A DNA stretch of 64,000 bases from Octopus sinensis (GCF_006345805.1 NC_043010.1:1054001-1118000), one strand, 5' to 3'; shown: positions 1-64,000, counted from the first letter of the stretch. Program-made: numbers and translations. The notes: a model not told the origin generated them from the letters alone.

Positions 1-410
1 GATGGTGATGATGATGATGATGACTGAGGTGAAAACAGCCATGATGGTAATGGCAAAGGTTCTGTGATGATGATGATGATGGTGATGATGATGACAATGA
101 TGGCAAAGACAACAGTGATGGTGGTTGTGATGATGATGATGATGATGATGATGGAGATGAAGTTGGTGACAACAATGATGGTGATGATGATGAAGTTGGT
201 GATGACGATGGAGCTGGTGATGATGATGAAATTGATGAAGATGATGGAATTGGTGACAATGATGGAGTTGGGGATGTCAATGGAGTTGGGGATGTCAATG
301 GAGTTGGTGATGACGACAGAATGGCGACGACGATGGAGTCAGTTGTGTCACTCCTGCTGCTGCTGCTGCTGATGATGATGATGAGGAGGAGAAGGACAAT
401 AATGAGGGTG
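1..410. repeat. (GAT)n/(GGT)n trinucleotide low-complexity tract
   Basis: Imperfect GAT/GGT repeats; source of the spurious poly-Met ORF 64..372. Confidence 0.9.
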
Positions 411-1020
411 ATGTGTGGTGCCATGTTTACTAGGTGGAGGCCACTCAAGCTTGTGTAGCGTTCTTTAGTTTGCCAGGATGACTAAAAGTATCCTCTGTTT
501 TTTTTTTTTTGTTTGTGTGTGTGTATGAAAAAGAGAGAGTGAGAGAATTGAAGGAGAGAGAGAGAGAATGTGTGTGTGTGTGTGCTGTCGCTCCCCCCTC
601 CACTTCTGTCCTCCAGCCCTCCACCTAACCATGGTATGTTCAGATGCTGGTTTGATTAATGGCTCCCTTGGTTGCTTCAGTTGAGTTCCTGCGTTGGTGT
701 CTAAGAAACTACTGAAGCTAAAATCTAAAATGTCTAAACATTATTTTATTAATGATTACTAACCAATAAATAAAGCAATAAATATTAGAAAATAATTTAT
801 TTTATCCATTTTTCTACAAAAAAAAATAATAATCTTATTTTCTTAGCAATTTATTTGGATATTAAGAATGTAGCTCAGCTCCATTCAACACATCTTGGGT
901 ACTTTCTGGAACAATTAAATCGACATTAAACATTTTAATATTGTTTTTGTTTAAATTTTAAATGCAAGAACAGCCGCACCCGTGATGCTTTTTTGGTGAC
1001 TCTATGACTGATGGGTGAAG

Positions 1021-1160
1021 GCACATGGCCCAGTGGTTAGGGTGTTGCACTCATGATCACAAGATTGCAGTTTCAATTCCCAGGTCAGCAATGCATTGTG
1101 TTCTTGAGCAAAACACTTCATTCCAGATAGCTCCAGTCATCTCAACTGCAAATGAATAAC
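1021..1160 (+). mobile_element. tRNA-derived SINE family F, 5' part
   Basis: A-box-like tggcccagtgg, degenerate B box, then gtgttcttgagcaaaacactt shared with copies at 7061, 7736, 41312 and 58731. Confidence 0.7.
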
Positions 1161-2502
1161 TCTGTAAGGAATCGGCAGGAGAAAATATTGTGATTTTTAT
1201 CACTTGTATGCCACGGGGACTGAGTACCTGGCCCCATAAGTCTTGAGACTCCAAGTAGTAATGTCCCGGACGAAGAGAGTATAGACTGAAGACAGACAGG
1301 AAGGAAGATATTTTTAGACCAGAGACTTCGACTGTAATGGTTCTGCTGCTTAATTTTTTTTTTTTATTGTTAGTTTTACACATTTTATTGACTCTAAAAT
1401 GATGGAAGGTGAAGCTGACCTCAGCTGAATTTGAACTCAAAGTTCACAGAATCAACATTCTGATGACCCTGCCAATTCACCACTCATATCTTATCCGACC
1501 CATCCTGATGTCAAATTTTTGTCTACCAAATTTACCTCTCAAGGTTTTGAATGATTTAGGCATATGGTAAAAGACTTGCTCACGGTGTCAAACTGTAGGA
1601 CTGAACACAAAAACCACGTCTCTCAGAAACAAACTTCTTAAGTACACAGCAGTCACACTCACATCCACTAATGTTATGTTCCCCATTCTGTGATGTATTT
1701 CAGATTAGATTTTTAATACCCACTATATTAAATACATTAACACTAACTTAACTATTGTTTTCTCATGCAGATAGCATTACTGAGTAATGAACTTCAGTGA
1801 TCTATCGTGTAAATGAGTTGCACAATTTCATATTTGATTTCAATTGGAAAACAGGAGTTGAGACTTAAACATAGGGAAAAACTAACATTAAGAAGGGGAA
1901 AAATTTTGTACCAAAATTTAACAGAAAATTCAGGAGGTAACAAGTAATTCTGGTGCATATGTCGTCGTCATCATCGTCATCATCATCGTCATTTAACTTG
2001 CGTTGTCCATGCTGGCATGGATTGGATGGTTTCACCAGAGCTGACAAGCTGGGAAGCAGCAGCAACATCACCATTATCACCTCCATGACTATCACTAACA
2101 ACAACTAGACAACCCAGCAAGGGAGCCACTACATCACTACATGGTAACTCAATCTGCACAAGAAATAGCAGCCAAATCTACCTCAAATTGAACTTTTACC
2201 ATCTTCAATGAAAACCAAATTGCAAATTGGATAATGAAGTTTTAGAATCCCTCCTTCCACACATGATGATGGCAGTGGTGGGGGTGGTGGTGGTGTGGTG
2301 GTGGTGATGGTCCACTAAAATGGACTAAAATGGCAGGATGGTCACAGCTGGAATGTCTTCCATTACAGGTCTGTTCTCTCAACATTGTTCAGTGTTTCAA
2401 ACAACATCTACATATGCAAACATCTTCGCTACAAACAAATGCATGTTTTATTAACACTAAGGTTTAGAGAAAAAAAATTGGTAGCACCTCCACTGCCAAT
2501 AT

Positions 2503-3320
2503 CACCACCACCACCACCACCACCACCACCACCACCACCACCACCACCACCACCACCACCACCACCACCACTACTTACAGCAACGACTTTTTCATTACGA
2601 CAATAACAACAACAATTACAACTCAGAAAAACAAAAAAGAAACGACAACAAAAGAAAACCAAAGAGGCAAAACAAATATATAAACACACAGATGTATAGA
2701 TAAAACATAAGACCAATGTTAGCACAAATATTTCTACATCTTAGATTTTTTTTGTTTGGCTTCCTTGGAGCTGTGGAACTTCACGAAGGAAAATAAGTTG
2801 GGAATAAAAAAAAATATTACATTAATAAGTAAAATGATGATGATAATGATGATACTAGTGATGATAGTGGTGGTGTTGGTGGGGTGGATGACGGTGTGGT
2901 GGTGGTGGCTGATGAGAGTGGTGACGGGTGGATGATGGTGTGATGATGGTGGCTGAGATGATGATGATACTGATAATGATGCTGATGGTGATAATGGTGG
3001 TGGTGATAATGGTGGAGGTGATGGTGATGATGGTGGAAGTGGTGGTGGTGGTGGTGATGATGGAAGTGATTTTGGTGATGGTTATTATGGTAATGATGAA
3101 GATGGCAGTGGTGGTGGTGGTGGCGTGTGATAATGATGGTGAAGGTGATGATGGCGGTGGAGGTGATGATGATGATCAAGATAATAGCAATGGTGTTGTT
3201 GTTCACGATAATGGTGATGATAATGAAGATGATGGCAGTAGTGGTAGAGGTGGTGATGATGAGGAAAGGGATGGAGAAGGTGATTGATGACGACAATGAT
3301 GATGATGGTGATAAATGTAA
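2503..3320. repeat. (CAC)n and (GAT/GGT)n microsatellites
   Basis: Pure (CAC)n at about 2503-2571 and mixed GAT/GGT at about 2820-3320; these explain the poly-Pro, Gly, His and Met ORFs. Confidence 0.9.
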
Positions 3321-4942
3321 TGCATAAATTCAATTATTTCATCCTTTAACCTTTTCCAGCCTATCAGGTGCGGCCATGCTGGAGCACTGCCATTGCATAG
3401 ATATAGATATACCAACTCCTCTGTGCAACAAAGAAACCATCTAATATTTCACCAAACGTCATCGTCATCATCATCATCATCATCATCTAGTCACTGTCAC
3501 CCTCATCGCCCCCACCTCAACCTTCAGCACCACTGCTACCAGTACCATCACCATCACCACTAGCACCACCACCTTCACCATCAATGCTCTCTCACCATTG
3601 TAAATATGTACCACTATGACCACCATCCTCCTCCTCATCATCATCATCTATATTACCACCATAACCATCATCATCATCATTGTATCAATATAATCATCAT
3701 CATCATTGTATCAATATAATCATCAGCATCATTGCATCAACATCATCATCATCACCATTGTAACTACTGCCATCATCACCATCAATATCACCATCATATT
3801 GTCATCAGTGACATCATCACAGTCATCATCATTGTCCTCGCTGCAAAAAAACCCACCAAACAAGAAATAAAACAAAAAGAAAGAACAAAAAACAAAACTA
3901 CAAATGTAAAAACCCAAACATGTCCCATGGTAAATCTACCAACCGAATTATTAGCAAAGAGGAATACAGAGGTAAATACGGAAAACAAAAAAAAAACAAT
4001 AACAACCAACAAAATATAAATAACAAAAGAAACAATAATAATAATAATTAACAATAACAATAAAAATAAACTAAAATAAGTAAACACACGTATGTACATG
4101 TGTGTGTGTGTGTGTGTATATGTGTACACACACACACACACACAAAATAAATGTGTATATATTAGAAAAATGAAATAGAAGACTACAAAATATACATATG
4201 TGCAAAAACTAATATATTTTGGCTTTTATGCTCACAAAAATCAATAACATTTATTTTCTCCTGGCTTAAAAAATACAAATACGCATATAAATATATATAT
4301 GAATATATAAGTATACGTACACACGTGTGTACGTGTGCTTCTGTGTATGAGTTCGTGTGTGTGTGTGTGTTTATATAGTTTGTATGTGTGCTTATGTGTG
4401 TGTTTTGTTAATAAAATGAATTACAATACAAGAACGAAGGAAAAAAAAATTAAGGACAACAACAAATGGAAAAAGAAAACAAATAAATATAAAATATAAA
4501 CACATATACACGCAAAAAAAAATACATGGATAAGTAAAACTGAAAAATAGATTAATAATAATAATCTGACAGCGACAAGAACAACAAGAACATAGACATA
4601 ATAAAGATGAAGGAAAAAGAAAAGGGAAAAGAATATAGTTTGGTATAAATGAAAGTGAGTGGGTGACAGTGGGAGGTATAGAGAAAGAGAGAGAGAGAGA
4701 GAGAGAGGGGGAGGAAGGGAAGAAGAAAGCATGAAAGTATAGAGAGGAAAAAAAGAGTTAATGATATATGTATATAAACACACATATACATACATACATA
4801 TATATATACACACATACAAACAAACACATACACACACACAAATGTATATGTAAGTACCAAAGAAATATAGTGTGTAAAGTTCTAAAAGGCAAAAATATGC
4901 ATGTGTTAAAATGCACACTTATATATTATGCTTGTTTATGGG

Positions 4943-4973
<31 letters not shown>

Positions 4974-5508
4974 GCACATACATATACATACATTTGTATA
5001 CATATACATACACATGCATATATATACACACACATATATATACACATGCATATATGTATATACACATATATATATATACGTACATATATATCTACATATA
5101 TATATCAACATACATACACATACATATATCTACATGCATACACAAACAGATACACACACATACATATATATTTACACATACACACAATATACACACACAC
5201 AGACACATATATTGATGATTATTTGTGTGTGAGGAAAGTGCCAAAGAAAACAGTGAAAGGGGAGGAAAAATAATAGAAAATGCAAAAAAAAATGTTTTTA
5301 AAGGAAATAAAAGAAAACAAAAGAGAAACAAAACAAAACAAAACAGCAGGATAAAATAATGGAAAAAAAAAATAATAATTCATTTTGTCTTGCATATTCA
5401 TAAGATTCGAAAAAAAAAAAATAACATTTTATTTTCTTCTGACTTGAATTTCGTAAAGACAAAAAACAAAAAGAAACAATAATCTAAATAATAATAATAA
5501 TCTAAATA

Positions 5509-5540
<32 letters not shown>

Positions 5541-6238
5541 GATGATGATGATAATAATAATAATCAGGATAATAACAGTAATAATATTGTGTGTGGAGGA
5601 AGGTATGGGGGCTACATAACATAGATGTAAGCTGAAAGAAAATTACAACCCCTCGAAAATATATGAAGAAAATTGTTGGAGCCATTTTGGTGAAGGGTAT
5701 ATTTATAAATTCATGTGTAAACTGGAGAGAAAAGAAGAGCAAAATAAAAAACACAAAAAACAAAAAACAAAAACGAAACAGAATAATAATAATGTACATT
5801 GGAATCAATATGAATGTAAGTATAACATGTGAGTGTATGAATGTATATACATATATATATGCATGATTTTATATATTCATATATATATGTATGCATGCAT
5901 GTATACTCATACAAAAATATATACACATATATATATGTATGCATATATATACATATATACACATATGTATGCTCAAATATCAATCAAGCTCTCTCTTATT
6001 CTTTGCCTCCACTGGCACATACATATGCATAATTATGCACTTAGTTACATGCACTCATACATATATACATACATACATTCATATATACATACATACATAC
6101 ATATATACATACATACATACATATATACATACATACATATATAGAATCATTACTCTTAAGACGAACACAAAGTTGAAAATATTCATGTTATTATGCTCTT
6201 TTTGTTTTTAATTATTTTTCATATTTGCCTGTGCGTAA

Positions 6239-6278
<40 letters not shown>

Positions 6279-6520
6279 GCCCCCCACAATCACACACACA
6301 AGTGAATGGACAAACAAAAATGTCACTTCCATAGCTTAAAACAACATGACCTGAGCTGACCAAAAGAGGCCTAACATCTAAAAGCCATTTTAGATGCGGA
6401 GGATATCTAATGAGAAATCCATCCATATACTCACAAATCTTTAAGTCATATGGATCTGAGTCAAACTTAGATCGTTAGCCCCTACACACATTTTTTTCTC
6501 TCCTTGCTTTTTCTGTGTCC

Positions 6521-6556
6521 CTTTCTGTAGAAGAGCGTAGGCTCGAAACATAAAAG
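6521..6556 (+). ncRNA. Variant minimal type I hammerhead-like motif (core CUGUAGA)
   Basis: cttt-ctgtaga-a-gagc(gtag)gctc-gaaa-cat-a-aaag: stem I CUUU/AAAG, 4-bp stem II and GAAA are present. A6 is U, and the stem III palindrome is ACAU rather than ACGU. Confidence 0.45.
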
Positions 6557-6755
6557 ACTTTTTCTATTCCTGAGAGTTATACTAATACATCTGTTTGTTT
6601 TGTACACCACTTGTCTTCGTCTTTTGCTTTTTTCGTAAACTCTTCCTATATATATATATATATATTATATATATGTGTGTATGTATATATATAATATATA
6701 TATATATGTGTATGTATATATATAATATACTTTATTTTAAGCAGCAGAAAATTCA

Positions 6756-6807
6756 ACAAAATCTGTTACTCTGAGTTTCTCGTTGCCGTTCATCAGACAG
6801 TTTTTGC
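6756..6807 (-). ncRNA. Type I hammerhead ribozyme motif
   Basis: Minus strand GCAAAAACUGU-CUGAUGA-A-CG(GCAA)CG-A-GAAA-CUCAGAG-U-A-ACAGAUUUUGU: intact core, GUA site, stem I of 4 bp + mismatch + 6 bp, quasi-palindromic stem III. Stem II is weak. Confidence 0.75.
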
Positions 6808-6871
6808 TAGAATGGAACTGATATATCAATTGAATTGAATTGAATTGAATTGATATATCGGTTCCATTCTA

Positions 6872-6923
6872 GCAAAAACTGTCTGATGAATGGCAACGAG
6901 AAACTCAGAGTAACAGATTTTGT
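6872..6923 (+). ncRNA. Type I hammerhead ribozyme motif
   Basis: CUGAUGA 6883-6889, GAAA 6900-6903, GUA 6910-6912 (predicted cut after 6912), stem I CUGU/ACAG plus GCAAAA/UUUUGU. Stem II is minimal. Confidence 0.75.
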
Positions 6924-7060
6924 TGAATTTTCTGCTGCTTAAAATAAAGCATATTACTCTACCACTGGTATTTGAGTACTCTTTTTTCCACCTTGTTTCA
7001 CATTTATGTGTTTACTCCGGTATATATAATATATATATATTTTATTATCAGTTATCAGTA

Positions 7061-7327
7061 TATGTTGTGTTCTTGAGCAATACACTTTATTTCACATTGC
7101 TCCAGTTCCCTCATCTGTAGAAATGAGTTGTGACTTCACTGGTGCCAAGCTGTATTGGCCCCTTTGCTTTTCCCTTGGATAACATTGGTGGTGAGAAGAG
7201 AGGAGACAGGTATGCATGGGCGATTGCTGGTCTTCCATAAACAACCTTGCCTGGACTTGTGCCTCGGAGGGTGACTTTCTTGATGCAATCCCATGGTCAG
7301 TGTCGTGACCAAAGGCCATCTTTACCC
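7061..7327 (+). mobile_element. SINE family F (5'-truncated)
   Basis: Body and tail match the copies at 7736-8020, 41312-41585 and 53941-54160. Confidence 0.8.
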
Positions 7328-7735
7328 ATTACCCTTTTATCAGTTATCCATAGACGAAACTATATCATTCTTCCTGTCATCATTTTTTCTGCACAAAATA
7401 GCATCTGCTGATTGCAAGTCCTCACTGAACAGTTCTTATTTCACAGATTTCCTTCACTTAAATGGACTGTCTTCATTAAAACTGGTGAACACCTCCTACC
7501 TTAAATTCTACTGGATAGCTGTTGACACTCTTCAGTATCTTTACCCTTTGGGAAGGTCTTGTTTTCCATCCTGGAAGGTGTCTAAAAGCCACCCGCCTCA
7601 CCAAGCAAGCTTGTTGGGTTTTCTGGGTTTAGTTGCTAATGACCCAACCACACAAGGTGTACAAGATTACATGTTACCAGTAGTGCAAGAGCAACCTCTC
7701 TCTCTCTCTCTCTCACACACACACATATTTAGGAG

Positions 7736-8020
7736 GACCCACTTTGGTCATGAATGATCATGGGATTGCACCTAGAAAGTTCCCCCCTGAAGTACAAGTC
7801 CAAGGTTACTTATGGAAGACCAGCAGTCGCCCATGCATACCAGTCTCCCCTCTCCACACCACTGATGTTATCCAAGGGAAAAGCAAAGGGGCCGATACAG
7901 CTTGGCATCAGTGATGTTGCAATTCATTTCAGACAGCTGAGTGAATTGGAGCAATGTGAAATAAAGTGTCTTGCTCAAGAACACAACACACAGCCCAATC
8001 CAGCAATTGAACTCACTACC
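7736..8020 (-). mobile_element. SINE family F
   Basis: Reverse complement of 7061-7327 plus part of the tRNA-like head. Confidence 0.8.
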
Positions 8021-8454
8021 CCATATATATATATTTTATATATGTGTGTGTGTTATGTATATCTGTTTGTGTGTATATATGCATTTACAATTATAGAGTA
8101 TCATTATTGCTGTAACAGTCCAGTCATAGGTTTTCATATTAATATAGGTTGGATTAGTCTGCAATGGTATTTGACATGTCTGCTAGTTAAATACTATGCT
8201 CCAATGTTCTCAAGACCAATCAAGCTAACTCATGTTCAGCCCCACCACCACCACCTCCACCTCCATACCACCACCACACCAACTCATACATTAACCAAGT
8301 CCAACATCATTTCATCATTTTCTCCTCACACATTGTGTATTTTTCCTTTCCCCCTTTTGCAGGCACCAACTACATGGGGTTTAATTTCTACAAAGGATTT
8401 AAGTTAGAAAGAGGTAATTTCAAGAGTCCATAGACTCAGCATCTCACATTCTGT

Positions 8455-8656
8455 TTATTGCCCACAAGGGGCTAAACATAGAGGGGACAAACAAGGACAG
8501 ACAAATGGATTAAGTCGATTACATCGACCCCAGTGCGTAACTGGTACTTAATTTATCGAGCCCGAAAGGATGAAAGGCAAAGTCGACCTTGGCAGAATTT
8601 GAACTCAGAACGTAACGGCAAACGAAATACGGCATTTCGCCCGGTGTGCTAACGAT
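8455..8656 (-). mobile_element. SINE family B (tRNA-like head, Deu/Nin-like central domain)
   Basis: Reverse complement of the 16758 copy; central gcctttcatcctttcggg...taagtaccagt resembles DeuSINE/Nin domains (recognition only). Confidence 0.8.
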
Positions 8657-9408
8657 TGTTGTCCTGAGTAAATATGGCAGCTTGACAATTATAGAACAAT
8701 GTCTCACCGTAGACTTTTGGAGAATTCTTTGACATATTCATGGTTCTGTTATGATTTGTCTCTGCAGATTAGTCTATTTTGATTGGTTTGTTAGTCAAAC
8801 ATACCATGTACTGTCAGTAATGTCTATGGTCATATTTGTATATCAATGTACACTCACAGATGGATATATATGTAATGGTAGACACACACATACAGGCATA
8901 CATATACAGAGATTTATAAATAGATAGACAGACAAATGAATGAACAGATGTATAGAAGGATTAATAGATAGGTGGATAAATAGATGGATAAACTGATTGA
9001 TAAGTGGATAAATAGATGGACGGAGGGATGAACAGAAAGATGGATGAGATGGATAAGATAAACAGGCAGAGAGATTGATGGAAGGATAAACAGAGAGATG
9101 GGTGGACAAACAGAGAGACGGATGGATAAACAGACAGTTAGATGGATATACAGATAAATAGATGGATAAATAATGGGCAGATAGTCAGATAGATAGTTAG
9201 ATGAGATGTTAAGTGATAGATAAATGGATAAGTATCTTTTATCTATTAACTCGTTTCTGTCATTAGGCTGTGGCCATGCTAGGGCACCACCTTCAAGAAT
9301 TTTCAATATTTTTTTGTTAAGCCTGATATTTATTATATCAGTCCCTTTTGTTGAACAACTACACTAAAGGGACGTATACACACCAGTTTTTAAATGGAGG
9401 TGCAGGAC

Positions 9409-9446
<38 letters not shown>

Positions 9447-9477
9447 GTATAGAGATAGAAAGACAGATGTACATATA

Positions 9478-9512
<35 letters not shown>

Positions 9513-9705
9513 CACCACTTGACAAATGGTGCTGGTTTGTTTGTGTTCCCAAAAGTAAGTTCTTTGACAGGGAGAGACTAACAGAATAAGCATCATTCAT
9601 GAAATAGGTACAAGAGTTGATTTTGTTGGAAAAACCTTTTACAAAACACTTTGAAGTTGTGCTGAAGGATGGTCATGGTACAATGACTAAAACCAAAGAG
9701 ATTAT

Positions 9706-10005
9706 CTTTTATGTTTCAGTCATTGGACTGTAGCCATGCTGGGGCACCACCTTTTTAGTCAAATGAATTGATCACTTTACTTAGCACTTTTGCGAAACCA
9801 CTAAGCTACAGGGACGTAAACACACCAACACTGGTTGTCAAATGGTGGCTGGGGACAAACATAGACATAAAGACACACACACACTTGATGGGGTTCTTTC
9901 AGTTTCCATCTACCAAATCCACTCACAAGGCTTTGGTCTGCACAAGGCTGGGACTGAACCTGAAACCATGTGGTGGGAAACAGACTTCTTACCACACAGT
10001 GATGC
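9706..10005 (-). mobile_element. SINE family A
   Basis: Shared tail tttcagtcatt..gccatgctggggcacc, internal (CA)n and tRNA-like head; more than 15 fragments in the window. Confidence 0.8.
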
Positions 10006-10021
10006 CTATGCATAGATATAT

Positions 10022-10067
<46 letters not shown>

Positions 10068-10742
10068 CGGGAAGCTTTATGAAAATAGACAAAAGACGAA
10101 GGCAGGTGGAATACATATATATATATATATACCTTTACTATTTCTCCTCTGTCTATCTCTCTCCCTCTCTTGTTCTTCATCCTTTCTGGTTTTCTCTCCC
10201 ACCCTTCCCTATTCTTCTCCTCTCCCCTTCACCATTCCCTCTCTCTCAGTCCTCCTCCTTGACTCTCTCATCCTCCTCGAGTTCAGAATATTTTTTCTAT
10301 CGTCTCGGCTTAACAGCCCTCACCCTTTGTTTTTACTGTTTTGTTCTCACTGTCCTGTTCCTGTTACCAATTTCACCCTCTGCAAAAAGTTCCAAATTTT
10401 ATTTGATTTGCTTTGCGGGAAGGACTGTTTCAACGAAGTCGCATCTTGTCCTTGCCTTCGAGACGTGGTGTAGATGAAACAGGGACAACTGAAGAAGGGG
10501 AATATTCTTTATGTTGTATGTCGCATTTCTCTGATTGTTTTATTTTCCCTGTTTGGAAAAAAGTTCGTTTCTATGTTTTTGTTTTTATGTTTTCCTTTCT
10601 CATTGTGTTCAACGTTTCTTTGATGTCCTGTACTCATATATGCATGTATATATATACATATATACGTAGGTATGTACATATATGTATATATATATGCATA
10701 TATCTATATATCATTTATATTATATTTATATTATATATATAT

Positions 10743-10777
<35 letters not shown>

Positions 10778-10905
10778 TGGCCTGCTTGTTTAGCCAGCGG
10801 GGTGGTGTGATTTGAAGGCTAAAAACAATGCGAAGCACAATGTGACCAGCGATGTGTAGCAACATCTGACAACCTGGTCGGTCACGGTGATCATGGTGAT
10901 ATATA
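10778..10905 (+). mobile_element. SINE family C, 3' fragment
   Basis: Matches 20985-21100; flanked by (TA)n. Confidence 0.75.
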
Positions 10906-11166
10906 TATGTAATGCTTGTGTATATGCTTTCAAACAGTTTTTATCAACCAACTTCTGCTCACAATGCATTGATCAGCCCAGGTCTATGTTACAAACCATT
11001 TGTGCGTAAGTTCATAATTAGAAACACATGTATATCATCTCAAACATATGTGTATAAACACACACACACACATTTGTATAGCATTGTAGCACTTATTCAT
11101 ATTTACACAAAATTCTGTACATATGTGTAACTACTTCCTTTTAATTACTTATATACATGCATACCT

Positions 11167-11204
<38 letters not shown>

Positions 11205-11799
11205 GAGTGCAAGACTACATATTCACATATTCACATTCATGTGTATATATTTATATGTCCATATGTTTTATTGTAAGACTGTATGTATAAATGAATTAAA
11301 TACAAAGCTGTACACACAACAATTACCTGTCGTGCACCTGAGCACTATATACAATAAGCGTATTATTATTCTATATTCATAGACAACTGTATGTGTATGT
11401 ATACACACACACACAACACACACACACATACAAACATACACGCATGTGTGCGCATATATAAAGGTTTTAATTCAGGTATACACTCACAATAAATGCATAA
11501 ACCCACAGACATGCAATATTCATCATCATCACAATAATTTAAGTCAGTTTTTCCACGCTTGCCTGGGTTATATTTAAGTGTGTGTGTGTGAGTGGTGTAT
11601 ATATGTGTATATGTATACATATGTATATACACACACAAACTTATTTATCTACGTGTCTTTATATATATATATATATATATGATGATGATGATGATATGTA
11701 TGAGAGAGATAAATAGAGGGAAAGATAGATATGTACAGATATACACACACACATACTCACATAGATACTTACATACATAGGTATCTACATACACACATC

Positions 11800-11845
<46 letters not shown>

Positions 11846-13054
11846 CATATATACTGGAGAGAAAGTGAGATAGAGAGAGTGAGTGAAAGAAAAGAAGAAA
11901 GCAATGAGGCAGGCAGTCAGCCAGGCAGGCAGTTACTCATGCACAAGTCGCAGCATGCAGCGGGTGGATATGGACAGGTAAATAGAAGCTGTACGTTATC
12001 TTGCCAAAACTTTAAACAGTTGTTGACAGAGCCGTATTTTCTTGTGCCTTCAACTGCTGCAACTGCACGCACTCCGTGCATAGGCTTATTGCTATGCACA
12101 TGCAAATCATTGCATGAACTAGAATGAACACGCACGCTGTCCACGTATGCGTGCACGTACGTATATAAGTCTTTGTATACAAGCTTATATGTGTGGGTGT
12201 GTGTGGGTGTGTGTGTGCATGCCTGTGTGTATGTGTGTGTATATATATATATATATATATGTATGTATTGGTGTATATATCTATATGTATTGTATATATT
12301 ATATATATTTAGATATCTATAATATATATGTATATATCTATAGATATATATATGTTGTATGTATACATATATAACATTAACCATGTGACTATGGGATGTG
12401 ATGTCATGTTGTGTGTGTGTGATGATTAGAAACTGTTGGAAGAGAAGTGAAACAGAAGAATTTTTAGGGTCAGCTTAGCAGGGGAAATGGGAGGCGAAGT
12501 GGGGGGGGAGGAGAGTGAAATGCAGTTAAAGTGAGAATACAAGAATACAAGATGGAGGAAAGATAGAGAGGAAGGTAAGGAAGAAGAGAGGAAGGACAGA
12601 TATTGGAAGAGAAAGAGTAATAAGCAAAGGCACATACATATATAAATGTAAATATGTAAATTATGCATGTGTGTGTATGTGTGTGTGATTATATGTATAC
12701 TTATGTATGTGGATATGTATATATGTGTGTGTGTGTGAGTATGTATATATGTATGTATACACACACACATGTATGTATGTATAAGAAAGTACTCAATACT
12801 CAAAGAAATAAGGCTAGTGCAATAAGAATCTTTGTTCCTTGTTTTAATATACATTGTATTCATAGATACACGCACACATATATATATGTATATATATATC
12901 AATAGATAAATAGATACACAGATACATACATACACAATCATATGTATGTACATGTCTATGCATATAAATAATACATACATATGCATATATACATATATAT
13001 TTGTATATCAGTGTGTGGGTGCGTGTATAATATATATAACAATATGTGGGTGTG

Positions 13055-13088
<34 letters not shown>

Positions 13089-14047
13089 ATATATATATAT
13101 ATATATAAATATAAAGATAATATATATATATTTAGTTATATATATTATATATATGTATTCATATTTATATATATATTATATATATCGAGATATATATATA
13201 TATATCTACATACATAGATAAATATAAATATATATATATATATATTAATATATATATATATCTATATATAGAATATATATATGTAACATATATATATATG
13301 GAGATAGAGACCGGCAGACAGAGAGCACAAGGAGGGAAGAGTAACAAATAAATTTCACAAGTCAATTCAATTTATTTCTCAAACAATGAATGTTTTTATG
13401 TTTCATGATATTTACAACGAATGTATTTATTGAAAGTTGGAAATGTATAATCCTTACTAATATTTCAAAACAAAATCATATATTTGAAATATTATATTTC
13501 CTTCCTTTAGTTGTGAATAAGTTCTTTCAGGCATGGAATGGTCTTTGAATCTACATATATTGCCAAATATCTCTGTATTTTGGATTATTTCAATTTATTC
13601 TTTCCATTCTAAAACTGGTTCCTGTTGGTAGGCTTGCAGTCACGCTCTGATGACCCTACCATCTTCAAAGCTTTGGTTTTTAGTCAACCATATCAGTATG
13701 TCCTCCCCACCGGCCATGCAGCTGCCCTGCACCCACAATTTTTCTGGGACTCATTTTTCTTTTCTTTTTTCTTTTGTCAGTGTTGTAAGGAACGGACGAC
13801 AGGCAAGGTGGACATGGGTGTAAAAAGGATGTAAATTAGATGGGAACAACTAGCACAAAATGTGTTGTTTCTTTCGTTTGGCAACCCCTTAACCATTATA
13901 CAGAGGAACTCTTGGCACTTAAATATACAACACACATACACACATTTATACATGGATATGTGTGTGTGTATATACATATCTGCCCACGTATACTTCTGTA
14001 CAAATATATATATATAAACACATAAACATACATATAGAGACATTAAC

Positions 14048-14082
<35 letters not shown>

Positions 14083-15203
14083 CATAGCTTCCTTATGTAG
14101 AGCTTGTTTGACGGCATGGGCACACACCACACACACACACACATATACATGCATACATATGAACACAACCATACATGCTTTATATATATATGTTCATATA
14201 CATATATATATATGTATATGTGTGGCTGTTCAGTAATAAATTGTCAACCCTCATACATTGCCTAACAGCAGGAGTCCATGTCTCTCTCTTTCTCTTTCTC
14301 TCTCTCCTCTCTCACACACACACACGTTTTTATAAACACATGTACATACCCGCAAACGTACATACATATACATATACATGTACACATACAAACACATACA
14401 TATAATCTCTATACCTATGCACCATGTAGAGATGAATTGTAAATAATTTATCAGTGTATATTTAATAAACATATATTTAATATATTTGATAAACATATAT
14501 TTCATCAAAATGTGCAAATATCCCCCTTGGTAACCCTTGTGGAATGAACTGCAGAACAACTTCACTAGTTTTGCCAGGTTATTGCCAGCTCATCAGGAGA
14601 GTTGCTTTATTTATTCCAGAGAATGAGAGAGAGAGAGAGAGAGAGAGAGCAGAAAGAGTGACAAAGAGACAGAAAGGAGAGAGGGGCAGAGAGAGAGAGG
14701 AGAGGAAAAGAGAGAGAAATGGACAGAAAGAGGGGCAGAGAGAGAGAGAGAGAAGACAGAAAGAGAGAAAGAGAGACAAATGGAAAGAGAGAGAGAGAGA
14801 GAGAGTAACTAACAATGGTTTATGAAAAATCTAATCATTAAGAGACTGTGATTTTGTTCGTTAGCAAATCAGTGTAGTTACCAGCATCTTCGTCATTTTT
14901 GTTAACATATTTCTTGTTAACATGGCTGTGTTTAAATTAATATTCTAAAGACACAGTTAAGAATCTCACTTTGGCACCACATGGTTTCAGGTTCAATTCC
15001 AATGCATGGCATCTTATGTAAGTCTTGTCTGCTATAGCCCTAGGCTGAACCAGTGTTTAACTGGTACTTACTTTGTCAATCTCAGAAGGATGAAAGGCAA
15101 AGTCGACCTGGGCGGAATTTGAACACAGAACATGACAGATGAAATGCTAACGATTTTGCCAGATTGCTGCCTTTGTTTTGTCATAAATATTAAGCTGGAA
15201 TAA

Positions 15204-15420
15204 GGTAGTGAGCTGGCAGAATCATTGACATGTTGTAAAATTGCTTAGTGGCATTTCATTCATCTTTATGTCCTGAGTTCAGATTCTGTCGAGGTCAACT
15301 TTGCTTTTCATCCTTTCGGGGTCAAAAAAATAAGTACCAGTTAGGCACTGGGATCGATGTAATTGACTTACCACTCCAACCACCGAAATTGCTAGCCTTG
15401 TACCAAAATTTGAAACCAAT
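15204..15420 (+). mobile_element. SINE family B (alternative tail)
   Basis: gagctggcagaatc head and B central domain; an inverted B fragment lies at about 15050-15170. Confidence 0.75.
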
Positions 15421-15870
15421 ATTATCTTGGTATCTGGAACATAAAATATCCTGAAATTCTAATGGAAGGTTATAATTAAGAATATTTTAAAACAGGGAGT
15501 TTGTATCCTGGAACCACCAGAAGATTCAGGTGGGTTTGGTATCACAAAAGGTTAAGAAGTTAAACAAAAACAGACACACTGGCTAACACATCATTTAATC
15601 TACCCATCTTCACTTTTTCATGATTGCATGAGTCAGAAGAAATTTGTTAAGGCAGATTATTTTTTTTACAGCTGGATACCTTTCCAGTTGCCAACTCTCA
15701 CATGTTTCAAGCAAGGTAATATTTCCTACATGGAAGGCTAGAAGCAAACAACACATGTATGACCATGTTGCTTGTTTACAACTATTGCATGATGTAATGT
15801 CAAGACAAGGGTACACATAAAAATGCACACGCATATACACACATACATATATATTCTTTTCTTTTATTCT

Positions 15871-16252
15871 TTTATTTGTTTCAGTCATTTGACTGCAGCC
15901 ATGCTGGAGCACCGCCTTTAGTCCAGCAAATCGACCCCAGGACTTATTCTTTGTAAGCCTAGTACTTATTCTATTGGTCTCTTTTGCCGAACTGCTAAGT
16001 GACGGGGACGTAAACACACCAGCATTTGTTGTCAAGCGATGTTGGGGGGACAAACACAGACACACAACCATATACATACATACATATATACATACATACC
16101 TACATATATATATATATATATACAATGGGCTTCTTTCAGTTTCCATCTACCAAATCCACTCACAAGGCTTTGGTTGGCTCGAGGCTATAGTAGAAGACAC
16201 ATGCCCAAGGTGCCACACAGTGGGACTGAACCCAGAACCATGTGGTTGGTAA
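15871..16252 (-). mobile_element. SINE family A, near full length
   Basis: Aligns end to end with 19858-20242 and 33368-33742. Confidence 0.85.
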
Positions 16253-16757
16253 GTATACACACATATACATATATAGATACACACAGACATATTCATATAC
16301 ATACACACACACAAAGAATAAATACCAGGCTTTAAAAAAATGTACTGGTGTCAAATCATTCAACAAAAATTTCTTGAAGGCTCTGCCCCAGCATGACCAC
16401 AGTCAAAGGATTGAAAGAAATAAAAGGTAATCAATTCCTTTATCTACAGATGACTGAGACTTAAAAAACATAAGACTCTGGTTTGATTTCTTTCTTTTCT
16501 TTGTTTCTTTTTGTTATTCCCCCACCCCTTCTCTTTTCCCAATAAAGTACAATACATAATCGATACACATTCAATTGAACTAATTCTATAGCTCAATCAA
16601 TTTGTAGTAACTTCTGCTAATTGCATTGTAGATAATTGCATAATTTTTCAAAACACTGAACTCATTCAACATTCAATTTATGTAAAGTTGACATTGTAAT
16701 TGTAATAGGAACAAATAACATCAATTTCGTTTAATTGCATAATATTTCATAACAACA

Positions 16758-17207
16758 GGGTGGCAAGCTAGCAGAAACGTTAGCACGCTGGGCGAAATGC
16801 TTTGCGGTATTTCGTCTGCCGTTATGTTCTGGGTTCAAATTCCGCCGAGGTCGACTTTGCCTTTCATCCTTTCGGGTTCGATAAACTAAGTACCAGTTAT
16901 GCACTGAGGTTGATGTAATCGACTTAATCCGTTGTCTGTCCTTGTTGTCCCCTCTATGTTTAGCCCCTTGTGGGCAATAAAGAAATAAGAAACGTTAGCA
17001 TGATGGGCGAAATGCTTAGTGGTATTTTGTCTGTCTTTATGCTCTGAGTTCAAATTCCACTGAGGTCAACTTTACTTTCATCCTCTCAGGGTCAATTAAA
17101 TAAGTACTAGTTATGTACTGGGGTCGATGTAATCGAATTTATCCCTTTGTCTGTCCTTGACTGTCCCCTCTATGTTTACCCCCCCCCCTGTGAGCAATAA
17201 AGGAATA
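16758..17207 (+). mobile_element. SINE family B head-to-tail dimer
   Basis: Two consecutive copies with junction gcaataaagaaataa|gaaacgttagc at about 16988. Confidence 0.85.
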
Positions 17208-17288
17208 AATATTTTGTAACACTTTTGAGCAAACAATTGACAAACTAAGACTGTTTCTCATCTTTTCTGTCAATCTTTTATCTTTTGT

Positions 17289-17492
17289 CTTTTACTTGTT
17301 TCAGTCATTAGACTGCGGCCATGCTGGGGCACTGCCTTGAAGAAGTTTTAATCAAATGAATCAACCCCAGCACTTTTCTTTTTAAGCCTAGTACTTATTC
17401 TAGTGACCTCTTTTGCTGAACCACTAAGTTATGGGATGTAAACACACCAGCATCAGTTGTCAAGCTGTCTGGGGGACAAACACAAATGCAAA

Positions 17493-17529
<37 letters not shown>

Positions 17530-17695
17530 ATACATGACATGACAAGCTTCTTTCAGTTTCCTTCTACCGAATCCACTCCCAAGCCTTTGTCTGGTCCAAA
17601 GCTATAGTAGAAGACACTTGCCCATGGTGCCACACAGTGGAACTGAACCCAGAACCATGTGGTTGAGAGGTAAGTTGCTTACCACTCAGCTACAC
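17289..17695 (-). mobile_element. SINE family A
   Basis: Full head-body-tail match to the other A copies. Confidence 0.8.
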
Positions 17696-17790
17696 TGGCA
17701 TCCATGTCTGTTTACAAATAACTGATGCTAAAACTGTCAAATGTAGACAAGTTATTTTTACCATTTCAACATATTAACAACCATCAAAAC

Positions 17791-17828
<38 letters not shown>

Positions 17829-17986
17829 ATAAGTATATATATATATTATATATATATATCTATATATATATATATGTAGTTAAAGTTAATCCAAACATGA
17901 AAACACAAAGAGAAAACACAACAATGCGAGAACATGGAACAAGTATAGTGTTATTGGACGCTCAGAAAATGAAAGAAAGAAGGAGG

Positions 17987-18021
17987 ATTTAACGTTTTGA
18001 GTGGAGCTCTTCGTCAGAAAC
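17987..18021 (-). ncRNA. Decayed minimal hammerhead in pLTR-like repeat (about 17885-18090)
   Basis: Minus strand GUUU-CUGACGA-A-GAG(CUCCA)CUC-AAAA-CGU-U-AAAU: palindromic ACGU stem III and stem I are present, but G12 is mutated to A. Confidence 0.55.
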
Positions 18022-18164
18022 ATAGGAAAAAGAAAGATCCGAGGAAGAGAAGACGGAGGAAAAAAATTGCCAATGATACACACGTGGTCACATATACATG
18101 TATATGTATATATATGTGTGTGTGTGTATATATATATATATGCATGTGTATATATCATCATCAC

Positions 18165-18440
18165 ATCATCATCATCATCATTTAGTATCTGCGTTCCATG
18201 CTGGCATGGGTCAGATGGTTTGACTGGGACTAATAAACCAGAGAGATGCACCAGGTTCCAGTCTGCTTTGACATGGTTTGTACCCCTGGGTACTTTTCAT
18301 GTGTCATCAGCATGGGTACTCTTATGCGTCACTAGCACGGATGCTTTCACATACCATCAACTTGGGTGCTAGTTACATGACACCAACATCAGCTACAAGT
18401 ACAATTTTGCTTTGCTCGATGAATCTTCTCAAACACTATG
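18165..18440 (-). mobile_element. SINE/LINE-tail family E ending in (GAT)n
   Basis: Degenerate reverse complement of 43714-43949. Other pieces at about 1970, 22120, 28283, 44560, 45215 and 52215. Confidence 0.65.
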
Positions 18441-18844
18441 TATACATGAATATGATGGGTTTCTTTCTGCCCAAGGTGGTATGCAAAGGGACTGAACCCG
18501 AAACCATCTGGTTAGGAAGCAAACTTCATACCTGCACAACCTTCAATTATAGCAAAAATTTGTAAAATGAAAATTCTGAATCAAGTGATGAATGGCTGTT
18601 ATTTTATTGTTTTCGTTATCATTAACCTCTGATTAATCCAATTAAACTTTTCTTAACCTGCATGGCTCTTCTTGTTACGATTGACTAATTAAGTAATTAA
18701 AAGTGTTTCAAAGTCTTTGTCATGATGTATGAATCTCTAGTTAAATAATCAAGAATTTGGTAAGATTGAGTAAATTAACAAATTAACTCATTTTTCTATT
18801 AGTTATTGACATTTAAAATACGAAATAACAATAAATTCTGGGTA

Positions 18845-19253
18845 TGGATGTGTGATTAAGGAGTTTGCTTTGCAACCATGTGGTTTTAAGTTCAGTTCTA
18901 CTGCACAGCAACTTAGGCTAGTGTCTTCTACTATTGCCTTGGGCTGGCCAATGTTTTGTGAGTGAATTTAGAAGGTGGAAACTGTGTGGAAGCCCATCTT
19001 ATAAATGTATATGTGTGTGTTCATGTGTACACTTGTGTTCGTTGTTTCCTCCCCACTCTTGGCAACTTGTATTGGTTTGTTTATGTCCCTGCAACTCATT
19101 GGTTCAGCAAAACAGGCCTATATAGAATAAATACAAAACTTAAAAATAAAAAAAAGGAAAGAATAAAGAATACTGGGAGTCAGTCTGTTTGACTAAAACC
19201 TTCAAGAATGTGCCCCAGCATGGTCGCAGTCCAATGACGGAAACAAGTAAAAG
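18845..19253 (+). mobile_element. SINE family A
   Basis: tRNA-like head, A body and tail ending gaaacaagtaaaag. Confidence 0.75.
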
Positions 19254-19281
19254 GTATACAGAACAAAGGTAAAATTATTAA

Positions 19282-19725
19282 ACCTTTAGCATTTAAAGGG
19301 GCCATATCCAGTCCCAATATTCTACCTGTTCTATGTTCAAACAGTCGAGATCTGACTTCTTACACATACCCAGCAACATAATTCCAGAAATATTCAATCA
19401 GATTAAGGCGGTGAACTGGCAAAAACGTTCGTAAACCGGGCGAAATGCTTAACGGTATTTCATCTGTCTTCGTGTTCTGAGTTCGACTTTGCCTTTCATC
19501 CTTTTGGTGTGGATAGATTAAGTACCAGTTGCGTACTAGGGTAGATCTAAGCGACTGCCCCCCCCCCACCATCCCCACCAAAGATATCGGGCCTTGTGCC
19601 CAGAGTAGAAAAGAATATACAATCACATCATTGAAATCTCAAAGCAAAGAGATATGCTTAATTATTTTTAAATGATGTAAATAAATAAATATTAAATTTG
19701 ATAGATTAATCTAAATGCTAAAGGA
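19282..19725. mobile_element. piggyBac-like MITE with nested SINE B (19407-19616)
   Basis: TTAA at 19278-19281 and 19726-19729; 14-bp imperfect TIR (a/t)cctttagcattta. Confidence 0.65.
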
Positions 19726-19746
19726 TTAAGAATACTACTAATTCAA

Positions 19747-20055
19747 ACCTTTAGAATTCAGATTATCCTATCAAAATTAATGCTTTTTTTATTCACATTG
19801 TTTTAAATTAATCATGAATTATCTTGTAAGTATGAGATTTTGATAACTCTTTTACACTTTTACTTGCTTCAGTCATTTGACTGCAGCCATGCTGGAGCAC
19901 CACCTTTGGTCAAGCAAATCGACCCCAGAACTTGTTCTTTGTAAGTCTAGTACTTATTCTATCAGTCTCTTTTGCTGAACTGCTAAGTTACGGGGACGTA
20001 AACACACCAGCATCGGTTATAAAGCAATGTTAGAGGGACAAACACACAAACACAC

Positions 20056-20086
<31 letters not shown>

Positions 20087-20361
20087 CGAAGGGCTTCTTT
20101 CAGTTTCCGTCTACCAAATCCACTCACAAGGCTTTGGTCAGCCTGAGGCTATAGTAGAAGACACTTGCCCAAGGTGCCATGCAGTGGGACTGAACCCAGA
20201 ACCATGTGGTTGGTAAGCAAGCTACTTACCACACAGCCACTCCTACTATTAATTTTTAGAATGATATTGCAGGGCTGGTGTGTGAAGCCAAATCTGGCCT
20301 CTTTGAGCATAAAACAATCAGAATATTTTGGCCAGATATGGCTTGTATAAATGGTAAAGGA
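19747..20361. mobile_element. Second piggyBac-like MITE, inverted relative to the first, with nested SINE A (19858-20242)
   Basis: Its right 100 bp match the reverse complement of 19282-19370; TTAA at 20362-20365; the left TSD is degenerate. Confidence 0.55.
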
Positions 20362-20764
20362 TTAAACGTAAGCATTTTAAAACAAACTGGTTTTACCTAG
20401 TGAAAGGGGAAAGAAGTGAAAGCAGGAACTAAAAGACTATCATCACTAAGATAATAATTAAGATGTGAATATGACTCACAATGAGTAGTTCTTAATGGAG
20501 TCTTTGTGGAGTATGAATGGTATTTAGTCTATTAGTTATATTTGCTGAACTGCTAAGTTACTTGGATGTAAACAAACCGAGACCTGTTGTCAGTGGATGG
20601 TGGGGTACAAACATGAAGACAGACACGCACACATATGAATAGATAGATAGATAAATAGATAGATAGATAGATAGACAGACAGATAGATAGATAAACAGAC
20701 ATATCAATAGATAGAGAGACAGATAAATAATAAGACATAAATAGATAAACAGATAGAGAGATAG

Positions 20765-20806
<42 letters not shown>

Positions 20807-20807
<1 letters not shown>

Positions 20808-21100
20808 GAGGCGCAATGGCCCAGTGGTTAGGGCAGTGAACTCACAGTCGTCGGATCGCGGTTTTGATTCCCAGACTGGGCATTGTGAGTATTTATTGAG
20901 CGAAAAAAAGCTCCACGATGCTCCGACAGTGGGGGGTCCCTGCTGTACTCTTTCGCCACAACTTTCTCTCACTCTTTCTTCTGTTGGCCTGCTCGCTTAG
21001 CCAGCAGGGTGGCGTCATTTGAAGGCTAAAAAACAATGCAAAGCGCATTGTGACCAGCGATGTGTAGCAACATCTGATAGCCTGGTTGATCAAGGTGATA
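20807..21100 (+). mobile_element. SINE family C, full length (tRNA-derived)
   Basis: ggaggcgcaatggcccagtggttaggg A box, ggttttgattccc B box; (TA)n on both sides. Confidence 0.85.
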
Positions 21101-21160
21101 TATATTATATATATATATATATATAATATATAGGTATGTAGATAGGTAGATAGATAGATT

Positions 21161-21218
<58 letters not shown>

Positions 21219-23099
21219 GATAGATAGATAGACAGAGAGAAAGAGAGAGAGAAAGAGGCAAAAAGATAGATACACAGACAGACACACACACAAGTAGAGA
21301 ATCAGACAAATAGACAGACAGACAGAGTGGTATAGAGAGATCGGCAGCCATCAAGCAAATTGCCTCACAAGGCATTGGTCTGCCTCGGTCTATGGTAGAA
21401 AATGTCCAAATTACCCTGCAGTCGGTTTGAAGCTGTAACAACGTAGCTCTAAAGCAAGTTTCTCACCCATACAGCAACACCCAACTCGCAATAAGAGCAC
21501 CTCTATCAATTTTCTATTACAAATTGATGTTTATAATGTCATACCATCAACATTAAAACTCTCAGCAGTTTATTCATAAAAATAAAAGAAAAATATTATT
21601 TACCAAAAGCAAGAAGCAAAGAAAAATTAGTTGTATTCAGTCATCTGGAACCATGACTATTTTTAAAATATTGCACTCAATAAATACAAGAGAATTGGAC
21701 CGTGAAGGAGAATGTAAGGTCCGATTCATAATGAGGTTTATTGTAAACGTATCTCCCCATCTATCTCTTTTATCAATGAATTATAGTTTGTTTCTATATT
21801 CTTCATATATATATTTTTAATATATATATATATATACACATACATACATATATACACGTACATACATATCTACACACACATATATATACAACATCATCAT
21901 CATCATCGTCGTTTAACGTCATACATATATACTTATATATACACACATTTATATATAGATACATATATACCCACACACACGTTTATTCATATTTACACAT
22001 ACACACACATGTACATATATTATACATACACATTTAGGTTTACATATATACACACACACAAAAATATATATATATATAGCTGAGCAAATACATATGCACA
22101 TATGTATATACATGTGTTGTGTGTGTGTGGAGGAAGTCGGAGCTCTAATATCACCAGTAGCAAAGTTTTTGTCTATTTTTGTATGTCTGCATGGGTTGGA
22201 AGAGTCTGTTTTCAAGCAAAGCATCTCACCACTTAGCCTGGCGCCTTGTCATCACCTTTGTGAGTTTCAGCCTCTTTAGATCAGCTTAAATAAATAAATA
22301 TATCGACAAACATGCAACCACAAATATGTATATACGTACATGAAAATGTAGATACATTATGAAGTCTATGTGTGTGTGTATATATGTATATGTATATATA
22401 TACTATATAAATATAGATATATATATAATATATTTATATATATACATATATATACATATATATAATATATATACATATACACACGCATACACACACCCAC
22501 ACTCATGCACATACACATTTATATATACATATACATACAGTAATACCCCACTTCACAAGGACTCATTTTATTTTCAAGCACAAGATCCAAATTTTGAACA
22601 AAGTGCAAATGTTCCAACCTACCATAACAAATAAATGCTTCTGTATGTTATTGAGAAATTTATAGAGAGCGCAAAAAGTCTTCTTCTGACCAAACAACTG
22701 TATACTTGTTTTATAAAAAGAAATCTACAGGTCTGTCTACAAGTGCTTGTAAATTGGTGATCATGTGTGTATACAAGTGATGAAGTGTGGGAATCTTGTG
22801 TGAGTAAATGTGATTCAGAAAATGTTAATAATTATAATATTTTTTTTATTGTAATTGATCTTGCATTGATATTCTTTTTACTTTACATAAAATATTCTTT
22901 ATATTCTATTTTTCTTTCATTGCCATTTATTTTATGAGTCCAATAAATTTTATAGGTAAAATATTTTCATATTTTACATGCAACACACTTGTGTGTTAAT
23001 GCAATGCATCCCATACAACAGAATAAAATCAAGTGTCTGATGTGTTGGCAGCTAAATTTGGCTTATAACTATGCAAGAAACAAATATGAACTAATAGAC

Positions 23100-23467
23100 A
23101 ATGTATCAAAGAATATCAGAATTGTTTTCATCAACAATATGAGTTCTATATTTAAGAGATGAAGGATCTTGTACATTATTTACGTTATTAACAATTGACG
23201 GATATTTGTTCTCATCTTGTTTGTTGTTAACACAATATTTCGGCTGATATACCCTCCAGCCTTTTTCAGGTGTCTTGGGGAAATTTCGAACCCGGGTTCT
23301 CATTTCTAAGGTATTTTTCGATGTTATTATTGTTATTATTATTGTTGTTGTTGTTGTTATAGTTCAGGTCACTGCTTGGAATCGAACTCGGAATCTTAAG
23401 GTGCCCTTAACCACTACGCCCACGGATGAGGACAAATATCCATTCGAATGTAAATAATGTAAATAAT
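23100..23467 (-). mobile_element. tRNA-headed, hammerhead-containing retroposon with inverted 5' duplication
   Basis: Minus strand: A box gggcgtagtgg (23411-23421), B box gagttcgattcc (23378-23389), (AAC/AAT)n linker, HHR 23229-23274 and tail. 23425-23467 is an inverted copy of 23175-23216. Confidence 0.65.
23229..23274 (-). ncRNA. Minimal type I hammerhead motif, G8 mutated
   Basis: GACAC-CUGAAAA-A-GGCUG(GAGGGUAUAU)CAGCC-GAAA-UAU-U-GUGUU: 5-bp stem I, 5-bp stem II, AUAU palindrome. Confidence 0.6.
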
Positions 23468-24340
23468 GAATATGAGTTTTGTTACTGATTTAGGTCTTAA
23501 TATTTATTAATATTTAGCCATATTAACAGATTAGGCAACAGTGATAGATATCTACTCATTCTGAAAGACAGATGCAGAGGTAGAATATTAGAATAGACAA
23601 TATGGAATGAATTAAATCAAAATTTACTAACAAACAGCCATAAACTGAAACTTGTTGCTGGATAATTTTTTTTCTAATTGAACTGAGAAGTGACAAGTTT
23701 CAGATTTTAAAAATGTGAGATATGTATGTTATCACATTGTGATGGGTGATATGTGTTATTATATCGGTAAACCAGTAGCCAAACTCCATAACTCTTCACA
23801 AAGAAAAAGAAAAGATCTGCGTGTGTCCAGCTCACAGCAGCAGTTCAGTGTAGCTTGGTTTGATAATATTTTGTATTATATTATATTATATTATATTATA
23901 TTATATTATATTCATGTTTGTTTTTGCGTTCAGTTATAATGAAATCAATCTTACATCAATCCGATGGGCAACTCTATACTTATGTTGAGTACAAATTCAT
24001 ACTTCCTAAACAAGAAGGTTGTTGACAGTGATTTCAAAGTTTCAGCCAGCTAAACCATCATCGGATATAAATGCAAAATGGATGTTATTATTGTAAAACA
24101 CGTTTAAAAATAACATTTCAACATCTACAAATGGAGATAATCAATATGGATTGCCGAGTGAAATGTACTGTAAAATTTGTGTTGACAAGGAACAAATTTC
24201 ATCTGATGGTTTATTCAACTGGTGGTTAAATGATGTTTGGTAAAATCTTCCAGTAAACTGGGAGCTTTTAATAATTGTAATTATATACATACTGATGTAT
24301 ATATATATATAAATATATATACTGATGCATATATATGTAT

Positions 24341-24379
<39 letters not shown>

Positions 24380-24648
24380 CAAACTGGGACCAGAATGCAA
24401 AACATTTAGAAGACGATACAAAATACACGGAGGGGACCTTCGAAGCCTTCAATCTTCAGTCAAGAACCGGATCATCCTCGCAATTTCGGCTGATTAATCT
24501 TGAGATTGCTCCAGTCTGGCCAGCCCCAAGGAAAAACTAAGCTAAGCACATTAGATTCCTTGGAAAAAAGCTTCGAATGTATACAAAACAAGGACGAAAA
24601 AACGGACGATGTTACACGAATATGAAGAAAAGATATATACATATACAC

Positions 24649-24720
<72 letters not shown>

Positions 24721-24725
24721 TACAC

Positions 24726-25047
24726 ACAATTGCTGCATGGAAAGTGTTTATAAGCCATTTAAAAACTCACAAAAACCGTTAGATACACTGCAACATTTAA
24801 ATTCAATCTGCCAAAATATTTTCGTCACTTTCAGACTGTGACCTGGTCACTGACAAAATTCCGTGCTGCATGGAGTTTCGTCAAAGTGATGAAAATATTT
24901 TGGCAAATTAAATTTAAATGTTGAAGTATATCTAACGGTTTTTGTGTGTTTTTCAATGCCTTATGAACACGTTCCATGCTGCAACTGTTTTTGTTTCAGT
25001 ACACGTTCTTAGATCAGGTCACTTGCTATGCAAGTACATCTCCGTAA
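24726..25047 (+). mobile_element. Twin-hammerhead fold-back element
   Basis: About 105-bp inverted arms 24726-24831 and 24883-24988, with pairing continuing toward the centre. The plus arm has an about 20-nt deletion through the HHR core and runs on to (TA)n at about 25047. Confidence 0.7.
24807..24857 (-). ncRNA. Hammerhead motif with compensatory G3:C8 core
   Basis: UUUGUCA-GUGACCA-G-GUCAC(AGUCUGAAA)GUGAC-GAAA-AUAU-U-U-UGGCAGA: 7-bp stem I, 5-bp stem II, AAUAUU palindrome, UUU site. Confidence 0.65.
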
Positions 25048-25591
25048 TATATATATATATACATATATATAGTTAATCCAAGAAAAGCGAGGAAAAACGC
25101 AAGCAATAACAATGTGAGGATGTGGTACATGCAAATTATTAGCAGACGCCCAGGGAAGGAAAGAAAGTAGTGTTGTGTTTTGAGCAAAGTTTTTCATAAG
25201 AAACAGGTGACAGGAGGAAAGCCCAAGAGAAAAGGAAAATTGGCAATGATCCACATGTGGTTACACACACACATATATATATATATATAAACACACACAT
25301 ATATATATTCATATATATATATAAACTTATACATGTATATATTTACAATACATATAGATATATAGACATATATACATATATATACATACATATAAATATA
25401 TATACATATAGATATATATATACATATAAACATATATACATACATATACATATGTATACATATAGACTTATATATATATATATATATAATTATATACATA
25501 TACATAGCGGTGGTGCCCCAGCATGGCCGCAGCCTTCGGGCTGAAACATTTTTAAGGATTTAAGGATACATATATATATGTATACATATAG

Positions 25592-25624
<33 letters not shown>

Positions 25625-25735
25625 ATACATACATACATATATACATAATATATATATACGTATATATACATACATATACATACATATATATATATACATA
25701 CATATATATACATAAATATAGATACATGCATATAT

Positions 25736-25767
<32 letters not shown>

Positions 25768-26235
25768 GAAGATCATCATCATCATCATCGTCGTTTAACG
25801 TCCGTTATATAATAAAAATGCAGGGTACGATATGTATGTGTTTGCTTGAAAGAGGAATTAAAACACTCCAAAACCATGAATCTCTTACTATAAATAAAAA
25901 TACAGAGAGAATATAGCAAACATATATGTCTCTGGAACAGGAGAAATATAAAATATATATATACATATATTATATTGTATATGTATATTATTATATCTAT
26001 ATATATATAATATATATATATATTACATTATATATAATATATATTATATATATATATATATATACAGAAGACATAATATATATATATGCATATATATATT
26101 ATATATAAATATATATATATATACATATATATTATATATATACAAAAGACATATATATTGCATATATATACGAAAGACATATATATGCATATATATATAT
26201 ATCTATATACAAAAGACATATATATGCACATATAT

Positions 26236-26452
26236 GGTGATAATAATATGACAACAGAAGAATGAATGAGACCTCGGTATTATGTAAAATAGAGGAATTA
26301 ATCTATAAATATCCTGTAACAATTAGTCGGTTGTCATAATACAACTCAGAGTTTCGGATGCTGGGTCTCAAGTCTGCTCCAACATCTCATCAGTTATTCT
26401 GATGTGATGCTGGAACAGACTTCAGCCCTGGAATAACAACAGACTAATTGTC

Positions 26453-26454
<2 letters not shown>
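26236..26454 (-). mobile_element. Twin-hammerhead fold-back element
   Basis: Centre catcag-ttatt-ctgatg; 26316-26338 is inverted at 26433-26454; the plus copy is internally deleted; (TA)n on both flanks. Confidence 0.65.
26338..26398 (-). ncRNA. Type I hammerhead motif
   Basis: AAUAA-CUGAUGA-GAUGUUGG(14 nt)CCAGCAUC-C-GAAA-CUCUGAG-U-U-GUAUU: intact core and 8-bp stem II; the first stem I pair is mismatched. Confidence 0.65.
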
Positions 26455-26484
<30 letters not shown>

Positions 26485-27289
26485 CAATCAAATATATATA
26501 TATATATATTTAACATTACATGTGAAAACACATCATAAATAATATCATAACCATGTTATATAATATAAAAACATATATATGTTATAATAAATATATATAG
26601 AGAGAGAGAGGAGGGAGGAGGAGTGAGACAGACAGACAAGTGATATGCTTAGGCATACAACTATATACACACAATGTATATGTGAGTATATATATTATCT
26701 ATAAATATATATATAGCTATATATTTATAAATATATATATACATAATTACATGATACACAATATATATACATATAATTTTATATGCATAATGTACATCGA
26801 TATAATGTGTATATATATATAAATGCATACACACACACACTTATATATTCATATAAGTATGTGTGTATGTATATATATATGGTGTATATTCCACATATTT
26901 ATAGATGTGTGTGCATAGTCAGAGCTTTATAGTGATATATGTGTAAGTGTAAATACATGTATCTATGCCTAGATAAGCATGTATGTATGTATATATATAT
27001 ATATGTATATAACAGAAGGTTTACAAAAATAAACAAAAGACGAAGGCAAGTGGAGTACATATATATATATATACACACACTAATATATATCATTGTCTCT
27101 GTAAGTGATCATTGGATAGTATGTAGCAGAACTTACGTAGTCATTAGTATTAAAATCTCTCTCTATATATATAGACTAGGTTGTACTGTATTATGTCTAC
27201 CTGTTACCTTCAGATCTTTTGCATCTATACTAACCATTATATATTCTTTTATTCTTTTATTTGTTTTAGTCAAAGAACATGATGCCACG

Positions 27290-27639
27290 ACTCATTCTTT
27301 GTAAGCCTAGTAATTATTCTATCAATCTCTTTTACCAAGCTGCTAAGTTACTGGGATGGAAACACATCAGCATTAGTTGTCAAATAGTGGTGGGGGACAA
27401 ACACAGACACAAAGATACACACACACACAAAGATACACACACACACACATACATGCATATATATATATACATATATTTATATAAATACATACATATATAT
27501 ATACACACATATATATATACATACATATATATATACATACATATATATATTATATAAATACATACATAAATATATACATACATACATATATATATATATA
27601 CACACATATATATTTATACATACATACATACATACATAC

Positions 27640-27676
<37 letters not shown>

Positions 27677-27765
27677 GTTTCTTTCAGTTCCTATATACCA
27701 AATCCACTCGCAAGGTTTGGCTAGCCCTAGGCTACAGTGGAAGACACTTGGCCACAGTGGACAAA
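27290..27765 (-). mobile_element. SINE family A with expanded internal microsatellite
   Basis: A body 27290-27420 and A head 27670-27765 separated by (CA/TA)n. Confidence 0.7.
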
Positions 27766-27834
27766 CAAAAGAAGGACACTCAACGAATTTATTGCGAGTT
27801 ACATGTATGAATTGAAACAGTCTGATTCAAATCC

Positions 27835-27879
27835 AATGGCACTCTTGAATTTCAAGTGCGATGCTAGTCATCAGCCATT
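27835..27879 (-). ncRNA. Hammerhead motif with non-cleavable site
   Basis: AAUGG-CUGAUGA-CUAGCAUCGCACUU-GAAA-UUCAAGAG-U-G-CCAUU: perfect stem I and core, but position 17 is G. Confidence 0.6.
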
Positions 27880-27924
27880 TTTTGCTGACGATTAGCATCA
27901 TGCTTAAAACTCAAGAGTACCAAC
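27880..27924 (+). ncRNA. Hammerhead motif with G12A and truncated stem I
   Basis: CUGACGA 27885-27891, AGC/GCU stem II, AAAA instead of GAAA, ACUC-AA-GAGU stem III, GUA site 27917-27919. Confidence 0.55.
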
Positions 27925-27947
27925 GAATTTGAATCAAACTGTTTCAA

Positions 27948-27985
<38 letters not shown>

Positions 27986-28419
27986 TATATGATATAAATT
28001 TAGTGTGTTTGTGTTTGTCCCCCATGGCTGTTTGAAACTGGTGTTAGTGTATTGACGTCCCCACAACTTAGTGGTTTGGCAAAACATACTGATAGAATAA
28101 GGACCATGCTTAAAAAGAAAGTACTGGGGTTAAATCATTTGACTAACAGTTTTCCAAGACAATAGCCCCAGCATAGCCACACCCTTACGACTGAAGAAGT
28201 AAAAGATAAAAATTTTTTTTGACCTTAAGAAGGTCTTGCAGATTTTTATTGTCCCGATATTACAATCATATGTAGCATTTGAATTAAGGGTTACATTCCA
28301 GTCCTCAGTCAAATCGTCCAACCCATGCTAGCATGGAAAGCGGACGTTAAACGATGATGATGATGATGATTCTCTCCTCAACAACCCAATTTCGACCATA
28401 CTTTGCTTCAAGCAGGTTT

Positions 28420-28797
28420 GGGATCTTTTCAGTCTGAACGGCAGTTTTTTCTAGCGGTGTCATATGAAATTGTCACCCATAATTATGACCCTAGTATCGA
28501 TCTATTGCATTTCATCTGTTTTAGGGTTAGGGGTGGGGGGAAGGGTACTTTTTTTTCTTCACAAATGTAAATAAACCCAATCTGTTTCTTAACGAGGGAC
28601 ATATTCATACGGGACACAGAATGTTTTCACCTCAATAGACGTAATTGATTGGTTGAAATTGAAGAAAAAAAAAAACAAATATCTTACAAACTATAGAATT
28701 GTCTCAATAAAGTCAAGAGAAAAAGATGCTGAAGTTTAAAATTTTTTAGTTACCTAGAAATTATGTTAAAAACTGCCGTTCAAACCGAAAAGATCCC
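28420..28797. mobile_element. MITE with about 30-bp TIRs and 6-bp TSD
   Basis: TIR gggatcttttc(a/g)gt(c/t)tgaacggcagttttt at both ends; aggttt duplicated at 28414-28419 and 28798-28803; internal (TTAGGG)2 at 28521-28532. Confidence 0.85.
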
Positions 28798-31700
28798 AGG
28801 TTTGTATGAACCTTTTGTTTCAATAATAAATAACATGAAACTGGAAGTTTATCTTGGGAACTAGATTTGCAAATTCTTTATTAATGATCCATAGACTTTT
28901 TTTCTTTTTTTTCTCTTGCATTTTCCTGACCACACGGAGTTCAGAGGTCAGCTAATTTCCAAAAAGTGTCTATTTTTTCCTTGTCTAATACAACAATATC
29001 AAACTGATTTTATTTTAACTTAGTTGTTGTTTTAATTTTTAAGTGTCACCATTGTCATATAAACATGATCGGGTGACTAAAAAAGCTTGCCTTTCGTTCA
29101 TGACCGAGTATTTGTTGCTATTGTTTCGGGCGTGCCTAAGTCTTGTAAATGAAATTGGATAGATAGAAACTTTGAAATCTGTCAGATAAATTTTATTTTT
29201 ACATTTAAAGGCCTAACTTCGTTACATGGTCAGTCACACTGACTATACTCGAAGCCGACCTCATAGTTACATGTATTTGTGTATCACTGAGTCACTTAGT
29301 CAATACGTCAGTGAGTATAAATACTCGTTATCGAAACAGACGGCGTGTTTGTGTGTGTATGTGTGCGTATGTACGTAAGTATACATACATACATATACAC
29401 ACAAGTTTGAATGCGTGTATTCTAAAGAAAAAGCAGTATAAATAGAACTCAGTACATGGGTATATACTTATATATTTAATGTATTATTTTGAATCGGCAG
29501 AAAGTTGAAAAAGTGATTCAAGGGCCGAGACTATCGTGCAAATCATCAATCGAATGTGTATGTGTGTGTGTGTGTGTGTACTTGAGTATATGTTGTGTAT
29601 ACGTGTGTGAAAGTATGGAGGAGCATTCGCTTTACAATTTAAAACAAATATGTTATTAAGTTTTAAGTTTTGAAAGCTGGAGTAATGCGGTTTGAAATAA
29701 AAATAAGAAATAAAGGAAATGGGGTCTGAAGTAATGACAACGAAATTGACAAGGAACCAATGATAGAAAGAAAAAGAAATATGCTGTGTTATGAAGACAA
29801 GCGAAAGAGTGACAGAATGAAAATGGTAAAATAAAGAATGGAAGGAAGAAAATGTATTGAAGGATAAGTATGAAAGAAAGGAAAATGAGAAAAAGAAATA
29901 TAAGAATGAAATAGAATTATTATTAAGGCTTCAATTAAGGGAAGGACAGCAAGGAAAGGAAAACTGAAGGAAATAAGAAGTGTCAAAGATTTAAGGAACA
30001 GAAAATAGAAGAGAAGAGAAAGAAAATTGAAAGCTATGAAAGAGAGAGAAAAAGGAAGGTAGACCGACATGAAGACAGAAAGGTAGAAAGACAGAGAGAA
30101 AAACGAGAAGTGTAGAAGAGTGTTGACGAAATAATAGAATATAAGAATGAGAGAAAAAGGAAATTATGAAAAGGAAGAATGATGGAATTAATAATGATGT
30201 TTTAAAGAGTGACAGAGAAACAGAAGAAATGAAGGAAAACGGAAGGAGTGTCTCTGTTTCTTGTTTAGTTCCTTGTCTACTTTCACTTTCGTTTCTTTCA
30301 AAAGTTAGGTCGAATAAGAAGGATCTTGTATGTACGTGGTCGTCCAACAAATAGAAATAGCAGCCAAATTTCTTTCTGTGAGACACGTTTATATATTGTG
30401 TTTATATATTGTTTATAGATTTGGTGATACGAAGAGAAAGACAGAAATCAAAAGATGAGCGTGTGATATATATATATATATATATATATCGATAGGAATT
30501 AAAGGGGCCACGAGTTTCGTGTATAGGCACTTGTGTGTTTATACATTATACATACATAATATGTTTGTCTAAACACACACACACACGCACTCTTTTACCT
30601 GCTTCCATCATGGGCTGCGGCCATACTGGAGCACCGCCTTAAACAGTTTTAAGGCGATCAAATCGTTCCTCGTCCTTATTTTTAAAAGTCTGGTAACACT
30701 TTTGCTCTTATTTTGCCCAACCGTTAATCATAGCGAGGACGCAAACAAACCAGATATAGTGGCGACCTGTCTGCCTGTACACACACAAACCCATACATAC
30801 ATACATACATACACACATACATACTTACATACATACACACACACATACATACATACATACACACACATACATACATACATACATACATACATACATACAT
30901 ACATACATACCCACACATACATACATACATACATACATACATACATACACACATACATACATACATACATACATACATACCCTCGCGCGCACATGCACTA
31001 GAAAAGACAAACGGAATTGTCACGGTTGGAATGGATGTCGCTTGAAAGAAAAATACGAATAATCAACTGAATCAACCCGCTTTTATAATAACCGGATAGA
31101 TGGATGGATGGATGGATGGACGGACGGGTAGATAAACGAGGATGGAGGGATGGATGGATGGATGGATGGGTGGATGGATGGGTGGATGGATGGATGGACG
31201 GACGGACGGGTAGATAGACGAGGATGGAGAAATGGATGGATGGACAGGACAGAAAAAAAGAAGAGATAACTTCTAAAATTTGAAATATTGTGTATTATTG
31301 TATGTAGTACTGGATAAACTACGTATGAAAATAAGATTAAAATTAAAAAGATTAACACGGGATGGTCATAAATGGAAAACTCTTTCTTTCATCACATGTG
31401 TTGTTAATGAGAGGCTTAACACAGAACAAATCAACAATAACAAAAACGTGATGGAATAAATGAAGAGGTGCCGGTTGATGCTAGATTTACTTCAGTTTCG
31501 GAAATTATTTTGAAATAAAAGAAAACATTTTTGGTGGATCCTCTTTCGGTGTCTTTAATGAAGGAATGAATATTTTCGGCTCTTCGATGGACAGAAAGAA
31601 CTACCTGTTCGTGGCGTTGTCTATAAGTGGTTAAAATTCCATAGAAATACTTGGGACTTTAATGTCATTTTTCCGTATACTTTGCGTAATTTGGTGTTTG

Positions 31701-31829
31701 ACAAGGGTGGGTAGTTTTCAAAATTATTTTATTACAGGTATAGTACGTACATAAATTGTTTGTATGTATACGTCTATAAAATACACACACACATACATAC
31801 ATAATACATACATACATACATACATACAT

Positions 31830-31893
<64 letters not shown>

Positions 31894-31921
31894 TACATAT
31901 ATATATATACAACTCTTTTAC

Positions 31922-32115
31922 TCTTTTACTTGTTTCAGTCATTTGAGTGCGGCCATGCAGGAGCACCACCTTTAGTCGAGCAAATCGGTCCCAGGACTTA
32001 TTCTTTGTAAGCCTAGTACTTATTCTATCGATCTCTTTTGCCGAACCGCTAAGTTACGGGTACGTAAACACACCAGCGTCGGTTGTCAAGTGATGTTGGG
32101 GGGACAAACACAGAC
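31922..32115 (-). mobile_element. SINE family A, 3' half
   Basis: Tail and body match 15871-16050; a related fragment lies at 30596-30790. Confidence 0.8.
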
Positions 32116-32143
32116 ACACAAACATATACACACACACATACAT

Positions 32144-32194
<51 letters not shown>

Positions 32195-33316
32195 TATATA
32201 TATACACAGATATACATATATGCACACGCACTCATAAATATACATGCACACACACATGTACATGTGTATATACAGACATACGCATATACATACGTATCTA
32301 TATATATATATATTTATACGCGTGCACACACACACATACACAGAAACGCACACATATATACATAGGTATGCACATACACACACGCTTATCTCTATCTACA
32401 TACGCACATAGGTACACATATTCGCACACATATATATACACTTATATACACGCATACACACACCTATACGTACGCATACACACACCTATACGCACGCATA
32501 CACACACTTATACGCACGCACACACTTATATACATATTTATACATTTATTTATACACATATAGACACATATACACACGCACACACATGAACGCACACATG
32601 CATATTCCTACATAGGTATATACATACGCATACTACACACAGTCTACTCAGAGTCATGTCAGTGACTCGAGTACTCCATGGTCAGTTGTACTCCTAACGT
32701 AATCCTTCCCCAATTTCAGCACGTCACCGTGTCATCAAGTTAGTTCATCGAATTGCCGATACAGTCCATATATATATATGTGCATTTCACACACACACAC
32801 ACTTTTAGAACTCCTAGTTCATAGAACTGGCCTCACACACACTTGTATCACCACACGTAATCCCCAAGCAGTGTTGATATGGAACATTAATTAACAAAGC
32901 AAGAACTCTCTCACGGGTATAGTCCACTCGAGGAAACTCGGCACCAGTTCTCCGTCCATCTAGTTTCAGTTATAAGGTTGGTGACCCCCCTCAAAACTAT
33001 GTGTGTAGGTACAATACCTATTTTCCGGATACTTTGGTCCGGAATCCCTGCTAACCCGCACTAATTCATTAGGGGGGACTTCAAATTCCCGCCCCCGCCA
33101 GTCTAGTTTCCTGGCACCTTTCACACAGAACATTGTGAATAAATTTGAATCAGTCAGTTATAAATCATATTTATAAATAATGTACCTGTATTTTATTTAA
33201 TTATTTAAGCAAAATTAAAATTTGTTTAGTTCAGAGAATGGTTAGCCTTGGTTTGGAAAAAATCGGTTGTCCAGATTTGCTTTGGAACCAAAGGTAACGG
33301 AAAATCGATGTTTTAC

Positions 33317-33348
<32 letters not shown>

Positions 33349-33367
33349 GAAGATCATTTTATCGTTT

Positions 33368-33742
33368 GTCTTTTATTGGTTTCAGTCATTAGACTACGGT
33401 CATGCTGGAGCACCGCCTTCAATACTTTTAGTCGAATAAATCGACACCAGGAGTTATTTTTTAAAGCTTAGTACTTGTTTTATTGGTATCTTTAGCCGAA
33501 CCGTTAAGTTACGGGGACGTAAACGCACCAACACCGGTTGTCAATTGGTGGTGAGACACACGCACATACACACACACACACACACATACATATATATATA
33601 TTGGCAGGCTTCTTTTCCTTTCCGTCTACCAAATCCACTCACAAGGCTTTGTAGGCCCGAGGCTATAGAAGACATTTGCCTAGCAGTGAGACTGAACCCG
33701 GAACCATGTGGTTGGGAAACAAGCTTCCTATCTTATAGCCAC
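33368..33742 (-). mobile_element. SINE family A
   Basis: Full match to the other A copies. Confidence 0.8.
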
Positions 33743-34371
33743 GCTTTGGAAATTCGGACCTAATAAGATTACTAAATGAACTTCACCATTCGGTTAGGCC
33801 TGCGTTCAAATACACACTTGTGCGAATACGCGGCGCCTAAAGGAGGTGCATTTACCTTCAGTCCATAAAAGACAAGCCTTCATTCCGAGACTATGGTAAA
33901 CATGACAATTGTTTCTAATACAGGCGCAAAGTCTGGAATTTGGTAGGGTGGGAGATGCACATGATTGCCGCTTTATTTTATCGACCTCCGAAAAAAATGA
34001 ACAGTAAAGGTGACCTCGGCGGGATTTGAACTCAGAATGTAGAGAGCTAGAAAATAAAAACCGCATGACCATTTTTTGTTGTTAAAAAATATATTTCTAT
34101 AAATACATATATGCTCAAGTGAATGAACCCTAGGATAGCACTTGTATTCACTGAACAACCGTGATGGAAAGCGGAGTGCGCAATGATGGGCTTAAGGCTG
34201 GGTTTCAGGTACCGCATCCGAAAGGCTGCCGCTTGTTGGAGAGACACCAGTCATAGAAAAGTTATTGAAAATCTCACTCGAGGTCACACAGAACTTAATA
34301 AGCCCTGGGGGTTACAAAATACAAACTTGGTTAAAAAAACGTAGGGGTGGAGATCCCCTAATTTACAGTTG

Positions 34372-34480
34372 TTAGAAGAGGGTCTTCAGGCGTCTGGCCC
34401 CCATCTTCTTCCCTATCTCGTCAGCCTCTCTGAATCTGGCGTAGCGCATGATTCTCTCCTGAAATCCATTTCCATCACTG
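34372..34480 (-). CDS. Putative terminal coding exon of an unidentified gene (..SDGNGFQERIMRYARFREADEIGKKMGARRLKTLF*)
   Basis: Acceptor gtcatctcattccag|cag (tandem NAGNAG); only one frame is open to TAA; 23 of 35 codons end in G/C in an AT-rich context. No upstream exon was securely linked. Confidence 0.45.
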
Positions 34481-35590
34481 CTGGAATGAGATGACGGGCA
34501 ATTCAAACGTGGTTTAAAATGCGTAAATGTAGAAGGAAGAAACTTGAATGAATGAATGAATGAATGAACTAGCGGAAGAACGAAATGAAAGTATTGTATT
34601 TTCTTTCGCCAATTTACTGTATTGAAAGCCAGGAATTTTATGCGTAAGTGTACACACACACACACATCCATACATACATACATAATATATATATATATAA
34701 TCTAATATATATATATATATATGATATTATATAATATATATATATATACGTACATATGTTACATATATACACATACGTACATATGTATACATACTATATA
34801 TGTATACATATATTTACATACATATACATACATATGGCCCACACACACACACACACACATATGCGTTCTTATAGAATAAAGTCAGAAATTATTTAGTGCG
34901 CCAAAAACCGAGATCGTAATTTCTTCGGTTACGATTGAAAGAACAAAAGGAAGAAGAGGATTTCTGCCCAGGCCCATCCCGTTAAGTTTTCAGTTTTGAC
35001 TTTTTTTCGGAAATCTTTTCGAATGCATCTTTTAAATATCTTAGATTACGACTTTTCAAATGCACGCGTAACTTTTTAAAAGAAAAAAATTAAAGAAAAG
35101 AAAAAAATTTTCGAAAGTCAAAAACTTTAAAATTACGGAAAGGAGAGTGATACACCACCCCAGCCTCGTCCTTTGCTTCTGGAGAATCGCAATCCTACGC
35201 ATATCCGAGGAATTACAGTGTTTGGCACACTTGATAATTTCCGACTAGTTTTAAAGGATCATCGCAGTTGTACAGGTTTGCAGCGCTGTCTCAAAACATG
35301 GGTACATTGTGCTATGTTGTTGTCCAGGGACTCTCCTCGGGTTTGTGGAACCTAATGCTTATCTATGCTGTGGCTGTGCATTTAGAGGCCTTGGTGCATT
35401 ACTTTGCCCGAGGAGCGAGGTGGCTGAAAGCTGATAAGACAGTTCTGCTTGTTTGGAATATGACCTGATCCACGAGAAGGTGTGATTCAAACTTGAACAA
35501 TTTATATCGAGGAGAAAAGCGTTCTGGTGACCATCACAAACGTATATTTCGTGAAATTGAACACACACACACAGATAGACAATCTGTCTT

Positions 35591-35686
<96 letters not shown>

Positions 35687-36894
35687 GCACATACGCTCAA
35701 CTACATCGCAGTAAAGTTGACCATCATTGATAACAGGTACACATTTTTACTTTTAAAAATATTAATTATGTATTAATTGATGAAATGAGGATACTTTTTG
35801 TATTTTTGGGGCTTTTTTATCTTTCGTTGCCTTTTCAAACACTTTTAACCGGAATCAAAATTCTATTAGCCGAAGAATACCGACAGATTTTGAAGATTTT
35901 GAAGTTTCTATAGAAAGAACGTAATAAAAAAACCAACGGAAGAAATGAATGAACGAGTGAAGAAAGAGAATTTAAATGATTAAAAGAAATTTAAGAAAAG
36001 GTATTATGTATGGAAAATATTTCAGAGTTGACTTACCTTTATCTTCTCAATAGTTTTGTAAAGTATGTAGTAATGTATGTATTTGATGTAGTATGAACGT
36101 GGTGTGTGTGTGTGTGTGTGTGAGATATGTCGTATGTACACAAACGGTATAACAATCTATGTGTATATATGTATATAACTTTTTTCGTTTTTTTATCTAT
36201 CAATTTTGTATTATTTGATTAAAGATAAAATATACTTTTTTCTGTATGTGTGAAGCTTTTTTAAAGATCTTTTTTTTTTTCCTTTCTTTTATGTTTGTTT
36301 TTTTTTAACACGTTGGAGTCGTCTCCAAACTCCAGGAAAAGAGAAAAAAATATTTTGAAAAAACTACTTTGGAAAATATTTCTTTTTTCTAATTCATACT
36401 TTTTTTGTGATTCGTATATTTTTTGCCATCATCATCATCAGTGGGCAGTGTGTGTTTATATATCATCCTTTTCCGTAACAACTGTTTCTCGCGTGTGTTT
36501 ACGAGGGAAAACTAAAGTCCGTGTTTTGTTGATTCGTTGAAATAGCTTCATATGGTTGGCTGGCTGGCCGGGTGATCGGTCGGTCGGTTGGTTGTCGGGT
36601 TCGTCTCAGTCGCGGTGGCTGTTTGAGGGAGGGAAAGAGAAGTTGAAGTAAAAGTAAGGATTATGAGAGAGGGTGACGAAGGGAGAGTGAGTTGTAGAGA
36701 ATAGGGGAAAGGAAGCGAGAATAAAGAAAAGGTTGAGTGAGGGGCTTGGATTGAGATAAAGAGAGTGACTGAAGGAGGAAAAGCGGGAGAGAAGTTACAA
36801 GAGTGAAAGAGAGAGAGAGAGAGAGAGAGGGTTAATGTAATAAACGGGAGCTGAGAGAAGAGAATATGAAAGAGGGGAGGAAAAAGTAAGCGTG

Positions 36895-36939
<45 letters not shown>

Positions 36940-37318
36940 TTGTGGGAGAAACAGAGAGTGTGAGGAGAAAATGAAAGTGAAAGTAGAAGAGAAAGACGGT
37001 GAAGTGGGAGAGGAAGGAAGAGCGGAAATAAAGAGAGGAACAGAGAAAGAAGAGAAGAGAAAGGGAAAAGAAATATTATTAATCGGCAGAAGTTAGTGTC
37101 TCAAGGTCCGTGAGTTTCGTGTTCTGGCACTTAACAAAATTTCCAAACAGAGAGAGAGAGAGAGAGATTTACATGTATTTATATAATGTGTATTTGTGTT
37201 TTATGTATATATATGTGTGTTTGTGTGTGTGTGTGTGCGTGTATATAATAACATGTATACGTATGTATATATCTAACTCTCTATCTATATATAGGTATAT
37301 ATGTATATGTATGTATGT

Positions 37319-37366
<48 letters not shown>

Positions 37367-37405
37367 GCACACATATATATGCATGTGTGTGTATGTGTGT
37401 ATATA

Positions 37406-37436
<31 letters not shown>

Positions 37437-38589
37437 ATATATATGAGCAAAGAGAGTGAGAGGGAAAGAGAAAAAGGACGCAACAAATAAAGAAGGTGTG
37501 AAAAGGGAAGTAAAAAAAACAAGTGAGAAAAGAAGAAAAAAGTTGTAGAGTGAGAGAGAGAAAAAGAGAGAAACTAAAGAGAGAGGGGGGAATGAGGATA
37601 GTGGTCTGCTGTTGTATTGAAATTGGTGTGTAAGGGATGGCAGTAGCAGGCTGGCTGGTTTGGGTTCCAAAATGTGTGTGAATGCATGAGTGTGCATGCA
37701 TGCGAGCATCTGTGTGCATGTGCTTGTGTGTGTGTGTGGCTATGTATGGGAAGAAAAAAATAAATATCCATATATATTTATAAAGAAAAATTACGTAAAT
37801 AAATAATACACAAATACATAAATGAAAAATTTTGGAAAAATTAAATAAAGAGAGAAGGAGAGAAAAAAAAAGAAAATAAATCTAAAATTGAAATAATATT
37901 TTATAAAGAAAAATCGAAAAAGAAACTCTTTAAAAATTCACAAATATTGTGGAAGGAGAAATTGTCGTTTCCGAATCATGCTGCATACAAGTGGAGCTAA
38001 CGAAGAGATGGATCACAGGTAGTTCACTAACGACATGTAAACACAACACACACACACACATTTATTTATTTTACATTGCAGACATACACATAAGAATACG
38101 TATACATAGGCAGCCGTTGAGCTACATTTAGTCATACATACGTCGTCACAAAATCCTATTCAGTCCATGCACACACATACAACCACAGAGCCACATATAG
38201 TCATTCAACTGCATACAAAGGGACATACGTATGCATACACACACACATACACACACACGTGTCTGCACACTCACACACGCACACAGATACTTATACATAC
38301 GTACACACACACATGCGCTCATCCAACCGCAGTTAGCTTTAGTCAATCACACATCGATACACACACATAATCACAATCCTACGTAACTAAACACACATAC
38401 AACCAAACAAACACAAATACATAAACAGAAATACAAATATAATCACACTTATCCCCATATATACATACACAGAGATACACATTACAGTAAATAGACATCC
38501 CACCATGACCACCATCACTTTCAGCAATGAGTTTTCCAGTTGTTCAATCAACTAAACTATCTAATCATTATATAATAATTACCCTTTTT

Positions 38590-38761
38590 ACTATAGGCAC
38601 AAGGCCTGAAATTTGTGGGGGGGGCCTAGTCGACCCCAGTATTTGACTGGTACTTGTTTTCTTGAATCCCGGAACGATGAAAGTCAAAGTCAAACACAAT
38701 GGAATTTGAATGCAGAAAGATGAATTCTACAAATCTTAATAATAATAATAATAATATAATG

Positions 38762-38817
<56 letters not shown>

Positions 38818-39040
38818 AACAATAACAATGATAATAATAATATTCCTTTTTTACTACAGGTGCAAGGCCTGAAATTTGGTGGGAGAGGGCTAGTCGATTA
38901 TGTCGACCCCTGTGCATAATTGGTACTTATTTCATTAACCCCAAAAGGATGGAAGGCAAATTTGAACTCAAAATGTACAGACGGATGAAATGCAGTTAAG
39001 CATTTTGCCTGGCATGCTAACATTTCTGCCAGCTCACTCA
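38590..39040 (-). mobile_element. Two degenerate SINE B copies
   Basis: About 38590-38730 and 38845-39040 match the reverse complement of B with the alternative tail. Confidence 0.65.
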
Positions 39041-39471
39041 CCACCTTAATTATAATAATAATAATGATGATAATAGTAATAATAATAATAATGATAATAA
39101 TAATAATAATAATAATATGATAATAATAATAATGATAATAATTACAATAATAATAATAATAATAATAATATGATAATAATAATAATGATAATAAAATATG
39201 ATAATAATAATAATGATAATAATTACAATAATAATAATAATAATAATAATAATATAATAATAATAATAATAATAATATGATAATAATAATAATGATAATA
39301 ATTACAATAATAATAATGATAATAATTACAATAATAATAATAATAATAATAATAATGATAATAATAATATGATAATAATAATAATGATAATAATTACAAT
39401 AATAATAATAATAATAATGATAATAATTACAATAATAATAATAATAATAACAATAATGATAATAATTACAA

Positions 39472-39511
<40 letters not shown>

Positions 39512-39865
39512 TATAATAATAATGATAATAATAATATAATAATGATAATAATTACAATAATAATAATAATGATAATAATTAATAATAATAATAATAATAA
39601 CAATAATGATAATAATTACAATAATAATAATAAATAATAATAATAATAATGATAATAATAATATGATAATAATTATTAATGATAATAATTGCAATAATAA
39701 TATAATAATAATAATAATGAAATAATTACAATAATAATAATAATAATAATATAATATAATAATAATAATAATATAATAATAATAATAATGATAATAATTA
39801 CAAAATAATAATGATAATAATTACAATAATGATAATAATAATAAAACAATAATGATAATAATTAC

Positions 39866-39902
<37 letters not shown>

Positions 39903-39948
39903 TAATAATAATATGATAATAATAATAATAATAATAATAATGATAATT

Positions 39949-39991
<43 letters not shown>

Positions 39992-40020
39992 TAATAATAA
40001 TAATAATGATAATAGTAATA
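38738..40020. repeat. (AAT)n array with higher-order variant units
   Basis: Recurring gataataattacaataat and aatataataataatgat variants; the main block spans about 39045-40020. Confidence 0.9.
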
Positions 40021-40029
40021 ATGGTTTCC

Positions 40030-41220
40030 AATTTTGGCACGAGGCCAGCAAGTTTGATTGAGTCAGAGGCAAGTTGATGTAATTGACTGGGACATATTTT
40101 ACTGACCCTGAAAAAGGATGAAAGGAAAAGTAGGCCTCAGTGGAATTCTGAACTCAGAATGTAAGGATGGATGAAATGCCAGTGGACATTTCACCCAGCT
40201 AGCTAGCAATCCTGCCAGCACCATCAGCTTAATAATGACACTAATAACAGCAAGGATAATGATTTCAGGGTGACGAGTTGGCAGAATCGTTAGCACACAG
40301 GGTGAAATGCTTGGTGGTATTTCGTCTGCCGTTACGTTCTGAGTTCAAATTCCGCTGAGGTCAACTTTGCCTTTCATCCTTTCAGAGTTGATAAATTAAG
40401 TATCAGTTACACACTGGGGTCGATGTAATCGACTTAATCCCTTTGTCTGTCCTTGTTTGTCCCCTCTGTGTTTAGCCCCTTGTGGGCAATAAAGAAAAAA
40501 GAATCGTTAGCACACAGGGCGAAATGCTAAGTGGTATTTCGTCTGCCGTTACATTCTGAGTTCAAATTCCTCCAAGGTCGACTTTGCTTTTATCTTTTCA
40601 GGGTCGATAAATTAAGTACCAGTTGTATAATAAGGTCTACTAGGGTCGATGTAATTGACTGCCCCCCTCCCAAAAAATTTCAGGCCATGTGCCTAGAGTA
40701 GAAAAGAAAAGAATTCTCTGAGGTGGCAAGCTGGCAGAAACGTTAGCACACCTGGCAAAATGCGTAGCCGTATTTTGTCTGCCGTTACGTTCTAAGTTCA
40801 AATTCTGCCAAAGTCGACTTTGCCTTTCATCATTTCGGGGTCAATAAATTAGGTACCAGTTACTCACTGGGATCAATATAATCGACTTAATCCATTTGTC
40901 TGTCCTTGTTAGTCCTCTCTGTGTTTTGTCCCTTGTGGGTAGTAAAGAAATAGGCATTTCGAGGGTCAATAAATTAAATACCAGTTGTGTACTCAGGTTG
41001 ATCTAATCACCTAGCTCCATCACCAAAAGTTTCATGTGCCAAGAGTAGGAAAGAATTGTTAGCACGCTGGGCAGAATGCTTAGAGACATTTCAACCGTCT
41101 TTACATTCTGAGCTCAAATTCCCCCAAGGTCAACTTTGCCTTTAATCCTTTCAGGGTCAATAAAATAAGTACCTGTTGAAGACTGGGGTCTCTGTAATTG
41201 ATTCATCCTTCCCCTAAAAT
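40030..41220. mobile_element. Cluster of about six SINE B copies (one minus, then tandem plus)
   Basis: Copies at about 40030-40225(-), 40265-40500, 40501-40710, 40720-40950, 40955-41055 (partial) and 41055-41220. Confidence 0.8.
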
Positions 41221-41311
41221 TATTATTATTGTTTTTATTGTTGTTTTAGCTGTTGTTGTTGTAGTTGATATTGTGATTGTTGTTATTGTTGTTGTTCTTA
41301 TAGTTGTAAAT

Positions 41312-41585
41312 GGGTAAAGACCCCCTTCGGTCATGAATGACCATGGGATTGCACATAGAAAGTTCCCCCTGGGCAAGGTTGCTTATGGAAGACCAGCAGT
41401 CACCTATGCATACCAGGCTACCCAAGGGAAAGACAAAGGGGCCGATACAGCTTGGCACCAGTGATGTTAGAACTCATTTCTACAGCTGAGTGAAATGGAG
41501 CAACGTGAAATAAAAAGTCTTGCTCAAGAACACAACACACTGCCTAGTCTGAGACTTGAACTCACTACCTGATGATTGTGAACCC
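41312..41585 (-). mobile_element. SINE family F
   Basis: Matches 7736-8020 with internal deletions. Confidence 0.8.
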
Positions 41586-41928
41586 AGGGTTAATGTTATT
41601 TCTCATCAACATTTTCCGATCATTGGCAGATATTTTAGGAAGAAAAGTGAGAAAGCAAAGAAAGAAAACCACCACCACCACCACAACAACAACAACAACA
41701 GAAATGAATGAAAAAGAAAGAAACAGTGACACACACACACACACACACACACAAAATTAATGACAACAAAGGGAAACAAAATAAAGGAATCAAATAAATA
41801 TATAACAATAAAAATAAAAAATATAGGAATAGCAGAGAAAGAAATGGAAGAATTGTTTAAAATGATATACAAATTCTAAACTGGAATTATAGATTGATTC
41901 AGAAAAATGTGGGAGTTGATAAAATATA

Positions 41929-41976
<48 letters not shown>

Positions 41977-42501
41977 AGACAGAAATAATGGGTTACAAAC
42001 CTTTATTTATTTATTATAGGCTTACAGCTGTTTCACAGATCAGTTTCTGTGTGTTAATGGTTCAATCTTATCAATCGTTCGATTGATCAACTGAAAATGT
42101 AGGAAACCCCCCACCCTGAGCTCACAAAAGCTTTTTGTTGTTGGCCTGTTGTATTTTCATCTAGAGAGAGATTAAGAAGTATTTCGATTAGATTGCTAAT
42201 CCTTTGTAATCCCTCTTTACTTTGATATATATGCGTAAATGTATGTATGTATGGATGGATGGATGGATGGATGGATGGATGGATGGGTTGATGGATGGAT
42301 GGGTTGATGGGTTGATGGATGGATGGGTTGATGGATGGATGGATGTATGTATGTATGGATGGATGTATGGGTTGATGGATGGATGTATGGATGGATGGAT
42401 AGACAGGTGGATGTATATATAGGTGTGTGTCAGTGTGTGTGTGTTAGCATGTGTGTCTGTGTGTGTGGTGTGTGTGTGTTTATATACATACATATATATA
42501 T

Positions 42502-42579
42502 ATTCCTTTTGCCAAGTCTGTCCGTAAACGAAGTGATCCCAAGATAAGAAATCTTTGAACTTTAATTCATCCGTATCTC

Positions 42580-42611
<32 letters not shown>

Positions 42612-43123
42612 CTGATCCCCCTAGTCGCCACTCTGTTTACTATTCAGCCTCGCCTCGTTTTTGCATATTCTGTATATTTCCTAGTTATCGTTATAGATAT
42701 TTAAGATCTATCTCCCTTACAGGGCTGATTAGAAATTGGCTGCCGGTTCTTCGCGGGGTTTCTCTCCCCCTCTTTTTACATTGTCTGTCTGGACTCCTCT
42801 TCCTACTCCTCGACATGGCTATGCATACTTAAGCTAGTAACCTGCCTCACTCTTGATTCCGAATTCCTTTTGCCAAGTCTGTCCGTAAACGAAGTGATCC
42901 CAAGATAAGAAATCTTTGAACTTTAATTCATCCGTATCTCTATTTATTATTATTATTTATTAATTATTATTATTCTGATCCCCCTAGTCGCCACTCTGTT
43001 TACTATTTCAGCCTCGCCTCGTTTTTGCATATTCTGTATAATTCACTAGTTATCGTTATAGATATTTAAGATCTATCTCCCTTACAGGGCTGATTAGAAA
43101 TTGGCTGCCGGTTCTCTTCGCGG
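42502..43123. repeat. About 255-bp near-identical direct duplication
   Basis: 42502-42756 is repeated at 42863-43123 (period 361); the differences are mostly small indels. Confidence 0.9.
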
Positions 43124-43207
43124 CGCGCCCGCCCTACCCACCCCCACCACCAATACCGGATATTCCCTCTATTTTGTCTCCAACTATACCGGATGTCTTT
43201 TCTTCTC

Positions 43208-43704
43208 CACCATTATAGTTTCTACTCTTTTTTTTTTTTTGAACCCCTCTCTTCACTACGCTATTTCACCATGCATTACCCCTCTCTCTCGATATCCTAC
43301 TTACGTTCTACTTGCCTAGAACCTGTCCTCTGAACCACCACCCCTGCCACTGGTGCTCCCCTATATTTCTGCACCCCCCCACCACCATTAATAGGTGTCT
43401 ACTCTTTGAACCCCCCTCTTCAATACGCTATTTCACCATGCATTAACCCCTCTCTCGATATCCTACGTTCTACTTGCCTAGAACCTGTCCTCTGAACCAC
43501 CCCTCCCACTGGTGCTCCCCTATATTTCTGCACCCCCCCCCCCCACCACCATTATAGGTGTCTACTCTTTGAACCCCCCTCTTCAATACGCTATTTCACC
43601 ATGCATTACCCCTCTCTCGATATCCTACGTACGTTACTGTGCCTATTACCTGTTCCTCTGAACCCCCCTCCCACTGGTGCTCCCCTATATTTCTGCACCC
43701 CCCC
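43208..43704. repeat. About 165-bp C-rich tandem repeat x3
   Basis: Units at about 43208-43380, 43381-43544 and 43545-43704, each ending ctcccctatatttctgcac(c)n. Confidence 0.9.
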
Positions 43705-43713
43705 ATAAAAAAA

Positions 43714-43949
43714 GCACCATCCGAACGTGGCCATGCCAGACCCCTCTGGCACCTGTGCAGGTGGCACGTAAAAAACACCCACTCACCTCGCGGAGTGGTT
43801 GGCGTTAGGAAGGGCATCCAGCTGTAGAAACACTGCCAGACTAGACTGGAGCCTGGGGCAGTCCCGAGCTCTCCAGACCCCGGTCGAAACCGTCCAACCC
43901 GTGCTAGCGCGGAAAACGGACGTTAAACGATGATGATGATGATGATGAT
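43714..43949 (+). mobile_element. Family E retroposon 3' end (RTE-type tail)
   Basis: ggcgttaggaagggcatccagctgtagaaa ... ccgtccaacccgtgctagcgcggaaaacggacgttaaac(gat)n; CpGs are retained, suggesting a young copy. Confidence 0.7.
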
Positions 43950-44631
43950 ATATATATATATATATCTTTTATCTTTACCTTGTTTGAATAACTGGACTGC
44001 AGCCATGCTGGGGCACTCGACCCCCCCCCCGGTTGGTTCCTTTGCCAAACTACTAAGTTACGAGGATGTAAACAAATCAACAAGAGTTTCAAGCAGCGAT
44101 ATGGGACAAATATAGACACATATATACATACATGTACCACGTCCTCGTGTTGTTTGTTTTGTTTTGGTTGTTATTTTTTTGTTTGGGGGGGATTAATTAT
44201 CAGGCTTTCACATAGCTTTAGTCTAGTGAATTCACTCACACACACTAACTAACTAACTAACTAACTAACTAATTCTCGATTTGCTTACACAATATTTCTA
44301 GAATAATTTCAAATACCAGGTAAAAAATAAGTTTGCAACAATAGTTTTATCAAAATGGTCACAAGTTTTATTTCTCCATGAATGGAAAAAGATGAACAAT
44401 CTGAACAGTTTTTAGTCAGCTTAGACCTTCATCAGGGAAAGCAATACCGGTCTTCTGTCCATAAAGATATTTTAGTTTATAATCATCACTTTGTTTACTT
44501 CCCACACTGAAGTCAACGTTGTATGCCCTACAATTCAAATTAAAAATATATATATCATCATCATCATCATAATCATCATCATCTTCATCATCGTTTAACG
44601 TCTGCTTTCCATACTAGCATGGTTGTATCTT

Positions 44632-45135
44632 TTAACTTTTACTTGCTTCAGTCATTGGACTGTGGTTATGGTGAAGTACCACCTGAAGGGTTTAGTGAAA
44701 CTAATTGACCCCAGTAATTATTTTTTTCAATTTTGTTACATATTTTATAAGTCATTTTTGCAGAACTGAGACCACTAACATATGGGGATGTAAACAAACC
44801 AACACTGGTTTTTAAGCAGTGGTAGTGGACAAGCAAAACAGTATTCATCCATTCATCCAGTCAACCATCCATCTGACCAGTCATCCATCCATCTATCCAT
44901 CCATGCATACACACACACATACATACATACATACATACACGCATACGTATATACATACATACATACATACATTTATACATACATGTATATACACATGATG
45001 GGCTTCAACACAGTCTCCTTTTATGAAATTCACTTGCTTGTCCCAAGGCTATAGTCATCCAAGACACTATGCAGTGGGATTGAACCCAAAACTATGTGAT
45101 TGCAAAGTGAGCTTCTTAACCACACAGCCATGCCA
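44632..45135 (-). mobile_element. Degenerate SINE family A
   Basis: Tail/body 44632-44840 and head 44995-45135, split by microsatellites. Confidence 0.65.
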
Positions 45136-45449
45136 TATAATATGTGTGTGCATGTGTGTGTGTTTGTGTGTTTGTTTGTGGTTGTGTGCATGTGTGTGTG
45201 TGTGTGTGTGTGCATATATTAGCCCTGTCATTTCATGTTTACCTCCCATCCGTGCCGTCTTGCATTGAATGGGTTGTCACAGTCCAAGTGATTTATTGTC
45301 GAGAGCCCTTCCATCCATGGAGTGCTGCTTGTGCATATCACTGGCCTTCGTTTCTATGAATGGATGCTCTTCCTATTGCCAACCTAGAGGCATTACCACA
45401 TGGTACCAACACCAGATACATTCAACGTGCATCCCTTCATACATACAAT

Positions 45450-45507
<58 letters not shown>

Positions 45508-45989
45508 TATGCATGTATGCCTATATGTAGAAATATTTGCTTTTATTAAATTTATTTCCTCCACTTTTCATTATAAATTTTCCATTTTCCATCTTTGTTT
45601 TTTATCAAATTACAATTATTTTTTTTTCTATTTTGTTTTCTTGCCATTATTGTTATCATTGTCATCATCATTATCATCATCATGTTTATCGTCATCATTG
45701 TCGTTGCTGTCAACATCATCGTCATCGTCATCGTCATCATCTTTCTTCTCTCTCTCTCTCCAACTTATTGTCATCCATTTGTTCCGTTATTTATTTATTT
45801 ATTCATTTATTATATTTTTTTTCCTCCCTTCCAAGTTATTTTATTATTTCACAGCGTCTTAGATAAAACTAATGTCTTCTTTTCGCTAGCACCCACCCCC
45901 ACCCCCTGCACCACCACCACTACCACTGCCGCTACCACCATTCCTTCCGTGCAACACGCCCCCTCCCCTCCTCCACTTCCTCTCCTCCT

Positions 45990-46256
45990 AACTTCACACC
46001 CTCCTCTCCCCACTCCCTCTCTTCTTCTCTAACAGCCATCAAAATTGCATGGTCGCATACGCAAATCACTCACACACACACACACACATATATACATGCA
46101 CATACACACATACATATTCAATAAATCCATCTCTCCACTGTTCTTCATTTCTCATCTCTCTCTTTCTTGCTCTCTGTTTCTCTGTCTCTGTTTCTCTCTT
46201 GCTCTCTTTCCCTCTCTTTCTCTATGACTATACCTATGCCTCTATTTTTGTCTTTC

Positions 46257-46355
<99 letters not shown>

Positions 46356-46368
46356 GTTTACCTATCTA

Positions 46369-46408
<40 letters not shown>

Positions 46409-46928
46409 ATCTATCTGTCTATCAATACCCTTGCACTATATTTCTCTTCCTTTCTCTGTCTCTCTCACCCTATAACACAGTCTCTCTCTCTGTGCCCCTT
46501 ACTACATATACACCTCTCTCTTTCCTGCCTATCTATACCCTCTCTCCATATTCTAATCTCTCTCTCTATCTATATCGCATTGTCTCTCTATACTTCTTAC
46601 CTCTTTCTACACTCTATCCATCAATCCATCCGTCTGTCCGTCCCTCTGTCTGTTCTCTCTCTCTCTCTCTTTGTCTCTCTCTCTCTCTATCTATTTATCT
46701 ATATATCTGTTTACTTGTTTATCTGTACCTCTCTCTCCCTCTCTCTCTCATCTCCTCTCTCATCTCATCTCCTCTCTTTTTCATCTCCTCTCTCTCTCTT
46801 TTCCTCTCTCTCTCTATTCTCCTGTCTCTCTCTCTCTGTCTCTCTCTCCCTCTCACTCACTTCCTTGCAATATTTCCTCACTTGTATTGCTGTTTCTGTA
46901 GTTGTCTTTGATGTTGTTGTTGTTATTA

Positions 46929-46992
<64 letters not shown>

Positions 46993-47147
46993 CATTATTA
47001 TTATTATTGCTACTCTATAGAAAAATAATAACGAAATTACTAGGAAAATGCAAAAAACCCACAGACATACACAAAAAAAAAGCAATGACTATGATGATGA
47101 CGATGATGATGATGGTAATAACAATGATGTGATGCTGGGAGTGGTGG

Positions 47148-47183
<36 letters not shown>

Positions 47184-47587
47184 CGATATCGATGCTGAGC
47201 ATTGCACAACTGACGAAATAAAGAAGAATCAGCAGTCACAAAGAGAAAGAAAAACAGCAGTAGTTGAAGGAGGTGGAGGAGGAGGAGGGGGAGAAGAAGA
47301 AGAAGAAGAAGAAGAAGAAGAAGAAGACAGAAGAAGGAGGAAAAGAAGAAGAAGAAGAAGAAGAGAAGAATGTGAGAAGAAGGAGAGAAGAAGAAGAAGA
47401 AGAAGAATGAAGAAGGAGAGATGAAGACAGAAGAAGAAGAAAGAAGAAAAGAAGAGAAGAAGAGAAGAAGAAGACGACTAAGATGAGAAGAGACATAAGA
47501 AGAAGAAGAAGAAGAAGAATAAGAAGAGAAGAAGAAGAACAACAACAACAACAACAACAACAAGAACAACAAGAACAACCAGAACAA

Positions 47588-47619
<32 letters not shown>

Positions 47620-48260
47620 AGAACAAGAGTGGGCTGAGAGACAAATATGAAAAGTGAAACAACGTGATTATGTTTTATGTGTTATAATTTGACATTTTGT
47701 CAGCTGCAAAACTTTTCAATTTCCACTCAATTTACACTATTGTGGTAAAAACAACCATTTCCTACCACCACCACCACCACCACCATCACCACTACCACCA
47801 ACACCACTATTACTACTATCACCACCACCATCACCACCACTACCACCACCACCAACAACAACACTACAACTACTATCACCACCACCACCACTACCACCAC
47901 CAACAGCAACACTACAACGACTATCACCACCACCATCACCACTACCACCAACACTACTACTACTTCTACTACCACCTACAACAACACCACCACACAACTA
48001 CTAATAACAACAGCAACACCACAACTACTACTACTACCACCACCACCACCACCACCACCACCACTACTACTACTGCTACTACATCCTGTAAAGTGTTGGT
48101 AGATTACTACAGCTTAAGCCGCTACAAGCTTTACTACAACAGCAACAACAGCTAACATCACCAGCACAACCATCACAGCCACTAACACTGCCACTACAAT
48201 CACGACGATGACGACGACTACCACACCACCACCACCACCACCACCAATACTGTCATCACA
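45990..48260. repeat. Mosaic of (CT)n, (CTAT)n, (ATT)n, (GAT)n, (GAA)n, (CAA)n and (CAC/CTA)n
   Basis: Direct inspection; accounts for the 323-aa, 215-aa and poly-His ORFs. Confidence 0.9.
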
Positions 48261-48857
48261 CATATCGTCAGCACCACTTCCTCCATCCTTACAACCAACA
48301 TCACCGCTACACTCACCACCATCACCATTGCAACTGCTAACTACCGTCCAACAACGGCTTGTTGGTAACCACTACCTCTACCATCTAAACTATCTTAGAG
48401 ACTGTCACATTTGCTAACCACTACTGCAGTCAACAACACCTTCATAGATGCCGAAATATCCATTACCATTACTACTACTAATACTAATAACTTCGACTGA
48501 GAATATTTCTGTATTTCTTCATCTTTACGTCTCTCTGGCATCTCCGTCTCTGATGACGATCTACGCAGCTTACGGAATCCTTACACAATATCATCATCCA
48601 CATGCTCGTCTGTTCTAGAAACGGTTGTAAGTAACTCTATGTTTATATTCTCTTTCTAAAATAAATGTATTTTTCTGATAGTGTACTACGTAGTCATTCG
48701 ACTTGCTAGAAATTCCGCCTCCCCCTCTCTCTCTCTCTCTCTCTCTTTCAGTTAAGGAAGTCTCGCCTTTATACATTGAAAAACAACAGACATCACAAAC
48801 AACAGCAACACGAATATTATCTCATCACTTTAAAGTTAAGCCATTCCTTCCTGAAAT

Positions 48858-49545
48858 GCGGCGAGCCGGCAAAATCGTTTGCACGTCGGACAAAACGATT
48901 AGCGACATTTCATCTGGCACTTTGTGCTCTGAGTTCAAATCTTGCCGAGGTCGACTTTGCCTTTCATTCTTTCGGGGTCAATAAAATAATTATCAGTTGA
49001 GCATTGGTGTCGCTGTAATCGACTTACTTCTTTCCCCCCAACCGCTGGCCTTGTGCCAAAAATTCGTCTGCCGTTACGTTCTGAGTTCAAATTCCGCCGA
49101 GGTCGACTTTGCCTTTCATCCTTTCGGGGTCGATAAATTAAGTACCAGTTATGCACTGGGGTCGATGTAATCGACTTAATCCCTTTGTTTGTCCTTGTTT
49201 GTCCCCTCTGTGTTTAGCCCCTTGTGGGCAATAAAGAAAAAAGAATCGTTAGCATATTGGGCGAAATGCTAAGTGGTATTTCGTCTGCCTTTACATTCTG
49301 AGTTCAAATTTGCTCGTCGGACATAACAATTAGGACATTTCAGCTGGAATTTTGTGCTCTGAGTTCTAATCTTGCCGAGGTCAACTTTGCCATTCATCCT
49401 TGTGCCAAAAAAAAAAAAAAAAAAATTGTTATTACAATTGTTACGAAGGCAAGCTGGCAGAATCGTTAACACTTCGGACAAAATGCTTAACAAGCAGCAT
49501 TTATTCCAGCCCTTTGCGTTCTGAGTTCAAATCCCGCCGAGGCAA
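48858..49545 (+). mobile_element. Tandem cluster of four SINE B copies
   Basis: About 48858-49065, 49065-49242, 49243-49400 and 49445-49545. Confidence 0.8.
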
Positions 49546-49894
49546 ATTCTAAGTCAACAAATACAGTTTATCAACAGCAATAGCAACATGACAACTGCTT
49601 TAAAATAACGTCAACAATAGCAAAATAGCAACAGGCCACATGTAATAAAGCACGGAAAGTTACGCAACAACAACAGCAACAGCAACAACAATCACTGCAC
49701 TGCACCCCCCCTCAAAAAAAAAACAGGAATAGCACAAAATAGTAAAAATACAATAAAGCAAATTATAATGGAAATGTGACATTAACGCAACAGCAGCAAT
49801 AACAACAAGATCTGTAGCAGCACCGTCAGCAACATCAGCAGCAGCAGTAATAACAGTAACAGCAGCATTATTATCAACAACAAGGAGCAACAGT

Positions 49895-50082
49895 GGAGGC
49901 GCAATGGCCCAGTGGTTAGGGCAGCGGACTCGCGGTCGTAAGAACGCGGTTTCGATTCCCAGACCGGGTATTGTGAGTGTTTATTGAGCAAAAACACCCA
50001 AGTTCCACGATGCTCAGGTGGGGTGGGTGGTGGACCCCGCTGTACTCTTTCACCACAACTTTCTCTCACTCTTTCTTCCTAC
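49895..50082 (+). mobile_element. SINE family C, 5' part
   Basis: Matches 20807-20985; B box ggtttcgattccc. Confidence 0.8.
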
Positions 50083-50156
50083 TTCTGCCACAAAGCAGAG
50101 GAACCATGGCGTAACCCACTATGGTGTGGTAGAACTTTCAGACCCTAGTCTTCATT

Positions 50157-50350
50157 CATTCATTGGAATTTACTATGCTACGCCAGACTTCACGGTCCAT
50201 CAAAGCATTACGGAGGTCCTGTTACTGGATGCCTGTATCCCTGGAGATTACATCAGGGTAGGAGAGTGTGCGCCCTCTGGTATCGCGAGTAGATGGCTTC
50301 CAGAGGAGAAGAGTAGAAATTGCTTCGTTTTCAGCTCTACAACAATGTCC
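50157..50350 (-). pseudogene. RTE-clade LINE ORF C-terminal remnant
   Basis: Translates GHCCRAENEAISTLLLWKPSTRDTRGRTLSYPDVISRDTGIQ*QDLRNALMDREVWRSIV, the typical RTE C-terminus (GHxxR..LLLW.P..GR..Y.D.I.RDTG..M.DR..WR); one in-frame stop. Confidence 0.75.
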
Positions 50351-51097
50351 TCTGTACCCTAGGATGGTTCAGCTCTCCACCTGTTCGTAGCTTTCGCACC
50401 CGTGCAACCGCCAATCTGTCGCATGTGGTGGGTGGATCTTCAAGTTGCCACACGCATTCTTAGTAGCTTAGAGTAGGCTTGAATTAGAGATTATTCTTTG
50501 TGGCTAATGGCGTGAATTCTGATTGGAAGAAGTAGAAGAAGAAGAAGAAGAAGAAGAAGAAGACAGCAACAATAACATTAGCAACAGCAGCAGTGGCCTG
50601 GCTCTTCGTCGGTTACGACAACGAGTGTTCCTGTTGATTCGACCGAACAGCCTGTTCGTTAAATTAACGTTCGAGTAGCTGAGTACTCCACACTAATCTT
50701 TACGTACATTTTCTTCTTATGCTTGCAACGGTTGTTACCGTTGTTGCCACTGCTTTTCATTTTCTCTTTTCTTTCTTTTTCCTTTTTTCTCGCAGTATCC
50801 AAGAAGGGCAGCGCCCCTGGCCTTTGGAATTAGTTCCACGTAGATCGATAAGATCGAATGTCATTAACGTAATTGCCAGGGAGATACAGCGTGACACAAA
50901 ATAGGACAAGGCTACCCCTTTGAAATGCGGGTAGAGCGATCGTGAGCCGAACAGCCTAACCACCAAACCCCGTGACTTCTTCACAACAACAGTAGCAACA
51001 ATATCCGTAGTAGCAATATCAGTCGCAACAACAGCAACAATTGTTGCAATACAAGCATAAGAAAATAAGGTACGTAAAGACTACAAAAGAACAACAA

Positions 51098-51250
51098 CGT
51101 GGCAGTGTGTTAGGTAGCTTGCTCACGAACCACATGGTTCTGGGTTCAGTCCCACTGCATGGCACCTTGGGCAAGTGTCTTCTACTATAGCCTCGGGCCG
51201 ACCAAAGCCTTGTGAGTGGATTTAGTAGATGGAAGCTGAAAGAAGCTAAC
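51098..51250 (+). mobile_element. SINE family A head
   Basis: gtggcagtgtgttaggtagcttgc..ggttcagtcccactgc..ccttgggcaagtgtc; a similar head lies at 53386-53542. Confidence 0.8.
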
Positions 51251-51399
51251 GTTTCTGCCAGCTCGCCGCCTTTTATTTTAGATTCTTTTATATGATACTG
51301 ATTGACCTGCTAAAAATAACAGTAATAATTTCCTTTATCCCACAGCTGCTGGCCGTTTTGAAAAAAAGACTACTTTGGATAATGGTCACCATTACCGGC

Positions 51400-51830
51400 A
51401 TATCTCCCTAGAGCACCAATTTTTTGCACCTGCCAGTTGGTCAATGTGTAACAATTAACTTCAAGGCCTATTATCAGAGAACTTTGAAATAACTCATAAA
51501 AAGCAATTGATAGTGAGAATAAACTAGTTATTAGAAACTTGTGCACAAATTCCAACGTTACCAATGGAAGTAGATGACGTAGCTGAGTTATAGGATGAAG
51601 TGAAACCCTCAGCAATGAAGTTTGTTTGGAATAAAACATGGCCAAACTCTATCCAGCACTTCACATGTTTTCGACCAGTTCATACGACGTTCTGAAAGAT
51701 ATTGTGACACTGGTAAAATGATACAGTTCGTAGAAGACTGTAGGATCGAGTTGTTAAGGTCCTCAAGAGAAAGTTTGTTAAATGAAGATATAACAGTGTT
51801 TGAACACGAGCGAGCTGCAAAGTTGGACTG
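51400..51830 (+). pseudogene. Decayed pogo/Tigger (DDE_1) transposase, C-terminal part
   Basis: Across frameshifts: LPVGQCVTINFKAYYQRTL, DEVKPSAMKFVWNKTWP, ELLRSSRESLLNEDITVFEHER, matching Tigger QPxDQGxIxNFKAYY, WxKLWP and ELLxSxxEELxNEDL motifs. Confidence 0.75.
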
Positions 51831-52386
51831 GCTCCATACAGTCCACTTCAGCCGACAGCAAAGGACGAGGTTAAAGAACAGGCATATATAGAGGGAGGGC
51901 TGCACGTTTTTGCCGACGACGAATTTAATCGTGAATGCCACACTAAAATTACATGAGTTCATGATTAGCTCAGAGATGTACAAAGAGATGATGTGACTTA
52001 AACGCCAAACAACTCTGGTTCAGTTTACCTTTGAAGTAACTTTCACTGTACTATCACCAGGCAACACTTATGGTGAGTATATATTGCATCTTTTAGCTTT
52101 TAGCTTGTACTTGTTTCAGTCATTAGACTGCGGCCATGCTGGGGGACCGCATTGAAGAATTTTTAATCGAACAAATCGACACAAATAATGTTTTTTTTTT
52201 GTAAGTCTGGTACTGACGTCCAACCCATGCCTGCGTGGAAAGCGGACGTAAAATGATGATGATGACGACGGATTTTCCTTCAAATATTTCTCTGTATACA
52301 TACTGTACCACCTGTGTTTATAAACTGATATTTTGATGCACAAATGTGGTTTTAATACATACATACATACATATATATATATATAT

Positions 52387-52434
<48 letters not shown>

Positions 52435-52589
52435 TATATATATATATATAATATATATATATATATACATGTGTGTGTGTGTGTGTATTTAGAGCTAAAC
52501 TACTAGGTGGATAACCATACGCTAGAAGGCTACTGTTTTAAACTGATATTAATTAAATTAATATTCAATTTATCTCCCTCCTCATTATT

Positions 52590-52664
<75 letters not shown>

Positions 52665-52685
52665 TAGATAGATAGATAGATAGAT

Positions 52686-52761
<76 letters not shown>

Positions 52762-53651
52762 TACAAACAAATACATCATTATTTATCCACGAAAAATCTT
52801 CCGTCGGAAGGGCATCTTAATTTCTAAACATAAAAATCGGCAGTAAAATAGTAAAATAGATTTCGTGTTACAACAAGATTTTGAAGAACTCGGAATTTAA
52901 AAAGGAGTGGTGGTGGTGGTGGTGGTGGTGGTAGCGGTACTGCTGCTGCTGCTGTATCACAGTTAAATAAGGAGGAGGATGGAGAAATTAGCTGAAATGA
53001 GAGGAGTTAGAATTAAGGAGGATAATGATAATTATGACGGACAGTGGTCAGCCATAAATCTATTTTGGACAGAGGTTTGAGTGATGGGGAGGAGTTATAG
53101 GGATGGTATGTGAGGGGATTGATAGGATGGGTTAGAGTAGTATAGCTATGACAGAGGCAATAAATTAGGGAATAAAGGTTTGGAAAAGGGGCGGGGCGGG
53201 GTTAGATAATGCTACTAATTATATCATTACGTATCCCCTTCTAATATCTGCATGCGATCGCTTAGGGGTTTTGAAGCCCTGCACATGTACGCAGAAGAAC
53301 ACACTCTTATGCATTCATGAGTGTATGTATATGTATGCATGTGTGCGTGTGTGCGTGTGTGTGTGCGTGTGTGTGTATGCGCAGACATGGCTGTTTGGTA
53401 AGTAGCTTGCTTACCAACCACATGATTCCGGGTTCAGTCCTACTGCGTGGCACCTTTGGCAAGTGTCCCCTACTATAGCCTCGAGCCGACCAAAGCCTTG
53501 GAGTGGATTTGGTTGACGGAAATTGAAAGAAGCCCGTCGTATGAATGTATATATATATATATGTATATAATATATATAGATATATATATATATATTATAT
53601 ATATATATAGATATATATAATTATATATATTATATATATATATATATAATA

Positions 53652-53686
<35 letters not shown>

Positions 53687-53940
53687 TATTATATATATAT
53701 ATATATATTAGTGTATGTATGTGTGTATGTTGATATATATATATATTGATAGATAGATATATATAAATGTATGTGTAGTGGATCTTGCAGGCATGAAGTG
53801 GATTCGATCCACCATAGCGAAATTTAAATTAACAATTCAACAGAACTTTTCTCACAGTAAAACAATAGTTTTTCTGTGACAGGAGTTTTACATTTCACAG
53901 ATTGCCTTAGCTATGTCTAAATAATGTCTTTACCACTTGA

Positions 53941-54160
53941 CCACTCAGCTGTAGAAATGAGTTGCGACGTCACTGGTGCCAAGCTGTATCGACCTTTGTC
54001 TTTCCCTTGGATAACACTGGTGGCGTGGAGAGGGAAGGCTGGTATGCATGGGCGACTGCTGGTCCTCCATAAACAACCTTGCCCGGACTTGTGTCTAGGA
54101 GGGTAACTTTCTAGGTGCAATCCCATGGTCATTCATGACCGAAGGGGGTCTTTACCTTTA
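53941..54160 (+). mobile_element. SINE family F, 3' part
   Basis: Matches 7110-7327. Confidence 0.8.
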
Positions 54161-54902
54161 CCTTACCACTTGACCCTTCTAACCTCTCCTAGACTACTAA
54201 AAGCTAGAATTAAGATAAGTACCACCAACAAAATCTATTGTTCTCAACGATATGTCTATCCTTCTGGATAGTTATAAAAGCAAGAACCCCAAGCAAAAAT
54301 CAGTTAGTCACATGGTGACAACTCAGTCGGCTCGTGACAACTCAATCAGTTAGTTAATGAATGATAACTCGAGTCAGAGACAGCTACCATCAGTTAGGGA
54401 GCGGAACGCCAGAATCATGATCACACGCAATGCAGCTACGAAAGACAATGGTCAGAGGGAGAAATGAAATTTACTGTCATCAACTATGAGACAACTTCCC
54501 ACGGCCCTACAACTTTTACTAGCTCTAATTCTTATCTCTTACAACATCATTCTATCGCTATCAATGGATTACTGCTAAGAAAATGTGTACACAAAACTAT
54601 ACAAGGAAAATCTACCACATCTAACTTTCCTTCACACGCTCTAGGATTATAGCACCTGCCCGTCGAGGCAAGGTATATTCAATGTAACGGCAAAAATAAA
54701 TATTTTCTTCACAACTTCAATTACTGTTCTTTCATCTTTACATAATAGCAATCAACAAAGAACCAATCATTATAAACTGATTACATCCATCCTACTGTGT
54801 GCCAAATCCATCTTTTTGTTAACAAACTGGTTACGACTCCGACATTTCATATTACTGTTTACAAATTAATTTCAACCGATACAAAATAATCTTCATCGTT
54901 AC

Positions 54903-54933
<31 letters not shown>

Positions 54934-55314
54934 TGTATGTATGTATGTATGTATGTATGTATGTATGTATGTATGTATGTATGTATGACAAACAAGGGTT
55001 AATACGGAATATTAATCCTGGCAAAATACTTCTTAAGATCCCTGCAGATAAAAGTACATTAGGCTAACAAAAGAAGTCATTTGATCGGTATTGTACTCCA
55101 AGTACTCCGAAATCCCAAGCTGAAATCAAAGCACATCACCAGCTATATTTCTAAATCCATGGCTGCGTTATCCAGTTAAGATTGTATAGCTCTGAAGAAT
55201 TGAACCGTGAACGCACACAAATTAATATCTGAAACAACTGTAAGCCTATAATAAGTAACTAAATACATATAACCCATTATTTCTCTCTATGCTTTACACA
55301 CACACACACACACA

Positions 55315-55355
<41 letters not shown>

Positions 55356-55424
55356 ACACACTCGCATGCACACACACACACATATAGCAAATGAACGGAA
55401 GATGGAATATACGAGAATTTATTA

Positions 55425-55530
55425 ATCAGGACAATTGTTTCGAAACATCTAAAATTAATCCCACATGGGTGGGACACTCAACAACTGGTTCAGGAGCATC
55501 CGGCGGTGCAGACGTATTTCGTCGGGTAAT
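55425..55530 (-). ncRNA. Decayed hammerhead with long stem II insert
   Basis: AUUAC-CCGACGA-[about 77 nt]-GAAA-CAAUUG-U-C-CUGAU: U4C in the core, ACAAUUGU palindrome, GUC site. Confidence 0.5.
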
Positions 55531-55688
55531 AAATAGATACAACTCCTTAAAATAACAGTTCCACAGTGAAACTTCTCGTTTTGTAGAAAGAAAAGCAGAC
55601 AGACAGAGGAAATATCTTCATTTATATAGAAGACCAAAGATAAAATCACAGATTGGTAAAAGAGAAAGAAACGTGTTCGCTTTCTCTT

Positions 55689-55789
55689 CTTTTGAGATAC
55701 ATCTGCACCGCCGGATAATCCTGAACCAATTTTTGAGCGTTCCGCCCATGAGGGATCGATGTTAGATGCGTCGAAACAATTGTCGTGAT
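55689..55789 (+). ncRNA. Inverted partner hammerhead, core truncated
   Basis: GAUACAUCU/AGAUGCGUC stem II base, GAAA 55773-55776, GUC 55782-55784, GUGAU; only the GA of the core survives. Confidence 0.45.
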
Positions 55790-55968
55790 TAATAAATTCT
55801 TGTATATTCCACCTCCTGTCTTTCATTTGCCAAATACATAACGACCATTGTGAAAATGACTGTGCTTTACCAGTTAGCTGCCAGGTGTAAACCATTCGTT
55901 TTATTATCCAATATATATGTGTGTTGTCCACTTTAGTGGTTATTCCTTTAATTTTGAATATATATTTG

Positions 55969-56021
<53 letters not shown>

Positions 56022-56023
<2 letters not shown>

Positions 56024-56285
56024 CGTTGGTAGACGGAAACTGAAAGAAGCCTGTCGTATATATGTATATATATGTGTGTGTGGTGTGTATGTTTTGTGTG
56101 TCTGTTGTCCCCCTAGCATGCTTGACCACCGATGCTGGTGTGTTACGTCCCCGTCACTTAACGGTTTGGCAAAAGAGACCAATAGAATAAGTACTGGGCT
56201 TACAAAGAATAAGTCCCGGGGTCGATTGCTCGACTAAAGGCGGTGCTCCAGCATGGCCGCAGTCAAATGACTGAAACAAGTAAAA
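56022..56285 (+). mobile_element. SINE family A body and tail
   Basis: ggtagacggaaactgaaagaagcc ... agtcaaatgactgaaacaagtaaaa. Confidence 0.8.
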
Positions 56286-56334
<49 letters not shown>

Positions 56335-56353
56335 ATATATCGGGTGTTCACTA

Positions 56354-56392
56354 CTGACGAGGGGCACAAAATAGCCCGAGAACCGCCCGGTC
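56354..56392 (+). ncRNA. Degenerate hammerhead-like motif
   Basis: CUGACGA-G-GGGC(ACAAAAUA)GCCC-GAGAA-CCG(CC)CGG-U-C; the GAAA is altered and there is no stem I. Confidence 0.35.
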
Positions 56393-56771
56393 GTTTTAAT
56401 CATAACTAAATATGTAATTTATATTATTAAAAATATTGTAAAATTGTAAAATTGTAAATAATAAAACGTGAAAATTAGACTTGGCTGGAATTTCATCGAT
56501 TACTATATCTTCTATACACAATCATACAAACTCGGATATATATATATGAATATATATATATATATATATATAATATATAATAAATATTAGGGAATAATCC
56601 AAATTTACAGGAAAAAAATCAGATTTAGGATTAAATCCAATTTTATAGTAAAATATTATAAAATAAAATAAAATAAAATAAAATATTATTAGAGACAAAC
56701 CACTATTTTGCAAAACAAACAAGGAAAGACTTAATCAATACATAAAATTTTAATAAATAGTCAAAAAACCG

Positions 56772-56813
56772 CCACTACAATTGTTCTTGTCTTGATCGAC
56801 AATCTTCAGGTGG
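56772..56813 (-). ncRNA. Minimal hammerhead with a one-base core deletion
   Basis: CCAC-CUGAAGA-UUGUC(GAUCAA)GACAA-GAA-CAAUUG-U-A-GUGG: all helices are perfect, but one A of GAAA is missing. It lies in a pLTR-like repeat at about 56520-56830. Confidence 0.6.
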
Positions 56814-56833
56814 ACTTCCAATAAGTCAGTTTC

Positions 56834-56898
<65 letters not shown>

Positions 56899-57594
56899 TA
56901 TATATATATATATTATTCTATATATATATGTATGTGTGTGTGTGTGTGTAGACACAGAAGACACATATGCATGTATATGTATATTATAGACTGAATGTTT
57001 TGATTTCTGCGAAAACGTTCGTCTTAAGAAAGTGTGAACTGTGGAGCACTGCAACTTTACTCAGGAATCAATATATTCAGTTACGACTCTCTCTCTCTCT
57101 CTCTCTCTCAAACACACACACACACACACATACATACACACATATACACACACACTCATACACTCCTGTACACATACTAACATACACACACAAGTGTCCA
57201 CACACATACAGAGCAAATGTATGCAGTCACACACACACGCACACACACACCACACACACATACACACAGATACGTTTACACAGGTATGTACGTATAAATG
57301 TTTGTGTCTGTGTGTGTATTTGAGAGTGTGAGAGTATCTATGTGTATGCACGTAGAACATTCATAATGCCGCACACATAAACGCACATATATACATACAT
57401 GCCATACATACATACATACATACATACATACATACATACCTACATACATACATGCCAGCACCCATGCATATATACTCTTACACATGCACATGCGCGGACA
57501 CTCATGCCACTATTTTCATGCACTCACAAACAGCCCTCCTACACATCCCTCACGAACACCATATACATCCATACATAACATGCACACACACACT

Positions 57595-57631
<37 letters not shown>

Positions 57632-58263
57632 CTCGATCTCTACAATAAAAGAGAAGCTTTTATTTCTGGGAACGTTCAATAAAACTTTCATTTTGAAAAG
57701 CCTCATCAAGCCTGCATCTAATCTGTAACATGACTTACAGCTTATTTTCACGCCTGCAAATATACGTATAAGGCACACAACGTCAATAACAAGCTTAGAG
57801 GTGTGGACACAACAGCTGTGTCTTAGCAATTTCTCAGCCAAAAAAGGCCAAAGTTCCAAACCATTTTACTTGGCGTTTTTGTGGAAGTTGACCAAAGTCT
57901 ACGATGGGTTTTATGGCTGGACCAGCTTTTCAAAAGATCTGCTCCAAGCTAATCACACGCACGCACATATGTGCTTGCTTGTATTTACATACGCATAAAC
58001 ACACACACACATGCGTGCACATACGTGGTCACGCATGCACGTACACATACAAACACATACAGATGCGCACGCGCACATACAACAAGCATGACCGTATCGT
58101 TACTCACACACATTCGCATGCTTCATATATTTGCATTCACAGACATAAACACGTGTTCACACACACACATGCTTTCATGCAAAAATTCGCGCAAGTTTGT
58201 ATGCTTTCGTTCATATGTATGTGTGTGTGTGGTGTGTGTGCATGCGTGTGTATATATATATGC

Positions 58264-58294
<31 letters not shown>

Positions 58295-58364
58295 ATATAT
58301 AATATATATATATATTATATATCTATAATATATATAATATTATATATATATTTAATATATATAT

Positions 58365-58408
<44 letters not shown>

Positions 58409-58445
58409 ATATATATATATATTATATTTATATATATATATATAA

Positions 58446-58476
<31 letters not shown>

Positions 58477-58730
58477 TTAAAATGAGGGTGAAAAATTGGA
58501 TATTTGATTAACATTAATTTAAAACCAGTGGTATAGCATATTAAAACCTGAAGGTTCAGAAAATTGTATTACATACATATGAAAGGGATGACCACTATGT
58601 GGACAACCCTTATGCTAGAAGTAGATCCGCTATGGTTTTACCACTAAGAAATGTTCTCAAGAAAATTTAGCAAACACCAGAACGTAAGCGAGCAAGACCG
58701 GTCTGTCGAAGGATCACTCATTTTTACCGG

Positions 58731-58855
58731 CAGAGTGGACTGGAGCAACGTGAAATGAAATGTTTTGCTCAAGGACACAACGCGTCGTCCGGTCCAGGAA
58801 TCGAAACCACAATCTTACGATCATGAATCCAACACTCCTGACCACTCAGCCAGGT
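58731..58855 (-). mobile_element. SINE family F head
   Basis: Reverse complement of the tRNA-like head plus gtgtccttgagcaaaacattt. Confidence 0.7.
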
Positions 58856-59047
58856 TCCTCCACGCCAGCGTCCATGGGTAATGATGAAAAGAAAACAGAA
58901 AACATGTTTATCTATAACACAGAAAGTTAGGTTGTTGAAAATTTTTGATTGTAGAGTAAAGTATCCGACAGAGAATTTTTTGTGTTGGAACAACGACTAT
59001 TGACGACCTGAGAAACAATGATAAATAAATAAATAAATAAATAAATA

Positions 59048-59377
59048 AAACAGGACAAGTTGTTGAAGTTCTGCGCAAATACTGAAGAACAAATGTTAAT
59101 GAAAACTAGAAAAACATTACATGGAGCGAAAAATGAAAATGTCGATCATGTATTGATGAAGTGAGCATAGGAGAAAAGGCATGCCGCTCAACGGAATGTT
59201 TGTTGATCATGAAGCAGGCAAAATCTATCATGACGAACTGAAAGTTGAAGCTCGCTGTGAATATTCAGCAGTCTGGTTAGAAACATTTAAGAAAAACAGG
59301 ATATTAAATATTGAAAGATTTGTGGTGATAAAGCATCTGCCGATCACGAAGCAGCAGAGAAATTCATTGACACTTGG
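59048..59377 (+). pseudogene. Decayed Jerky/Tigger-type (CENP-B-like HTH) transposase, N-terminal part
   Basis: KQDKLLKFCANTEEQMLMKTRKTLHGAKNENVDHVLMK*..MPLNGM..LIMKQA..KIYHDELK..EYSAVWLETFKK..KICGDKASADHEAAEKFID across stops and frameshifts. Confidence 0.8.
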
Positions 59378-59626
59378 AATTCACCTCTTTGTATGAGTGT
59401 AACATGACTAGCGACATTACTTATACATTGCTTTAAAAATGCTGACATTTCCCAGTTTTTATTTTATTTCCCTTTAATCCTATTCTGTACTTTGTTTTTA
59501 CACCTTACGTAAAACTGAATACCTGTATAGTGGAAAATAAAATACGAGTGATGTATGTGTACTGTAACCTTTTAATCAAAGTATGCCGTCGTAGGTGGAG
59601 GCAGATAGCTTACCTTTCTGATGATA

Positions 59627-59990
59627 TCTCTCTATATATAAACGGCAAAATGTCTGCGTGTGTGTCCTTTATACAAATCCACAATTTTTCAGTTAGAGAG
59701 CTCGTACTTTCTATGGTCATTCAAAACCGTCCAAGGGTGATCGTGCACATCTTTACATTTCCCCAGTCACCCCGCAAAGCCATTAAAAAATCAATAGAAG
59801 TGACTTTTTTGTGAATTTTCTATCCAAAACCCAATCAAAATGCCCGGAACTTGATACGCCAATTGAATGCCAGCTAGCTGTATGTGATTGGTCGGAGATT
59901 TGGACAGTACCTACGTGTATGTGTGCACGCACGCAGCTGTATATGCATGCACTAGCACTATGACCCAGCAACGCCGGGTCATAGTGCTAG
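59627..59990 (+). mobile_element. Non-autonomous Helitron
   Basis: Starts TC(tctctatatata) after A, ends CTAG before T; perfect 16-bp hairpin 59951-59966/59976-59991; no TSD. Confidence 0.8.
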
Positions 59991-60439
59991 TTATGTATAA
60001 AAAGAATTATGTAAAACTACATTCAGGGTGTAACGAGTATGTACACCGAATAAATGACAGGAGAAGAATATTTGTTGATACGGACTTTATTTTATCGTCA
60101 CAGTATAAGAGACAACTTTTTCGGGTTGCTATTATTCAAATATTAGTTTTTATGGTCAATTTTGTATGTAGTTACGTTTATCTGAGTGATCGCTGGAAGG
60201 TAGACAGAAGAAGAGAGGCAGAGTAAAAGAATCTACCTCTGTGGACAAAGAGAGGGCGCGAGAGTTGTGTAATCCTCAGGTGGCAAGCCGTAACTGAAAG
60301 GAGAAAAAGAAAGATGTGCTCTTCTAGCGAGGGACCAAGTGAAATAGGAAGAACTGAGTTTGGGTTCTGTATACATGTTGGAAAGCTTGATGTAGGTCGG
60401 AAAACAATCGAAGGTAAATGAGTTTATCTCTGTTGAACT

Positions 60440-60790
60440 GCATTTAACCCAAGAGTGTTTACTTAAACTATAGAACTTATCTAAGTGTGACAGTTGACCC
60501 TCATAAATATCTAAGTGTTGATGTCAAGAGCATTAGGAAGGAACTCGTAAAAGCTTGTAGGTTTCGAATCTTGGCTAAGAATCTTGAAAGCAATTCGCTA
60601 CAAAGGTATATCTATAAGTTATATCATGAAATATATATGGATATTGCGCTTAAACTTGGGGCCCACTTACGGGGGTCCCATTTTATGCGTATTAAAAATG
60701 TTCCTGTATCCGAAACTCCTACATCCGCCATGCTTTCTTCCCCAAGAAGTTCGCATGCGGAGTTCTCAACCTGTGCCTTGAGATGAAGAA
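60440..60790 (+). mobile_element. Possible highly decayed non-LTR reverse transcriptase fragment
   Basis: NLSKC then HKYLSV..IRKELVKAC resemble the RT fNxxKC and YKYLG motifs, but only across frameshifts; weak. Confidence 0.3.
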
Positions 60791-60798
60791 GATACAAA

Positions 60799-60898
60799 NN
60801 NNNNNNNNNNNNNNNNNNNNNNNNNNNNNNNNNNNNNNNNNNNNNNNNNNNNNNNNNNNNNNNNNNNNNNNNNNNNNNNNNNNNNNNNNNNNNNNNNN
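60799..60898. other. Assembly gap (100 N)
   Basis: Run of exactly 100 N. Confidence 0.99.
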
Positions 60899-61324
60899 AT
60901 ATATTATACATATATATTTATACACATATTTATATACATACATATATGCACATACATATAAAATAATGATGATGAAGATGGGCACATAAAGTACCATATT
61001 ATAATAGGTGTGTTGGTATTGAAGCATTGAAGAAGGATGTGAAAGATTCTGAAGATGAGGAATTTGTGAAATGTGAACATCTTCATTAATTATGTATGTT
61101 GCCATACATAATAAATAACACCGATATATTTTTCGAAATAAAAAAAAATGAAGAAAAAAAGTCGGTCCTTTTCATGTCTGGTTCAGTTGCAGAGAGAGAA
61201 GTGAGGGTGAGGGAGTGCATGTAGGAAGAGAGCAGAATTACCAGGCAACATGGGAAAAACGTGTGTGTGTGTGTGTGTATATGTATATGTATATGAGTGT
61301 ATATATGTATATATACATATATAT

Positions 61325-61500
61325 ATATCTTTTATCTGCTTCTGTCTTGTACTTGCTTCAGTCATCTGACTGTGAATCAACCTCAGGACTTATTTTCTCA
61401 AGACTAGTACTTATTCTATCATTCTCTTTTGCCAAACTGCTAAGTTACAGGGACAGACATAAACACAGCAACAACAGTTGTTAAGCAGTAGAAGGGAACA
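61325..61500 (-). mobile_element. Degenerate SINE family A, 3' half
   Basis: Tail and body motifs with deletions. Confidence 0.65.
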
Positions 61501-61848
61501 AAGATAGATTAATTGAAAAACCAGTTGTTTTGACTTTCTTCCGTAAAAATTTATAATTGTTCTTTTGTATTCATTAAAGAATAGTTGTATGGATGCGGTC
61601 AACTTTTTTATAGTGAAATTCTAGCTGTTTCTGAAAGAGTGATTTTTTAGTTCACTATACACTCACACAGCAATTATATATACATAATATATGTATGTAT
61701 ATACATACACACACACACATATATATATACATATATACGTATATATAAATATCCACACACATACATATACATATATATATATATATATTAGAGAGAAAAT
61801 AAGTACTCAGACAACTAAATATATATATATAGTATGTATATATATATG

Positions 61849-61880
<32 letters not shown>

Positions 61881-63086
61881 TAATAAACACACTCACACTA
61901 AAAGACATTTATATATGTAATGTTCATATTTGTGCACATACGCACTTATGTAAGTACATATGATTTTTAAAAAAATAATTAATTAATATAATTAATTAAA
62001 GAGTCATCCTTGTGGTTAAATAAATTTGGAAAGTTTTGGTCATTTTAGCCACTACTCTTGACTTTTGTCCGAGTATTTGTCCTTCTGACTGCAAAATGGA
62101 ATTTTACAAAAAAGAGCAATACACAATGCTGTCACAATTATATTTCCAAATTCATCTGTTTCTTGTTGGCTGTTTTGTTTTCAATATATTTTAAAACTCA
62201 AACCTAGAATTTTCTAAAGGAGAAAGAGAGCCAAGGAGAGACAAAACAGCTGTTCTCATAGAATTTCAGAATCTGGCATGTTTTGCAAGGTCCAACAACA
62301 ATGTGGTAAAAAGGTTTTGGCAATGGTTTGAGATCATCTTTAACATATATACAGTCAAATTCATATAGAATTCTCATAGGTGGAATTTTGCACCCTCAAA
62401 CTCTTTATATATAAAAAGACCAAGAAATCTAACTTTAAACCACTTTTTGATAAATCCGATAATGGCAGAAAGCACAAAAAATGTAAATAAAATTTAAATA
62501 AAAAAATATATATAATCATCCAGCATTTTGACTACCTTATTATTCTATATATATAAAGATATATAATAATATAAATTATATATATATATATATGTATGTA
62601 TGTATATATATGTATGTATATGCATATATGGGTACAGGACATCACCAACAGTGTAAACAACATGAAGTACACAAAAACAAACGGGTTAATACGCAAACCA
62701 GGAAAAATACAAAGCAGGACCAGTACACACAGAGAATGACACATTGTCAGCTGTCTATCTACTCCTCATTTTGAGCATTCAATAACAATATGAGTCATCA
62801 AAGACAGTTGCTCCTGTAAATTCCAAAATAAAATTTCGGATTTATGGAGGGTCAAAGTTGGGAACAAAAACAGGACAGTGAAGACATACAAGGAAACTTA
62901 ATGAAAACAAACATAGAAAGTCGTTAGACCAGAATGAAAGGAAAATAGTGAACGCTGGGAGAAATATTTTCTTAGTAAAGAGAAAAGATAGAAGAGAGAG
63001 AAAGAAAACGTTCAGTCCTTAGATCGTCATGCAGGAAAAGAAAGATGGTCAAGTGAGGAAATGATGGACGATGGACACATGTGAGC

Positions 63087-63128
<42 letters not shown>

Positions 63129-64000
63129 GGAGATAGAGAGCGATAGACAGACAGACAGATACAAAATGGTGAAGGAGAGAAAAAAGGAATTTTAGAAGGA
63201 TGGGGGAAGAAAACAGGTTAGAGTCGCATCAAAAAGGTCAAGATAAACTTACTTGGAAATGGATGCGTGACATTCAATTAAATAATAATATAAATAATAT
63301 ATATATATATACATATACATACATATATATATGCATATATATATGTGTGTGTGGAGGCACAATGTGTGTGAGAGAGAGAGAGAGAGAAAGAAAGAGAGAG
63401 TGAGTGAGTGAAGGTGTGTGTTGTGATGTATGAATTTTTGTGCATGTACGTGTAAGTGGCACTCACTTGCTCTCTCACTCTCTCTCTCACACATGCGCAC
63501 ACACACACACATCTTTCATACACATGTACATAGTGGAGGTAAAGAATATGCACACCACCTGTTTTCCACTAACCCTAAAAACCAGGAGTGTGTATTCTTT
63601 ACCTTTGCCCATAAATACATATGTATACATCTTTTTTGTGCGTGAGAGAGAGAGAGAGAGAGTGTGTGTGTGACTGTATTTCCTCATAACATAGAAAAAT
63701 GGATGTCTTTTTATACAATTTTTTTGGTTGTGTGATGCTGATACTGACAGTGATGAAGAAGCTAAAGAGAACTGTTAAAAATTATCTTGAAACTGGTTAG
63801 AAGGAGTGGAATAACATTTCTGTAATTATATTGAAAGAGCCGCTGAGGCTTGTTATAATAACCAGAATAACATTTTCTTTTCCAGATATATTTGTGAGTT
63901 TTGTGAGTGGTGTTCAATCAGCCAAATCTTCATGTTGTTGTATTTCAAAGTGAATGTTGTTTGTTTAAAGTCCAGGCTGCAACTAAACTATCGATATTGG

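What the first reader, a model, noticed from the sequence alone, without database searches (positions are those of the whole stretch)
6723..55816. Recurrent ORF-less head-to-head twin-hammerhead fold-back elements from five unrelated families
Seen: five inverted repeats (6723-6956, 24726-24988, 26316-26454, 27811-27948, 55397-55816) share no obvious sequence but have the same design. Each arm carries a type I hammerhead pointing outward, one arm runs on to a 3' tail (AATAAA in three cases), the other is truncated, and (TA)n flanks most. Known: Penelope-like elements carry minimal HHRs in their pLTRs and often have inverted truncated pLTR ends. Inference: this is a class of 140-560 bp non-autonomous ribozyme retroelements, or a stereotyped insertion product, mobilised in trans by PLE RT/GIY-YIG and abundant enough to occur five times in 64 kb.
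Basis: partly seen in the sequence, partly recalled or inferred. Interest (0 to 1): 0.9.

Follow-up and report, generated by a model that had tools for sequence, protein, structure and literature searches.

The report
Inverted-pair insertions of hammerhead retroelements
Five short palindromic DNA elements beside microsatellites look like the known back-to-back insertion scars of Penelope-type retroelements; three carry hammerhead-ribozyme sequences, so this is a clear example of a known phenomenon, not a new class.

Summary
All five inverted repeats are real, at the stated coordinates. Each has one arm beside a microsatellite and 58-149 nt of unique DNA on the other side.

Hammerhead (HHR) sequences are present in only three of them:
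- E1 (6723-6956): both arms.
- E3 (26316-26454): one arm.
- E4 (27800-27959): both arms, degenerate.
- E2 and E5: no HHR core.

E1 and E4 are homologous along the whole arm, so the five families are not all unrelated.

A pattern scan of metagenome contigs, probably stony-coral DNA, recovered canonical type I HHRs with the same helix III. They show the same layout: head-to-head twin HHRs 10-56 nt apart, a ~65-nt tail on one arm, a microsatellite at the other. Solo copies there have 11-13 bp target-site duplications.

The literature already describes this architecture for Penelope-like elements (PLEs): an inverted 5'-truncated copy, a one-sided tail and (TA)n bias. It also reports HHR pairs on opposite strands, and HHR retrozymes as non-autonomous PLE derivatives.

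Best reading: ORF-less, PLE-type insertion products. This is solid for E1, E3 and E4, architectural only for E2, and open for E5.

Not shown: ribozyme activity, copy number in the source genome, or the mobilising PLE.

The parts
6723..6839 (-). E1 left arm: inverted copy that directly abuts a (TA)n-rich tract and has no tail
   Evidence: 117 nt, 96% complementary to 6840-6956.
6757..6806 (-). E1 left-arm hammerhead-like motif: cugu-CUGAUGA-ACGGCAACGA-GAAA-CUCAGAGU-A-acag
   Evidence: 40.8 bits, E 1.4e-10 with the external HHR model R1..
6840..6956 (+). E1 right arm: direct copy; the centre junction lies in an (AATTG)n / CAATTG palindrome
6873..6922 (+). E1 right-arm hammerhead-like motif. Core and helices I and III are intact. 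Helix II is only 2 bp, with an A.A at its base.
   Evidence: 39.9 bits, E 2.7e-10; the minimum-energy fold does not favour the HHR shape (z -0.05).
6957..7020 (+). E1 one-sided tail (64 nt) between the right arm and the next (TA)n. It holds the hairpin ACUC-UACC-ACU-GGUA-UUU-GAGU followed by ACUCUUUU.
   Evidence: the best window hit of the coral-only tail model R2 is 6953-6994 (15.5 bits, E 0.069); alignment to external tails, z 3-4.3; the motif is unique in the window; the hairpin folds, z -2.0.
24726..24831 (-). E2 left arm: inverted copy abutting (TA)n; no HHR
   Evidence: 106 nt, 89% complementary to 24883-24988; no HHR.
24832..24882 (-). E2 centre: a shortened inverted copy of the right arm's 3' end plus the first ~36 nt of the tail
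   Evidence: score 25, z 4.8, reached by 1 of 500 shuffles; inverted repeat I2.
24883..24988 (+). E2 right arm
24989..25046 (+). E2 one-sided tail (58 nt) before (TA)n
   Evidence: part of it is repeated in inverted form in the centre, so it belongs to the repeated unit.
26316..26393 (-). E3 left arm carrying the only complete E3 hammerhead-like motif: CUGAUGA, 8-bp helix II, bulged C, GAAA, CUCUGAGU, U. The model hit spans 26333-26403.
   Evidence: 18.6 bits, E 0.0025; the pattern is absent from 100 shuffles..
26399..26454 (+). E3 right arm. It starts with CUGAUGU, has lost the GAAA/helix III part through an internal deletion, and abuts (TA)n.
   Evidence: inverted repeats I1 and I2.
27800..27875 (-). 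E4 left arm with a degenerate hammerhead-like motif (model hit 27830-27884): aaugg-CUGAUGA-...-GAAAUUCAAGAGU-G-ccauu. Position 17 is G.
   Evidence: 18.0 bits, E 0.004; homologous to the E1 arm, z 9.6.
27884..27959 (+). E4 right arm with a more decayed motif (model hit 27876-27929): CUGACGA and G12 changed to A. It abuts (TA)n.
   Evidence: 13.6 bits, E 0.11..
55387..55520 (-). E5 left arm abutting (CA)n; no HHR core
   Evidence: no ribozyme.
55521..55693 (.). E5 non-palindromic centre (173 nt) of unassigned origin
   Evidence: no significant relation to the flank.
55694..55830 (+). E5 right arm, followed by ~78 nt of unique DNA (55831-55908) before a TA-rich tract

Best explanation
The five fold-backs are ORF-less insertion products of Penelope-like-element (PLE) type retrotransposition. 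They are very short non-autonomous or severely 5'-truncated copies.

The likely route, all of it inferred: an RNA carrying a type I hammerhead near its 3' end is reverse-transcribed at a staggered endonuclease break in a microsatellite. Priming from both DNA ends, or a template switch, gives two copies whose 5' ends meet at the centre, often at a short palindromic microhomology. Their 3' ends face outward. One copy keeps a roughly 60-nt 3' extension, the 'tail'.

How firmly this holds for each element:
- E1, E3 and E4 belong to an HHR-bearing lineage that also occurs in the (probable) coral contigs.
- E2 shows the same tandem/inverted-plus-tail layout without a ribozyme.
- E5 shares only the outline.

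What is shown: the inverted repeats, the HHR homology, the tail and the link to microsatellites. What is inferred: the mobilising enzyme and the priming mechanism.
For: - HHR homology. An external HHR model hits E1, E3 and E4, and nothing else in the window scores below E 1. The pattern CTGATGA..GAAACTCNGAGT occurs 3 times against 0 in 100 shuffles. Helix I covaries between E1 (CUGU/ACAG) and E4 (AUGG/CCAU).
- Same design elsewhere. L019, L035, L040 and L083 have twin HHRs 10-56 nt apart, one arm running into a ~65-nt tail and the other abutting (TA)n or (ATA)n. Of 23 external HHR loci with enough context, 6 have an inverted copy directly upstream, 1 is a clear tandem and 16 are solo.
- Retroposon marks in the external solo copies. 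They have 11-13 bp target-site duplications and variable 5' ends (L010, L060, L073, L089).
- Tail. E1's tail is the top window hit of a coral-only tail model, exactly at the end of the arm. The tail hairpin is 91.8% paired, and the outermost pair occurs as GC, AU and CG. That count includes the manually read E3 and E4 tails, which searches do not confirm as homologues; without them only E1's AU supports the variation at that pair. E2's centre repeats part of its own tail in inverted form.
- Microsatellite adjacency for all five elements.
- Literature. An inverted 5'-truncated copy, a one-sided 30-40 bp tail and (TA)n bias are PLE hallmarks (PMC8557442). Opposite-strand HHR pairs were ascribed to truncated PLEs (PMC4209133). 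Animal HHR retrozymes are related to PLE pLTRs.
Against: - No RT or GIY-YIG coding remnant is in the window.
- No second copy of any of the five families is in the window. The source genome could not be reached, so mobility of these particular families is unproven.
- E2 and E5 lack any HHR.
- E3 and E4 'tails' are not recovered by the tail model and are not significantly similar to E1's.
- Target-site duplications cannot be read because the flanks are microsatellites.
- E1's helix II is only 2 bp with an A.A at position 10.1/11.1, E4's motifs break core rules, and E3 has a bulged C. Catalytic activity is therefore doubtful.
- The external HHRs were fetched with a pattern derived from E1 and E3, so the model's hits on those two are partly circular.
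- E3 and E4 scores (14-19 bits) are close to those of chance controls chosen only for the 5' half-site (13-16 bits).
Confidence: 0.62

Rival explanations
1. Local fold-back (inverted) duplications made during repair or replication of breaks at fragile microsatellites. One arm plus the 'tail' would be the original unique sequence and the other arm its snap-back copy. Nothing would be mobile.
For: The asymmetry follows naturally from a fold-back event: one arm at the microsatellite, the other continuing into unique DNA. None of the five has another copy in the window. E5 has no ribozyme, no recognisable tail and no internal tail repeat.
Against: Three of the five carry the same HHR module, which also occurs in mobile multi-copy elements elsewhere. 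E1's tail matches the external element tail. E2's centre holds a third, partial inverted copy that includes tail sequence, which a single snap-back does not predict.
Confidence: 0.15
2. Miniature inverted-repeat DNA transposons (for example Tc1/mariner-derived, TA-targeting) whose long terminal inverted repeats happen to contain hammerhead-like sequence.
For: The elements have long inverted arms, small size, no ORF and TA-rich flanks.
Against: No target-site duplication can be seen at E2, E3 or E5 (read directly). The tail on one side only breaks the symmetry. The arms join at variable points and E3 has an internal deletion. The related external elements occur as 5'-truncated solo copies with 11-13 bp duplications and with inverted copies of variable length. 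That pattern is typical of retroposons.
Confidence: 0.08
3. Hairpin-RNA genes (microRNA or endogenous siRNA precursors), or assembly artefacts, with the hammerhead resemblance incidental.
For: The long hairpins score against several plant and animal miRNA models, for example MIR821 at 126 bits for E1.
Against: All of those scores are far below each family's gathering threshold and only reflect hairpin shape. The arms differ by 4-23%, which does not fit an assembly fold-back. The HHR and tail homology to external elements is specific.
Confidence: 0.04

Closest known systems
Penelope-like element (PLE) insertions with pseudo-LTRs (Evgen'ev & Arkhipova 2005; Arkhipova 2006; Craig et al. 2021, PMC8557442)
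   Same: An inverted 5'-truncated copy lies head-to-head with a direct copy. An extension (tail) is present at one end only. Insertion favours (TA)n and other microsatellites, which hides target-site duplications. The HHR sits in the terminal repeated region (canonical EN+ clades).
   Different: No RT/GIY-YIG ORF is present. Units are 140-450 bp. Tails are 58-65 nt or longer, against the published 30-40 bp. Two of the five have no HHR, as in Naiad/Chlamys PLEs, but membership of that clade was not tested.
Metazoan non-LTR retrozymes (Cervera & de la Pena 2020, PMC7229834; Li et al. 2026 preprint)
   Same: Small (150-450 bp), AT-rich, ORF-less elements with a type I HHR, thought to be mobilised by PLEs. 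The external contigs found here carry about 220-nt long forms, which matches the reported 220-240 bp coral repeats in size.
   Different: Retrozymes are defined by head-to-tail tandem arrays and circular RNAs. The window has no tandem copy, only inverted pairs. Expression and circularity are untested.
Minimal HHRs of PLEs found as opposite-strand pairs (Cervera & de la Pena 2014, PMC4209133)
   Same: Two HHRs lie close together on opposite strands, interpreted as truncated PLEs.
   Different: Those pairs were 100-700 bp apart and of the minimal type (1-bp helix III with a palindromic loop). Here helix III is a 3-bp ACU/AGU stem. In E3, E4 and the external contigs the two cores are only 5-56 nt apart.
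Twin priming of LINE-1 (inversion plus 5' truncation)
   Same: It offers a mechanistic analogy: both ends of a staggered break prime reverse transcription, giving inverted segments joined by microhomology.
   Different: The enzyme family differs. L1 twin priming inverts part of a single copy and does not produce two full 3' ends. It was not tested here.

Membership tests
Hammerhead ribozyme, type I | Conserved core: C3-U4-G5-A6-N7-G8-A9, G12-A13-A14, A15.1-U16.1, and H17 not G | tested here: inconclusive
   Met in E1 both arms and in the E3 left arm. Not met in E4: the left arm has G at position 17 and the right arm has A at position 12. Absent in E2, E5 and the E3 right arm.
Hammerhead ribozyme, type I | Three helices around the core, with helix I open and helices II and III closed | tested here: inconclusive
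   Helix I: 4+4 bp in E1, 5 bp in the E4 left arm, 6 of 8 in E3, with two compensatory changes between E1 and E4. Helix III: the 3-bp ACU/AGU stem in all. Helix II: 8 bp with a bulged C in E3, but only 2 bp with an A.A base in E1 and a U.U base in E4.
Hammerhead ribozyme, type I | Match to the curated Rfam hammerhead models | tested here: not met
   No hammerhead family is listed at E<=10, even in 251-nt and 1.7-kb sub-windows. The control failed as well: canonical external HHRs are also missed at E<=0.01. This result is weak.
Hammerhead ribozyme, type I | Site-specific self-cleavage | not testable with these tools
   Needs in vitro transcription and cleavage assays.
Penelope-like element insertion (autonomous or trans-mobilised) | ORF with a PLE-type reverse transcriptase and a GIY-YIG endonuclease | tested here: not met
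   The elements hold no ORF longer than 48 aa except one chance ORF across E5. Ten long non-repeat ORFs of the window have no Pfam hit. This fits a non-autonomous copy only.
Penelope-like element insertion (autonomous or trans-mobilised) | Tandem and/or inverted 5'-truncated copies (pseudo-LTR architecture) | tested here: met
   Head-to-head copies in all five. E2 has an additional partial inverted copy.
Penelope-like element insertion (autonomous or trans-mobilised) | Extension (tail) at one end only | tested here: inconclusive
   Met for E1 and E2. For E3, E4 and E5 only a one-sided unique segment is seen, and its origin in the element is not shown.
Penelope-like element insertion (autonomous or trans-mobilised) | Insertion bias for microsatellites | tested here: met
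   All five abut a simple-sequence repeat on one side. The probability per element is ~0.19 for one-sided adjacency and ~0.09 for both criteria.
Penelope-like element insertion (autonomous or trans-mobilised) | Multiple dispersed copies sharing 3' ends with an autonomous PLE in the same genome | not testable with these tools
   The source genome is not in any reachable collection. No second copy is in the window.
Metazoan non-LTR retrozyme | Head-to-tail tandem repeats of 150-450 bp, each with a type I HHR | tested here: not met
   The window has no tandem copy of any of the five. One external locus (L120) is tandem.
MITE (TIR DNA transposon) | Terminal inverted repeats flanked by a fixed-length target-site duplication | tested here: not met
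   Inverted arms are present, but no duplication is seen at E2, E3 or E5. E1 and E4 are ambiguous because their flanks are (TA)n. The tail breaks the symmetry.

The most novel reading that the evidence does not exclude
Twin-HHR mini-palindromes could be the most compact natural record of the still unsolved PLE integration reaction. The conserved hairpin in the ~65-nt tail (NCUC-UA..UA-UU-GAGN, shared by E1 and at least four external, probably coral, families) could be a previously unrecognised RNA or DNA recognition element for the PLE reverse transcriptase or endonuclease, conserved across animal phyla.
Probability: 0.15. Interest if true: 0.65.

Novelty: new member of a known kind. Interest (0 to 1): 0.38.

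Why it matters
How PLEs integrate is still unknown, including why they leave tandem and inverted copies and a tail on one side. Very short copies have both junctions, both 3' ends and the tail readable within about 300 bp. Here and in the external contigs, that makes junction microhomology, truncation points and tail structure easy to tabulate genome-wide. For annotation, such palindromes are easily miscalled as MITEs or miRNA hairpins. Recognising them as PLE-type products would correct repeat libraries for microsatellite-rich invertebrate genomes.

Tried and rejected
- Rfam at gathering and permissive thresholds on the whole window and on sub-windows: no hammerhead. Discounted because canonical external HHRs are also missed.
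- A strict home-made HHR descriptor requiring helix II of at least 2 bp closed at the core: 0 hits. E1's A.A base fails it.
- Reading an HHR in E2 and E5, including the U3-A8 core variant and permuted topologies: nothing convincing. E5's CGAAAC-AAUU-GUC half-site has no partner core or helix II.
- Protein-route attempts to reach the source genome: a search with the E5 ORF and two exact-ORF look-ups all found nothing.
- Viral-contig scan with the upstream signature shared by E1 and E4: 28 matches, all scoring 13-16 bits with the HHR model, so chance. They served as a control.
- Supplement searches for published HHR or PLE sequences: nothing held.
- Homology of the E3 and E4 tails to E1's tail or to the external tails: visually suggestive, but not significant. 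I do not claim it.
- A PLE ORF upstream of the external HHR units (L031, L062): none found. The ORF on L062 is an unrelated multi-copy coral protein.


Full report
**1. The observation**

The window is AT-rich eukaryotic DNA: GC is about 0.35, 11.5% is simple-sequence repeat and there are 216 (TA)n tracts of at least 4 units. Its SINE-like repeats remind me of cephalopod genomes. That is from memory only, because the source genome could not be reached.

All five inverted repeats exist at the stated coordinates:
- E1, 6723-6956: a 234-bp palindrome with 117-nt arms, 96% complementary.
- E2, 24726-24988: 106-nt arms, 89%, with a 51-nt centre.
- E3, 26316-26454: inner and outer inverted repeats around a 5-nt centre. 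The right arm has an internal deletion.
- E4, 27800-27959: 76-nt arms, 80%.
- E5, 55387-55830: arms of about 135 nt, 83-84%, with a 173-nt centre.

None has a second copy in the window. In each, one arm lies within 15 nt of a microsatellite, and the other side has 58-149 nt of unique DNA before the next one. A random segment of the same length meets both criteria with probability of about 0.07-0.10, so five out of five is not chance.

**2. The hammerheads**

Rfam reports no hammerhead family in the window, even at E<=10 in sub-windows of 251 nt and 1.7 kb. Reading the sequence around every CTGANGA gave these motifs:
- E1, both arms: cugu-CUGAUGA-A(C/U)GGCAACGA-GAAA-CUCAGAGU-A-acag.
- E3, left arm: CUGAUGA-GAUGUUGG...CCAGCAUC-C-GAAA-CUCUGAGU-U.
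- E4, both arms: a degenerate pair.

The pattern CTGATGA-N8-38-GAAACTC-N1-2-GAGT occurs three times in the window and never in 100 shuffles.

I spent the single metagenome scan on that pattern. It returned many contigs with fully canonical type I HHRs, for example cugc-CUGAUGA-GUGC-GUAA-GCAC-GAAA-CUCAGAGU-U-gcag. A multi-copy ORF on one of these contigs has a Porites protein as its only named relative. They are therefore probably stony-coral host DNA.

A covariance model built from 22 of these external HHRs was run over the whole window without filters:

| Element | Position | Bits | E-value |
|---|---|---|---|
| E1 left arm | 6757-6806 (-) | 40.8 | 1.4e-10 |
| E1 right arm | 6873-6922 (+) | 39.9 | 2.7e-10 |
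| E3 left arm | 26333-26403 (-) | 18.6 | 0.0025 |
| E4 left arm | 27830-27884 (-) | 18.0 | 0.004 |
| E4 right arm | 27876-27929 (+) | 13.6 | 0.11 |

Nothing was found in E2 or E5.

Two caveats apply. The external set was fetched with a pattern taken from E1 and E3. And chance sequences chosen only for the 5' half-site reach 13-16 bits. Against that, the model also matches the unpaired flanks of E1 and E4, helix I shows two compensatory changes between E1 (CUGU/ACAG) and E4 (AUGG/CCAU), and E1 and E4 align along the entire arm (z 9.6).

Rfam's silence is not informative, because it also misses the canonical external HHRs.

Catalytic competence is doubtful:
- E1's helix II is 2 bp with an A.A at its base, and its fold is no better than shuffles.
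- E4 breaks core rules: G at position 17 in one arm, A at position 12 in the other.
- E3 has a bulged C.
- A U.U mismatch at the base of helix II is known in natural axolotl HHRs (PMC7229834). An A.A mismatch is not, to my knowledge.

E2 and E5 contain no ribozyme by any test.

**3. The same design elsewhere**

In the external contigs the HHR unit ends at a fixed 3' point (...CCCAAUUCUA). It is followed either by target DNA or by a ~65-nt tail.

- L019, L035, L040 and L083 are head-to-head twin-HHR palindromes. Their arms are 71-80 nt and the two cores lie 10-56 nt apart. One arm runs into the tail and the other abuts (TA)n or (ATA)n. That is exactly the design of E1, E3 and E4.
- Other loci have inverted copies truncated inside the ribozyme or just after it (L017, L084), a tail in inverted orientation upstream of a direct copy (L062, L024), or a tandem pair (L120, L102).
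- Short solo copies have 11-13 bp target-site duplications (L010, L060, L073, L089).
- Of 23 loci with enough upstream context, 6 have an inverted copy directly upstream, 1 is clearly tandem and 16 are solo. The sample is biased by the way it was fetched.
- Long forms are about 220 nt, the size reported for coral retrozyme monomers. No PLE ORF lies next to them in the loci I held.

**4. The tail**

The external tails share a two-step hairpin, GCUC-UA(N)...(N)UA-UU-GAGC, followed by ACUCUUU. It recurs across several HHR families.

- E1's 64-nt segment between the right arm and the next (TA)n has the same motif: ACUC-UACC-ACU-GGUA-UUU-GAGU-ACUCUUUU.
- That segment is the only match to the motif in the window.
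- It aligns to external tails with z 3-4.3.
- It is the top window hit of a model built from external tails alone, positioned exactly at the end of the arm (15.5 bits, E 0.069).
- Pair counts support the hairpin: 91.8% of cells are paired and the outermost pair occurs as GC, AU and CG. However, those counts include E3 and E4 sequences that I could not confirm as homologues.
- In E2, the 51-nt centre is a shortened inverted copy of the right arm's 3' end plus the first ~36 nt of its tail (z 4.8). The tail therefore belongs to the repeated unit, and the locus is a tandem/inverted composite.
- For E5 nothing comparable was found.

**5. Interpretation**

The published description of PLE insertions matches point by point (PMC8557442): partial tandems, an inverted 5'-truncated copy at the 5' end, a 30-40 bp tail at one end only, a bias for (TA)n that hides target duplications, and HHRs in the pseudo-LTRs.

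Cervera and de la Pena (2014) already noted HHR pairs 100-700 bp apart on opposite strands and ascribed them to truncated PLEs. Animal HHR retrozymes have been proposed, and recently argued phylogenetically, to be non-autonomous PLE derivatives.

I therefore read E1, E3 and E4 as PLE-type insertion products of short HHR-bearing RNAs. E2 is the same kind of product from an HHR-less family. E5 is undecided.

The mechanism is inferred, not shown: priming from both ends of a staggered break, or template switching, with the copies joined at short palindromic microhomologies. Examples are AATT in E1 and TTAA in L040.

Rivals:
- Local fold-back duplication at fragile microsatellites. This remains a live option for E5.
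- TA-targeting MITEs. There is no duplication, the tail is asymmetric, and the relatives behave like retroposons.
- Hairpin-RNA genes or assembly artefacts. Only sub-threshold hairpin matches exist, and the arms differ by 4-23%.

**6. Verdict**

The elements are new members of a known kind rather than a new class.

The points worth keeping are how compact these copies are, which makes PLE junctions easy to read; the recurrence of the design in a second animal lineage; and a conserved tail hairpin shared by E1 and the external families, which deserves a proper genome-wide test.

Noticed in passing
window 7100-7260 (+), 7794-7951 (-), 41372-41500 (-), 53944-54092 (+): A SINE-like repeat family with four copies of about 130-160 nt. 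Two of them form a 130-nt inverted pair 551 nt apart, right next to E1. From memory it resembles cephalopod SINEs; this was not verified.
   Followed up: partly
window 14558-14596 (-): A solo sequence CUGAUGA-GCUGGCAAUAACCUGGC-AAAA-CUAG-UG next to a (CT)n tract. It looks like a decayed minimal PLE-type hammerhead (palindromic CUAG loop, A at position 12, weak helix II). The HHR model does not recover it.
   Followed up: partly
window 60799-60898: A run of exactly 100 N, presumably an assembly gap.
   Followed up: no
whole window: Very high microsatellite load: 11.5% in perfect simple repeats of 12 nt or more, and 216 (TA)n tracts of at least 4 units. These give hundreds of sub-threshold matches to miRNA families such as mir-297 and mir-3149 in permissive Rfam scans.
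   Followed up: partly
L019 1148-1191, L040 (-) 2375-2403, L013 (-) 4223-4245, L102 4227-4249, L024 (-) 221-248, L053 89-114, and window 6955-6980: A conserved two-step hairpin (NCUC-UA..UA-UU-GAGN followed by ACUCUUU) in the one-sided tail of HHR elements. It is shared by several external (probably coral) families and by E1. I found no description of it in the papers I read.
   Followed up: partly
L084 1380-1564; L017 1-300 (-): External loci where the inverted copy stops after or inside the ribozyme. In L084 a single HHR sits in the loop between inverted copies of the 3' region. This shows a continuum of truncation points for the inverted arm.
   Followed up: partly
L019, L040, L013, L120: The Rfam hammerhead models did not report fully canonical type I HHRs in these loci at E<=0.01. 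Rfam-based scans may therefore under-count this HHR class.
   Followed up: no
window 6723-6956 and 24726-24988: Transcribed through, the palindromes would form perfect hairpins of about 100-117 bp (sub-threshold matches to long plant MIR models, up to 126 bits). They could be sources of small RNAs. This was not tested.
   Followed up: no
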